From contig NC_003551.1 of the NCBI RefSeq assembly GCF_000007185.1, positions 1,110,001 through 1,142,000 on the forward strand: a stretch of DNA of 32,000 bases, read 5' to 3'. The position numbers and the translations under genes were made by a program. Below, one piece after another: positions 1 to 32,000 of this stretch; the stretch's first letter is position 1, and every line of letters starts with the position of its first letter. Under the pieces are notes generated by a model. The model ran no database searches. It was given only the letters and a program-made list of their open reading frames with translations, and was not told where the DNA came from. This DNA is from Methanopyrus kandleri AV19 (GTDB lineage: Archaea > JAADCQ01 > Methanopyri > Methanopyrales > Methanopyraceae).

Positions 1-239
1 CGCCGGATCCTGGAGAAGGTACGCTAGATACCGGGGGACTGACGTCACCCTCGGCACCGCGGACGGGTCGTCACCCTCCCCATAGGCCTTCATTCGAGCT
101 CAGGTATTTCCAGGCCTTCCGCGCCCGAGCCCGGATTCCTGATTCGTGGGAGTTCGCGGGAGTCGGATCGGAGAGCTTCCCGCGTCCGGCGGGTGCGACC
201 GACGGTGCGCGTTCGTAGTCCCTTGCCTAACGGAAGTTC

Positions 240-1134
240 TTACCCCTCCATCATCGCCCGGACCGGCGCGTTGATCCACTGCAAGGCTAGTGCCAGCGCG
301 CCCAGTGCGTGCAGTCGGATCGGGTAGGCGAAGTACAGGATCATTCGCCCGGAGCCCGTCCGGACGATCATCGTCCCGCCCGGGCCCATGAGGATCCTCC
401 CGCCGCGGGCGTGCCACGCGGGGAAATACTTCACCTTGACCAGGACCCACCGGTGACCGCTCGTGTCCACTTCGACCCGATCCCGGTGCATTCGGGTCGG
501 TACGGGATGAAGCTCCGATCCGAACCCGTTCAGTATCTGGGAGTACAGACGCCGTTCATGCAGGCTCGACCGTCGGCAGGTGATCCCACCGGCGTTCGGC
601 CCGGAGGAGGTGGAGGGAGTGCCGCCGAGAAGCGTAGAGCGACGACGCGAGCAGGGCCGGGGCGAGGATCCGACGGTCCCTATCGGCGATCGACAGAGAC
701 CGAGCCCGAACGATAGCGTCATCGGGTAGATGCCGCCCATGATCCACTCGAACTACATCCCGGAGGCCGCGAGCGCCCCCGTCCCAGGCTGAGGGTCTCG
801 CCCTAGGCCTAGACTCCTCGCGAGCGCGTACGCGCCGAGGGTGAACGAGAGTGCCGCCAGGAGGAGCCCCCGCGAAGGCGCTCGGGCCGCTCAGGACCCC
901 CGCCAGCGGGGCCCGTGAGGTGGTGGGGGAGGAGGCAGTAGAAGGTCGTGTACGGGAACCCCAGGTACCAGTACGGGCACAGGTCGATCGGGTCGCGTCC
1001 GGTGAGCGCCCTCAGCGCGTACTCCGAGGCGAGCGCGTGCGGGAGGCGCGTCCCGCGGCACTCAGGGGTTGATCAGGATCGGGGAGACGATCACGACCGC
1101 GGCGAGCGCGGGGACCGCCTACCACCCGTGCCGT
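240..1134 (-). pseudogene. Fragmented integral-membrane protein (speculatively glycosyltransferase-like); the longest intact piece is ORF 240..740
   Basis: My minus-strand translation gives protein-like pieces in different frames. Examples are '...LASEYALRALTGRDPIDLCPYWYLGFPYTTFYCLLPHHLTGP', then 'LAGVLSGPSAFAG', then 'LLLAALSFTLGAYALARSLGLG...'. Frame changes fall at C5 runs 897-901 and 867-871. An in-frame TAG lies at 753-755, directly before 'FEWIMGGIYPM...'. The C-terminus 'HRWVLVKVKYFPAWHARGGRILMGPGGTMIVRTGSGRMILYFAYP' resembles the beta-rich C-terminal domains of membrane glycosyltransferases; that comparison is from memory only. Confidence 0.35.
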
Positions 1135-1362
1135 CTCACGTCGGACACCCTTTCCCGCCGGCGACGATTGGGAGATCCCGGCCTCTTATCCGCGACGATC
1201 GCCCCGCGCCCCGATGGTGCGATCGAGACGTTACGAGTTACGTAACGATAAGACCCGTCGTCGGTGTCGACGTACATCTCTGTTGTGAACCGACCACTTA
1301 CGCTTTGAACTTGGAGATCAACCTGCACTGATCATGAAAGAAATGGATGAATAACTTAACGT

Positions 1363-1401
1363 AAAGATTCTTACAGTGATTACAGATTAATTGCTAGCGA
1401 G
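1363..1401 (-). repeat. Degenerate terminal (trailer-end) CRISPR repeat remnant
   Basis: 1379-1401 'attacagattaattgctagcgag' aligns to the repeat 3' part 'attacgggttaattgcgag' with substitutions and a small insertion. It lies 63 nt from repeat 1, which is within the spacer length range. Confidence 0.5.
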
Positions 1402-1464
1402 GGAAGAGACTACGGCGAGAGGACCAAATAGATGGCGATTCAGGGGGCTAAAGAAGGTCACTAG

Positions 1465-2521
1465 GTTTCATTACCCGTATTATTACGGGTTAATTGCGAG
1501 ATGCAGGCACAATGAGTTTGCGGACAAAGACGATAATGTATTGTTAAGAGTGTATACGTTTCATTACCCGTATTATCACGGGTTAATTGCGAGTATGTTA
1601 GCTGGTCGAGGAAATTGTGGCGGTGTTAAACTCCGGAGAAACACGTCGAACCCGTTTCATTACCCGTATTATTACGGGTTAATTGCGAGCTCGCGATGCG
1701 TGTGCGGACCGCACCGTGCCCGCGTGCTATGACGGATCTCCTCTTCGCGACGTTTCATTACCCGTATTATTACGGGTTAATTGCGAGACATGAGGTCCAG
1801 TTCCAGAAGCCTGAGCGGAAGCGCAAGGCGCTCGACCCGGAGTTTCATTACCCGTATTATTACGGGTTAATTGCGAGGGTCAAGGAAGTCTTCCCTTCAC
1901 TGAAGGAAAAACTAGAGGATGACGAGGTTTCATTACCCGTATTATTACGAGTTAATTGCGAGAACCTAACTTAGCATATGATGGTGGTTATAATTCAGAT
2001 ATTAACGCTAGCATATCGTTTCATTACCCGTATTATTACGGGTTAATTGCGAGCAGACTGGGTAAGGGAGGACAGAGACGGGGAGGTGGAGACATGGGTC
2101 CTTAATGTTTCATTACCCGTATTATTACGGGTTAATTGCGAGGAGGGCAATGAGGAAGGAACAGCTGAGAGCTCGGGGTATCACCGAGCTAACACCGGTT
2201 TCATTACCCGTATTATTACGGGTTAATTGCGAGTCGTAGGGGTAGTAGAAGAAGCATACGAAGGACTCATGGAATCCTGCAAAGAGTTTCATTACCCGTA
2301 TTATTACGGGTTAATTGCGAGCTAGCTGTGAAGGGAGTGTGTGTAGCGAGCCCCTGAGAAAAATAATCCGTTGGTTCGTTTCATTACCCGTATTATTACG
2401 GGTTAATTGCGAGTGCTCGCCCGCTTCTTCCGCGAGACCCTGTATCATGACCGGGAAGAACGCGCTACCGCTTAGCGAGAAGAACGTTTCATTACCCGTA
2501 TTATTACGGGTTAATTGCGAG
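1465..2521 (-). CRISPR. CRISPR array with 12 intact 36-nt repeats and 11 spacers; transcription inferred on the minus strand
   Basis: Repeat GTTTCATTACCCGTATTATTACGGGTTAATTGCGAG starts at 1465, 1558, 1654, 1752, 1842, 1927, 2018, 2107, 2198, 2286, 2378 and 2486. Two single-base variants occur (repeat 2 'tatcacggg', repeat 6 'ttacgag'). There is an internal 7-bp palindrome ACCCGTA/TACGGGT with loop TTAT. Spacers are unique, with lengths 57, 60, 62, 54, 49, 55, 53, 55, 52, 56 and 72 nt. The reverse complement ends in ...ATGAAAC, the usual 3' repeat end that gives the crRNA 5' handle. The variant and degenerate repeats sit at the left end, so the leader is on the right. Confidence 0.97.
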
Positions 2522-3075
2522 GGCGGGCGGTTCTCCCGGAGGATCACCCTTTACACTCCGAAACCACCGAGGAGATTCCCCACTCCTCACTCACTAGGAA
2601 TTAGTATACCGGTCCTATTTAAAGATTACCCCGATTCCGTCGAACACTTAATCATACTAAAATCCGATACTAATTTGTTTCCCTTTAGTCAAAAGTTTAA
2701 TATACAACGTCGGTAATGCTGAAAACTATAGTTTCTTCTGATGAGTAATTAATAAATTAACTTGATGAAGTAATAATTACAAAATGCTCATAAACTACTT
2801 TAGTACCTCGTGAGAACTGTAGTTCTTTGCTAACGGTTAGAATCGTTATCTCTTCGAATTGAAATAAGGTGCAAAACTTGCACTATTAAGGTGCATATTT
2901 TGGGCTTCAGGAAAAACCATTACCAGTATTGATAAGTATGAGTAAACATAGTAATACTTCATACTCAAGCGCTTCGAAACTACCGCTTCCTACGCGGAAG
3001 AACTAGCTTTTCTACCAAGTTAATTAACTCAACGGAAAATTAGTACGACATAATATTACTACTTCTGGCATTCTC
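2522..3075 (-). promoter_or_regulatory. AT-rich CRISPR leader with a TATA-like element (minus-strand TTTAAATA at 2616-2623)
   Basis: About 550 bp of strongly AT-rich sequence without credible ORFs directly abuts the last perfect repeat. The TATA-like box lies about 95 nt upstream of that repeat in the inferred transcription direction. A palindrome GTGCAA-AAC-TTGCAC sits at 2869-2883, flanked by a direct repeat 'taaggtgca'. Confidence 0.6.
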
Positions 3076-3296
3076 TCATGCTAACCCTCCACGCCGACTC
3101 GCCGAAGGTTTTTGTCATCCGATGGGGCTCCGGGACATCGACCGTGGGCGGGAACGGCGCGCTCCACGTGCTGTCCGATCCCCTAGGAGAGCGTCGTGGG
3201 ATCACCCGTCTCCGGTGGAGGGTGGGAGCACGGGATCCCCGACGGTCACCGGCACCCACGTGCGGGACGGGAACGCCGTCTCGGGAGGTGACGGGA

Positions 3297-4281
3297 ATGT
3301 CGGCAGTCCGAGTCGCAGCCGCGGTCGCGGTGATTCTCGCACTGATCGCGACGCCGTCGGAGGGGCTCGACCCGGCGACGTTCGCGGAGCTCGGCGGCGC
3401 CCTCCTCCAGGCTGGGGCTCCTGTTGCCGGAGTACCCGAAGCCCGGGACGGTCCGCGAGGCCGTGTACGTGTTGTCCGTCCCGGGGGACCGGGCCACGCT
3501 CGACCTGGTGTTCGACGTGCCCCCGTGGGCCCGGGTCTTGGACCTGTACCTCTCCGCGGGCTCCCGGGTGCTCGGCGCAGGGATGGTCCCGAGGAGTGCC
3601 TACTCCGGGCTCGACCACTACGTCCCGGCCCCGGAGCTGCCCGGGTTCGTGAGGCTGGAACTGGCGGGTGAGCGGACCGAGCGGTGGTCGTCGGATCGGT
3701 TCCCGGCGACCGACCCGTGGTTGAGGGGGCTGTTGAAGCGGCACGGCCTGCGCTGGACCGTGGTCAGGTACTTCCTGCCGCGGAACGGCCTGTTCTGGGC
3801 GAGGTGCGAGGTCCCGCTGCTCGACGGGTTCGTGGTCTGGCCCGCCCCGTTCGTCGGCGGGTACTACGTGTACGGCGGTGTGACGGAGGCCCGACTGGTC
3901 CCGGAGGGCGGTCCCGACCGGCGGCTGACGTTCGGACCCCTGCCCCCGCTCTCCGATCTGGACGCGACCCTGGTCCTGGTCCTGGACGGACCGCCCGCGG
4001 TCGTGGTCTCGTCCCGGGGCTTCCACCGGACCGTGCTGGTGTTCCGGCCCGTGGGCGCGTCGCCGGAGGCCTACCGGTACGCGGCGGACCCCCTCCGGGT
4101 CGCACTGGGCCTGCTCGGAGGGGCGGTGAGTCTACTGGTCCGGCCGACGGTCCCGAAGGCCCTGGCCGCGCTGCTCGTCCTGGTGCCGGTCGCGGGCCTA
4201 GACTACCGGTGGCCGTGGCTGACGGGCTGGGCGACCCTGGGTCCGGCGGTGCTGTTCCTCTGCCTGCTACACGTCCTCTGA
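3297..4281 (+). CDS. Secreted, C-terminally membrane-anchored hypothetical protein; the reading frame changes near 3414-3424
   Basis: ATG 3297 is preceded by GGAGGTGA (3284-3291). It encodes a signal-peptide-like 'MSAVRVAAAVAVILALIATPSEGLDPATFAELGGALLQAG'. The protein-like sequence then continues in the +1 frame as ORF 3424..4281 ('LPEYPKPGTVREAVYVLSVPGD...'). The switch is at the GGGG run 3414-3417. The C-terminus has two hydrophobic helices ('ALGLLGGAVSLLV', 'GWATLGPAVLFLCLLHVL'). Confidence 0.55.
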
Positions 4282-4331
4282 GGGGATCCGCGTTTAAGCC
4301 CGGTGCGGTCCGTGACCCCGGGTGACGCCGC

Positions 4332-5444
4332 TTGCCCGGTCGGGTACCCAAGGACGTGTGGCTCCTAGGAGCGGTCAGCCTCCTCAACGACGTTAGCTCG
4401 GAGGGTATCTTCGCCCTGCTCCCGTACTACCTGACGGCCCTGGGTGGCGGTCCCGCGCTCGTCGGAGGGACCTGGGGAGGTATGGAGCTCGTCAAGAGCC
4501 TGCTCAACGTCGTCTCCGGTCGCGTCTTCGGCCGACCCGGGTGGGCCAAGCCGGCCGTGGCCGCAGGGTACGGGTTCTCCGCGTGCATGAAACTCCTGCT
4601 CGCGCTCGTCCGGGATCCGGTGACCGCGGGCCTGGTGGCCTCGCTCGAGCGCGTGGGTAAGGGGATCAGGACGCCGCCCAGGGACGCGATCCTGGCGGGG
4701 TTGGCGGGATCCGAGCCCGGCCTGGTCTTCGGGGTGCACCGGGCGCTGGACACTTCGGGGGCGGTTCTCGGGGCGCTCCTCGCCGGGGTCCTCCTGACGT
4801 ACGGGGTGCCCGCGGCGACCGCCGTCCTGGCCTTCGCGCTGGTCGGGTTCCTCTCGCTGGTGCCGCTGATCCCGGTGGAGGAGCGGCTCGAGGAGGGATC
4901 CTCCGAGGGGGAGGGGCGCGGTCGGTTCCCGCGGGCGCTCGCGATCGTCGGGCTCTACCGGTTGGGCGCGGTGGGCTGGATGATGTACTCTCTGAGGGTC
5001 CTCGGGGTGCAGGGTCCGGCCGCGGCCGCGTTCGCCTACGCGGGGTTCTCCACCCTGCACGCGCTGACCTCGGTGCCGGCGGGGAGACTCTCGGACCGGT
5101 TCGGGCCCGGGGTCGCGCTGTGCCTGGGGTACGCGATGACGGCGGCCACGGCGCTGCTGGCGGGTTCGGGACTCGCGGTGGCGGCGTTCATGCTGTACGG
5201 ACTGGCCTACGGGGTGGTCGACGCGGTCGAGCGGGCGGCCGTGGCCGAGCTCTCGGGGACGGCGGCCTCGTACGGCGCCTACCACGCGCTCGTCGGGGTC
5301 GGCTCGCTGGTCTGCGGGCTGGTCGTGGGGTGGCTGTGGGAGTCCGTCTCGCCGTGGGCGGCCTTCGGGTACTCGGCGTGCCTGACCGGGGTCGCGGCGG
5401 CGCTGGCGCCGGTCCTGATACTCAGGAGAGGGTCCGGCGGGTGA
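4332..5444 (+). CDS. Major facilitator superfamily (MFS) transporter
   Basis: The 370-aa ORF is hydrophobic throughout, with many predicted TM helices. MFS motif-A-like loops occur in both halves ('SGRVFGRPGW' and 'PAGRLSDRFGPG'). 'LERVGKGIRTPPRDA' is typical of this transporter class. GC-rich third codon positions fit the host. Confidence 0.85.
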   Translation: MPGRVPKDVWLLGAVSLLNDVSSEGIFALLPYYLTALGGGPALVGGTWGGMELVKSLLNVVSGRVFGRPGWAKPAVAAGYGFSACMKLLLALVRDPVTAGLVASLERVGKGIRTPPRDAILAGLAGSEPGLVFGVHRALDTSGAVLGALLAGVLLTYGVPAATAVLAFALVGFLSLVPLIPVEERLEEGSSEGEGRGRFPRALAIVGLYRLGAVGWMMYSLRVLGVQGPAAAAFAYAGFSTLHALTSVPAGRLSDRFGPGVALCLGYAMTAATALLAGSGLAVAAFMLYGLAYGVVDAVERAAVAELSGTAASYGAYHALVGVGSLVCGLVVGWLWESVSPWAAFGYSACLTGVAAALAPVLILRRGSGG

Positions 5445-5557
5445 GCTCGATCGGGTCCGCGCCTCCCGGCGGTCTTCGGCCTCGTCCGGTTGTATGGGAG
5501 AGTGGGATCGCCCGTGATCTCCCTGTCGGGGCAGTGTCGTGATCGCGGATGGCAAGG

Positions 5558-5565
5558 TTTATATT
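5558..5565 (+). promoter_or_regulatory. TATA-box-like element upstream of 5624..6253
   Basis: 'TTTATATT' sits in a short AT-richer patch about 60 nt upstream of GTG 5624. An SD-like 'AGGGGGAT' lies at 5613-5619. Confidence 0.3.
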
Positions 5566-5623
5566 CTGAGATGTCGTTCTCTCCCTATCTCCATACAACT
5601 TGGGGGCACATTAGGGGGATCGT

Positions 5624-6253
5624 GTGCCGGAGTTGGTCGAGTCGCACGTCCACGTCCCGATACCTTCCGATCCCGTGGAACGGATCCGAGCCCTCCGGGT
5701 CCTACGGGAGGTCTACCGTCGTGGGAAGAAGCCGAGCCTGGAGGTGACCTACCGGACCGTGGGAGGTAGCACGTGCGGGCCGTACTACGTCGCGAGGTGG
5801 CGTAAGGATTCGAGGTTCAAACACGGGCGCACGCTTTACTTGGACAAGTCCGAAAACGAGAGCGTTTCCTTCGTCGAGTGGCTGGTTTCACTGGATCGGA
5901 GTGAGGTTTTGGAACTAGCCCGACATCTCATGAGGAACCTCCGCTCGGTGCTCAAGACACTACTCACCGAGGTCTTAAGTCTCCCATACAAGAAGGCGAG
6001 ACGTGTGCTCACCCGCGGGCTCGCACTGGCCTTCGACGCGAGACCCTCGAACTCACCGCGGATCCGGGACCTCCTCGAGGAACTACCCGACCGGCTCGAA
6101 TCCTTCGCCGTGAGAACCCTGGGAGGCTGGCCCGCCCACTACTCGAGCTACCTGAGGAAGGTGATCCGCTCCCGCAGGAGGTCCCTCGACGGGAGGCACG
6201 AGGTACCCGACGTGGAGCTCGAGCTGGAACGCTGGAAACTCCGGCACGGGTGA
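5624..6253 (+). CDS. Hypothetical cytoplasmic protein with a 'CGPYYVARWRKD...GRTLYL' motif
   Basis: The 209-aa ORF has host-like codon usage and an SD-like site upstream. The motif resembles the 'C..HGPYWY..WR..GK..s.YlG' signature I recall for DUF6788-type proteins; this is from memory and unverified. Confidence 0.6.
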   Translation: MPELVESHVHVPIPSDPVERIRALRVLREVYRRGKKPSLEVTYRTVGGSTCGPYYVARWRKDSRFKHGRTLYLDKSENESVSFVEWLVSLDRSEVLELARHLMRNLRSVLKTLLTEVLSLPYKKARRVLTRGLALAFDARPSNSPRIRDLLEELPDRLESFAVRTLGGWPAHYSSYLRKVIRSRRRSLDGRHEVPDVELELERWKLRHG

Positions 6254-6294
6254 TCCGGACACTGACCGCATCGACCTCCCGACGGCGGCACCGG

Positions 6295-6663
6295 TCAGAA
6301 CTCCTCGTACTCGTCGAGGAGCACCCTCCAGACCTCCTCGTACTCCTCCGGGGTGGCGAGGTGGAACTCGATCGGGTGACGCTCCGGGAGGTCGAGCTCC
6401 CTCTCGAACTCGCGGATCAGGTCCACGCGGTCCTCCAGGTCCTCCGGGACTCCGTCGGACACGATCAGCACGTCCAGGTCGCTCCCCGGGAGCGCCTCGC
6501 CCTTGACCGCACTCCCGAACACGAACACGCGGGTCCCCTCGCCGAGGAGACGCCGGGCGACCCTCGCGATCCGCTCGCCCCACTCACGCCACCGCGACAC
6601 GAACTCCCGGTAGTTCCGGCGGTTGATCCGGGCCTCGAGGACGTATAAGTCGCGACCCGACAC
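6295..6663 (-). CDS. Minimal nucleotidyltransferase (MNT-type, the antitoxin-like partner of HEPN)
   Basis: The 122-aa ORF carries the canonical pol-beta-fold NTase signature 'GSAVKGEALPGSDLDVLIV' (GS-x9-11-D-x-D). Its size is typical of MNT proteins. Confidence 0.85.
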   Translation of the reverse strand: MSGRDLYVLEARINRRNYREFVSRWREWGERIARVARRLLGEGTRVFVFGSAVKGEALPGSDLDVLIVSDGVPEDLEDRVDLIREFERELDLPERHPIEFHLATPEEYEEVWRVLLDEYEEF

Positions 6664-6683
6664 GGTGAGCCCCGGGTCTCCCG

Positions 6684-7071
6684 ATGCGCAGGCTGAGGAA
6701 GAAGCTTCTGGAGCGCGCCGAGGGGTCGCTGGAGGCCGCGCGGTGGCTCCTGGGACGCGGTAACACCGACCTGGCGTTGGTCATGGCGGAGCGGGCGGCC
6801 GGGCTCAGGATCAGGGCCGCCCAGATCCTGCTCGCGGGGGAGCACGCGCGAGGACACGACCTGAGGGACCTCCGGGGACGAGCGCATCGACGGGTTCGTG
6901 TGTGAGCACGCGAAGGCCCTCGACGTGCTGGGCGTGGCCTACACCGAGTGCCGGTACGGCGCTTGGGAGCCCTCCGAGGAGACCTTGGAGTGGGCCATCG
7001 GGACCGTCGAGGAACTCTTCGAGCTGCTCGAGCGGGTGGAGAGGGACCACGGACCGGCCTCACGACCGTGA
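6684..7071 (+). pseudogene. HEPN-domain protein interrupted by a frameshift
   Basis: Frame 0 (6684..6905) gives 'LLERAEGSLEAARWLLGRGNTDLALVMAERAAGLRIRAAQILLAGEHARGHDLRDL', a HEPN helix pair with the conserved 'HDL..L' region. The HEPN C-terminus 'DERIDGFVCEHAKALDVLGVAYTECRYGAWEPSEETLEWAIGTVEELFELLERV' continues in frame +1 from 6877 to stop 7069-7071. The switch lies within or next to the GGGG run 6874-6877. Confidence 0.7.
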
Positions 7072-7810
7072 CCCGGGTGGTCGGTACTCCTTCAGCCCCG
7101 CCCACTCCTCCCACGTGTGGAGGACGATCCTGTTCATGGTCCACCTCCGGGCGCACTCCTCGTCGAACGTGACGGCCACGGGTAGTACCGCACGGTCTCG
7201 ACGACCCGACCCCACACCGTGACGATCCGGTGATCGCGCACCCACCTCTCGTATTTGAGCGTCAGGAGGAAACCCGTCAGCATCGCGGCCGGCGCGAGCC
7301 ACCCGCAGTACGGCGGCAACGACCCGAGGACTGTCGCCGCGCCCACGCCCGTCCCGACGACCGCGGGGATCACGAACCTCGGGAGCGCGGGCTTCGGAAC
7401 CCCGGTAGTAGCGTCGCGACGTCCGAACGGTACGAGAACACCAGCAACCCGGCGAACGTGGACACGAGCTCGAACCTCACCGACGGTGGCGAATGACCGC
7501 CGAGCAGGACGCTCATCTCGTAGGTAAACGCCAGCGCGACCCATCCCATGGTGGAGACGACCAGGAGGTACCCCGACGGGGCGCAGTTGATGAGGTCCGG
7601 CCTGAAGACCAGCCGGGTGACGGGGTCGCACCGGGAGTTCTTGAACTCCTCCGGTTCCTCCCATGACCTCGGCTTCTTCTCCTCGACCCCTCGACCCCGA
7701 AGGACGTCCATGGCCCGTTTCCTCCGCCGCTCCCAGGCGATGTGGAGTATGAACAGGCCGTACGCGGTCACGCCGGTGACGACCAGCTGCGGCGCGAGGA
7801 TCGCGACCAC
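7060..7810 (-). pseudogene. Membrane protein readable only across three frames
   Basis: Piece 1 is 7810 down to about 7440: 'MVAILAPQLVVTGVTAYGLFILHIAW...GYLLVVSTMGWVALAFTYEMSVLLGG...FELVSTFAGLLVF'. Piece 2 runs to about 7190: 'VPKPALPRFVIPAVVGTGVGAATVLGSLPPYCGWLAPAAMLTGFLLTLKYERWVRDHRIVTVWGRVVETVRYYP'. Piece 3 runs to 7060: 'VAVTFDEECARRWTMNRIVLHTWEEWAGLKEY'. Each piece looks protein-like, and none is complete alone. Confidence 0.4.
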
Positions 7811-7918
7811 GTACTACATCGGGATCAAACCGACGGTTCCCCCGAGAGTCCCCCGGTCACGGTACGATGAGTTAAACCGCGTGGAACCCGGGCGGGCGTC
7901 GACACCCCCGTGACGCGT

Positions 7919-8440
7919 TCACACCCGGAGCTCGGGCCTGGGCCTCGCCGGGTGCGACACCGCAGCCCTATCCCAGTCGTGTGCGGCCCAGTCCGAGTGC
8001 TCGTAGTACGTGCTCCCCTCGACCCAGCGCACGCTCACGAGCGACTCCCTCGCGACCTCGAAGGGGAGCCGTACCCTCCAGGGCACGTGCGTCCTGAAGG
8101 CCCTCACGCGCTCCCCGAGGAGCACGTGCGCACCCTCGGGTAATGGTCCGTCCTCGAGGAACGTCGAGTCCTCGGTCACCGGAAACCCCTCCGGGTCGGG
8201 CACGAGGAGCACGACCTCAGCGCCCGGTGGGCCCTCGACCCGGAGGACACCCTCACGCCACTCGGACCGCGCCTCACCCAACCGCCGGAAGAACCGCTCG
8301 AACGTACCCGGCAGGTCCCCGGAAGCCACTTCGACCCAGCGGTCGTCTCGGAGCCTGAAGAGGGCACCCTCGTCCAGCTCGGGGGTGCGGAGGACCGCGG
8401 TCGTGACAGGATGGAACTGGAACGTGCGCATAGCGTCCAC
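7919..8440 (-). CDS. Hypothetical soluble protein
   Basis: The 173-aa ORF starts at GTG 8440 and has strongly GC-rich third codon positions like the confident genes here. The composition is balanced and non-repetitive. No recognisable motif. Confidence 0.65.
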   Translation of the reverse strand: MDAMRTFQFHPVTTAVLRTPELDEGALFRLRDDRWVEVASGDLPGTFERFFRRLGEARSEWREGVLRVEGPPGAEVVLLVPDPEGFPVTEDSTFLEDGPLPEGAHVLLGERVRAFRTHVPWRVRLPFEVARESLVSVRWVEGSTYYEHSDWAAHDWDRAAVSHPARPRPELRV

Positions 8441-9000
8441 CCTCCCACGCCAAGAGGGCCGCCCCTACCGTGCGACCTCCCGATATCACTCCCGGTACCA
8501 ACGGGTATTAATTTAACGATAAACGAGATGAATCGGTGGGGACCGCGCCGTCCGGAGGAATCACCCCAGGAGCCCGCGGATCCCGTCCGCAAGGTCCCGA
8601 GGCAGTTAAGACCCCGTTTCATCGACCGTCGGGATGCTTCCGATGAAGAGTCACTCCCCTGCCGAGTGGTGACGAGTTTTCCTCTTGGCGGAGGACGTCC
8701 GAGGCCTCCGCCGGATCTCCTACTCCGAGTTGAGGATGCGGCGTTGAAACGGTACCACACGGGTCCGGACGGACCGCGGCACCTGGAGCCACTTCCACGG
8801 AGCGTACATCCCATCGAAGCCGGGTAATTCGTTTCCGAATCAACTCGCCCTCGCAGTGCTCCAAGGCGAGGAACTCAACTTTCGGCCGAGGCCCACCCTC
8901 GACACGTCTCGGCTCCGCGGACATAGCCCGAGGATGGAGGAGACGTCCACCGCCACGCTCGTCCCGACGGTGATGGTCGGTCGACCCGGAACGTCGGATC

Positions 9001-10284
9001 CTACGACGTCCTCGAGCGCTCCCCATTCCTCCTTCGGATCCCCGCGATCTCGTAGTAATCCGGTAGCGACTTGAACCTCCGGTGCTTGCGGATCCACTTG
9101 CCCGGCTCGTCGTACTCGACATCCTCCTCCGAGTCCTCCTCCTTCCGAGTGTCGGCGATAGTGGCCTCGCCCACACCGTTCGAGTCTCCCTCCAACTCCT
9201 CCCACATCCTCGCGTAATGGAGCTCCTTAGGCTCCCTTCCACCACGCAACGTCCGAACGATACAGGCTCCGACGGCTACGAAGTACGATATCGTCAAGAT
9301 CAGTAATACCGTCTTAATGTCCACCTCCAGCTCCCATCCGACACCCAGCTTCTCACACACCTCGTCCCAAGCATCGATCGAGAGGACTATCAGACCGGAG
9401 GTGGAGGGTCCGACTATGGGCGGGATCCCGTCGATCGCCTCGAACCCCAGGTACGCCAGCGATTTCACCTCTATCCCGGCCAGACGCCCGCGACTCCCGA
9501 GCACGAACGCCTTGATCCACCTCTTAGGCACGCTCACCTTCCCCTCCATCAACCCCGCGACCGCCAACACCGCCCGGGCACGCAGTTCACGGACCCGCTC
9601 GGGCTTCCGGGTCAACACGAACCCTCGCGAGACGAGCACGATCGTGTGGGCCCCAGGGGAGGGTTTGATCCGGATCTCGTCCCCCCGAGGTCGAACGAAC
9701 ACCTCGTGGTACGAGGAGAGCAAACCCTCGCAGGCGAGTAACTCACCCCGACCGGGGAGCACATCGGCCAACCTCTCGGCCAACTCCTCGTCCCTCAAGA
9801 AAGTGTGAACGCGCCACGCATCCACCTCAACGTGACCGCCGAAAGTCACGATACCGACACGGTGATACTTGAACGACGAAACCCTGACGACGATCCAACC
9901 GTCGTCGGTGCTCACGTCTTTAACTTCGATATATTTGTTTAAAACCAAATTCACAAGATAGGGTATTATAACCAAAATTAACGCTATCTCGAATTTGAGT
10001 CGAGCACAAAAGAAGAGCCCAAATGCTGGAAAGAAAGTCATTAGAATTAAACTAGCGACGGCTGGATGGAGTACTATCGGAGTCGGTAACGGTATCGTCT
10101 TTCTGTAAATTATATAGTATTTCAGCGGCCCTGATCGCGGTTTTGGTTCCGATAAATTCCACAGGATAGCTATTGGATATGACCATATCGGAAGTGATAA
10201 CCAAAATATTGTAATAATGACTACTATTATAGATGTTAATCCGATATTAGACAGTAAGTAGTCCAAGGAGTCCAAGGGCGTCAC
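9001..10284 (-). CDS. Multi-TM envelope protein: N-terminal TM bundle, soluble beta-rich domain, one TM helix, acidic tail
   Basis: The 427-aa ORF starts at GTG 10284, forming a GTGA overlap with the upstream gene's stop. The N-terminal roughly 125 aa are Ile/Leu/Phe-rich helices encoded in AT-rich DNA; the rest is GC-rich. The middle segment 'LLACEGLLSSYHEVFVRPRGDEIRIKPSPGAHTIVLVSRGFVLTRKPERV' is loosely alignable to the LGYCE-family domain. The acidic tail reads 'EEDSEEDVEYDEPGKW'. Confidence 0.7.
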   Translation of the reverse strand: MTPLDSLDYLLSNIGLTSIIVVIITIFWLSLPIWSYPIAILWNLSEPKPRSGPLKYYIIYRKTIPLPTPIVLHPAVASLILMTFFPAFGLFFCARLKFEIALILVIIPYLVNLVLNKYIEVKDVSTDDGWIVVRVSSFKYHRVGIVTFGGHVEVDAWRVHTFLRDEELAERLADVLPGRGELLACEGLLSSYHEVFVRPRGDEIRIKPSPGAHTIVLVSRGFVLTRKPERVRELRARAVLAVAGLMEGKVSVPKRWIKAFVLGSRGRLAGIEVKSLAYLGFEAIDGIPPIVGPSTSGLIVLSIDAWDEVCEKLGVGWELEVDIKTVLLILTISYFVAVGACIVRTLRGGREPKELHYARMWEELEGDSNGVGEATIADTRKEEDSEEDVEYDEPGKWIRKHRRFKSLPDYYEIAGIRRRNGERSRTS

Positions 10285-11423
10285 CCTCTACGCGCTTTAT
10301 ACAAATACATTACTTCCGTCAACAGGTCCAATACTTTCCTCTTAGAGGTTATAGGAGAGATTACTAGTGAGATCCCAGTAGATACTGCGACACTGGCGAG
10401 TTGGGGTACGATCACGTAGAATAAGATCGCGTGGAGCGGGTCACTACTAGCTTTTAATATAGTGCAAATTATGTAGTAAACTATGACTAAAGATAGCACA
10501 TAAACGATGATTGGTGTGAACGCCGGGTGGAGACTCGAGAGTAGCATTAGACCGTTACTCTTCACGATTCTATGGCTGGATTCTACCAACGAAACGCCTT
10601 TGGAGCCCACTACAGCGAACTCTATTAACCATTCGAGTAAACTGATTCGATCCAATGATACGTTAGTCTTTTCTTCTATATCTCGTAATGTTGAGGTGTA
10701 ACTATTCCTACCTAAGAGCAATGGTAAGGTTACAGTAGCGAGCGCGTCAAAGTTGTAAACTTTATCTAAATTTGTATTAGATTGGCTTGTAGTCAGTGTA
10801 ATCCCAGGAGTAATCACTGATACGATATTCCCGTTTTCAGGGTTGTGTTTTACTTCAATAATGCTCGAGCCTGGTTTCAACACGCCTAGGTAGAAGTTGA
10901 CACGTTCGACGCCATCAAGTGTGGAAAATAATGTTCTCAGAAGACGCTCGGTCCGCTTTGAAATTGAGTACTTTATAAGTTCGCTACCGCGTGTTTTAAG
11001 TTCTAATTGGATGTTATTAGTGTGTATATTCTCGCTGAAACTAGCGATTAAGATTGGTTGGTAAGTGATTGTGAAAAGCTTGATTCTAATTTTGTGGTTA
11101 GACGGTAATACTTTCGCTATAGTTATGTATGGGGTCATTGCAGCGAGCCAGAGTGACAGTGATGCTGTGATGGTAACTATGATTAAAATTGCTGTAAGTC
11201 TGAGGAAGTGGAGGTGCTTTTCTTTGGTGACAATACATACGCCACACTCTACGAGGATACTTATGAGAAATACAATATATGATGATACCATGGATAGTCC
11301 AGGGGGTATTAAGATCGGGTACGATCTTAAGATTACGTGATCATCGAGTGTTTCTCGCCTGCACCTAGCCTCTCGCCGGGCCAGTCCTCTCGCGAGAACG
11401 ACCAGGAGAGGGGGTGTGATCAC
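10281..11423 (-). CDS. Multi-TM envelope protein encoded almost entirely in an AT-rich island
   Basis: The 380-aa ORF has N-terminal and C-terminal TM helices flanking an Ile/Ser/Asn/Thr/Lys-rich soluble domain ('FYLGVLKPGSSIIEVKHNPENGNIVSVITPG'). An alternative start ATG 11291 ('MVSSYIVFLISILV') lies just inside the compositional switch near 11345. The gene is translationally coupled to 9001..10284 by a 4-nt overlap. Confidence 0.7.
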   Translation of the reverse strand: MITPPLLVVLARGLARREARCRRETLDDHVILRSYPILIPPGLSMVSSYIVFLISILVECGVCIVTKEKHLHFLRLTAILIIVTITASLSLWLAAMTPYITIAKVLPSNHKIRIKLFTITYQPILIASFSENIHTNNIQLELKTRGSELIKYSISKRTERLLRTLFSTLDGVERVNFYLGVLKPGSSIIEVKHNPENGNIVSVITPGITLTTSQSNTNLDKVYNFDALATVTLPLLLGRNSYTSTLRDIEEKTNVSLDRISLLEWLIEFAVVGSKGVSLVESSHRIVKSNGLMLLSSLHPAFTPIIVYVLSLVIVYYIICTILKASSDPLHAILFYVIVPQLASVAVSTGISLVISPITSKRKVLDLLTEVMYLYKARRG

Positions 11424-11490
11424 GATGATCGAGAAGAGGATCGAGAAGAGCGTGATGAAGGCGATGATCTGCCCGGGCTCGAGAGCCAGC

Positions 11491-11763
11491 TCAAGCCGCC
11501 CCCCACTCCTTCTTCAACCCGGCCGCATGCGGTACTCCCACGGGCTCACGCTCGTCATCAAATGCCTTCTTTATAGTCTCCTTCCCCTTTTCTTCCCAGC
11601 ACTTGGGAACTCCTCCGTTGTAAGTAGGCGGCGTTAATCCCTCAGTAGCCTTGTTGGCGAGACCTTTAGCGAGAGTCCCAGACACTAAGCCCGAGACACC
11701 GACAGCTGTGTTGACGATTCTTTCCCTAACCCTCCCTCTATCACCACGCATCACGTCCCCCAC
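11491..11763 (-). CDS. Small hypothetical protein
   Basis: 90-aa ORF ('...IVNTAVGVSGLVSGTLAKGLANKATEGLTPPTYNGGVPKCWEEKGKETIKKAFDDE...'). It has intermediate GC and plausible composition, but no motif. Confidence 0.35.
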   Translation of the reverse strand: MGDVMRGDRGRVRERIVNTAVGVSGLVSGTLAKGLANKATEGLTPPTYNGGVPKCWEEKGKETIKKAFDDEREPVGVPHAAGLKKEWGAA

Positions 11764-12165
11764 GACCCTCGAAGACCAGGCTCAATATTACGTACAGTGA
11801 GAGGACGGGGTAGAGCTTCCGGAGGAGGTCACCCACCCGGCCCGACTCGACCCGCAAGGAACCAGAACTCCGATACGACCTCCCTCACCTGGGGATCACC
11901 GCAGATTAAGCGCAGGAAGTCCTCCACGGGCGACGGACCCCCGCGCGACCTCCGTTCGGGCGGAGGGGGCGGTTCCTCACCGCCTTTCGTCTCCGGAGAG
12001 TTCAAATGGGGAGCGCTCAACCCCGTCCCGTGGACCGACGGTGATCGGCGGGGGCGGTCGGGGGGCTTGATCGAGGTCCTGACGGTCCTGCTAGCCCACG
12101 ATCCGACCCTCATGGACCCGTGCACGCACGGGTTGGAGGTCGTTGTCACCGGCGTGCGGGGCGCC

Positions 12166-12258
12166 GGGAGGGTTGGGGGTGGGAGGGAGGAGACCGGTGG
12201 CGTGGGTAAGGGCGTTGGAGGCGGGGGTCGTGGTGGGAAGGTTGGTGGGGGCGGGAAG
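12166..12258 (+). other. G-run cluster with a canonical G-quadruplex motif
   Basis: Eleven runs of 3 or more G occur within 93 nt. The core is GGGAGGGTTGGGGGTGGGAGGG (12166-12187), with loops of 1-2 nt. It lies immediately upstream of the probable start of the 12262..12807 gene. Confidence 0.8.
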
Positions 12259-12261
12259 ACC

Positions 12262-12807
12262 GTGCACCCGAGTGAGTTGTTGACGAAGCCCAAGTGGCGG
12301 TTCCTCCGCGAGACCCTCGGGGGCGGGGTGAAGGCTCGACGGGCGCACGCGTTCCGATGGTTGACCCGCGCGTACCACCCGCTCCGATCGTACTACCTGT
12401 CGAGCCTGGCGACCGCGTTCACCGGCCTCTGCGTCGGACTACTGGCCGTCCCCCTGGCGACCCGCGCTCGACGGTGGAGGCCCGAGACGGTCGCCTTCGC
12501 GGCGATCGCCCTGATCGTGACGGTCTCGACACTGTGCTGGGAGGCGTTCCTGGGGTACCTAGCATCGTGCCAGTTCCTCGCTAGGGTGACGGAGGGGGAC
12601 GCTCACCTCGCCCTGAGCGAGTTCCGTACGTGGGGGATCACGGGCGTGGGTTACCTGCTCGCGGTGTACGCCGTCCTCGCCTCCCTCCTGGCGTGCGCAG
12701 CGTGGAGGAAGCTGGGCGGTCGAGCCTCGCTCCGCCTCGCCCCGCTCCTGGTGCTCCCGTTCCTAACCGGACTGTGGTTCATCCGACTCGGACTCGCGGT
12801 GGCGTGA
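12262..12807 (+). CDS. Small 4-TM membrane protein (the credible 3' part of the long ORF 11797..12807)
   Basis: From GTG 12262 (TTG 12277 and 12280 are alternatives) the product is 'VHPSELLTKPKWRFLRETL...' followed by four clear hydrophobic helices. The upstream 155 codons of the ORF are Gly/Arg/Pro low-complexity and look non-coding. The 3' end overlaps the convergent gene 12763..14079 by 45 nt. Confidence 0.5.
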   Translation: MHPSELLTKPKWRFLRETLGGGVKARRAHAFRWLTRAYHPLRSYYLSSLATAFTGLCVGLLAVPLATRARRWRPETVAFAAIALIVTVSTLCWEAFLGYLASCQFLARVTEGDAHLALSEFRTWGITGVGYLLAVYAVLASLLACAAWRKLGGRASLRLAPLLVLPFLTGLWFIRLGLAVA

Positions 12808-14079
12808 CGCGATCGGGTCACCATCCCTCGAGAGCCACTTCCCATACCACTTCCCATCGTAGGGATCGCGCCCCAGCACGCTCTCGTACACTCGACCCTC
12901 CCTCACAAGCCTCCAGCTGCGCAGGGCCGTGTCGAGATTGATGACAAACACCCCTAGGGCCGAGACGGGCGGGATCAGGAGGATCGCCGGGGCCAGGTAC
13001 CACCAGGTGTGGAGAAGTTTCAAGCTCGGCTTCACCCCGATCAGCTTCACCCACGCCGGCGTCACCAGACAGCACACACCGGTCCCGAGCATGCTGACGG
13101 CAACCTCGTAGTGCCTTAACACGTCAGTCAGGGAAAAGCGGCGGTTGAGGTACACGAGCTCGTTCCAGCCGGCTCGGTTGTTCACGACGGACCCCAACAG
13201 CCCGTCCACCTCCTCCGGCTCGGGGGACTCCTCCTTCTCCAAGCACAGGGCCGCGTACACCATTGAGAACTTCTCCCACCACCGAAGGAGGTGGAAGGCC
13301 TTCTCACGATCCTTCAGCAGTCCCTGAGCGTCGTGGAGTACGCACACACCTCGGGTCCTCAGGAAGAGGAAGCCGCAGTCCCGAACCTCCACCTTGCACG
13401 GACCGGGCCTGAAGTACCCGACCCGAATTCTCAAATTCGATGGCTGACCACCCGGCGCCTCCCCGTACCTAACCGGGTAGGAGCTGAGCTCCCGGAACCT
13501 CGAAACCTCCACCTCCCCATCCGTGATCAGCTCGGCCTCGCAGTACCCCAGTGAGAGCAGCGCGATGGAGAGCCTCCGCCGGTCGCCCCTCATCCGGGGG
13601 AATCCGATGAACCCGAGGGTGAGGGCGGCCGGCAGCGCGCTCGACACGGTAAGGCAAAGCATCAACGACGTCAGGGCAAACACGATGAACGACGGGCTAA
13701 ACCACTCCCGCCCGGTTAGGGGTAGGGACCAGACGACGAAAACCGGGAGTGTGGACGATACGAGCAGGGAGAAGAGAATGAGTTCTCCAACCTGAGCACG
13801 TGTGAACAACAGGCGGAACGAGGCCGTGCGACAACGAACGGTACACCGATCGTGAAACGTTACGTCGCGGGGCCCTGGAACCTCCTCACCCTGGAAGATC
13901 GCATCGCATATCCCGAAGGACAACCATACGCTTAAAGCGCACGATCCTATCGATACGGCAAGTACACTCAAGATTACAATTGAATCATATCCACAGATCG
14001 AACCGAGTACTACATAGGCCAAGAGAGAGACGTAACCCAAGCTCGCCAGTAACAGCTTAGATGATCTAGAGATACGCAT
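12763..14079 (-). CDS. LGYCE-domain membrane protein, paralog A
   Basis: 438 aa. It has N-terminal TM helices, then the conserved block 'LSLGYCEAELITDGEVEVSRFRELSSYPVRYG...NLRIRVGYFRPGPCKVEVRDCGFLFLRTRGVCVLHD...REKAFHLLRWWEKFSMVYAALCLEKEE', then two C-terminal TM helices. It is clearly homologous to 27775..28991 and 29876..31204. Confidence 0.8.
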   Translation of the reverse strand: MRISRSSKLLLASLGYVSLLAYVVLGSICGYDSIVILSVLAVSIGSCALSVWLSFGICDAIFQGEEVPGPRDVTFHDRCTVRCRTASFRLLFTRAQVGELILFSLLVSSTLPVFVVWSLPLTGREWFSPSFIVFALTSLMLCLTVSSALPAALTLGFIGFPRMRGDRRRLSIALLSLGYCEAELITDGEVEVSRFRELSSYPVRYGEAPGGQPSNLRIRVGYFRPGPCKVEVRDCGFLFLRTRGVCVLHDAQGLLKDREKAFHLLRWWEKFSMVYAALCLEKEESPEPEEVDGLLGSVVNNRAGWNELVYLNRRFSLTDVLRHYEVAVSMLGTGVCCLVTPAWVKLIGVKPSLKLLHTWWYLAPAILLIPPVSALGVFVINLDTALRSWRLVREGRVYESVLGRDPYDGKWYGKWLSRDGDPIASRHRESESDEPQSG

Positions 14080-14112
14080 CGTCGAAGAGCAGCCCCCAAG
14101 CCGGCGTTACGA

Positions 14113-14406
14113 CTAGTCAAAAAGGGACGAGTCAAGGTCATAGAGGGATGGCCACCTTAATGCGTACAGTGATAGTGCAGTGGTAACAATCACGTACGTT
14201 GCTTCATCGTACTCCTTTTTGATATACTTAGCAACCGCTCCTACAGTCTTAAATAGAGCTCCAATAACGACAAGTGCGGTTAAGATCCCCGTTACATTTA
14301 ATTGTAAAGGTGGCAAGCGGGGTGATACGTACGGCAATATCCACAGTGCAGTGGACCCTATGTTCATCAGGAGATCTCCGAAGGTAATAAGAGTGTCAGG
14401 ATCCAA
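14113..14406 (-). CDS. Small 3-TM membrane protein
   Basis: The 97-aa ORF in AT-rich DNA has hydrophobic segments 'GSTALWILPYV', 'VTGILTALVVIGALFKTVGAV' and 'YVIVTTALSLYAL'. It sits between the truncated giant-gene copy and paralog A on the same strand. Confidence 0.55.
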   Translation of the reverse strand: MDPDTLITFGDLLMNIGSTALWILPYVSPRLPPLQLNVTGILTALVVIGALFKTVGAVAKYIKKEYDEATYVIVTTALSLYALRWPSLYDLDSSLFD

Positions 14407-14450
14407 GCCCCTCTTCTTGCGGACATAATCCCAGAGATTGGCGGCATCAC

Positions 14451-15695
14451 TTATGCCGAGGGGATAGGCCCGCCGAAAGAGGTCACGTTCTCCTCGAAGA
14501 ATTTTTGGAACGCTTCACCTAGCGCTGATATTATGCTCCTCTTATCGTCTGGCTCTAGCGGTGATGCTGCGATCGCCCCGACGAACGTAATAAACACTGA
14601 GTACATTACTTGCGTTATTACGTAGTCAAAATACATTAAGGTGGTGACTCCTTTTTTACCTTTTGTATATACTTTCAGCGTTCCAGTCGTCGGGTCGTAT
14701 TCTGGTACTTCCCCTTTAGTCAACATCTGTATTGAAGACTCTTTGCTAGTTCTTCCGTATGGTTTTACCTCCAATTCCTTTAGCAGTCTCTCTAAGCCCA
14801 GCTTGATGTTGTCAGGCAGTAGTATCCACTCTTCCTCACCGTAATATGGCTCTCCGGTAACCTTAGAAATTACATAATTCTCTATAACCTGTGTTAGTAT
14901 CGAAGCCCTAGTGTTGAGCGCTCGTTGTGTCACCGGATCCGCGTAGAATTCAACCCCAAGTAGTACCGTAGGCGTGTCCAAAGAGAGTCCCAGTCGGACT
15001 TTATTATCATCCTATTTCTCGACCGTAACCTGTGCGACAATCACTCCGAGTAGAGCCCTAACTCAACTCGCTTTATAATCCTAACAGAGCTTGTTTATAG
15101 TTTAATTGTAATAATAAGCTTCGAGAATTAGTAGTAAGCTTGTTAGTACTATCAGGGCTAGTTTCTCATCCTATTTGACCTCGTCCTTGAGCCCAGCTAG
15201 TGCTTGGGCCCATTTGGTAAAGTCCTCTGGGGAGTACTCGAACCCGGGTGGTAGGCATAATACTACGAGGTAGAATTCACTCTCTAACTTAATAGTACGT
15301 AGTGCCTTCGGACCGTACTCCACGGTGATCTCGTTAACTGGTGGAGCACGCTTCCACTCCGGGGGTAGTACCGGATTCCTCAGATCGATGACGGAATACT
15401 CCAGGTCCCCTCGGGTCGTGTGGATTAGTAGTAGACTGGGCTCGGTGAGGTCGATCGCTTGGTCATCGAGCTTGACCCTCACCTTGAGCTCGCACAGTAA
15501 CTCGCTCTTACCCGGTTCCAACAGCGCGTGGTACTCCCTCCCCACTCGGTACGTTAGTCCTAGGAGCCAGACTCGGGCTCGCGGTGGTCGGTCCAAGAGG
15601 ACGAGCTTCTCGATCCTCTGACCGGGTGGTGCTTGGACCCTGAGGAGCCAAGCGCGCACTCTCTTATCATCTCATCTAGCTGCGCCAGCTAAGAC
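14451..15695 (-). pseudogene. Inverted, truncated, stop-interrupted copy of the 3' end of giant gene 20802..26363
   Basis: The minus-strand translation is colinear and in frame with residues encoded at about 25035-26075. For example, 'VRAWLLRVQAPPGQRIEKLVLLDRPPRARVWLLGLTYRVG...' matches 'VRAWFLKVQAPPGQRIKKLVLLDRPPRARAWLLGLTYRVG...', and 'LDTPTVLLGVEFYADPVTQRALNTRASILTQVIENYV' is almost identical. In-frame stops lie at 15672-74, 15171-73, 15102-04, 15081-83, 15063-65 and 15012-14. Two stop-free stretches remain: ORFs 15171..15659 and 14451..14981. The last 65 or so codons (14451 to about 14645) are unrelated to the giant-gene tail. Confidence 0.85.
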
Positions 15696-15913
15696 CGAGC
15701 CCTGTCAACGAGTGTCACTGGGTCCGGCGCCCCCCGATACAGGAAATCGTTGTAATAACCGTAACGATGTGCTCTTACACTGTCGGATTGGAGGCACGCC
15801 CTGAGTACTCTCTGTAAACTTCGGGTTATCACACTCCGAAAACTGTAATGATCATTTAGTCTCGGAGAAGTGAACGTCTGCGCGACTCGGTCGGTTAGGG
15901 GAACATCGCGGGT

Positions 15914-18900
15914 ATGTCCCGGTTGAGAGTAGCTTCAGTGATCATCTGGTTGCTGTGGATCTCCCCACCGGCCTCCGGGTACGTGTGCTGGAGTGTTCCC
16001 GTCGGGGAGTCCGTGACCTCGGTCGAATCATGTGGGGACGCGGCCGTACTGGTGACGAGTTCTAATCGCGTCCTGGTGGCCGAGCTCGACGCGTCGAGCG
16101 TCCGACTCTCGGAGGTCCTCAATTTCCACCTACCCAGTGGAACGAAAGTAGTGTCCGTGATGAGGAGCGGATTAGGACTCGTCTTCGACGCGGGCCGAAT
16201 CCTCGATGACGGCATCGAGGTCTATCGTGGGGTTCTTACACACGGGGATAGAGGATGGAGGGGCGAACTGGTTCGGACCGTAGCCAAGTTCGAGGAGATT
16301 TCCCAACGGGTCAAGTCCGGAGAGTGGCGAGTCCTCGAGGTCTCTAACCTGGCTTCCGACCGTACTGGCGGGCTGTACGCCGCCGCGCTGTTAGAATCCG
16401 TGGACGGGGATTTAATCGTAGAGGTTTGGAATTTACCGGAGAGGAGCGTGATCGCGGACTTCTCGGCGACTGAGGTGAGAAGACTGGCGATAGGGGACGA
16501 AGGCACGCTCTTAGTGGCGTGTGGAGATGGAGTCGCCGTCGTCGACGGTAGGAATGTACGGTTCGTTACCGTCCCCGGTGTCGTCATCGACATGGTGGGA
16601 AGGTGGGTTCTGTACGAGGATTGGCTAGGTTACGCGCTGGGGGAGGTTACGACTTCGGGGTTACGTGAGCTGGTGAGATTACCCGGGCCAGCGCATCGCG
16701 TGACCGTATGGTCGACGGGTGGGGATGCCTACATCCTAGCTTACGGTGGGAACATCGTCTACGTTGTGGACCCCGAGGATCGGACCGTAGTAACGGTGTT
16801 AGACTTACCCGGACGCGTGGAGTTCCTCGCCCCGCCTTTCGTCGTTTACTCCGGTAAAATCGGCGTCTTGTACCTCGCCAAGATTATGGTACAACTGGAA
16901 GAGGGCTTGTGTCCGGCGGTGAAAACGTGGTTCGTGTGGCTGGACTGGTGTGCCGTATACATCGTCGACAGGAAGGTACCTGCGATATACAAAGTAGTTG
17001 AAGTTCGAGACAAATTAGGCCCTAATTGGATTAAAACTAGGAGTGGAGGAGTGACCTTTTGGTACAAACGAGTCTTTTTAAAAAGAGTTTGGCCACGGCA
17101 CCCTACAGAACTTCATCTTGATGATATTGGTATCGTCGTAATAGGAGAACGTAATTCTAAGATACGAGTATACTGCTTAGATGAACGTACTGAGGAAGTA
17201 TTGAAGAATTTGCTTCGTTCGCCGGACGTATGCGATATACTCAATGTGTATCCTGGCTCTGCAGTCTTCATAGTAGATTTCAAATGGAGGGATCAAAGGA
17301 TACCGGCCTTCCGGTTTGTCAGGAAGTCCGGGTGGCTGGTCACGGGGTTCATCGATGAGGACGACGTCTGCCCGAACTCGGATTACGACGACGTCGTCTT
17401 GAGCGTCCCAATCTCACCCCTAACGGCCGCTCACTCGGGGATGCCGGTAATACCCTTACTCTACGGTAAGGACTGGGTATTACTATCGGCACTCCTTCCC
17501 AACTTCGACTGGTGCTGGGATAAAACGAGCGAGTTGAAAGTGTTCGTTAACGGTAAGGAGTCCGAGTTCTACGTGGTGGACTGGTCCAATAAGACCATTC
17601 GTGGTCCGTTCACGAAGTTAAAATTAAAAATTGGTAAAGATAAGCAGTTATTCATACTATTACGCGGCTTGTCCGAACCCGAATCTATCAGGATCGTTCT
17701 CAAGAGGCCTTTGGGACCCGTGTATGAGGGTTATACGGAATACGCCCCGCCTAAGGTCTCGATCTCCCGACCGTCCGCCCGTTTAGTCGAGTATAACGCG
17801 AAGGAAGACAAGGTCACGGTCGCAGTGAGCGCGGAAGTGAGCGTCCGAAACACCGTCATCAGGAGACTGACAATCGAAGTGTTCGACCTCTTCGGTAGGA
17901 CACTAACACGTAAAGTGATGGGGCCTCTACCGCCCGGAAAACACCATATCGAAAAACGACTGAGTTTCATGCCCCCCGAGCACGGCCCGCTCAAGATCAT
18001 CCTCCTCGCCGAGTACGACGGTGACCTGGTTATCGTGAGTGATCGTGAGTTCGTACTCCGGGCGGAGCCCGAGCGGGCGGAGCTAACCGTCTCTTACGAA
18101 CGACCCGGTAGACTCACCGCACGCGTACTGGACTACGGTCGGGATTGGGTCGAACTCCGCGTAGAATCCGAGGAACCCGGGAACCTCCACCTCGAGGACT
18201 CGAAGGGACGACCCGTACCCTACTACGTCCTCGAGGGTAACGAGCTCTCGGGACCGTACGACGGGGAACACCCGCTCGAGTTGGGCACGACACCCGTGAT
18301 CCTCATCCTACGGGACTTGAAACCCGGGGAGGCCTACCGGTTCAAGCTGATACGCGAGGGTAGGATCCCGACCGCGTTCGAGCTCGAGTGCGCCCTCCCC
18401 GAAGCCAACCTCGACGTCGAACTCCTGAGCGGTACCCTCGAGGGACGCTCTCTGACGTTGAAATTCTCAGTCCGGGGCTCCACCGTGAACTCGACGTTCA
18501 AGAGGTTGAACCTAGTCCTGCGAGAGGATGACCGAATCCTCTGGCGTGAGGAGGTCGACCTGGACAATACCACGTGGTTCGACCTACCCTTCGAGACCAC
18601 GGTCGAGGTGGGCGGTGACGAGGGCACCCTCACCCTCGAGGTCACCGCCCATTACGACCACGACACCGTCCTCCCGGAGGGTAACGAGTTCGAGGTTCGA
18701 GAGGCACCCGCGAGGCGGGTCCTGAGGATCGCGTACGGTCGCCCGCACGTCGAACTCGAGGACTACGGACTCAACTGGCTCCTACTCCGAATCCTCCCCT
18801 GGAGACCGGGCGACCTACTCGTACGGGTGAATGGGAAACCAGTAACGTACTATGTGAAACATGGAAACGAGTTCGAGAAACACTCCGAGGACGACCCGTA

Positions 18901-20821
18901 CCACGCGAGCGGGGCGAACGCGGTCGAAGTCCTACTGTACGACCTCGAGAAGCACGGTACGATCACGGTGATCAACCGGTCGAGCACTCTCTCCAGTGCT
19001 AGCACGCTCGATTACGCGCTACCCGAGGGTGTCGAGCTCGCCGCGGAGGTCGTCGGCGGGAGGTACCTCGTCGACGAGGGTAGGCTCACCCTGAACGTTC
19101 GAACCCTCGTGAGCCCGATCGACGTCACGGTGCGTCGGATCATCGCCCGCGTCCTGGACGACTTGGGTGAAATCCTCGGGGAGACGGTGAAGACCGTCGA
19201 GTTGGGACCCGGGATCCACGAGCTCACCCTGCCAATCGAAGTCCGCGTGCACCGAGAGTGCGGTCGCCTCCGGTTACAAGCCCTCGCCGAGTTCGATCAC
19301 GGTACGATCGTGAGAGATCCCGGGGAAGGACCCGTCCCCAACCCGGCCTCGCGCACGATCGAGTTCTCGTACTCGGCCCCGAGCGTCCGCGTGGTGGACC
19401 GGGGGATCGACTGGGTATTACTCGAAGTGACGACTCGGGAGGGTGGTGAACTCGTCGTTCACGTGAACGGTCGGAAGGCCTGGTACTATCTCAAGCGGTC
19501 GAGGGGTGGTGATTGGGAGGGCCCGTACGATCCGACGAGCGTGGGCCCGAACCGTACCGTGCTCGTCCTCGTCCCGGGTGTCCCACCAGAAGGTAGGATC
19601 TCAGTGGTCCTGGGCGGGCGGCTCGAGAGGGTTCGCTCCGTGGAGTACGCGCTTCCCAGTGTAATCGCGCGGGTTGATGTAGAGGACGTCTCGGTGAGCG
19701 GGGAGAAGGTGATCGCGATGATCTCCCTGTGGTTGGAGGTTCTGGGGACTACGGTGAGAAGCATTGGGGTAAGCGTGGACGGCGTGAAGTCGTGGTCGGT
19801 GAGCGCGCTCGAGGACGGTGAACCCCTGCGATTGGACGACCTGGAGCTCGGTGAGGGAGTACATCTGGTCAGGTTATCCATCAAGTTCGTGCCGAAGGAG
19901 CGGGCTGGTACGGTCCCCGTAACCCTGAGGGTCCAGTACGAGGGTGACTCCACGTTCGACCCGGGACGCCGCGAGTTCGTGGAGAGTCCTCTCGTCCTGA
20001 CCTTGAACGTACCCTACGTCCTACCTCAACGGCAGACCTCGAAGGAGTCCGGACCGAGGGGTGGGAGTCCTAAGGTCCCCGAGCGCGGTGGGACCGCAGT
20101 GGACCGAGGGAGCACGACCGCCGGGGAGTCCGGCACCGGGCGGAGCGCCGTCACCGAACCTACGCACGCCTCGACTCGAGTCGAGAGGAGACCGTCCAAC
20201 GAGGAGAGACCGCACGTCGTACGACCCACCCCACCGACCCGATTCCCAATTAGACCCGTCCGGACCGAGACGGGGCACGAGGTCAAGCCGAAGCCCCTCG
20301 AGAAGCTTCCCGAGGCTCTTCCACACCCTTCGAGCTCCCTCCCCGACACCCTCGAAGCGCGGTTGACCCCCGTGCTGGTGAGCCTGTTCGACAGGTTATG
20401 GGACCTGCTCACGAGTCTCCTCTCCCAACCCACGATCACGGGCCACGCCGAGGGTGAACCCACCGCGAAGGTAACCCGGCGTCCCATCGAACACGCGCCG
20501 AGCGAGCCCTCGAGACCCCGAACTCCGACGGGGAGCGCGGCCCTCCAGGGTCCACCCCACGGTACGACCGTACCCCAAGGATACCACCGCGTGGGAGCCC
20601 TCTCGGCGCACGCGCCTCACACCTTCCGGGAAGTGGAAATCCTTAAAACACGAACCCGGGGTTACGCTTACGCAGAGGGAACATCCAGAGTCTCGCGGTC
20701 GCTCACCCGCCTACCACCCACGGGCGTCAACCTGCTAGCCCTCCTCCTGAGCGTATTCGGCGCGCTAACCGGCCTGTACTTGACCCATAGGTCGGTTCGG
20801 GGTGGGGAGGGCGGTGAGTAG
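15914..20821 (+). CDS. Giant secreted surface protein 1 (1635 aa) with a C-terminal LPPTG-plus-TM anchor
   Basis: One uninterrupted 4.9-kb ORF starts at ATG 15914. The signal peptide is 'MSRLRVASVIIWLLWISPPASG'. The N-terminal third has beta-propeller-like strand repeats ('LIVEVWNLPE', 'LLVACGDGVAVVDG', 'YILAYGGNIVYVVDPEDRTVV'). Four tandem modules of about 210 aa follow, then a Pro/Thr/Arg/Ser-rich linker. The C-terminus is 'LPPTGVNLLALLLSVFGALTGLYLTHRSVRGG'. Confidence 0.9.
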   Translation: MSRLRVASVIIWLLWISPPASGYVCWSVPVGESVTSVESCGDAAVLVTSSNRVLVAELDASSVRLSEVLNFHLPSGTKVVSVMRSGLGLVFDAGRILDDGIEVYRGVLTHGDRGWRGELVRTVAKFEEISQRVKSGEWRVLEVSNLASDRTGGLYAAALLESVDGDLIVEVWNLPERSVIADFSATEVRRLAIGDEGTLLVACGDGVAVVDGRNVRFVTVPGVVIDMVGRWVLYEDWLGYALGEVTTSGLRELVRLPGPAHRVTVWSTGGDAYILAYGGNIVYVVDPEDRTVVTVLDLPGRVEFLAPPFVVYSGKIGVLYLAKIMVQLEEGLCPAVKTWFVWLDWCAVYIVDRKVPAIYKVVEVRDKLGPNWIKTRSGGVTFWYKRVFLKRVWPRHPTELHLDDIGIVVIGERNSKIRVYCLDERTEEVLKNLLRSPDVCDILNVYPGSAVFIVDFKWRDQRIPAFRFVRKSGWLVTGFIDEDDVCPNSDYDDVVLSVPISPLTAAHSGMPVIPLLYGKDWVLLSALLPNFDWCWDKTSELKVFVNGKESEFYVVDWSNKTIRGPFTKLKLKIGKDKQLFILLRGLSEPESIRIVLKRPLGPVYEGYTEYAPPKVSISRPSARLVEYNAKEDKVTVAVSAEVSVRNTVIRRLTIEVFDLFGRTLTRKVMGPLPPGKHHIEKRLSFMPPEHGPLKIILLAEYDGDLVIVSDREFVLRAEPERAELTVSYERPGRLTARVLDYGRDWVELRVESEEPGNLHLEDSKGRPVPYYVLEGNELSGPYDGEHPLELGTTPVILILRDLKPGEAYRFKLIREGRIPTAFELECALPEANLDVELLSGTLEGRSLTLKFSVRGSTVNSTFKRLNLVLREDDRILWREEVDLDNTTWFDLPFETTVEVGGDEGTLTLEVTAHYDHDTVLPEGNEFEVREAPARRVLRIAYGRPHVELEDYGLNWLLLRILPWRPGDLLVRVNGKPVTYYVKHGNEFEKHSEDDPYHASGANAVEVLLYDLEKHGTITVINRSSTLSSASTLDYALPEGVELAAEVVGGRYLVDEGRLTLNVRTLVSPIDVTVRRIIARVLDDLGEILGETVKTVELGPGIHELTLPIEVRVHRECGRLRLQALAEFDHGTIVRDPGEGPVPNPASRTIEFSYSAPSVRVVDRGIDWVLLEVTTREGGELVVHVNGRKAWYYLKRSRGGDWEGPYDPTSVGPNRTVLVLVPGVPPEGRISVVLGGRLERVRSVEYALPSVIARVDVEDVSVSGEKVIAMISLWLEVLGTTVRSIGVSVDGVKSWSVSALEDGEPLRLDDLELGEGVHLVRLSIKFVPKERAGTVPVTLRVQYEGDSTFDPGRREFVESPLVLTLNVPYVLPQRQTSKESGPRGGSPKVPERGGTAVDRGSTTAGESGTGRSAVTEPTHASTRVERRPSNEERPHVVRPTPPTRFPIRPVRTETGHEVKPKPLEKLPEALPHPSSSLPDTLEARLTPVLVSLFDRLWDLLTSLLSQPTITGHAEGEPTAKVTRRPIEHAPSEPSRPRTPTGSAALQGPPHGTTVPQGYHRVGALSAHAPHTFREVEILKTRTRGYAYAEGTSRVSRSLTRLPPTGVNLLALLLSVFGALTGLYLTHRSVRGGEGGE
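17465..20020 (+). repeat. Four tandem two-domain modules of about 210 aa inside giant protein 1
   Basis: The recurring pattern is '(D)YG.DW.LL.V...G.L...NG....YY.....L.GPYD' followed by 'EYALP...' and a second beta-like domain ending in '..YDHGT....'. Module landmarks are at 17465 (degenerate), 18131 (DYGRDW), 18761 (DYGLNW) and 19397 (DRGIDW). One further copy occurs in giant protein 2 at about 21340-21960 (DYGRDW at 21360). Confidence 0.7.
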
Positions 20822-23800
20822 GCTCCTCCCCGTGGTCCTGTTCCTAGCCTTGGTATCGGTCGTGCCCGTGGGCGTTCAAGCCCAGTCGTTCAAAGTCTGG
20901 GTCGAGGTGGAACCCTCGGTCCACACGTTCCTCGGGGCCAGCGTGTACCTCGTGGATAACGAGCACAAGGCGTTATACTCCCTGGGCGAATACAGTACCG
21001 TGATGGAAAAGTCCAAACAGCAGACTCAACCGCGACCACTCTACCCGAAGGATCGGAGCGAACCCCTCGGAGAACTCGACCTCGACGCCCTCGGCGTCGC
21101 CGTCTCGTGCTGGTTCGGGGGCGTCGGTTGCTCGGACGATCGGACCATGCGAACCCTCCTCCAGGTACTCGAGATGGACGACGAGGTCCGCGCGCGAGTC
21201 CTCGGGAACGTCTGCCCCACTCTAACCATGTTCGGGAACGTGCCCGTGCACGTGACCGAGTGTCGCGTCGAGAGGACCGAGAACACACTCACCTTCAAAT
21301 TCACCCACTACGGGATCACCGTCAGGATCGTCAAGAGCGAGCTCAAGGTGCAAGTCACCGACTACGGGAGGGACTGGTTACTACTCCACGTCGAACCACC
21401 CTCGAGCGGGAAGCTCTCGATCGAGGAGAACGGTGAGACACTGGCCTTCCACACGCTGACCTCCGACGGGACCCTCTCCGGACCGTACACCGTGCTCGAG
21501 GTGGAGGAAGGCCGCCCCCTCGATCTAGTCGTTAAGGACCTCGAGCCCGGTGAGAAGAGCGCCCTCGATGTAGTCCTTGAGGACGACCTGGGCATCACGG
21601 TCAGGAAACGCGTCGAGTACGCGCTACCACTGGTGAACATCGAGAGCCTCACCGTGGAACCGGGTAACCCGCTCAGAGTGAAGCTCAGGCTGAGCGTGAA
21701 GAACACGATGGTTAAGAGGATCACCGTACGAGTCGTGGACTGCACTACCGGCGGGGTGCTCACCGAGCGGGCGTTCGACGTCGGATTGTCCGAGGGCGAG
21801 CACGAGCTCGAGTACTCGATAGAAACCCCGAACACCACGGACCCGCTCGCCGTGTTCGCCGCGATCGAGTACGATCACGGTACCACGCTGGAGGGCGAGA
21901 AGTTCGAGCCCGTAGAAACCCCCGCGCAGGACTTCACCACGATCGTACCCTCGACAGGCACGCCCGAGGTCATGCTCGACGTCGAGACCCCGGAACGAGC
22001 CCATCTGGGACTACCCGTCGAGATGACGGTACACGTTCGGCTAGGCCGGATCCCACTCTCCACGGGAGAAATCCGAGTAACCACCGAGGACGGGAAAACC
22101 CTCGCCCGAACCACCGTCTCGAACGGCGAGGCGAGAATGCTCATCCTCCCCACTCACACTGGCGACGTGGAACTCCACATCGAGTACTACCTAGGCTCGA
22201 GGAAACTGGCCGAGAGGGAACTCACCCTCCACGTCTCGAACGAGTTCCACGGGTTCACCGCCGACATCGTGAGCCCGGGCAACCTGGGCTCCCTGGGCTA
22301 CGACCTCCGCGGGTCGTACATCCCCGAGAGGAAATACCCCGCGAAGGACGAGCCCATGTTGTACATCTACAGGACCTGGTGGGATGAATACTACCCGTTC
22401 CTCGTCCAACCCGCGGACCGCCCGAACGCCCTCCTCGCGAACGGCCTGAAGATCACCCTACCCGAACCCGCCGACACCGTGTACATGCTAACCCTACCAG
22501 TACGCGTCCACTACCCGATCAGGGTCACGATCGAGGACTCGAGCGGGGAGCGCGTGACCAGGAAACTCTGGTGGCTGAACTGGGACTGGCAATGGTGGTG
22601 GGACCACGGTTGGAGCGTGTACCACCTCAGGCTCACGGCCCGAGACCTCGGTCTAAAGGACATCACCGAACTCGAGTTCGACGTGCCGAACGGACTCCTC
22701 TGGATCCTCGCGCTGACCTACCGCTCGGGCGACGCGTACAAGGCCCTGATCGAACCCGGAAAGGGCGTGACCCTCTACCGCGAGCCCGGACCGGTCGAGA
22801 TCGAGCTCGAGGGCTGGCCCGCGGGCTCGGACCACGAGGTAGTCTGGAGGAAGGTCGGGGACGAGTGGATCCCCTTCTACCTGTGCCCGAAGGATCACCC
22901 AAACGCACTCCCCGCAGACCACCTACTCCTCCACATACCCCACGACGCCGACCGAGCCTACATCCTACTCTACGCGCGCGAGGACACGACCGCCGAGTAC
23001 GGTATCCTAACACTCAAGACCACCGTCCCGCTCGAACTCCCCTGGAAGTCGAACGTACCACGCTCCGACGACTTCGACCACCTGGCAGTCCTCGAGATCC
23101 CCTGCAAACCGAGCTCGCTAGCACGATCACGCGGTAGGGTGCTCCTCGTCAACGCCCCGAACGCGTACGTCATCGCCATCACCTACCACCTGGGGGACAA
23201 GTACGAGGCACACGCTCCAGACGGCGAGAAAATCACCCTCACGAGCAAGGACCTCCCACACTACCACAACGCGAACATCCTCCGAGAGACCATCGACTCC
23301 GAGGAGCACGGGTTACCACCCGAACTCTGGCACGAGGGCGTAGCCTACCACTGGCTCCCCGTACCCGGGACAGTACTCCACGTGCAAATCCCCTTCTACC
23401 TCGCGCCGAAGGACGCCGAGAACGCGATCAAGGTCGAGAACGACCTGAAGATCCAACTCCCCGAGGGGACCAAGGCCGTCTACCTCCTCTACATCGCGAC
23501 CGACCAACGCGACCCCAAGGACCGCCCCGCGAGCAAGTACCACCTCGAGATCACCCTCGACGACGGGCGGACCGTCCAAGCCATCGTACTACTACCCGAT
23601 TATCTAGCGCTCACTCGGGACCCGAGTACGGCCCTACTAGCCATGGACTACGCGCGCACGAACCCCACGGGCTTAATCCTCATCACCCAACGACCCGCCT
23701 GGCACCTCCCGGTACTACTCAAGGACGACCAACCCGAGGAGGCGCACGCGTACGCCTGGGTCCTAACGATCGCGACGGGCGAGGAGCACACGATCCGCGA

Positions 23801-26363
23801 GCTCACCCTCCACCCACCCGAGACCGGCCGACTCTACCTCCTGGCGATCACGGCACAGGCGAAGGACGCTAGACTATACGCCGTCCTCGGGCCGGGACAG
23901 TGGGTCGAGTTGAGCCCGCCCGGGGAGGTCTGGCACGGTCACACGGTGGACGTCGTCCACCCGGGTGAGACTCGAGAGCAGTTGCCGATCGAGGCATGGC
24001 ACCGGCGGGTCCTCGTCAAGACCCCGGACGAGGCGATACCCCTGCTCCTAGCCCGCCCGGACGGTCCGAACGCGACCCCGATCGCGACCCGAGAGTCGAC
24101 TCTTAACATAATCCTACCCAAACCCGCGGACGCCGTGTACTTGCTGTACCTAGCGACCGATTACGAGGAGGCGAGCACGCCGCCCACGCTACCCCTACTC
24201 GCCCTCCTCGACGATGGGAAACTAACCGGGACACTCGTCCGGATCGCTCCCGCGGATCGGAAGCCCTCGGACCTCCTACCCGCCCTCGCCTGGGCCGAAC
24301 CACTCGTCGAGGAGGGTGAGGACCTCACCGTCCGACAGGCACCCGTCATCACGTGGGATCGCGTGTATAAGCCCACGGGGACGGTAGTGCTCGAGGGTCG
24401 GACCGCCTGGCTGCTCGAGCTCAAGCCCGAGCACGGGAGGATCAAGGCCCTGACCTTCCTGCCCACCGACACGCGGCTCACGGTGTACCTCCTCGCCGTG
24501 ACCCTCCGCATTGGAGATTACTACTACGCGCTCGAGGGCGGGAAGACCATCCGCCCACTGGACGCGGGTGAGGCCGATACTACAATCGAGACCGCTTGGA
24601 AGCCCGAGCGCGCGCCCGAACTGCCGAGGACGTTCTCATGGCCCGGGTTCTCGGTGGACCCGGCCGAGAAACCCTACGATTATCGTCATCACGTGCGCGT
24701 GCTCGAGGACGAGGTCGTGATCACCCTCGGGGACGAGCCGGTACCGGTGCGGCTGACGGGTAGGCTGGCGCCCGTGGTACGCCGGGAGGTCGAACTACCC
24801 GAGCCCGCGGACGCGGTCTACCTGCTTTACCTGACCGGGCACGCTCCGTCCACTTCGCCGGCCCGACTCCTCGTCGAGTACGAGGACGGTGGCAGGGCGC
24901 TCGTCCTCGTCAATCTAGCGAGCGAGGTGGGATTGTACGAGAGTCCGGCTCGAACCGTGAGTGCGTGGGTTAGGCCCGTCCTCGGTTGGCACAACGGGGC
25001 GCCTACAGTGGTCCAACAGCCCGCGCTCGAGCTCGAACGCGATGATGGTAAGAGAGTACGCGCTTGGTTCCTCAAGGTCCAAGCACCACCCGGTCAGAGG
25101 ATCAAGAAGCTCGTCCTCCTAGACCGACCACCACGAGCCCGAGCCTGGCTCCTAGGACTAACGTACCGGGTTGGGAGTGAATACTACGCGCTGTTAGAAC
25201 CGGGTAAAGGCGAGTTATTGGACGAGCTCAAGGTGAGGGTTAAGCTCGGTGACCAGGCGATCGACCTCACCGAGCCTAGCCTATTGCTAATCCACACGAC
25301 CCGAGAAGACTTAGAATACTCGATCATCGACTTGAGAAACCCGGTATTACCCCCGGAGTGGAAGCGAGCACCACCGGTTAGTGAGGTCACCGTGGAGTAC
25401 GGTCCTAGAATACTGCGCACTGTCAAGCTAGAAGGCGAGTCCTACCTAGCGGTATTATGCCTACCACCCGGGTTCGAGTACTCCCCAGAGGACTTTACCA
25501 AATGGGCCCAAGCACTAGCCGAGCTCAAGGATAGGGTTAAACAAGATGAGAAAGATGAGAAATTAGCCCTAGTAGTGCTAACGAGCTCACTACCGATCCT
25601 CGAAGCTTATTACTACGATCAGGTGATAAGCAAGCTCTGTGAGGATTACAAGGCGAGTTGGGTTAGGATATTACCCGGTGTGATCATCGCGCAGGTTACG
25701 ATCGAGAAACGGAGTGATAACAAAGTCCGACTGGGACTCTCCCTGGACACGCCTACCGTCCTACTCGGGGTTGAATTTTACGCGGACCCGGTGACACAAC
25801 GAGCACTCAACACTAGGGCTTCGATACTAACACAAGTCATTGAGAACTATGTAGTTTCCAAAATCACCGGAGAACCGTACTATAGTGAGGAAGAATGGGC
25901 TTTATTACCTGATAATGTTAGACAAGATTTGGAGAAAATACTGAAGGAGCTAGGAGTAGAACCACACGGGGAGACTAACAAACAATCCTCAATACAAGAA
26001 CTGATAGAAGGAGAAATACCAGAATACAACCCAACAACAGGAACGATAGAAATAGAGGTAGAAAAGAAGAAAGGAGTAGCAGGTGTTGCGTTATGGTTGA
26101 TATCTACGTGGCTTTCCTTAATCGATGTCGCTTCAAGTCCTCCTCATGAGTGGTGGGAATGGTTCCTTTTAGGTTTAAGTATGGGGGTTATTGGTTGGCT
26201 TGGAACAATCCATATTGGATTTGCAATTATTTCAATTGGGATTTCTATATTCATCATATGGTACGAATATCGCGAATACGGTTCTACTCCATCCCCGTTT
26301 GGATGGGCTAGTTTAGCAATATCCATCGGGTCGACTATTAAGGATATCATGAAGATGTTATAA
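20802..26363 (+). CDS. Giant secreted surface protein 2 (1853 aa) with a multi-TM C-terminus
   Basis: One uninterrupted 5.6-kb ORF. GTG 20802 (or GTG 20814) overlaps the stop of giant gene 1 (20819-20821). The signal peptide is 'RLLPVVLFLALVSVVPVGVQAQS'. It carries one module of the giant-1 type, then five tandem modules of a second type. The AT-rich 3' end encodes 3-4 TM helices ('VALWLISTWLSLI', 'WFLLGLSMGVIGWLGTIHIGFAIISIGISIFIIW'). Confidence 0.9.
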   Translation: MGRAVSRLLPVVLFLALVSVVPVGVQAQSFKVWVEVEPSVHTFLGASVYLVDNEHKALYSLGEYSTVMEKSKQQTQPRPLYPKDRSEPLGELDLDALGVAVSCWFGGVGCSDDRTMRTLLQVLEMDDEVRARVLGNVCPTLTMFGNVPVHVTECRVERTENTLTFKFTHYGITVRIVKSELKVQVTDYGRDWLLLHVEPPSSGKLSIEENGETLAFHTLTSDGTLSGPYTVLEVEEGRPLDLVVKDLEPGEKSALDVVLEDDLGITVRKRVEYALPLVNIESLTVEPGNPLRVKLRLSVKNTMVKRITVRVVDCTTGGVLTERAFDVGLSEGEHELEYSIETPNTTDPLAVFAAIEYDHGTTLEGEKFEPVETPAQDFTTIVPSTGTPEVMLDVETPERAHLGLPVEMTVHVRLGRIPLSTGEIRVTTEDGKTLARTTVSNGEARMLILPTHTGDVELHIEYYLGSRKLAERELTLHVSNEFHGFTADIVSPGNLGSLGYDLRGSYIPERKYPAKDEPMLYIYRTWWDEYYPFLVQPADRPNALLANGLKITLPEPADTVYMLTLPVRVHYPIRVTIEDSSGERVTRKLWWLNWDWQWWWDHGWSVYHLRLTARDLGLKDITELEFDVPNGLLWILALTYRSGDAYKALIEPGKGVTLYREPGPVEIELEGWPAGSDHEVVWRKVGDEWIPFYLCPKDHPNALPADHLLLHIPHDADRAYILLYAREDTTAEYGILTLKTTVPLELPWKSNVPRSDDFDHLAVLEIPCKPSSLARSRGRVLLVNAPNAYVIAITYHLGDKYEAHAPDGEKITLTSKDLPHYHNANILRETIDSEEHGLPPELWHEGVAYHWLPVPGTVLHVQIPFYLAPKDAENAIKVENDLKIQLPEGTKAVYLLYIATDQRDPKDRPASKYHLEITLDDGRTVQAIVLLPDYLALTRDPSTALLAMDYARTNPTGLILITQRPAWHLPVLLKDDQPEEAHAYAWVLTIATGEEHTIRELTLHPPETGRLYLLAITAQAKDARLYAVLGPGQWVELSPPGEVWHGHTVDVVHPGETREQLPIEAWHRRVLVKTPDEAIPLLLARPDGPNATPIATRESTLNIILPKPADAVYLLYLATDYEEASTPPTLPLLALLDDGKLTGTLVRIAPADRKPSDLLPALAWAEPLVEEGEDLTVRQAPVITWDRVYKPTGTVVLEGRTAWLLELKPEHGRIKALTFLPTDTRLTVYLLAVTLRIGDYYYALEGGKTIRPLDAGEADTTIETAWKPERAPELPRTFSWPGFSVDPAEKPYDYRHHVRVLEDEVVITLGDEPVPVRLTGRLAPVVRREVELPEPADAVYLLYLTGHAPSTSPARLLVEYEDGGRALVLVNLASEVGLYESPARTVSAWVRPVLGWHNGAPTVVQQPALELERDDGKRVRAWFLKVQAPPGQRIKKLVLLDRPPRARAWLLGLTYRVGSEYYALLEPGKGELLDELKVRVKLGDQAIDLTEPSLLLIHTTREDLEYSIIDLRNPVLPPEWKRAPPVSEVTVEYGPRILRTVKLEGESYLAVLCLPPGFEYSPEDFTKWAQALAELKDRVKQDEKDEKLALVVLTSSLPILEAYYYDQVISKLCEDYKASWVRILPGVIIAQVTIEKRSDNKVRLGLSLDTPTVLLGVEFYADPVTQRALNTRASILTQVIENYVVSKITGEPYYSEEEWALLPDNVRQDLEKILKELGVEPHGETNKQSSIQELIEGEIPEYNPTTGTIEIEVEKKKGVAGVALWLISTWLSLIDVASSPPHEWWEWFLLGLSMGVIGWLGTIHIGFAIISIGISIFIIWYEYREYGSTPSPFGWASLAISIGSTIKDIMKML
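22250..25215 (+). repeat. Five tandem modules (about 160-225 aa each) of an unassigned repeat in giant protein 2
   Basis: Each module has 'W...PF.L.P.D.PNA....L.I.LP.PADAVYLLY' and ends in '.LLA(L/I)TY..GD.Y.AL..PG'. Landmarks are PADTVYMLTL (about 22470), HDADRAYILLY (about 22950), EGTKAVYLLY (about 23470), KPADAVYLLYL (about 24125) and EPADAVYLLYL (about 24805). Confidence 0.65.
25035..26075 (+). repeat. Right arm of the roughly 1-kb inverted duplication (partner about 14645-15695 on the minus strand)
   Basis: The nucleotide and protein alignment to the left copy was done by eye. Most codons are identical. One tract is perfectly identical for 68 nt (25452-25519 equals the reverse complement of 15196-15263). 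Confidence 0.85.
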
Positions 26364-27101
26364 ATGATATATTATAATGACGCCACTGGTAGTGCTTTGG
26401 GTGGTGTTCTCATGAGCGTTCGAACCGTGTCACTGCTCACGTTGTTGTTACTGATTGCACCGGTGGCAGCTGATATCCCACCTCACGCCTCCGAGAAGGA
26501 GCTGGAGGATCCGAACTGGTGGTGGGAACATCATCGGGGACCCGTTTGGGCGACCCGGTACCCGGAAGTCTGGAACAAGATCGTGCTCAAGTACGAGGAT
26601 CCGGAAGATCGGGAGAAGGTCTCGAAGTTAGGAGAGGCACTCCGTCATCCCCCGAGAGGGTTTGAGCTTTGGATATGGTTCATACTGGGGATGGCGTTAG
26701 TGCTACCGCCTGCCTCGCGAGTCGGATTTCTTAAGTTCTTTAAGTACAAGACGTGGGAGGCTCCTGAGTGGCTGATCCAATACTGTGGGACGATAATCCT
26801 GAGTATGGCCTACCTCGCGATCATCGCGATGGGTAGGGCTTACGTCCTCAATTGTTCCGTGTACTACGTGATGATCGGGAAGCTCAGTGAGGCTTACCGG
26901 ACGTTTTACCTATGGACGGCGTACGCCGAGCCGTTCCTTCTAGCATTCAACGCGGCTATACCGTTGATCCTAGTGTCCAAGCTCGAGTTGCCGTACCGTC
27001 GGCTTAAGGCGGGTATCCTGATCGCGTGGCTGGCGTCTCTGGTGCTGAACGTTCACATGCACTCCGAAAGTCTCACACTGTTATCGACCCTCGGGGGATG
27101 A
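26364..27101 (+). CDS. Signal-peptide 4-TM membrane protein with a Trp-rich ectodomain (paralog 1); likely start ATG 26412
   Basis: The ORF starts directly after the giant-gene stop. The in-frame ATG 26412 gives signal peptide 'MSVRTVSLLTLLLLIAPVAADIPP'. Next comes 'DPNWWWEHHRGPVWATRYPEVWNKIVLKYEDPEDREKVSKLGEAL', followed by four hydrophobic helices. Confidence 0.75.
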   Translation: MIYYNDATGSALGGVLMSVRTVSLLTLLLLIAPVAADIPPHASEKELEDPNWWWEHHRGPVWATRYPEVWNKIVLKYEDPEDREKVSKLGEALRHPPRGFELWIWFILGMALVLPPASRVGFLKFFKYKTWEAPEWLIQYCGTIILSMAYLAIIAMGRAYVLNCSVYYVMIGKLSEAYRTFYLWTAYAEPFLLAFNAAIPLILVSKLELPYRRLKAGILIAWLASLVLNVHMHSESLTLLSTLGG

Positions 27102-27104
27102 TGG

Positions 27105-27752
27105 TTGGGCCACTCGGTAGTTCTAGCACTATCGATCATCTTCGTCGTCGCGCTGTGCCCATGCCATGCGGGGTCGTGGAGCGTCGATCCCGAGATCGTC
27201 GAGCATCCGTGGTTGTGGAACCGGTACGTGGTCAGTAAGTACCACGATCCGGTCGAACGGTCGAAGGTGGTCGGTCTCCGAGAGGAGCTGCTGGATTACC
27301 GGAAGGCGCGCGTGACGGTGGTATTCCTGTGTACGGGCGTTTGGGTCATCGGGATCGCACTCCTACTGGTGAAGAACAGGAGGGCCCCCAAGGAAGCGTT
27401 AACGGAACACTTCTTCCGGTTGGCGTCCCCACTGGGCTTCGCCGGTCTCGCCATCGTTATAGCATCGATTGGGGAGTTCAACGCACTCCTCGCTCTGTCC
27501 AAGGGTGAGGGTTATCGGGTTGCGGTCGAGACGATCCGCGCGTACGGCGTGTACGGGCCCGCGGTGATCGCCCTATTAGCGATCGCCGTAATACTCGTGA
27601 CGGTATCCCGGCGTGCTCCGAAGGTCGACCTACCCTTCCTACCCAAGACGGGCTTACCCCTCAGCAGGGTATCGGCCATCATAGCCTGGACGTCGGTACT
27701 ACTCACGTCCGCGCTCATAATCTCGTACACCGTAGAACTGTTCTCAAGGTAG
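27105..27752 (+). CDS. Signal-peptide 4-TM membrane protein (paralog 2 of 26364..27101)
   Basis: TTG 27105 lies 5-6 nt after 'GGGGGAT'. The signal peptide is 'MGHSVVLALSIIFVVALCPCHAGS'. The segment 'VEHPWLWNRYVVSKYHDPVERSKVVGLREEL' aligns with the paralog-1 ectodomain, and the four-helix architecture is the same. Confidence 0.75.
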   Translation: MGHSVVLALSIIFVVALCPCHAGSWSVDPEIVEHPWLWNRYVVSKYHDPVERSKVVGLREELLDYRKARVTVVFLCTGVWVIGIALLLVKNRRAPKEALTEHFFRLASPLGFAGLAIVIASIGEFNALLALSKGEGYRVAVETIRAYGVYGPAVIALLAIAVILVTVSRRAPKVDLPFLPKTGLPLSRVSAIIAWTSVLLTSALIISYTVELFSR

Positions 27753-27774
27753 ATCGCGCGATAGACTGCGACGG

Positions 27775-28991
27775 ATGACGACAGGGGGTGGGATCATCGG
27801 TGGTCGACGGGCATCCCGTCGGGTTAAGAGGCCGTGGGATTGGTACGAGAGGGCTAACTTAACGACGTACGTTATCGTCGGCATGATGTTCGCGATCCTG
27901 ATCGCGTGTAACTGGCGGGAATTCGCGCCTCTCACCCCTATGGCCGTGGGATTCTTCCTCGCGGCATTGTGGATAGTCGGTACTAGGACACACCCGAATC
28001 CAGGAGATCTGAGGCGTCTTGACTTGCGTACGGTCTATTATCGCACGGCCTCAGCCTGTCACCCGGACTGGTACTGACCGCGCTCGCGGTACCCGTGATC
28101 GTGGTCATAACCGCCGCGATATCACTCCAACCGAAGGCTTCTCACGCCACGCTCGCTGCTACCGAGTTCCTTATACTAATCCTCGCCCTCAGCGCCGTGA
28201 ACTACGTCCTCTTACCGTTGTTGGGTTTCGGTGCCGTCTGGGTCTTCAGGGTGGGAAAGAGGCTCTACCTGGTCTCCCTCGGGTACTGCGAGGGTGAGAC
28301 GATCCTCGAGCCGGGTGTGGAGGTCGAACTCTCGGGGTTCCAGGTCCTCGCGGAGTTCCCCCTGGAGTCGGAGTACCACGGTCGATTGTGGATCAGGATC
28401 GGGTACTTCCCACCGGGGATCCACTGGGTCGAGTTACCCGAGCGCGGTTTCTTCTTCCTCCGAACCCGGGGCGTGTGTGCGCTGCGGGACCCGTACCTGC
28501 CCCGGGACGACGAGGGAGCCCTCGAGATGGCCCGCTTCCTGGAGAAACTCTCGATGGTGTACGCGGCCGTGTGCTTAGAGGAAGGGGGCCCGAACCCCGG
28601 GCGCGCGCGGAAGATCATGAAACACGTGAAGAACAACTCCAGGTGGGGAACGACGGTGAGGTACTTCGGGGTCAAGGTGCCGCTCGGGCGGTTCACCACC
28701 AGTCAGTCGACCACCGTAACGGTGGCCGTATTGGTGGCCCTCTCGCTGGTGTCGGCACTCGCGAGGGGTGAGCCGCTGGGGCCGATGGGCGCACCGATCC
28801 TCGTCCTTTCCTGGCTGTTGGCATGCGTGCTGCTGGCCCTACCGGTGGCCTGGCGCAACAGGAGGGCGGTCAAGACCGGACGCTGGTACCGGGTGATCTT
28901 CGAGCGCCACCGCGTGGAAGAGGCTATCGACAAGGCACGGGACTGGAACTGGTTCCCCGACCTCGAGAGGGTCGACCCACTAGAGGATTGA
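27775..28991 (+). pseudogene. LGYCE-domain membrane protein, paralog B, split by a frame change near 28062-28066
   Basis: ORF 27775..28077 supplies the N-terminal two TM helices. Its 'RTVYYRTASACHP' aligns with 'RTLMWYPTASFDR' of paralog C. The protein continues in another frame, open from 28023 ('...GLVLTALAVPVIVVITAAISLQP...'), into ORF 28095..28991, which carries 'LVSLGYCEGETILEPGVEVELSGF...LWIRIGYFPPGIHWVELPERGFFFLRTRGVCALRD...LEKLSMVYAAVCLEE'. The joined length of about 405 aa matches paralogs A and C. Confidence 0.7.
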
Positions 28992-29195
28992 TCACGACCC
29001 GAGGCCCTCGTCTCGGCACAACTGGAGGGTCAAGACCCTGTTTGACCCCCTCCCTTCCCCCTCCGAAGCCCGAGGTCCCGCTTCGCAGACCCTTCGAGAG
29101 AGCCACAAACCAGCGGAGCCGGGGGCGCTCCACGCTACGGTGGAGGTGCCGGCGCGTGGCCGCACACCAGTTGTTCGATTTGAATTCCCTTTGCG

Positions 29196-29788
29196 GTGAG
29201 TATGGAGGGGTTCCGCTTGGGTCGGGTGGTGCGAGGACTCCTCATGGCGGCGTACGTCGGCCTCTCACTCGCGATAACCTGGCCGTTCGCGTGGCGCTTC
29301 TTTCGGTGGTGCGCCCCCTACGCCCCGGCCGCGTACACGGTGTCCGAGCTGGTGATGATGGTCGGGACGTGCGGGATTCTGCGGTCCGCGATCCCCTTGG
29401 CGGCGGTGGGTTGGGGCGACGTACTCAACGTCGCGGTAGTGGCGATCTGCGCGTCTTACATCCCCTTCTGCGTGTGCTGGATCGTCTTCCGCGTCTACCT
29501 GCACTGCTGCGGGACTGCGCTCCCCGACGGCGGTTCTCTCATGACCGTCCTCGGCGCGGTCCTGCTCTCGACCACCTCGTTCCAGGTCCTGTGGAGGCCC
29601 GAAGGGCGCTGCGGAAGCTGCACGGTGAGGTGGACGTCGGCCGGGACGTGAGGCTGTTCCTCGCGGGCTTCGCCGCCATGATGGTCACCGCGACGCTCGC
29701 GGCCGTCTACACGGTCCTCCACGCGCCGCCGCAACGGGTGGCGGGTCTGGCCGGTTCCGATATCGTGTGCATCCTCCGTCCCCGCTGA
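29196..29788 (+). CDS. Cys-rich multi-TM membrane protein; the 3' part is readable only in a second frame
   Basis: ORF 29196..29651 gives 'LLMAAYVGLSLAITWPFAW...VMMVGTCGILRSAIPLAAVGW...VAICASYIPFCVCWIVFRVYLHCC'. A further TM segment 'VRLFLAGFAAMMVTATLAAVYTVLHAP' runs in another frame to stop 29788. This is either a frameshift near 29590-29610 or a separate small ORF from GTG about 29603. Confidence 0.45.
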
Positions 29789-29875
29789 CGGATCCGCGGC
29801 CCCGAGCCCGCGCTCGGGTGGTACGGGCGGGCCTACCGGGCAGCCCTTACTACTCCTTTCCTTTCCGTATTCTAA

Positions 29876-31204
29876 TTGAAGCACCGGGTCCGCCGGTTCC
29901 CCGATCCCATGAGATCGAGGGTGACCGACGGCGGGGAAGCGGCGTTGCGCGGCCTAACGCGGTTCGCGGAGCGGAGACTTCGATGGTACAGGCGGGCCTA
30001 CTGGACGCTCTGCCCGGCCGTCGTCCTCTTCACGGGTTTGGGGTGGGAAGAGGCGGGGCTATTGCTGATGGGTTTCGCGGCCTTCGCGGGGGCGTTCTAC
30101 GGGATCTACCGGGAGGAAACTGAGGGAACGTTCCCCCGATCCGAGCACTCACGCCGGGTCGGTCGCACCCTGATGTGGTACCCCACCGCCTCGTTCGACC
30201 GCGTGCTGGGAGGCCTCACCCCGACTACCTTCCTGCCACTGTTTCCCGCCCTCCTCTACTTCATCACTTCGGTCGCCCGTCACCCCGACTTTCTCCACTC
30301 TCGAATCGCGGTAGCCCTCTTCTTCCTCGGCCCTCTGCCAGTCCTACTCTACCTGGTACGGTACGAGGTCGCTTCGGCCCTCGGTTGCGTCCGGGTCCTC
30401 CGCGTTCGCGGTTCCCGGGCCCTCCTCCTCTCCCTCGGGTACTGCGAGGCCGAGTTGGTTACGGATGGAAACGTGAAGGTTTCCGGGTTTCGTGAGCTCG
30501 GTTCTTACCCGGTCGAGTACGGGGGCTTACCCGGGGACCCGCCCGGGGACTTGAGGATCCGCGTTGGTTACTTCCCGCCGGGGAAGCACGAGGTCGAGGT
30601 CCGGGATTGTGACTTCCTCTTCCTCAGGACCCGGGGCGTGTGCATGCTCTACGACTCCCGTGGACTGCCGGAGGACCGGGAGGGGGCGTTCCACCTAGCC
30701 CGGTGGTGGGAGAAGTTCTCGATGGCGTACGCGGCCCTGTGCCTGAAGGAGGGCGGACCGCCGGATCCGGGTGAGGCCGAGGCCCTGGCCGCGGGAGCCG
30801 GTGACAACGCCCGCCGGGCCCTGACCGTGACCTACTTCGGGGTCAAGTTCCCGGTCGGGAAGCTGGTCGCGAGCGAGGAGGCCATGTTAGGGGTCGTCCT
30901 CGGGATGATCCCGATAGCGACCCTGGTGCGCGATCTCCTCCCGCCCGACCTGTCGCTGCTATCCGCACCGATCGCCGCACCGCTCGCCGGGGTACTCCTC
31001 GCGTTACCCATCGCCTGGCGCAACCGACGGGTGGTCAGGACCGGGCGGTGGTACCGTCTCCTACTCCGAGGGGATCATGTGGAGAAGCTGCTCCCCAGAC
31101 TGTTGGGGGAAGATTTGTGGTCCCGGCGGGGTGGGATGATCACGACCCTGTGGAAGGTGTTCGACGTCCTCGAGCGGGAGCGTCGACAACATCCACCGTA
31201 CTGA
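29876..31204 (+). CDS. LGYCE-domain membrane protein, paralog C
   Basis: 442 aa, or starting from ATG 29909. It has four N-terminal TM helices, then 'LLSLGYCEAELVTDGNVKVSGFRELGSYPVEYG...DLRIRVGYFPPGKHEVEVRDCDFLFLRTRGVCMLYD...REGAFHLARWWEKFSMAYAALCLKE'. Then come 'YFGVKFPVGKL', two TM helices and 'LALPIAWRNRRVVRTGRWYR', which is shared with paralog B. Confidence 0.8.
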   Translation: MKHRVRRFPDPMRSRVTDGGEAALRGLTRFAERRLRWYRRAYWTLCPAVVLFTGLGWEEAGLLLMGFAAFAGAFYGIYREETEGTFPRSEHSRRVGRTLMWYPTASFDRVLGGLTPTTFLPLFPALLYFITSVARHPDFLHSRIAVALFFLGPLPVLLYLVRYEVASALGCVRVLRVRGSRALLLSLGYCEAELVTDGNVKVSGFRELGSYPVEYGGLPGDPPGDLRIRVGYFPPGKHEVEVRDCDFLFLRTRGVCMLYDSRGLPEDREGAFHLARWWEKFSMAYAALCLKEGGPPDPGEAEALAAGAGDNARRALTVTYFGVKFPVGKLVASEEAMLGVVLGMIPIATLVRDLLPPDLSLLSAPIAAPLAGVLLALPIAWRNRRVVRTGRWYRLLLRGDHVEKLLPRLLGEDLWSRRGGMITTLWKVFDVLERERRQHPPY

Positions 31205-31307
31205 CCTACACCTGGTGGTACTCAGAACCACGTCCCGAGTCGTTCCGATTTCTAGCCCATGGAGTCGACGTCACGGGGGAGGAGTAACGCAAGGGAGATC
31301 CGACGTG

Positions 31308-31312
31308 TTTTT
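31308..31312 (+). terminator. Oligo-T tract, a possible archaeal terminator after 29876..31204
   Basis: A T5 run lies about 100 nt downstream of the stop. It is followed by an AT-richer 'cttaaatt' that could serve the next gene. The evidence is weak. Confidence 0.25.
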
Positions 31313-31639
31313 CCGAAACGAAAAGTCTTAAATTCCGTCGAGTAGATGCCTACTGGGAGGGGGTCGGGACGTTCCGGTCCGCCGTCCGGTTCGTCCTGGT
31401 GCCCCTCTTCGTCCCGGCTCCGGCGTGGGACGGCACTGGACCCGGGTGCAAACGATCCCGCGGAAGCCGTCGCGGACGATGATCCGGCCGCCGAGGTCGT
31501 GGGTGGTATCACGCCGTCGCCTCGCTGGCGACCGGGTACGCGATGCAGGTGGCCCTCGAGAAGTCGCCGAACCCCACCATGGCCGTACTGGCGTCTGGGA
31601 TCAGCGCTCTAAGCCTGGTCGGGGCCTCCATAGCTCGCG

Positions 31640-32000
31640 ATGCGCACCTCCACCCCCGACGACCGGAAACTGAGGGACTGCACCGCCGAGGTCGGGGTGC
31701 TGAGCGTTCTGGGTAGGATCGTGGTGAGTCACCGCCTCCTCGAGTCCCTCGGGTCCGACGACCGGGATTACCTACGTTACCTACGATGTGCGCTGATATC
31801 CGATCTCGTGGCGTGCGTTAGCCTCCTGGGTGTGCTCGAGATCTACGCTTTCTCTCTCACCGTGAGTCCGGCGGCCATCCCGGTGGCCATCCCCGCGATC
31901 CTCCTCCTGGCCGGCATGACGTACCTGTTGAAGACCTTGCTGGAGTCCTCCCCGCTCGCCGGCGTGGTGGACAGGATAACGTATCACATGTGTATCCTGT
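31640..32000 (+). CDS. Partial membrane protein running off the window end
   Basis: This frame is open from ATG 31640 to the window end and is not in the supplied track because it has no stop. It reads 'MRTSTPDDRKLRDCTAEVGVLSVLGRIVVSH...LISDLVACVSLLGVLEIYAFSLTVSPAAIPVAIPAILLLAGMTYLL'. Protein-like TM sequence also exists just upstream in another frame ('WYHAVASLATGYAMQVALEKSPNPTMAVLASGISALSLVGASIARDAHLH'). It would join at the C5 run 31653-31657. Confidence 0.45.
   Translation, partial: MRTSTPDDRKLRDCTAEVGVLSVLGRIVVSHRLLESLGSDDRDYLRYLRCALISDLVACVSLLGVLEIYAFSLTVSPAAIPVAIPAILLLAGMTYLLKTLLESSPLAGVVDRITYHMCIL

Follow-up and report, generated by a model that had tools for sequence, protein, structure and literature searches.

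Polymorphic toxin systems with orphan CT/immunity cassettes are exemplified by CdiA-CT/CdiI and Rhs-CT/RhsI, and invertible C-terminal cassette switches by the G segment of phage Mu (S/U versus S'/U') and the R64 shufflon. In archaea, the VARTIG modules of Thermococcales are organised like polymorphic toxin systems, and the study describing them reported none elsewhere (Makarova et al. 2021, PMC8416519). Here we describe a locus of Methanopyrus kandleri AV19 in which two genes for giant proteins lie between copies of a membrane-protein gene, and whose arrangement resembles bacterial toxin/immunity cassette systems. The window, that is, the whole stretch of DNA that was analysed, spans 32,000 nucleotides, and its features are collected in Table 1.

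As in polymorphic toxin systems, a large secreted protein has a conserved body and a short conserved motif at the abrupt switch to unrelated C-termini, the downstream genes are tip-specific, 5'-truncated orphan cassettes are homologous to the main gene, genes are mosaic, and nucleotide composition changes at the border of the cassette. Unlike those systems, the locus encodes no domain recognisable as that of a toxin, an immunity protein or a secretion system, and any toxicity is putative here; the variable region is a hydrophobic helix bundle and not a soluble enzyme; large polytopic proteins of one recurring family, with a conserved, predicted cytoplasmic domain, are the candidate partners; and the host, an archaeon, has a pseudomurein wall. 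The likeness to the Mu G segment and the R64 shufflon lies in alternative C-terminal cassettes that have their own accessory genes, are mirrored and are bounded by inverted repeats. An inversion here would connect the giant-2 body with the other cassette, because the left repeat lies immediately next to the giant operon on its upstream side; a similar divergent layout occurs at locus L025. Unlike the short crossover sites of Mu and R64, the repeats here are about 1 kb long at 77-86% identity, the left cassette of AV19 is dead, a scan of window ORFs turned up neither an invertase nor a recombinase, and the alternative cassette orientation was never observed.

With VARTIG the locus shares an archaeal hyperthermophile as host, a large secreted protein, encoded by the 5' gene, with a C-terminus that recombination has made hypervariable, variable downstream sets of small, mostly transmembrane (TM) proteins, and pseudogene fragments (PMC8416519). 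The variable part of VARTIG is an Ig/CARDB domain (PMC8416519), whereas here it is a hydrophobic tip that follows a PEYNPTTG motif; the giants gave no match at threshold to the Pfam CARDB/Ig families (Big_3_5, at 15.7 bits, stayed below its cutoff of 35.5), and the sequences are unrelated to the VARTIG families.

Results and discussion

Table 1. Features of the window (positions counted from its first letter)
Feature	Position (nt)	Strand	Description
D	9001-10284	-	membrane-protein gene, overlaps E (joint span 9001..11423)
E	10281-11423	-	membrane-protein gene, overlaps D
H	12067..12807	+	conserved multi-TM gene, called at 246 aa in L019/L020
LGYCE-A	12763..14079	-	intact MK-9 gene, 438 aa, AAM02359.1; central beta-sandwich domain ~13190-13556
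Orphan tail cassette	14113..15671	-	pseudogenised in AV19; comprises ORFs K, J, L
ORF L	14113-14406	-	fragment of the tail ORF
ORF J	14451-14981	-	fragment of the tail ORF
ORF K	15171-15659	-	fragment of the tail ORF
Left inverted-repeat arm	14647..15671	.	abuts region upstream of giant-1
Giant-1	15914..20821	+	1635 aa; signal-like N-terminal hydrophobic segment
Giant-2	20802..26363	+	1853 aa; signal peptide, repeated modules
Right inverted-repeat arm	25044..26077	.	inside giant-2 (aa ~1415-1758), ends ~PEYNPTTG
PEYNPTTG motif	26019-26042	+	giant-2 aa 1740-1747; end of conserved pre-tip module
Giant-2 tip	~26043-26360	+	several hydrophobic helices
F	26364..27101	+	membrane protein, AAM02363.1; start codon directly after giant-2 stop
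G	27105..27752	+	membrane protein, AAM02364.1
LGYCE-B	27775..28991	+	MK-9 gene, frameshift ~28044-28066
B1	27775-28077	+	first frame of LGYCE-B
B2	28095-28991	+	second frame of LGYCE-B, AAM02365.1
I	29196..29651	+	small multi-TM protein; identity 85-89% in L001, 33-38% in L006
LGYCE-C	29876..31204	+	intact MK-9 gene; beta-sandwich + helix domain ~30383-30805

The original prediction was that the window holds a three-copy family of membrane proteins named for an 'LGYCE' motif. The copies A, B and C are indeed mutual paralogs by blastp, with E values of 1e-26 to 1e-57 (A and C, 3e-57 at 46% identity over 254 aa; B2 and C, 2.5e-56 at 41% over 289 aa; A and B2, 5e-26 at 41% over 174 aa), and a family HMM searched against the six-frame translation of the window recovered exactly these copies, B over two frames. 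In the public GenBank record of AV19, A and B2 are named 'Uncharacterized membrane protein specific for M. kandleri, MK-9 family', and MK-9 is the same family as the LGYCE proteins. In the sources consulted the annotation is a paralog-family label that comes without a domain model, topology, structure or link to giant tails, and its gene models are too short (A is annotated at 300 aa, compared with 438 aa here). Another MK-9 accession of AV19, AAM02374.1, is a truncated paralog outside the window that the HMM matched via its cluster representative P0013. Among 1.84 billion proteins there were 19 matches, only in Methanopyri, and no entry of Pfam, NCBIfam or the PDB matched; the domain had no match to a known unrelated family. 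The LGYCE genes are thus members of MK-9, a membrane-protein family restricted to the hyperthermophile Methanopyrus. The suggestion that D and E are distant members found no support: their TM-soluble-TM layout is broadly like that of MK-9, and they make up a transcription unit of their own beyond H, but the MK-9 HMM gave E values above 10 and hhalign probabilities of 1.8% and 0.1%, E being an ORFan and hence without a profile of its own.

The window copies have the predicted architecture of four N-terminal hydrophobic helices, a soluble domain and two further helices (from hydropathy and an AF2 model), and LGYCE, IR(V/I)GYF.PG, FLRTRGVC and YAA(L/V)CL are present in all three. The three cysteines said to be invariant are so among close copies; in distant members C190 is replaced by S, C256 by N and the third by G, R, Y or F, and what is kept family-wide is the signature ExE...GY...FLRTRG...E(K/R)(F/L)SM. 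In the AF2 model of C, the soluble domain is an eight-strand beta-sandwich with a long helix (domain pLDDT 88-93). Mean pairwise identity is 13-20% in the TM regions compared with 41-45% in the soluble domain, the N-terminal four and C-terminal two helices being hypervariable. A basic tail follows the last two helices, and the conserved, Cys-bearing domain is predicted to be cytoplasmic by the positive-inside rule only, with the charge distribution read by eye against hydropathy segments.

Members differ in their state of preservation. Intact ones have dN/dS below 1 (0.49 for A against P0007), MK-9 genes are often pseudogenised, and multiple paralogs accumulate in single loci. That B is frame-broken was confirmed by tblastn with P0004, which splits the match between two frames, that of 27814-28065 for aa 3-88 and that of 28044-28919 for aa 81-371. 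On contig L001 of a related strain the B1 and B2 equivalents likewise lie in different frames, as judged from coordinates, and the ortholog is in three pieces with at least one extra break. LGYCE-B (dN/dS 0.69) is probably a pseudogene or the source of an N-terminally truncated product. C is a mosaic, in which residues 31-300 are P0001-type (77-90% identity) and residues 301-442 P0003-type (50-83%, versus 0-43% to P0001).

The gene order had been described as mirrored around the giants, and this holds at the DNA level: the repeat arms of Table 1 are 77-86% complementary, and a second pair (13198-13560 and 30425-30787) is 74% complementary. We explain the mirrored order by AV19 holding one expressed cassette, comprising the giant-2 tip followed by F, G, the probable pseudogene B, I and C, and one orphan cassette, comprising the inverted 5'-truncated tail K/J/L, now dead, followed by A. 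The left arm is an inverted, 5'-truncated and pseudogenised orphan tail cassette plus A. What had been taken there for the gene of a small TM protein, ORF L, is the C-terminal piece of a tail ORF that is intact in another strain, where P0045 (649 aa, locus L024, 94% nucleotide identity) runs in a single frame through K, the linker, J and L. Relative to P0045, AV19 has five nonsense codons (at 15173, 15104, 15083, 15065 and 15014) and a frameshifting 1-nt deletion at ~14454. The orphan ORF, whose K fragment is annotated as 'MK-5 family', is homologous to giant-2 from aa ~1413 up to the PEYNPTTG motif; identity collapses from ~aa 1746, and the C-terminal tip is a different one. Over the homologous part dN/dS is 0.07-0.14, indicating purifying selection in its past. 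The proposal of a single three-gene duplication unit did not survive, because the genes in the middle of each arm show no relation to one another, L belongs to the tail ORF, and homology of L002 to the window begins at about the start of A, upstream of which L002 has another tail tip and another MK-9 gene. Together these observations point to modular cassette shuffling.

Shuffling of this kind is also seen in the giants. The giant-1 body consists of repeated beta-rich modules and a Pro-rich linker, and its C-terminus is one TM helix with a degenerate version of the motif just before it. The conserved pre-tip module of the giants ends in PEYNPTTG...KKG; among tail variants the 60 aa preceding the motif are 42-90% identical, compared with 13-29% for the tips beyond it. 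There are at least five mutually unrelated, hydrophobic, multi-helix tip types, each of which brings different downstream membrane-protein gene(s), often MK-9 directly. The giant of L001 is a chimera of a giant-1-like body (49%, 1461 aa) and a giant-2-type tip (82%) with F and G, and its junction sits at PEYNP. In giant-2, GC3 is 0.83 over aa 1-1400 and only 0.37 over aa 1801-1853, the drop starting at ~aa 1400, where the duplicated cassette begins. We read the giants (MK-5 family) as secreted proteins with a swappable C-terminal cassette, at the centre of a hypervariable, rapidly shuffling locus.

A giant-tail homolog adjoins an MK-9 gene in ~8-9 of ~11 informative loci, as tallied manually from search outputs in one genus and mostly on short metagenomic contigs: both arms of the window, L001, L002, L003/L004, L006, L016, L024 and L025/L026. 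The family is therefore recurrently linked to large secreted proteins, as predicted, with the exception of L007 and L017, which have no tail homolog within the DNA available, and in L016 the MK-9 gene points away from the tail and does not lie downstream of it. Orphan tails recur as well: that of L016 has the same 5' boundary as the AV19 left arm (aa ~1413), and that of L024 is intact from aa ~1269. This linkage might be a by-product of common location, MK-9 being a lineage-specific family duplicated locally in a recombination-prone, partly decaying island. A plasticity region has been reported in Methanopyrus genomes (PMC5504354), many MK-9 copies are fragments or pseudogenes, GC content is mosaic, two loci are tail-less, and AAM02374.1 is located outside the window. 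We nevertheless consider such a lack of coupling unlikely, since intact members have dN/dS below 1 and MK-9 genes start almost at once after three different tips: an A-type gene after the J tip (~22 nt past the stop of the intact tail ORF in L024, by our reading of coordinates), a P0017-like gene after tip 3 (L002) and P0011 after tip 4 (L003/L004). Moreover, L025 repeats an orphan tail with an MK-9 gene divergently upstream of a giant operon whose giants are only 40-52% identical to those of AV19.

The recurrent linkage is the part of the predicted functional connection that stands; that it reflects a role in anchoring, exporting or assembling the neighbouring tail is disfavoured. Under such a model the tips would anchor the giants, and MK-9, F and G would be docking, insertion or stabilising subunits of an envelope complex, specific to each anchor type. 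Giant-2, F, G and B are tightly spaced in an operon-like manner that suggests co-transcription, the hydrophobic tip helices occupy the position of the simple TM anchor of giant-1, linkage recurs over several loci, and the divergence of F parallels that of the giant-2-type tip (tip 82% and F 90% in L001; tip 40% and F 47% in L013). G, a weak paralog of F (E 0.001), is 96% identical in L001. This co-variation is with F and G rather than with MK-9, though, and MK-9 is intact beside destroyed tails in the AV19 left arm and in L025 (a remnant with its tip deleted next to intact P0031), which is unexpected for a dedicated assembly factor. Several MK-9 paralogs per locus, tail-less loci and the predicted cytoplasmic position of the conserved domain also argue against anchoring, and a buried anchor offers no obvious reason for polymorphism and a sharp recombination boundary. 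We regard this explanation as rather improbable.

In a third, toxin-free alternative, tip and partner would together serve as a polymorphic module for identity or adhesion, in line with proposals for VARTIG, Proteus Ids and Myxococcus TraA, and cassette exchange would diversify cell-cell recognition or evade viruses. The layout is VARTIG-like (PMC8416519), in that a large secreted protein varies at its C-terminus and the TM proteins encoded downstream vary as well, genes are mosaic, and dN/dS is raised to 0.3-0.8 for F, G, I (0.50) and MK-9 genes. A bi-species biofilm of M. kandleri with Pyrococcus, known here from the reference list of PMC8416519 (Schopf et al. 2008), would fit as well. The hydrophobic variable part probably lies within the membrane, where another cell or virus could not read it, and the extracellular bodies are better conserved than the tips; we accordingly think self/non-self recognition or surface variation quite unlikely.

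Conclusions

Our preferred reading, which we hold tentatively and at somewhat less than even confidence, is that MK-9 proteins are cassette-linked, immunity-like membrane partners of the polymorphic tips, in a variant of polymorphic-toxin or VARTIG-like systems. We count in its favour the restriction of the family to Methanopyri, the tight gene spacing that suggests co-transcription, the abrupt switch at the motif, the chimeric giants, the GC3 break, the truncated orphans with their past purifying selection, the pairing of distinct tips with distinct MK-9 subtypes, the survival of MK-9 beside decayed tails, the variable TM regions and the mosaic, often pseudogenised MK-9 genes. Several observations weigh against it, as do the origin of all the evidence in a single genus, for the most part on short metagenomic contigs, and the reliance of the topology on the positive-inside rule. 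Tips and MK-9 proteins matched no toxin, immunity or defence family, and the tips may be plain membrane anchors, given the single TM helix of giant-1. The giant-2-type tip tracks F and G, and the adjacent B is probably a pseudogene in two strains. H (dN/dS 0.52) runs convergently to A, overlapping the 3' end of A, and consistently accompanies A-type MK-9 genes (L002, L009, L010 and L023; 63-68% amino acid identity); in L002 the pair looks like a constant flank and not cassette content. The tail-less loci and the divergent gene of L016 also speak against an immunity-like role, as does the conserved polar signature of the predicted cytoplasmic domain, unusual for a pure binding-type immunity protein.

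If MK-9 proteins are such partners, recognition or neutralisation of a particular hydrophobic tip inside the membrane would fall to their variable TM bundles, and a shared task to the conserved, predicted cytoplasmic domain. MK-9 gene arrays would then be accumulated orphan partners, comparable to those of bacterial polymorphic toxin loci.

The MK-9 gene family

The three 'LGYCE' membrane-protein genes of the window (A, B and C) are paralogs, as had been proposed. In pairwise blastp comparisons, A aligns with C at 46% identity over 254 aa (E 3e-57), the downstream piece of B (B2) aligns with C at 41% over 289 aa (E 2.5e-56), and A aligns with B2 at 41% over 174 aa (E 5e-26). With the window translated in all six frames, a family HMM matched A, B and C and nothing else. 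The exact sequences of A and B2 cluster with AAM02359.1 and AAM02365.1, both named MK-9, and their public name is 'Uncharacterized membrane protein specific for M. kandleri, MK-9 family'. Therefore, the LGYCE family corresponds to MK-9, a paralog family that the genome annotation already names and that is uncharacterised. Exact look-up placed D, E, A, K, F, G and B2 within AV19 accessions AAM02356-AAM02365, with K publicly annotated as 'MK-5 family'. A further AV19 member outside the window, AAM02374.1, is truncated (221 aa, lacking the C-terminal TM helices) and sits in the cluster of P0013, a protein matched by the family HMM. Its accession number is nine above that of B2, and the MK-9 cluster probably extends a little past the right end of the window.

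The family is very small and restricted to a single lineage. Searching 5.8 billion clusters by word index returned 8 proteins, and a nine-member MK-9 HMM gave 19 matches at E <= 1e-3 against 1.84 billion representatives. When 185,579 species genomes were scanned with the MK-9 alignment, two loci were found, both in MAGs (Methanopyri; Methanobacteriota); the same scan with C alone gave no match. IMG/VR contained no relatives of MK-9 or of the tails, and on this ground a viral origin was rejected. The MK-9 domain likewise resembles no known unrelated family, with nothing significant found in Pfam, NCBIfam, PADLOC, PHROGs, PDB sequences, or Foldseek searches of the PDB and BFVD, and no sequence or structural match to bacterial PH-like (bPH) families or PH-fold structures.

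The membrane-protein genes D and E have a TM-soluble-TM layout and a short 'G..KPG...IEVK' resemblance, and they had been offered as possible distant members. We rejected their membership as unsupported, since the family HMM (--max) found neither at E <= 10 and hhalign gave probabilities of 1.8% and 0.1% for D and E against MK-9. E has no homologs besides itself, so no E profile could be built. The two genes make up a unit of their own on the far side of the convergent gene H.

Features of the window and of related Methanopyrus loci (window positions unless a locus or residue range is named)
Feature	Position	Strand	Remarks
CRISPR array	1465-2521	+	Rfam CRISPR-DR11, 12 repeats of 36 nt
DUF1678 protein	5624-6253	+	Pfam E 1e-101
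D/E, membrane-protein genes	9001-11423	-
H, conserved multi-TM gene	12067-12807	+	called as 246 aa in L019/L020
MK-9 A	12763-14079	-
K/J/L, left-arm tail ORFs	14113-15671	-
1-nt deletion, AV19 tail	~14454	-	relative to the L024 ORF
Nonsense codons, AV19 tail	15173, 15104, 15083, 15065, 15014	-	mix of TAG, TAA, TGA
giant-1	15914-20821	+
giant-2	20802-26363	+
F	26364-27101	+
G	27105-27752	+
MK-9 B (pieces B1, B2)	27775-28991	+
I	29196-29651	+
MK-9 C	29876-31204	+
Inverted repeats, tail	14647-15671 / 25044-26077		77-86% complementary
Inverted repeats, MK-9	13198-13560 / 30425-30787		74% complementary
giant-2 body	residues 1-1400		GC3 0.83
giant-2	residues 1401-1600		GC3 0.60
giant-2	residues 1601-1800		GC3 0.43
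giant-2	residues 1801-1853		GC3 0.37
Tandem paralogs P0001/P0003	L001 8375-10821
DUF1678 and Fae genes	L001 18992-19538		downstream of the MK-9 cluster
PIN-domain gene (PF13470/PF01850)	L024 545-1105	-	upstream of the intact 649-aa orphan tail ORF
giant-1-like then giant-2-like operon, with tail remnant and MK-9 genes divergently upstream	L025 1-11280		divergent Methanopyrus lineage, layout similar to that of AV19

Structure and condition of the MK-9 genes

The four motifs quoted in the original prediction are found in A, B and C alike. The claim of three invariant cysteines did not hold, as no Cys is invariant in a 14-sequence alignment and all three are replaced in the distant members that revealed the loss (P0010, P0011, P0015, P0017 and L002:771-2087). 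Invariant residues (C numbering) are E193, L226, G231, Y232, F247, R251, T252, R253 and E279, and the signature of the family is ExE, GY, F.FLRTRG and E(K/R)(F/L)SM, with 'FLRTRG' as core. AlphaFold2 with the family alignment gave a confident model of residues ~170-310 (pLDDT 88-93), in which eight beta-strands are followed by a long helix, a short helix and a beta-hairpin; the flanks are helical hydrophobic segments. K/R-rich segments follow the N-terminus, TM2, TM4 ('RVLRVRGSR') and TM6 ('WRNRRVVRTGRWYR'). By the positive-inside rule, their positions predict an N-in protein with six TM helices and place the beta-sandwich, which bears the cysteines, in the cytoplasm. Given this predicted location and the replacements in distant members, we discarded the cysteines as family-defining metal or disulfide sites. 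Mean pairwise identity is 41-45% in the domain and helix and 13-20% in the TM regions.

The reported frame break in B is real. B is split over two frames, its two pieces are again in different frames in L001 with at least one further break, and the dN/dS of B2 is 0.69; the most plausible reading of B is a pseudogene or truncated product. C is a mosaic, with residues 31-300 being 77-90% identical to P0001 and residues 301-442 being 50-83% identical to P0003, compared with 0-43% to P0001. C is a recombinant of these tandem paralog types, with the switch at ~residue 300, just past the conserved helix. One gene may have been lost in AV19 by unequal crossing-over, or one gained in L001.

The left arm is an orphan cassette

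The mirrored gene order around the giant genes is visible in the DNA as two pairs of inverted repeats. The 'small TM protein' that had been placed between the tail and A on the left is not a gene of its own. K, J and L are fragments of a single ORF, through which P0045 (649 aa; L024, 94% nucleotide identity to window 15671-13511) runs in one frame, and L (14113-14406), rejected as a separate TM partner gene, is its C-terminal piece. In L024, an A-type MK-9 gene begins ~22 nt past the P0045 stop. Compared with the P0045 ORF, the AV19 tail carries exactly five nonsense substitutions and one 1-nt deletion. The mixture of stop codons led us to reject recoding (Sec/Pyl). All five nonsense mutations cluster inside 54 codons of the ~520-codon alignment, and two of the five require two base changes each. 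The deletion is the sole indel in this alignment, which contains 99 transitions and 23 transversions. The dN/dS values against giant-2 are 0.135 for K and 0.074 for J, and the homologous parts of the orphan tail evolved under purifying selection.

This left cassette starts at giant-2 aa ~1413 and abuts the upstream region of giant-1. The L016 orphan shares this 5' boundary and ends in another tip, and the L024 orphan starts at aa ~1269. The context of the orphan differs between genomes, with a PIN gene next to the L024 orphan in place of giant-1.

Conserved tails and polymorphic tips

The giant-1 and giant-2 genes overlap by 20 nt. Both proteins have signal-like N-termini apparent in the sequence, repeated modules in common, and hydrophobic helices at their C-terminal ends. 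Alignment of the giant-2 tail with its Methanopyrus homologs revealed a highly conserved module, 'RALNTRASILTQVIENY...EPYY.EEEW..LPD...KPHG.TNKQSSIQEL..G..PEYNPTTGT', followed by hydrophobic C-terminal tips that are entirely different between variants. Identity among tail variants is 42-90% over the 60 aa before the motif PEYNPTTG (giant-2 aa 1740-1747) and 13-29% in the tips after it; the respective fractions are 0.90 and 0.20 for giant-2 and P0025, and 0.87 and 0.17 for L002 and L004. Between the left arm and giant-2, identity collapses at ~aa 1746, at the motif. The L001 giant is chimeric, with a giant-1-like body (49% over 1461 aa) joined just before PEYNP to a giant-2-type tip (82%), and then F (90%) and G (96%). 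An AF2 model of the giant-2 tail from a 5-sequence alignment had a pLDDT of 43 and was unusable. The giant-1 C-terminus (20400-20821) reads '...HAPHTFREVEILKTRTRG' and then one TM helix. Given its alignment with 'PEYNPTTGTIEIEVEKKKG' of giant-2, this stretch may represent a degenerate version of the giant-2 junction motif, placed ahead of a simple anchor.

The cassettes are low in GC, with GC3 values of 0.37-0.49 compared with about 0.83 in the giant-2 body, where the fall takes place across the last 450 codons. Compositional mosaicism is strong in the window, whose GC content ranges from 0.42 to 0.72 in a genome of roughly 60% GC; GC3 is 0.45-0.49 in E, J and L and dips to 0.58-0.60 at giant-1 aa 200-600 (within 16500-18000). 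Related cassettes lie on the L003 and L004 contigs, and in L002 and L025 low-GC cassettes are joined to high-GC Methanopyrus DNA. We found no homologs of them outside Methanopyri or in IMG/VR, and their low GC raises the question of their origin.

The genes that follow each tip

The gene downstream differs for each tip type, three tip types directly precede three different MK-9 subtypes, and the giant-2-type tip co-varies with F, each of these observations coming from a small sample. The L013 identities indicate that tip and F diverge together.

Genes following each tip type at the loci compared
Tip	Locus	Following genes
giant-2 type	window, L001	F, G, B (pseudogene), I; MK-9 C (window) or P0001 + P0003 (L001)
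giant-2-like, 40% identical	L013	F-like gene, 47% identical
J tip	L024, window	MK-9 A, convergent H
tip 3	L002	P0017-like low-GC MK-9, A-type P0007, H
tip 4	L003/L004 (GC 33-35%)	MK-9 P0011
P0026 tip	L016	275-aa multi-TM protein; MK-9 P0015 divergently upstream

The giants of L025 are only 40-52% identical to those of AV19. Divergently upstream of their operon are a tail remnant, in which an internal deletion has taken out the tip, the intact MK-9 gene P0031 and another MK-9 gene. The L006 locus is a 'graveyard' in which fragments of MK-9 and one of giant-2 accompany two I-like genes and an F-like gene. Linkage of tails and MK-9 genes is real and recurs across loci; at the MK-9 loci L007 and L017, the available DNA contains no tail homolog. 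That this recurrent linkage is a by-product of a plastic island appears unlikely.

The idea that tail, TM protein and LGYCE gene were duplicated as one unit fared less well. The middle genes are unrelated, and homology between L002 and the window begins at approximately the start of A, beyond which the upstream content differs. Both observations disfavour a single-event three-gene duplication, and dS values of ~0.5-1.6 for the tail and ~1.0 for A-C do not decide the matter. The unit is a shuffled cassette, not a fixed three-gene duplicate.

Several features of the accompanying membrane-protein genes were also observed. H overlaps the 3' end of A by ~45 nt and lies alongside A-type MK-9 genes in L002, L009, L010 and L023; a longer 336-aa ORF in its frame probably extends beyond the true gene. 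Weak paralogy links F and G (E 0.001), and in each the first hydrophobic helix is followed by a Trp-rich stretch ('PNWWWEHH' in F, 'HPWLWNRY' in G). A 584-aa protein beside the MK-9 gene of L007 has a Trp-rich 'WWLEWKLRW' before multiple TM helices.

A possible role for MK-9 proteins

The loci combine a conserved body, a demarcating motif and polymorphic hydrophobic tips with tip-specific downstream membrane genes and truncated orphan cassettes. Giants are chimeric, MK-9 genes are mosaic, pseudogenes are frequent, and composition breaks at the cassette boundary. Polymorphic toxin loci (CDI/Rhs) have this organisation. The likeness extends to a large secreted protein whose conserved body is set off by a sharp motif from the variable C-terminus (42-90% to 13-29% identity), and to orphan 5'-truncated cassettes homologous to the main gene (the AV19 left arm, L016, intact in L024, a remnant in L025). 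In contrast to CDI/Rhs, the tips at these loci carry no recognised toxin domain, as the tails have no Pfam, NCBIfam, PADLOC or PHROG match. No dedicated secretion or delivery machinery was found among selected window ORFs, in which MFS and DUF1678 were the only Pfam families above threshold.

We tentatively suggest, as the most probable of the readings considered, that MK-9 proteins could be immunity-like, cognate partners of the tips. This possibility is favoured because MK-9 genes occupy the immunity position for three tip types, because their hypervariable parts are the TM bundles, and because they are intact beside a decaying tail in the AV19 left arm and in L025. The last observation is expected of protective genes and unexpected of assembly factors for that tail. 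The linkage behind the proposed functional link stands and the fixed unit does not; a role for MK-9 in anchoring or assembly is disfavoured and seems unlikely. Against the partner role, neither tips nor MK-9 proteins bear a toxin or immunity signature, and the tips may simply be anchors. Moreover, the expressed giant-2 tip pairs with F and G and its nearest MK-9 copy (B) is dead, A and H look like a constant flank in L002, and the conserved polar domain, predicted to be cytoplasmic, hints at a common biochemical role.

VARTIG modules of Thermococcales have the same organisation as seen here, and their authors reported no counterpart in other archaea and none outside Thermococcales (PMC8416519). 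VARTIG modules differ in having an arCOG07710-type protein with CARDB/Ig and a hypervariable C-terminal Ig domain, whereas the variable part here consists of hydrophobic helices. The giants had no CARDB match, and their sole Ig-like hit, Big_3_5, was sub-threshold (E 0.023, 15.7 bits; cutoff 35.5). A role in recognition or surface variation is, in our estimation, unlikely. The logic of the locus, a variant of polymorphic cassette systems, appears to be undescribed so far.

A possible inversion switch

Giant-1 with its upstream (promoter) region and giant-2 aa 1-1412 lie between the two tail repeats. Because these ~1 kb repeats flank the segment on both sides, a single homologous recombination between them would invert it. 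The giant-2 body would then be joined to the other cassette, with the J tip and MK-9 A behind it, leaving the current tip and its F and G genes as the new orphan. This geometry is that of the Mu G segment and of shufflons, whose C-terminal cassettes are swapped by inversion. The alternative orientation was not seen, as no contig joins the giant-2 body to the J tip, L024 being a truncated orphan, and the window ORFs that were scanned yielded no recombinase. A similar divergent layout in L025 despite very divergent giants suggests that the arrangement is maintained. On balance, a functional mirrored layout, acting as a recombinational switch of the giant C-terminus and its cognate partner genes, has a low probability, and any switch would now be dead in AV19, in which the left cassette is dead. 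If true, it would be an archaeal switch of the membrane-embedded C-terminus of a giant surface protein, analogous to the Mu G segment and shufflons.

Genomic setting and significance

The window also includes an MFS transporter and DUF1678, and no tRNA genes. The spacers of its CRISPR array are unusually long and variable (49-72 nt, GC 0.33-0.68) and gave only chance 12-14 nt matches to the window and all retrieved loci; no cas genes were recognised among the window ORFs scanned. Genes for Fae (formaldehyde-activating enzyme) occur in L017 as well as L001. Given the DUF1678/Fae neighbours in the window, L001 and L017, the island may sit in a conserved chromosomal neighbourhood.

M. kandleri grows at up to about 110-122 °C and has many genus-specific 'MK' families without an assigned role. 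Two of them, MK-9 and MK-5, now gain a concrete context of polymorphic C-terminal cassettes, orphans and cassette-linked membrane partners. To our knowledge, there has been almost no characterisation of the archaeal systems predicted to serve contact-dependent conflict or recognition. VARTIG (PMC8416519) is the nearest analogue in the literature, and the present loci differ from it in pairing a hydrophobic, membrane-embedded variable region with a conserved beta-sandwich partner that is predicted to be cytoplasmic. If our reading is true, a second, unrelated system with VARTIG logic would show convergence in hyperthermophilic archaea.

Follow-up and report, generated by a model that had tools for sequence, protein, structure and literature searches.

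A probable orphan 3' cassette of a giant secreted-protein gene in the MK-5 locus of Methanopyrus kandleri AV19

Two giant genes between inverted arms

The window analysed here is a stretch of 32,000 nucleotides from the genome of Methanopyrus kandleri AV19 (NC_003551.1, positions 1,110,001 to 1,142,000). It contains two giant genes that overlap by 20 nt, membrane-protein genes on both sides of them, and two inverted arms that enclose both giant genes together with their upstream, promoter-bearing region. Among the related sequences used for comparison, L014 is the metagenome contig Ga0485369_452128, which could be chimeric, and L010 is GCA_053992195.1. The main features are as follows.

12763-14079, minus strand: 438-aa multi-pass membrane protein, 3' of the left cassette; paralogue of the right-hand 442-aa and 298-aa genes (sequence comparison)
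14647-15671, minus strand: left arm, which repeats the last beta-rich module, linker and stalk of giant gene 2 in inverted orientation; truncated at its 5' end, and in the parental frame over its whole length (alignment and in-frame translation)
15196-15263, no strand: core identical to 25452-25519; gene-conversion tract and break point of short-read assemblies (68-nt exact run, permutation test, contig ends)
15672-15913, no strand: spacer of 242 nt between the left copy and the start codon of giant gene 1, with an in-frame TGA at 15674-15672 (sequence)
15914-20821, plus strand: giant gene 1, 1,635 aa with a signal peptide and repeat modules; lies between the two arms (ORF; orthologues in L012, L015 and L019)
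20802-26363, plus strand: giant gene 2 (AAM02362.1 / WP_011019517.1), annotated as an "MK-5 family" secreted repeat protein (ORF, annotation)
25044-26077, plus strand: right arm, made up of the final module, linker and stalk of giant gene 2; the left arm's expressed counterpart (alignment)
26078-26363, plus strand: R-type tail (95 aa; 2-3 hydrophobic helices), not related to the L-type tail, with which it shares 24% identity (alignment)
29876-31204, plus strand: 442-aa membrane protein, paralogous to the 438-aa gene and inverted relative to it (74% over 363 nt; sequence comparison)

Read from 15671 to 14647, the left arm is an inverted repeat of the right arm, and the similarity is far above chance: 831 of 1,025 positions are identical in the gapped alignment (81.1%), which holds a single, in-frame indel of 9 nt. 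The sequence-only reading had placed an inverted copy of about 1 kb of the last module and stalk of giant gene 2 at this site, and the copy lies almost exactly there, with its 5' edge at about 15671-15690 rather than at 15695; the segment of roughly 9.4 kb said to be bracketed by the arms measures 9,372 nt. The alignment consists of one pair of 510 nt at 86% (15162-15671 and 25044-25553) and another of 524 nt at 77% (14647-15170 and 25554-26077), and identity by segment goes from 85.6% (15671-15171) through 80.4% (15170-14982) to 74.6% (14981-14647). The longest exact run shared by the arms is 68 nt (15263-15196 on the left, 25452-25519 on the right). Both arms have an AT content above that of the surrounding sequence. 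With a minimum length of 40 nt, the repeat search gave no additional short and perfect inverted repeat at the segment ends.

The left end had been credited with a different set of downstream membrane genes; the set is not an unrelated one, the 438-aa gene being a paralogue of the genes on the right, and a tail next to a gene of the 438 family is also present in L014 and L019. Neither the giant proteins with their tails nor those downstream proteins that were tested matched anything in sequence searches of Pfam, NCBIfam and PDB. An AF2 model of the region from the last module to the stalk (7-sequence alignment, pLDDT 48, low confidence) has beta strands, followed by a mixed alpha/beta part and then by helices.

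Lesions and reading frames of the left copy

The left copy and the L-type tail that follows it contain these features:

14113-14450, minus strand: distal L-type tail; a separate 97-aa ORF (14406-14113) in AV19, continuous with the stalk in L014 (alignment to L014)
14451-14981, minus strand: ORF176 (RefSeq WP_148679718.1), the stalk and the first 66 aa of the L-type tail (translation, RefSeq)
14455, minus strand: 1-nt deletion relative to the intact orthologue in L014, a frameshift that splits the L-type tail (sole indel in a 2,191-column alignment)
14890-14981, minus strand: conserved stalk island (ALNTRASILTQVIENY), 3' of the last stop codon, to which the switch seen in L014 maps (alignment)
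15012-15173, minus strand: patch rich in stops, with five nonsense codons in frame: TAG, TAA, TAG, TGA and TAG (translation)
15171-15659, minus strand: ORF162, the module part, from a GTG "start" to the first nonsense codon, TAG at 15173-15171 (translation; no ATG, no signal peptide)

The five stops occupy 15173-15171 (TAG), 15104-15102 (TAA), 15083-15081 (TAG), 15065-15063 (TGA) and 15014-15012 (TAG), while the extra TGA of the spacer (15674-15672) sits at the homology edge. Beyond the last stop, the stalk island is 91.5% identical to the right arm over 14900-14981, with a longest exact run of 29 nt at 14918-14890. The left copy carries neither a start codon nor a signal peptide, and a hand search of the 242-nt spacer gave no convincing archaeal TATA box facing it. 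Given these two absences, the five nonsense codons and the frameshift, the left copy is unable to make protein as it stands. Every lesion is reproduced at 100% identity in GCA_013329715.1, and Logan contigs confirm the segment with the frameshift and four of the five stops.

Judged from the substitution patterns, the AV19-specific changes look like neutral, AT-biased decay. Between 15170 and 14982 the GC content goes down to 0.31 and all such changes (13/13) run from GC to AT; in the segments designated A and B, synonymous fractions agree with the 0.40-0.43 expected under neutrality. C>T and G>A changes are both present on the same strand. Within the stop-rich patch, 3 of the 5 possible transition-to-stop sites are hit (P about 0.02), slightly above what neutral decay predicts. 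Comparison of the left and right arms gives a dN/dS of 0.12-0.21 at a dS of 0.5-1.3, which suggests that most of the divergence between them arose while both lineages were translated. Selection acting on the left copy itself was considered as the reason for the low ratio and rejected, since the ratio reflects allele lineages that formerly resided on functional genes and the AV19-specific changes match the neutral synonymous fraction.

As for the two reading frames that can be called on the left copy, ORF162 is probably not a gene, and an exact look-up of its product among recorded gene calls returned no record. The TTG taken as the "start" of ORF176 encodes an internal Leu in the parental frame and has no ribosome-binding site, and the TAA stop of ORF176 (14453-14451) is created by the frameshift. 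The deletion at 14455 means that the 97-aa ORF is really the remainder of the L-type tail, which when intact has 179 aa and two hydrophobic regions. WP_148679718.1 and the neighbouring 97-aa ORF look like fragments of one pseudogene. The alternative C-terminus that had been proposed for the left end is there, in that a different tail is encoded at 14646-14454; that it is cut by a 1-nt deletion had been missed, as had the in-frame stops, the paralogy of the 438-aa gene and the AT-richness of both arms.

Polymorphic tails and recombination among relatives

As read from the alignments, the C-terminus of the giant gene is polymorphic in the Methanopyrus population: a stalk that is conserved up to a "…KKG" junction is followed by unrelated tails and by varying genes for downstream membrane proteins. 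After the junction, each of the six related giant-gene ends or cassettes has a tail unrelated to the other five, hydrophobic in most cases; the 110-aa stalk is 72-86% identical among the six sequences, as against 20-35% for the tails, most of which contain hydrophobic segments, and the genes 3' of them differ between contigs. In the search of genome contigs, the module was found in no other species representative, and a search of plasmids gave no match.

In L014 the same cassette is intact as a 649-aa ORF with no recognisable start. From about 14,930 to 13,511, L014 and AV19 share at least 99.5% identity; upstream of that the value is 84-89%. At the sites where the two AV19 arms differ, R-type states prevail in L014 on the 5' side, whereas 82 of the last 84 sites are L-type; there is a single switch, within the conserved stalk at about 14,960-14,930. 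This pattern supports the view that recombination in nature has joined a module of the giant-2 type to an L-type stalk and tail. L014 was also considered as a simple inversion product; this was rejected, since its homology to the giant-2 body ends after ~470 nt, next to a PIN-domain gene.

The L010 cassette is a mosaic with a single TAG and the same 5' edge as the left copy of AV19, and the two cassettes lie in different genomic contexts. Permutation tests for conversion tracts gave P <= 0.0005 for the two AV19 arms against each other, for the right arm with L010, and for the left arm with L010 and with L014; in the AV19 arm pair, the 68-nt core covers 28 polymorphic sites at none of which the arms differ (P = 0.0005). 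On the full-length giant gene of L013, residues that mark the left copy reappear. Taken together, these patterns indicate that homologous recombination has exchanged sequence between cassettes and expressed genes, the crossovers lying in the conserved stalk and module. There is no cassette 5' of giant gene 1 in L015, nor was one present in the roughly 1 kb examined upstream of the fused giant gene of L019.

Origin of the left copy and comparison with known systems

We suggest, with a probability of roughly 70%, that the left copy is an orphan, 5'-truncated and pseudogenised 3' cassette of an MK-5 giant gene in a recombining, C-terminally polymorphic locus, and not a programmed switch. The cassette would be a displaced or hitch-hiking 3' end, stranded beside the left-hand gene of the 438 family when units of tail plus membrane gene were replaced or rearranged between strains. 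Through the general RadA pathway it may still take part passively in gene conversion with giant gene 2 and perhaps, on rare occasions, in inversion, but it would not work as a programmed phase-variation switch.

An active switch, in which a RadA-mediated crossover between the arms flips the 9.4-kb segment in some cells and fuses the body of giant gene 2 to the L-type end and its downstream gene, appears highly improbable to us, even though the inverted arms bracket promoter-bearing giant genes, share a 68-nt exact core with a significant conversion tract, and have a natural chimera of R-type module and L-type tail as a precedent in L014. Archaeal invertons have barely been surveyed (PMC10028968), which leaves some room for such a system. 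The five nonsense codons, however, separate the best-matching part of the arms from the alternative tail, so that a crossover in the core or anywhere upstream of 14982 would yield a truncated giant protein 2. An open fusion is confined to 14981-14647, 335 nt at 75% identity with exact runs of at most 29 nt, and would still end at the frameshifted tail. The AV19 copy is moreover decaying neutrally, and no cassette occupies this position in L015 and L019. At assembly level, two independent assemblies show the reference orientation only, and the two assemblies that span the region (the reference and GCA_013329715.1) have the same orientation; short-read contigs break at the core, with starts at 15225 and 25490. 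The observation that no recombinase is encoded in the window was borne out, as none of the 30 ORFs has a Pfam match to a recombinase, integrase or transposase. What stands of the proposed inversion is therefore the natural recombination of module and tail in L014 and the conversion tracts between the arms, while the left copy is broken and a working switch in AV19 is not supported.

A simple inverted duplication of the gene's own 3' end within the genome, followed by random decay and with no recombinational history or role, is also very unlikely in our view. It would account for a copy that is truncated and broken, and the paralogous 438-aa and 442-aa genes do suggest an older and larger inverted duplication. 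The left tail is nevertheless of another type than the right-hand one, left-specific residues turn up on a full-length gene in L013, the low dN/dS at a dS of up to 1.3 points to a translated past, and the arms carry significant conversion tracts and mosaics. Nor does the copy fit the plain dead duplication that the sequence-only reading had itself offered as an alternative, given the intact orthologous cassette of L014 and the recombination with the giant genes. Unless L014 and L010 are assembly chimeras, the mosaics and the L014 data have largely refuted simple duplication already. We are similarly doubtful that ORF162 and/or ORF176 are genuine small genes for free-standing C-terminal module or stalk proteins, although ORF176 is annotated by RefSeq, the module ORF of L010 (165 aa) ends at an independent stop ~10 codons from that of AV19, and a 7/8 match to the anti-Shine-Dalgarno complement, read by eye, lies 6 nt before the GTG at 15659. 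Small proteins that align to the C-terminus of a large one also have a precedent in the VARTIG modules (PMC8416519). Against this, besides the internal TTG and the missing gene call, the GTG position of AV19 reads GTA in L010, both ORFs lack a signal peptide while the parent protein is extracellular, the segments form one continuous ORF in L014, and the AV19-specific changes are neutral.

Some observations sit uneasily with a relic. The intact 649-codon ORF of L014 could point to selection that keeps cassettes open, and so to a real reservoir function, and the common 5' edge of the AV19 and L010 cassettes in different contexts is not explained by a random relic; these same two observations hint at a broader reading, which we regard as improbable, namely that the MK-5 locus is a Methanopyrus counterpart of VARTIG and polymorphic-toxin loci dedicated to diversifying the anchor or recognition end of a surface protein. 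The 5'-truncated cassettes would then be a selected reservoir, and in AV19 low-frequency RadA inversion would switch giant protein 2 from an R-anchored form to a truncated or L-anchored one and back. A minority inverted isomer is compatible with contigs broken at the core, and L014 is possibly a chimeric metagenome contig.

An orphan cassette of this kind has likenesses in several known systems. In the sap locus of Campylobacter fetus, reportedly studied by Dworkin & Blaser, the conserved recombination region is said to be 5', the silent cassettes complete and intact genes, and inversion shown experimentally. There as here, RecA-type recombination between inverted conserved segments, with no dedicated invertase, would move one promoter between alternative surface-protein ends. 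The resemblance had been claimed before, but the geometry is reversed: the conserved region here is 3', and there is one cassette, broken by five nonsense codons and one frameshift, with no known isomer. The G segment of phage Mu (Gin) and the R64 shufflon (Rci) have crossover sites of ~26-34 bp and an adjacent recombinase gene. They resemble our locus in that a constant N-terminal body is joined to either of two inverted, alternative C-terminal ends, both of which have their own accessory downstream gene, whereas the arms here extend over 1 kb with 19% divergence, and no gene for a serine or tyrosine recombinase lies next to them (30 window ORFs, Pfam).

The likeness to the Rhs "vestigial tips" and the orphan cdiA-CT/cdiI modules of CDI loci, which Jackson et al. 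2009, Poole et al. 2011 and Koskiniemi et al. 2014 are said to have described, extends to more points. In both, the body of a large secreted protein is conserved and its C-terminus, set off sharply from the body (here at the "…KKG" junction), is hypervariable, and there are 5'-truncated orphans without a start codon, consisting of a conserved stretch, an alternative C-terminus and their own downstream gene (here the AV19 left copy, with truncated cassettes also in L010 and L014). The orphans are often degraded, and new combinations of ends arise by homologous recombination within the conserved stretch, as the permutation tests and the switches at informative sites suggest here. In contrast, the tails here are hydrophobic and membrane-anchor-like with no recognisable toxin domain, there is no identifiable immunity gene, the orphan is upstream and inverted so that a crossover would invert instead of deleting or duplicating, and the family is unrelated in sequence and has an archaeal host.

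The VARTIG modules of Thermococcales (Makarova et al. 2021, PMC8416519), the arCOG07710 modules, include a large Ig-domain protein whose C-terminal part has the motif DNNxxxGG, and the same paper reported no counterpart outside Thermococcales. In both cases a hyperthermophilic archaeal locus has a large secreted multi-domain protein at its 5' end, whose C-terminal region is hypervariable through recombination between strains, and heterogeneous downstream genes, mostly for transmembrane proteins, with some pseudogene fragments and no integrase. The giant proteins here differ in having no Pfam Ig domain match and no DNNxxxGG motif in the tail sequences, and their variable part is the hydrophobic tail after the stalk, the last module being conserved.

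To our knowledge, almost nothing is known about cell-surface variation in hyperthermophilic archaea, VARTIG being the one described archaeal analogue. For annotation, WP_148679718.1 and the 97-aa ORF concern one likely pseudogene, and the locus is a clean case, provided by nature, of neutral decay biased towards AT in an organism that has 61% GC and grows near 100 °C. The MK-5 locus brings the same logic as VARTIG to Methanopyri in an unrelated protein family, with a giant secreted body, a hypervariable end, truncated spare ends and variable membrane genes; and the sequences here, unlike the VARTIG data, are close enough for recombination breakpoints to be placed at nucleotide resolution.

The inverted copy and its lesions

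The repeat search returned two adjoining inverted pairs, 15162-15671 / 25044-25553 (510 nt, 86%) and 14647-15170 / 25554-26077 (524 nt, 77%), the left and right arms lying 9,372 nt apart. In a gapped alignment the arms form a single continuous homology, identical at 831/1025 positions (81.1%) with one 9-nt in-frame indel; the identity drops from 85.6% (15671-15171) to 80.4% (15170-14982) and then 74.6% (14981-14647), and the longest exact run is 68 nt (left 15263-15196 = right 25452-25519). The sequence-only reading had proposed an inverted partial copy of the 3' end of giant gene 2, and these 1,025 nt of inverted homology bear it out. Beyond 14647 and 26077 the left and right sequences are unrelated, and the left copy thus has a different C-terminal end (L-type, as opposed to R-type on the giant gene 2 side).

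Main features of the locus and stops of the left copy, from in-frame translation
15914-20821, plus strand: giant gene 1
20802-26363, plus strand: giant gene 2, annotated as an 'MK-5 family' secreted repeat protein
25044-26077, plus strand: right arm, 3' part of giant gene 2
15671-14647, minus strand: left copy
15674-15672, minus strand: TGA at the homology edge
15173-15171, minus strand: TAG, in-frame stop
15104-15102, minus strand: TAA, in-frame stop
15083-15081, minus strand: TAG, in-frame stop
15065-15063, minus strand: TGA, in-frame stop
15014-15012, minus strand: TAG, in-frame stop
14453-14451, minus strand: TAA, terminal stop

The left copy keeps the reading frame of giant gene 2 from end to end, but stops interrupt it, and the five internal ones are confined to ~55 codons of the linker. 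Because the 162 codons before this cluster and the 176 after it are open, ORF finders call an "ORF162" and an "ORF176" (RefSeq WP_148679718.1); an ATG is missing from both, the TTG taken as the ORF176 start encodes a Leu inside the parental frame, and neither has a signal peptide, though the parent protein is secreted.

The sequence of giant protein 2 matches AAM02362.1 / WP_011019517.1 (Methanopyrus kandleri) at 100%. Positions 10814-30456 match DUJS01000001.1 of a second assembly, GCA_013329715.1, with zero mismatches over 19,643 nt; Logan contigs match 15225-11758 at 100% at the DNA level (three compared), and the 438-aa product encoded left of the copy is identical in Logan contigs from five ERR97657xx runs. 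The AV19 arrangement and all lesions are thus reproduced, which rules out sequencing error. The Logan contigs start at exactly 15225 and 25490, at the 68-nt core, so these short-read contigs are silent on orientation. In base composition, both arms and the giant gene 2 3' end (25200-26400, 14000-15200) have a GC of 0.40-0.53, and the giant-gene bodies from ~18,000 on 0.61-0.67; the polymorphic gene end is compositionally distinct.

Intact relatives, mosaics and variable tails

ORF176 clusters with JGI protein P0008 (649 aa) on Ga0485369_452128 (L014), a relative's contig on which 2177-4338 aligns to window 15671-13511. Here one open frame spans module, linker, stalk and tail, and runs on through sequence that is a separate 97-aa ORF (14406-14113) in AV19; the sole indel across 2,191 columns is a 1-nt deletion at 14455 in AV19. 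The alternative C-terminus noted earlier does differ from that of giant gene 2, but the version quoted is cut short by the frameshift that this deletion causes; when intact, the L-type tail has 179 aa and two hydrophobic regions.

Identity between AV19 and L014 is >=99.5% from ~14,930 to 13,511 and only 84-89% upstream, the mismatches per 100 nt being 28, 11, 16, 18, 16, 26, 17, 7, then ~1. At the sites that separate the AV19 arms, L014 is mostly R-type 5', and 82 of the last 84 of them are L-type. Because of this change of type, L014 is a chimera of an R-like module and an L-type stalk and tail, produced by a single crossover in the conserved stalk (ALNTRASILTQVIENY). It is the kind of product expected from the recombination proposed in the sequence-only reading. 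A simple inversion product was considered for L014 and rejected: the homology to the giant gene 2 body stops ~470 nt further 5' (~L014 1709), adjoining a PIN-domain gene.

A second relative (L010, GCA_053992195.1) also has a 5'-truncated copy, which begins at the 5' edge seen in AV19 and contains one in-frame TAG. It matches the AV19 left copy at 97-98% over the first ~130 nt and the right arm at 99-100% over long stretches, and in one stretch it is similar to L006 (GCA_053991295.1). In a GENECONV-style permutation of polymorphic sites (2,000 shuffles), the two AV19 arms share a tract of 28 sites at 15260-15198 (P = 0.0005); tracts shared by the right arm and L010 (51 sites), the left copy and L010 (33 sites) and the left copy and L014 (82 sites) were each reached by 0/2,000 shuffles (P < 0.0005). 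The AV19 copy (~15671-15690) and the L010 cassette (~4528-4548) have this truncation point in common, with unrelated upstream flanks and different tail types; the L014 cassette reaches ~470 nt further 5' than this edge. About 3 kb upstream of its cassette, L010 also has an inverted 59-nt fragment (1564-1622), 97% identical to 24334-24276 in the giant gene 2 body and apart from other giant-gene sequence.

Full-length orthologues on metagenome contigs (L012/L015 at 76% DNA identity, L013 at 69%, and L019) each have a different tail directly after the "…KKG" junction. Across six sequences compared, the 110-aa stalk before the junction is 72-86% identical and the tails 20-35%; most tails have one to three hydrophobic segments. 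Residues apparently specific to the left copy (AGLKDEVKQDEKLALIVLTS, TINKLC, VTVEKQDD, LKELKVKPYG) are present on the intact full-length gene of L013. On L019 (JGI Ga0256834_1002211, 1029-11426) giants 1 and 2 are fused in one 3,465-aa ORF; this relative stands at roughly 40-50% protein identity, and the AV19 giant genes overlap by 20 nt (20802-20821). On L006 (1956-3014) and Logan contigs L007-L009 the giant-2 orthologue is broken up into overlapping ORFs of 664+, 352 and 118 aa, which indicates frameshifts in its 3' part, recurring in three SRR329380xx assemblies.

Probable decay of the copy and possible recombination in AV19

For three segments, dN/dS between the left and right arm comes to 0.14, 0.21 and 0.12 (dS 0.5-1.3). 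Taken together with the mosaic and tail data, such as the left-copy residues on the L013 gene, these values reflect the divergence of allele lineages translated as parts of functional genes, and we do not take them as evidence for selection on the AV19 copy. Changes unique to AV19 in 15170-14982 are GC>AT in 13/13 cases and transitions in 12/13; GC falls to 0.31 there, and eight of the changes are non-synonymous, four of them stops. Of the GC>AT changes, 5/10 are synonymous in segment A and 5/12 in segment B, equal to the neutral expectation of 0.40-0.43, for which every possible C>T and G>A change was counted; the pattern is that of unconstrained sequence under AT-biased mutation. Such a bias is general in prokaryotes, and is expected to be strong near 100 °C through cytosine deamination. 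Within the 189-nt patch at 14982-15170, 3/5 possible C>T/G>A stop-creating sites are mutated, somewhat above neutral decay (P about 0.02); the remaining stops are one G>T and one at the indel, and the stops lie close together.

A crossover within the 68-nt core or at any other point above 14982 would carry stops into giant gene 2, so that giant protein 2 stopped short of its stalk and anchor. An open fusion would be possible only via 14981-14647 (335 nt, 74.6% identity; an 82-nt island reaches 91.5%, and no exact run exceeds 29 nt), and even so it would finish at the frameshifted 66-aa tail. The cassette is absent upstream of giant gene 1 in L015 and from the ~1 kb of L019 upstream of the fused gene, and its 5' neighbour is different in AV19, L014 and L010. 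Because of these absences and differing neighbours, and because stops and frameshift limit the products, a conserved, programmed switch is unlikely; a passive relic that recombines occasionally fits better. The suggested inversion switch is probably wrong for AV19; the idea of a silent cassette is borne out in part, at the population and evolutionary level.

Neighbouring genes and related systems

A weaker inverted pair (13198-13560 / 30425-30787, 74%) marks the 438-aa gene left of the copy as a paralogue of the right-hand 442-aa gene. DUJS01000001.1 ends at 30456, 31 nt into the right arm of this pair, which may be an assembly break at the repeat. The gene content after the tails varies, with two extra membrane-protein genes in L013; L019 has a 438-family gene immediately after the giant-gene tail, as at the AV19 left locus. 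A multi-pass membrane family with the conserved motif '...FLFLRTRG.C.L...FSMVYAAL...' recurs beside the giant genes, lying to either side of them in opposite orientations.

Copies of the multi-pass membrane family
AV19: 28095-28991, 29876-31204, 12763-14079
Relatives: L010 3055-4110; L019 13-249 and 11454-12416

Elsewhere in the window, a CRISPR array at 1458-2535 has 12 copies of the repeat GTTTCATTACCCGTATTATTACGGGTTAATTGCGAG at a spacing of 85-108 nt, with no cas-family Pfam match among the tested neighbouring ORFs. A low-GC island (9600-11600, 0.40-0.42) holds minus-strand ORFs 9001-10284 (427 aa) and 10281-11423 (380 aa), both lacking a Pfam match, and may be foreign DNA. Just 2/30 window ORFs scanned have Pfam matches, an MFS transporter (4332-5444) and a DUF1678 protein (5624-6253), the rest of the window being orphan sequence. 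No recombinase was found among these 30 ORFs, in agreement with what had been said of the window.

With no recombinase among the scanned ORFs and no separate short perfect inverted repeat reported at a minimum length of 40 nt, the AV19 locus differs from invertase systems, and the likeness drawn to the Campylobacter fetus sap locus fails on cassette integrity and on which gene end is conserved. Two kinds of system come closest. Rhs and CDI loci have C-terminal modules that are orphaned or "displaced". In the VARTIG modules of Thermococcales, a large secreted protein has a C-terminal region made hypervariable through recombination, with smaller C-terminal homologues, variable downstream transmembrane genes, pseudogene fragments and no integrase; the paper reports that no counterpart was seen beyond Thermococcales (PMC8416519). 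Neither an Ig or toxin domain nor a DNNxxxGG motif was found in the AV19 locus proteins and tails tested, and by these sequence criteria the locus is probably outside both families. Only 42 archaeal long-read datasets have been screened for chromosomal inversions (PMC10028968), and an active archaeal inversion would therefore be notable; the evidence does not support one in AV19.

We suggest instead that units made up of a tail and the membrane-protein gene downstream of it pass between Methanopyrus strains through homologous recombination, with the conserved stalk or module as the anchor. The left locus of AV19 would then be a displaced or hitch-hiking 3' end, retained beside the left-hand 438-family gene, itself possibly an old inverted flank that is also present in L019. 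Gene conversion from giant gene 2 may since have patched the left copy at the 68-nt core, while its unpatched parts would be decaying.

Follow-up and report, generated by a model that had tools for sequence, protein, structure and literature searches.

According to our analysis, two giant, overlapping genes of Methanopyrus kandleri AV19 (g1 and g2) form, with the membrane-protein genes around them, a lineage-specific, recombination-driven polymorphic envelope locus. Its layout resembles that of the bacterial CDI/Rhs systems and of the archaeal VARTIG module, it holds no recognizable toxin, and we propose this reading with moderate confidence. Comparison with relatives demonstrates, at the level of sequence, that the C-terminus of g2 and the genes that follow are an exchangeable cassette. 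The features of the window (the whole stretch of 32,000 nucleotides that was analyzed) are collected in Table 1. Mechanisms of cell-cell recognition and conflict are poorly known in archaea, and M. kandleri grows at up to 110 °C. The only hypervariable Ig-protein module described so far, VARTIG, is reported as unique to Thermococcales (PMC8416519).

Table 1. Features of the g1/g2 locus (positions in the window).
Feature	Position	Strand	Remark
MK-9 family polytopic membrane protein, 438 aa	12763..14079	-	cassette partner of tail B
Decayed orphan cassette: 5'-truncated inverted g2 pre-tail copy and tail class B	14113..15671	-	
Inverted repeat, ~1.03 kb	left arm 14647..15671, right arm 25044-26077		80.6% identity
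g1, giant secreted envelope protein (predicted)	15914..20821	+	ATG, 1635 aa; MK-5 family, AAM02361.1/WP_011019516.1
g1 N-terminal ~300 aa after signal peptide	15980..16879	+	NCBI protein name 'YncE family'
g1 domain X, motif (F)EDW.DFDYNDV	16880..17431	+	paralogous to g2 aa 31-172
g1 four tandem ~212-aa modules	17432..20005 (17432-18079, 18080-18718, 18719-19354, 19355-20005)	+	HMM, alignment, AF2, Foldseek
g1 Pro/Thr/Arg/Ser-rich low-complexity linker, ~235 aa	20006..20710	+	P31, T27, R25, S20 in 231 aa
g1 C-terminal tripartite signal: LPPTG, hydrophobic segment, HRSVR and acidic tail	20711..20821	+	
g2	20802..26363	+	GTG, 1853 aa; MK-5 family, AAM02362.1/WP_011019517.1
g2 single module copy	21318..21938	+	HMM i-E 4e-82
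g2 extra Ig-like domain (probable)	21987..22202	+	Big_3_5, E 0.023, under Pfam cut-off; outside module
g2 five repeat units, ~155-225 aa, beta-rich, jelly-roll-like	22212..25235	+	repeat comparison, AF2, PDB fold match
g2 unit borders	22212-22781, 22782-23243, 23244-23915, 23916-24560, 24561-25235	+	
g2 pre-tail domain, ~260 aa, conserved	25236..26018	+	homology tract common to orphan copies; inverted-repeat arm
Junction motif PEYNPTTGT	26019..26045	+	past motif, strains' sequences unrelated
g2 tail class A: charged spacer, then 2-3 hydrophobic Trp-rich segments	26046..26363	+	
Two paralogous multi-TM proteins with signal peptides	26364..27752 (245 aa, 26364-27101; 215 aa, 27105-27752)	+	
Split MK-9 member, 100-aa and 298-aa ORFs	27775..28991	+	HMM positions 17-87 and 111-415
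MK-9 member, 442 aa	29876..31204	+	

The overlapping gene pair

The annotation of 2002 already assigns both genes to an uncharacterised "MK-5 family", and their products match AV19 proteins of this family at 100%. The ORF list places them exactly at the coordinates and lengths given in an earlier, sequence-only reading of this DNA. The 20-nt overlap of that reading holds when g2 starts at GTG 20802, but is reduced to 8 nt in the NCBI model, where g2 starts at GTG 20814 and encodes 1849 aa. The relative L001 keeps the pair side by side with a 4-nt overlap, and in P0005, L006, and L007 the two genes are fused in frame as a single ORF. In the fusion, the transmembrane (TM) segment of g1, a short basic loop, and the signal-like helix of g2 make a hairpin, a predicted topology that places both ectodomains outside the cell. 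A simple hydropathy scan agrees with the earlier proposal of N-terminal signal peptides and C-terminal hydrophobic segments in both proteins. This co-oriented, overlapping pair is probably co-translated. No run of six or more T was found on the + strand between 15600 and 31300, which is weakly compatible with a long transcription unit, and no TATA-like box (up to 2 mismatches to the archaeal TTTATATA) was found upstream of g1.

Several samples contain orthologs of g1 and g2 with similar length and domain order. The dN/dS of g1 is 0.30 (AV19 vs. the L004 ortholog), which indicates purifying selection, and that of g2 is 0.23 (AV19 vs. L001). One might still take the genes for non-functional or mis-annotated ORFs, either chance frames in GC-rich DNA or decaying lineage-specific genes, as they are ORFans without known family in a GC-rich window where spurious long ORFs are common. 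The orthologs and these dN/dS values already effectively refute this explanation, the conserved signal peptides and anchors and the confident fold prediction for the repeated module also speak against it, and we consider its probability close to negligible.

Searches of Pfam, NCBIfam, PADLOC, and PDB sequences with g1, g2, their modules, units, tails, and pre-tail, and with the MK-9 and 245/215-aa proteins assigned no family. S-layer families of Pfam and NCBIfam do not match g1 or g2, the evidence speaks neither for nor against an S-layer role, and a published comparison of Methanopyrus SNP6 and KOL6 makes no mention of the two proteins. Pfam-based surveys would miss the locus, since its families are unrecognized by any profile library.

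Domain architecture of g1 and g2

The sequence-only reading described a module of about 210 aa, of which g1 carries four copies and g2 a single one. Our module HMM, seeded with three g1 copies and the g2 copy, found the fourth g1 copy, outside the seed, at i-E 1.8e-20, and with it every g1 ortholog gave four copies and every g2 ortholog a single one (1e-27 to 1e-66), so that the described arrangement holds in every ortholog, far beyond chance. A fold check had been proposed for 18100-18740, which corresponds to module 2 (18080-18718). The AF2 model of this module (pLDDT 93.3) consists of two all-beta domains, and Foldseek against the PDB returned 53 matches at E<=1e-3, with tandem FN3/Ig structures at the top (among them 1qr4, 7y6e, and fibronectin); the low TM-scores (~0.3) are explained by a different inter-domain angle. 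As modeled, the module is two tandem Ig/FN3-like beta-sandwiches, an ordinary surface-protein fold. It had been called unassignable to any named family, which is correct by sequence (Pfam, NCBIfam, and PDB) but not by fold. At the sequence level, Pfam and NCBIfam gave no family for g1, including the E-set clan, CARDB, PKD, and Big_x, and a PDB profile search with the module gave 0 matches. Searched against 1.84 billion representatives, the module profile gave 8 matches, five in Methanopyrus-type proteins and three weak, single-domain ones in bacteria. Bacterial SprB, He_PIG, and Gmad2 proteins were rejected as module relatives, being generic Ig-repeat matches. Outside Methanopyrus-type proteins (g1/g2 orthologs, MK-5 family), the double-Ig module was not found.

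The region common to both proteins exceeds the module, as g1 323-702 aligns with g2 31-358 (E 7e-15). It includes an additional domain of ~150-180 aa just upstream, domain X (g1 aa 323-506, g2 aa 31-172). DUF4114 (PF13448) matches domain X weakly in three of four orthologs (best E 0.027) and does not match the AV19 protein; the Pfam gathering threshold is not reached, and the likeness is limited to the motif DxDYNDV. The head of g1 is a putative beta-propeller by its NCBI name only. Searches of Pfam, NCBIfam, and PDB with the N-terminal 506 aa or a four-ortholog profile gave nothing beyond a lone, weak match to ScyE_fam (E 0.15). With ~40% identity, the head is among the most divergent parts between orthologs, and the linker is 22-24% identical.

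The C-terminus of g1 looks like a sortase-type signal, which would attach the protein to the pseudomurein wall. The motif is LPPTG in AV19 and P0005 and LLPTG in L001, so that three orthologs have L(P/L)PTG followed by a TM segment and basic residues. The LPXTG anchor HMMs of Pfam and NCBIfam do not match g1 of AV19 or L001, and reach E 0.026 and 0.12 with P0005, far below cut-offs. Among the orthologous groups reported as specific to pseudomurein archaea, in a set that includes a Methanopyrales genome, one is named 'Sortase E' (PMC11915815). Another report cites one LPxTG protein for M. kandleri, not necessarily g1 (PMC2812497). Like MSCRAMM-type LPXTG adhesins, g1 combines a signal peptide, a ligand-type head, a tandem Ig-like stalk, a Pro/Thr-rich wall-spanning segment, and an LPPTG, hydrophobic, and basic C-terminus, in a host whose wall is peptidoglycan-like and for which a sortase E homologue is reported (PMC11915815). 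It differs from these adhesins in that the anchor HMMs miss its AV19 C-terminus, one ortholog has LLPTG, its domains belong to no described adhesin family, and its cleavage and attachment to pseudomurein are predictions. This makes g1 a specific candidate for a protein that a sortase anchors to pseudomurein.

The five units of g2 are a second repeat, absent from the sequence-only account. The AF2 model of a unit is a beta-rich sandwich of moderate quality (pLDDT 70.9, pTM 0.74), which in the PDB comes closest to AziU2/U3 (TM 0.4-0.5) and then, weakly, to lectin, CBM, and capsid jelly rolls. We set aside any function drawn from the AziU2/U3 match, given the moderate-confidence model behind such TM-scores; no description of the AziU2/U3 fold was found in the literature. 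A search of viral folds (BFVD) with the unit gave nothing at E<=1e-3, which leaves a viral receptor-binding origin unsupported. The pre-tail that follows has no Pfam match and is the most conserved part of g2 between AV19 and L001; it is 85% identical to P0002, vs. 62% at the N-terminus. Across orthologs, identity increases from the N-terminus to the pre-tail and then collapses in the tail.

An exchangeable cassette behind the junction of g2

The collapse occurs at a junction motif whose consensus across relatives is P(E/Q)Y(N/D)P(T/A)T. Metagenomic relatives have at least five unrelated classes of g2 tail after this same junction. L006 and L007 are 99.2% identical over 6023 nt and then ~50-60%, and the GC content falls from 0.65 in the body to 0.24-0.41 in the cassettes (0.40 in tail A). 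Neither the seven tails nor the pre-tail has a significant Pfam match (E<=10) or resembles a recognizable toxin, and PADLOC has no match for the genes of the locus. In L004, tail A is found on a g1-like protein (83% identical), where it replaces the g1 TM anchor and may therefore serve as an anchor itself. In tail D, no segment is strongly hydrophobic, and an anchoring function is thus not obvious for all tails.

The genes behind the junction change with the tail. The 245- and 215-aa genes, without Pfam or PADLOC match, are packed directly behind g2, and L004 has copies 90-96% identical to them after its tail A. As the sequence-only reading suggested, the membrane proteins on both flanks are paralogous: those at 12763-14079 (-), 28095-28991 (+), and 29876-31204 (+) make one family, MK-9. 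An MK-9 member lies downstream of every tail with sufficient sequence to check. Tails D and D' are 40% identical and the MK-9 proteins paired with them 52%. Tail class thus co-varies with the downstream polytopic membrane genes, in a set of only ~8 loci, several of them on short metagenomic or MAG contigs in which assembly chimeras are possible. Between AV19 and L004, dS rises from 0.04-0.05 in the 245/215-aa genes through 0.15 in tail A to 1.3 in the g1 body, contrasts that indicate mosaicism only and not the direction of exchange, since the baseline divergence between the compared strains is not established.

An alternative is that g1 and g2 are structural parts of an irregular outer protein layer, or generic adhesins, and that their polymorphism arises incidentally, from diversifying selection by viruses or the environment and from repeat recombination, with no logic linking tail and partner. 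Giant Ig-rich proteins with a wall-spanning linker and anchors fit such a role, g1 diverges most in its distal parts, and M. kandleri has a pseudomurein sacculus under a non-regular protein layer (PMC4243693); biofilms of M. kandleri with Pyrococcus, named in the title of Schopf et al. 2008 (in PMC8416519), also count for it. However, the sharpest replacement affects the membrane-proximal tail and the downstream membrane genes, not the exposed domains. The conserved junction motif, the co-variation of tail and MK-9, and the orphan cassettes with intact frames described below would also be unexplained, and we judge this alternative unlikely. Both proteins are candidates for the uncharacterised outer layer of Methanopyrus.

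Upstream of g1, AV19 carries a decayed, inverted orphan of such a cassette, in which five stops interrupt the frame (15171-14985) and the frame shifts once (~14454-14478); what is left of its tail B is the '97-aa ORF' at 14113-14406. Selenocysteine or other recoding of the stops was rejected, given their number, at least two types (TAG and TAA), the frameshift, and an AT-rich tract. L011 (P0025) has an intact counterpart of 649 aa, 94% identical in nucleotides and without signal peptide, and L010 also carries a 5'-truncated orphan. In L011, tail B is followed by the ortholog of the 438-aa MK-9 gene. The L011 and AV19 orphans differ by a dS of 0.375 ahead of the junction, which falls to 0.039 in tail B and to 0.007 in MK-9. 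Comparisons of pre-tails give an omega of 0.13-0.16, which indicates that the orphans derive from functional genes. No further orphan remnants were found in the window.

The orphan and g2 form an inverted repeat that brackets the g1 upstream region, g1, and the g2 body. Recombination between the arms could in principle flip this segment and join g2 to tail B and the 438-aa MK-9 protein instead of tail A, and the geometry is exact for such a switch, as both arms point outward, each leading into a tail and partner genes of its own. Yet the left arm has the five nonsense codons and the frameshift, identity between the arms is no more than 80.6%, and neither a recombinase gene nor a specific site was seen. 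In addition, L001 has no inverted copy upstream of its gene pair, and the L011 orphan has other surroundings, with a PIN gene next to it. For AV19, an inversion switch therefore appears very improbable.

In the Neisseria pilE/pilS system, one expressed gene is accompanied by promoterless, 5'-truncated copies with a common tract and alternative variable ends, and the orphans may similarly be silent cassettes. Unlike in pilE/pilS, no more than one or two orphans are seen per locus, that of AV19 is defunct, and the variable part lies at the membrane end and brings its own partner genes. No evidence of cassette switching within a strain was found.

Likeness to known systems and possible function

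The locus shares with CDI, Rhs, and YD systems a constant giant exoprotein, a junction motif, unrelated C-terminal classes, a downstream partner gene, 5'-truncated orphans, and an AT-rich cassette behind a GC-rich core. In bacterial CDI/Rhs systems, the junction motif is VENN or PxxxxDPxGL (compare PEYNPTTGT here), the cognate gene follows immediately downstream, the cassette is AT-rich, and orphan modules keep upstream homology. Unlike these systems, the locus has no toxin domain, beta-helix, YD repeats, CdiB, T6SS, or other delivery partner, its tails are hydrophobic or amphipathic, and its putative partners are large polytopic membrane proteins.

These likenesses could mean that the locus is itself a contact-dependent toxin-immunity system of CDI/Rhs type, in which g2 would be the delivery filament, the tail (or pre-tail and tail) a membrane-active toxin, MK-9 and the 245/215-aa proteins the cognate immunity proteins, and the orphans a reservoir for toxin switching. 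The large secreted constant region, the conserved junction before unrelated C-terminal classes, the co-varying adjacent genes, the AT-rich cassette behind a GC-rich body, and orphans that retain homology upstream of the junction would all be expected, and CdiA-CT(EC93) and the pore-forming colicins are membrane-active toxins with integral-membrane immunity proteins. However, no tail matches a toxin or any other Pfam family, PADLOC is silent, and MK-9 proteins (~440 aa, ~6 TM segments) are much larger than immunity proteins usually are. We saw no release protease, pre-toxin domain, or dedicated secretion partner, the replacement of the g1 anchor by tail A in L004 suggests anchoring, and both proteins look permanently tethered, so we regard a toxin-immunity function as rather improbable.

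VARTIG (Makarova et al. 2021, PMC8416519) is likewise archaeal and lineage-restricted, with a large secreted multi-Ig protein whose C-terminal region is replaced by recombination, variable downstream gene sets, and a polymorphic-toxin-like layout. The two are unrelated in sequence, as neither arCOG07710 nor CARDB was detected and Pfam gave no match. VARTIG varies in an Ig domain, whereas the variable part here is a non-Ig pre-tail and tail, judged helical and hydrophobic from sequence, and the Methanopyrus locus has two giant genes followed by polytopic MK-9 genes where VARTIG has one giant gene. No analogue of VARTIG was reported outside Thermococcales (PMC8416519), but that search used Pfam-detectable Ig domains and would miss this locus. 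The locus would thus bring the evolutionary logic of VARTIG into an unrelated, deeply branching, pseudomurein-walled methanogen.

Signal peptides, beta-rich modeled ectodomains, the Pro/Thr linker, the anchors, and the fusion topology all agree with the envelope apparatus suggested by the sequence-only reading, which had missed the polymorphic cassette system, the orphans, the inverted pseudogene copy, and the LPXTG-like signal. For the polymorphic envelope locus that we favor, predicted domains and fold models suggest that g1 and g2 are fibrous envelope proteins. g1 would consist of a signal peptide, a variable head, domain X, a four-module stalk, a wall-spanning linker, and LPPTG with TM and basic segments, and g2 of a signal peptide, domain X, the double-Ig module, the Ig-like domain, five jelly-roll-like units, the pre-tail, the junction, and the hydrophobic or amphipathic tail. 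Both would be exported by Sec and displayed jointly on the cell surface. Gene order and co-variation suggest that the g2 tail sits in the membrane, paired with the MK-9 partner encoded by its cassette. Homologous recombination in the pre-tail/junction tract may swap cassettes between strains or from silent copies, so that the surface complex would differ from strain to strain and serve strain-specific recognition or adhesion. Against this reading, the variable part of the locus is membrane-proximal and not distal, an unusual position for a pure recognition function.

A bolder extension, which we offer tentatively, is that the locus is an archaeal contact-dependent identity/conflict system built from wholly lineage-specific parts. 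The g1/g2 fibre would present or deliver a membrane-active C-terminal cassette, the cassette-encoded MK-9 protein would be the cognate neutralizing or recognizing partner, and silent 5'-truncated cassettes, the inverted AV19 copy included, would supply new specificities by recombination. In that case, a hyperthermophilic methanogen would have a functional counterpart of CDI/Rhs or of kin-recognition systems. If tails and MK-9 are cognate pairs, they would make a new membrane-level specificity system, and polymorphic-cassette architectures would arise convergently across domains.

Two overlapping giant genes and their predicted signals for export and anchoring

The ORF call returned the two giant overlapping genes claimed by the sequence-only reading, g1 and g2, with exactly the coordinates and lengths proposed there. 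The claimed 20-nt overlap holds if g2 starts at the GTG at 20802, but shrinks to 8 nt, with a protein of 1849 aa, if the NCBI start (GTG at 20814) is used. Both proteins are 100% identical to Methanopyrus kandleri AV19 database entries (AAM02361.1 for g1, AAM02362.1 for g2). Their GenBank name, MK-5 family, dates from 2002; the genes are thus annotated yet uncharacterised. NCBI labels g1 "YncE family", which would imply a putative beta-propeller. No run of six or more T occurs on the plus strand between 15600 and 31300.

Features of the surface-protein locus and of its surroundings in the window
Feature	Position	Strand	Description
CRISPR array	1458-2535		12 copies of a 36-nt repeat (GTTTCATTACCCGTATTATTACGGGTTAATTGCGAG); Rfam CRISPR-DR11
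MFS transporter	4332-5444	+	E 5e-17
DUF1678 protein	5624-6253	+	E 1e-101
Polytopic membrane ORF	9001-10284	-	427 aa
Polytopic membrane ORF	10281-11423	-	380 aa; ~42% GC
336-aa ORF	11797-12807	+	Gly/Arg-rich N-terminal half, four C-terminal TM segments; convergent with MK-9 gene
MK-9 gene	12763-14079		After the orphan element
97-aa ORF	14113-14406
Inverted repeat, left copy	15671-14647	-
g1	15914-20821	+	1635 aa; ATG start; stop TAG at 20819-20821
g2	20802-26363	+	1853 aa; GTG start
Inverted repeat, right copy	25044-26077
245-aa multi-TM protein	26364-27101		Directly abuts g2 3' end, no gap
215-aa multi-TM protein	27105-27752		Paralog of 245-aa protein
100-aa ORF	27775-28077		MK-9 HMM positions 17-87
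298-aa ORF	28095-28991		MK-9 HMM positions 111-415

The pair is kept in the related locus L001, with an overlap of 4 nt. A more distant lineage of Methanopyrus type has the two genes fused into one ORF (protein P0005, 3465 aa; loci L007, 1-7284, and L006, 3-7002); in L006 the reading frame shifts within the Pro-rich linker, perhaps through an assembly error. At the point of fusion, a hairpin made up of the TM helix of g1, the short basic loop RGLKRSK and the signal-like helix of g2 keeps both ectodomains outside. The dN/dS ratio is 0.30 for g1 (AV19 vs the related locus L004) and 0.23 for g2 (AV19 vs L001), thus both genes are under purifying selection.

Export and anchoring were judged from a hydropathy scan, motifs and the literature. 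Of the signal peptides and C-terminal membrane anchors proposed earlier for both proteins, the hydropathy segments were found, the signals being predicted from the scan and motifs. In g2, a hydrophobic signal stands out clearly at the N-terminus, and the final ~95 aa contain 2-3 hydrophobic segments. The N-terminus of g1 resembles a signal; further on, a stretch of 231 aa is enriched in P, T, R and S, and the C-terminal end of the protein reads RLPPTG-VNLLALLLSVFGALTGLYL-THRSVRGGEGGE. Judged by its sequence, this end has the tripartite shape of a putative sortase sorting signal. The same L(P/L)PTG, hydrophobic and basic layout is conserved, with LPPTG in P0005 and LLPTG in L001. LPXTG anchor HMMs gave no match in AV19 g1 and matched P0005 alone, weakly. 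One LPxTG protein was earlier reported for M. kandleri (PMC2812497), a "Sortase E" orthologous group is among those specific to pseudomurein archaea, including a Methanopyrales genome (PMC11915815), and the M. kandleri envelope consists of pseudomurein under a non-regular protein layer (PMC4243693). Given the conserved layout and this literature, covalent wall anchoring of g1 is plausible. We infer that g1 and g2 would be displayed at the surface, and that a sortase would anchor g1.

Repeat modules and their predicted folds

Piecewise BLAST and HMM searches bore out four copies of the ~212-aa module in g1 (aa 507-722, 723-935, 936-1147 and 1148-1364) and one in g2 (aa 173-379). Module 1 of g1 was kept out of the HMM seed and scored an i-E of 1.8e-20, and the HMM found the same numbers in all orthologs (four copies in 3/3 for g1, one in 2/2 for g2). 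The two-domain module is indeed shared by both proteins, but the homologous stretch extends beyond it: g1 aa 323-702 aligns with g2 aa 31-358, so both carry a domain of ~150-180 aa upstream of the module (domain X). Its motif is (F)EDW.DFDYNDV, and weak matches to DUF4114 (E 0.027 at best) turned up in 3/4 orthologs. A second repeat, absent from the sequence-only reading, consists of five units of 155-225 aa at g2 aa 471-1478 and is also found in the g2 ortholog P0002.

That the module belongs to no named domain family was upheld by sequence: Pfam, NCBIfam and PDB searches gave no match. A profile search against 1.84 billion representative proteins returned 8 matches, five of them Methanopyrus-type and the other three weak, partial hits to bacterial Ig-repeat proteins (SprB, He_PIG, Gmad2). 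We modelled the module with AlphaFold2 on a 10-sequence alignment of its copies. In the model (mean pLDDT 93.3, pTM 0.82), two all-beta domains follow one another; DYG.DW maps to the opening strands of domain 1 and EYALP to the hinge between the domains. A Foldseek search of the PDB matched the model to tenascin (1qr4), sDscam FNIII, fibronectin and transglutaminase C-terminal barrels; matches to tandem FN3/Ig structures reached E ~1e-4, with TM-scores of ~0.3 that are low because the domain angle differs. The fold check thus yielded a tandem FN3/Ig-like fold but no sequence family, and the module is, as modelled, an ordinary Ig/FN3-like pair by fold and a private family by sequence. The g2 unit model is beta-rich and less certain (pLDDT 70.9, pTM 0.74). 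In the PDB it comes closest to AziU2/AziU3 (TM 0.4-0.5), with jelly rolls of lectins, CBMs and capsids ranking next as weak matches; no significant match was found among viral structures. Together, these results show a lineage-specific pair of giant proteins with modelled Ig/FN3-like or beta-rich repeats and with predicted export and anchoring signals.

A polymorphic C-terminal cassette system

Relatives were collected by exact-protein look-up (L001-L004) and by a metagenome scan with the alignment of the pre-tail, the conserved g2 domain before the junction motif (L005-L010); the metagenomic contig L011 was added. Nine C-termini were compared. The junction P(E/Q)Y(N/D)P(T/A)T occurs in all nine. 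What comes after a short charged spacer sorts into five tail classes unrelated by BLAST, none of which matches a Pfam family: A (AV19 g2 and L004, 83% identical), B (the AV19 orphan element described below and L011), C/D/D' (L001, L007/P0005 and L009, 34-40% identical among themselves), E (L006) and F (L008).

The breaks in divergence are sharp. Over 6023 nt (g1 end and g2 body), L006 and L007 share 99.2% identity, which drops to ~50-60% at the equivalent of window position ~25200, so that the entire pre-tail, tail and downstream genes differ. AV19 g2 and P0002 are 62% identical in the N-terminal part and 85% identical in the pre-tail, against 15% in the tail. L004 (GCA_027065205.1, JAMOOU010000005.1) lacks g2; its gene at 439-4833 joins a g1-like ectodomain and Pro-rich linker to PEYNPATGT and tail A. 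The next 4.7 kb are 92% identical to window 26017-30755, against 72% for the g1 part, and dS between AV19 and L004 rises from 0.04-0.05 in the 245-/215-aa protein genes to 0.15 in tail A and to 1.3 in the body of g1. The g2 body has a GC content of 0.62-0.69, against 0.40 at 25801-26400; the tails of L007-L009 and the genes behind them lie at 0.24-0.41.

The paralogous membrane proteins noted on both flanks are indeed annotated as one "MK-9 family". By the family HMM, a member lies 3' of every tail with enough sequence to judge: immediately behind tails C, D, D', F and the L010 remnant, also behind tail B, and, at tails A and E, after an intervening 2-4 small genes for multi-TM proteins. In AV19, the 100- and 298-aa ORFs are probably one disrupted or split MK-9 gene. 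MK-9 proteins have ~4 N-terminal and 2 C-terminal TM segments and a conserved core (GY.EAE...GYF..G...DC.F.FLRTRG...WEK.SMVYAALCL) with E193, the RTRG motif, E279 and S282 among its invariant residues; Pfam, PDB and PADLOC gave no match. Partners co-vary with tails: tails D and D' share 40% identity and the MK-9 proteins behind them 52%, the genes after tail A are 90-96% identical between AV19 and L004, and MK-9 proteins paired with unrelated tails are 25-35% identical.

The window also holds the polytopic 427- and 380-aa ORFs, with an MK-9-like layout of TM segments around a central soluble part. They matched no family (MK-9 HMM on the 427-aa protein, just E 0.065) and may be very distant cassette-type paralogs.

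Repeat search and BLAST revealed a 1.03-kb inverted repeat of 80.6% identity. Translated in one frame, its left copy yields the C-terminal region of g2 from "DDKRVRAWLL" on, with five in-frame stops clustered at 15171-14985; after PEYDPTTGT, its tail is unrelated to that of g2. The same element is intact in L011 (94% nt identity to 15671-13511), where it encodes a 649-aa ORF, P0025, that starts within the contig, has no signal peptide and carries the motif followed by a ~197-aa tail. As the L011 tail is intact, the AV19 97-aa ORF is the mere end of a tail cut off by a frameshift. An MK-9 gene follows the element in both genomes. Since it combines a 5'-truncated g2 3' end, an alternative tail and its own MK-9 gene, the left flank is a decayed orphan cassette. 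The AV19 orphan differs from L011 by a dS of 0.375 ahead of the junction, of 0.039 within tail B and of 0.007 within MK-9. Omega values of 0.13-0.16 indicate that orphan copies stem from functional genes. Directly upstream of the L011 cassette lies a PIN-domain gene (545-1105, minus strand), a genomic context unlike that of the AV19 orphan.

With the arms inverted as they are in AV19, flipping the segment between them could replace tail A by tail B, but the AV19 left arm is dead and the other loci compared showed no inverted variant. We suggest that homologous recombination in the pre-tail/junction tract would exchange cassettes, and that the g2 tail may pair with MK-9 in the membrane. The conserved junction, unrelated variants, co-varying polytopic partners, breaks in composition and divergence, and orphans show a C-terminal cassette system.

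Possible role and other features of the window

In its layout, the locus is a parallel to CDI/Rhs loci of bacteria and to the VARTIG module of archaea (PMC8416519). The VARTIG authors reported no analogue outside Thermococcales, having searched via Pfam-detectable Ig domains (PMC8416519), which g1 and g2 lack. A true toxin-immunity function is possible, but no toxin is recognisable and tail A of L004 occupies the usual place of the g1 TM anchor. More probably, the locus would act in strain-specific recognition or adhesion. The sequence-only reading is confirmed in what it observed and partly supported in its interpretation as an envelope or adhesion apparatus; it missed the cassette polymorphism. 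What is new is this polymorphic organisation from unrecognised families, the module fold itself being ordinary; a literature search found no account of an MK-5/MK-9 cassette organisation.

GC content across the window is extremely heterogeneous (0.40-0.72 in 300-1000-nt windows), with low-GC patches at the CRISPR array, 10001-11000, 13800-15300, 16800-17700 (g1 domain X and module 1) and 25500-26400 (g2 pre-tail and tail). The region of the 336-aa ORF is 80% conserved in L008 (2101-4364). The MFS transporter and DUF1678 genes lie between the surface-protein locus and the CRISPR array, whose start-to-start spacing is unusually long (85-108 nt), giving spacers of ~49-72 nt.
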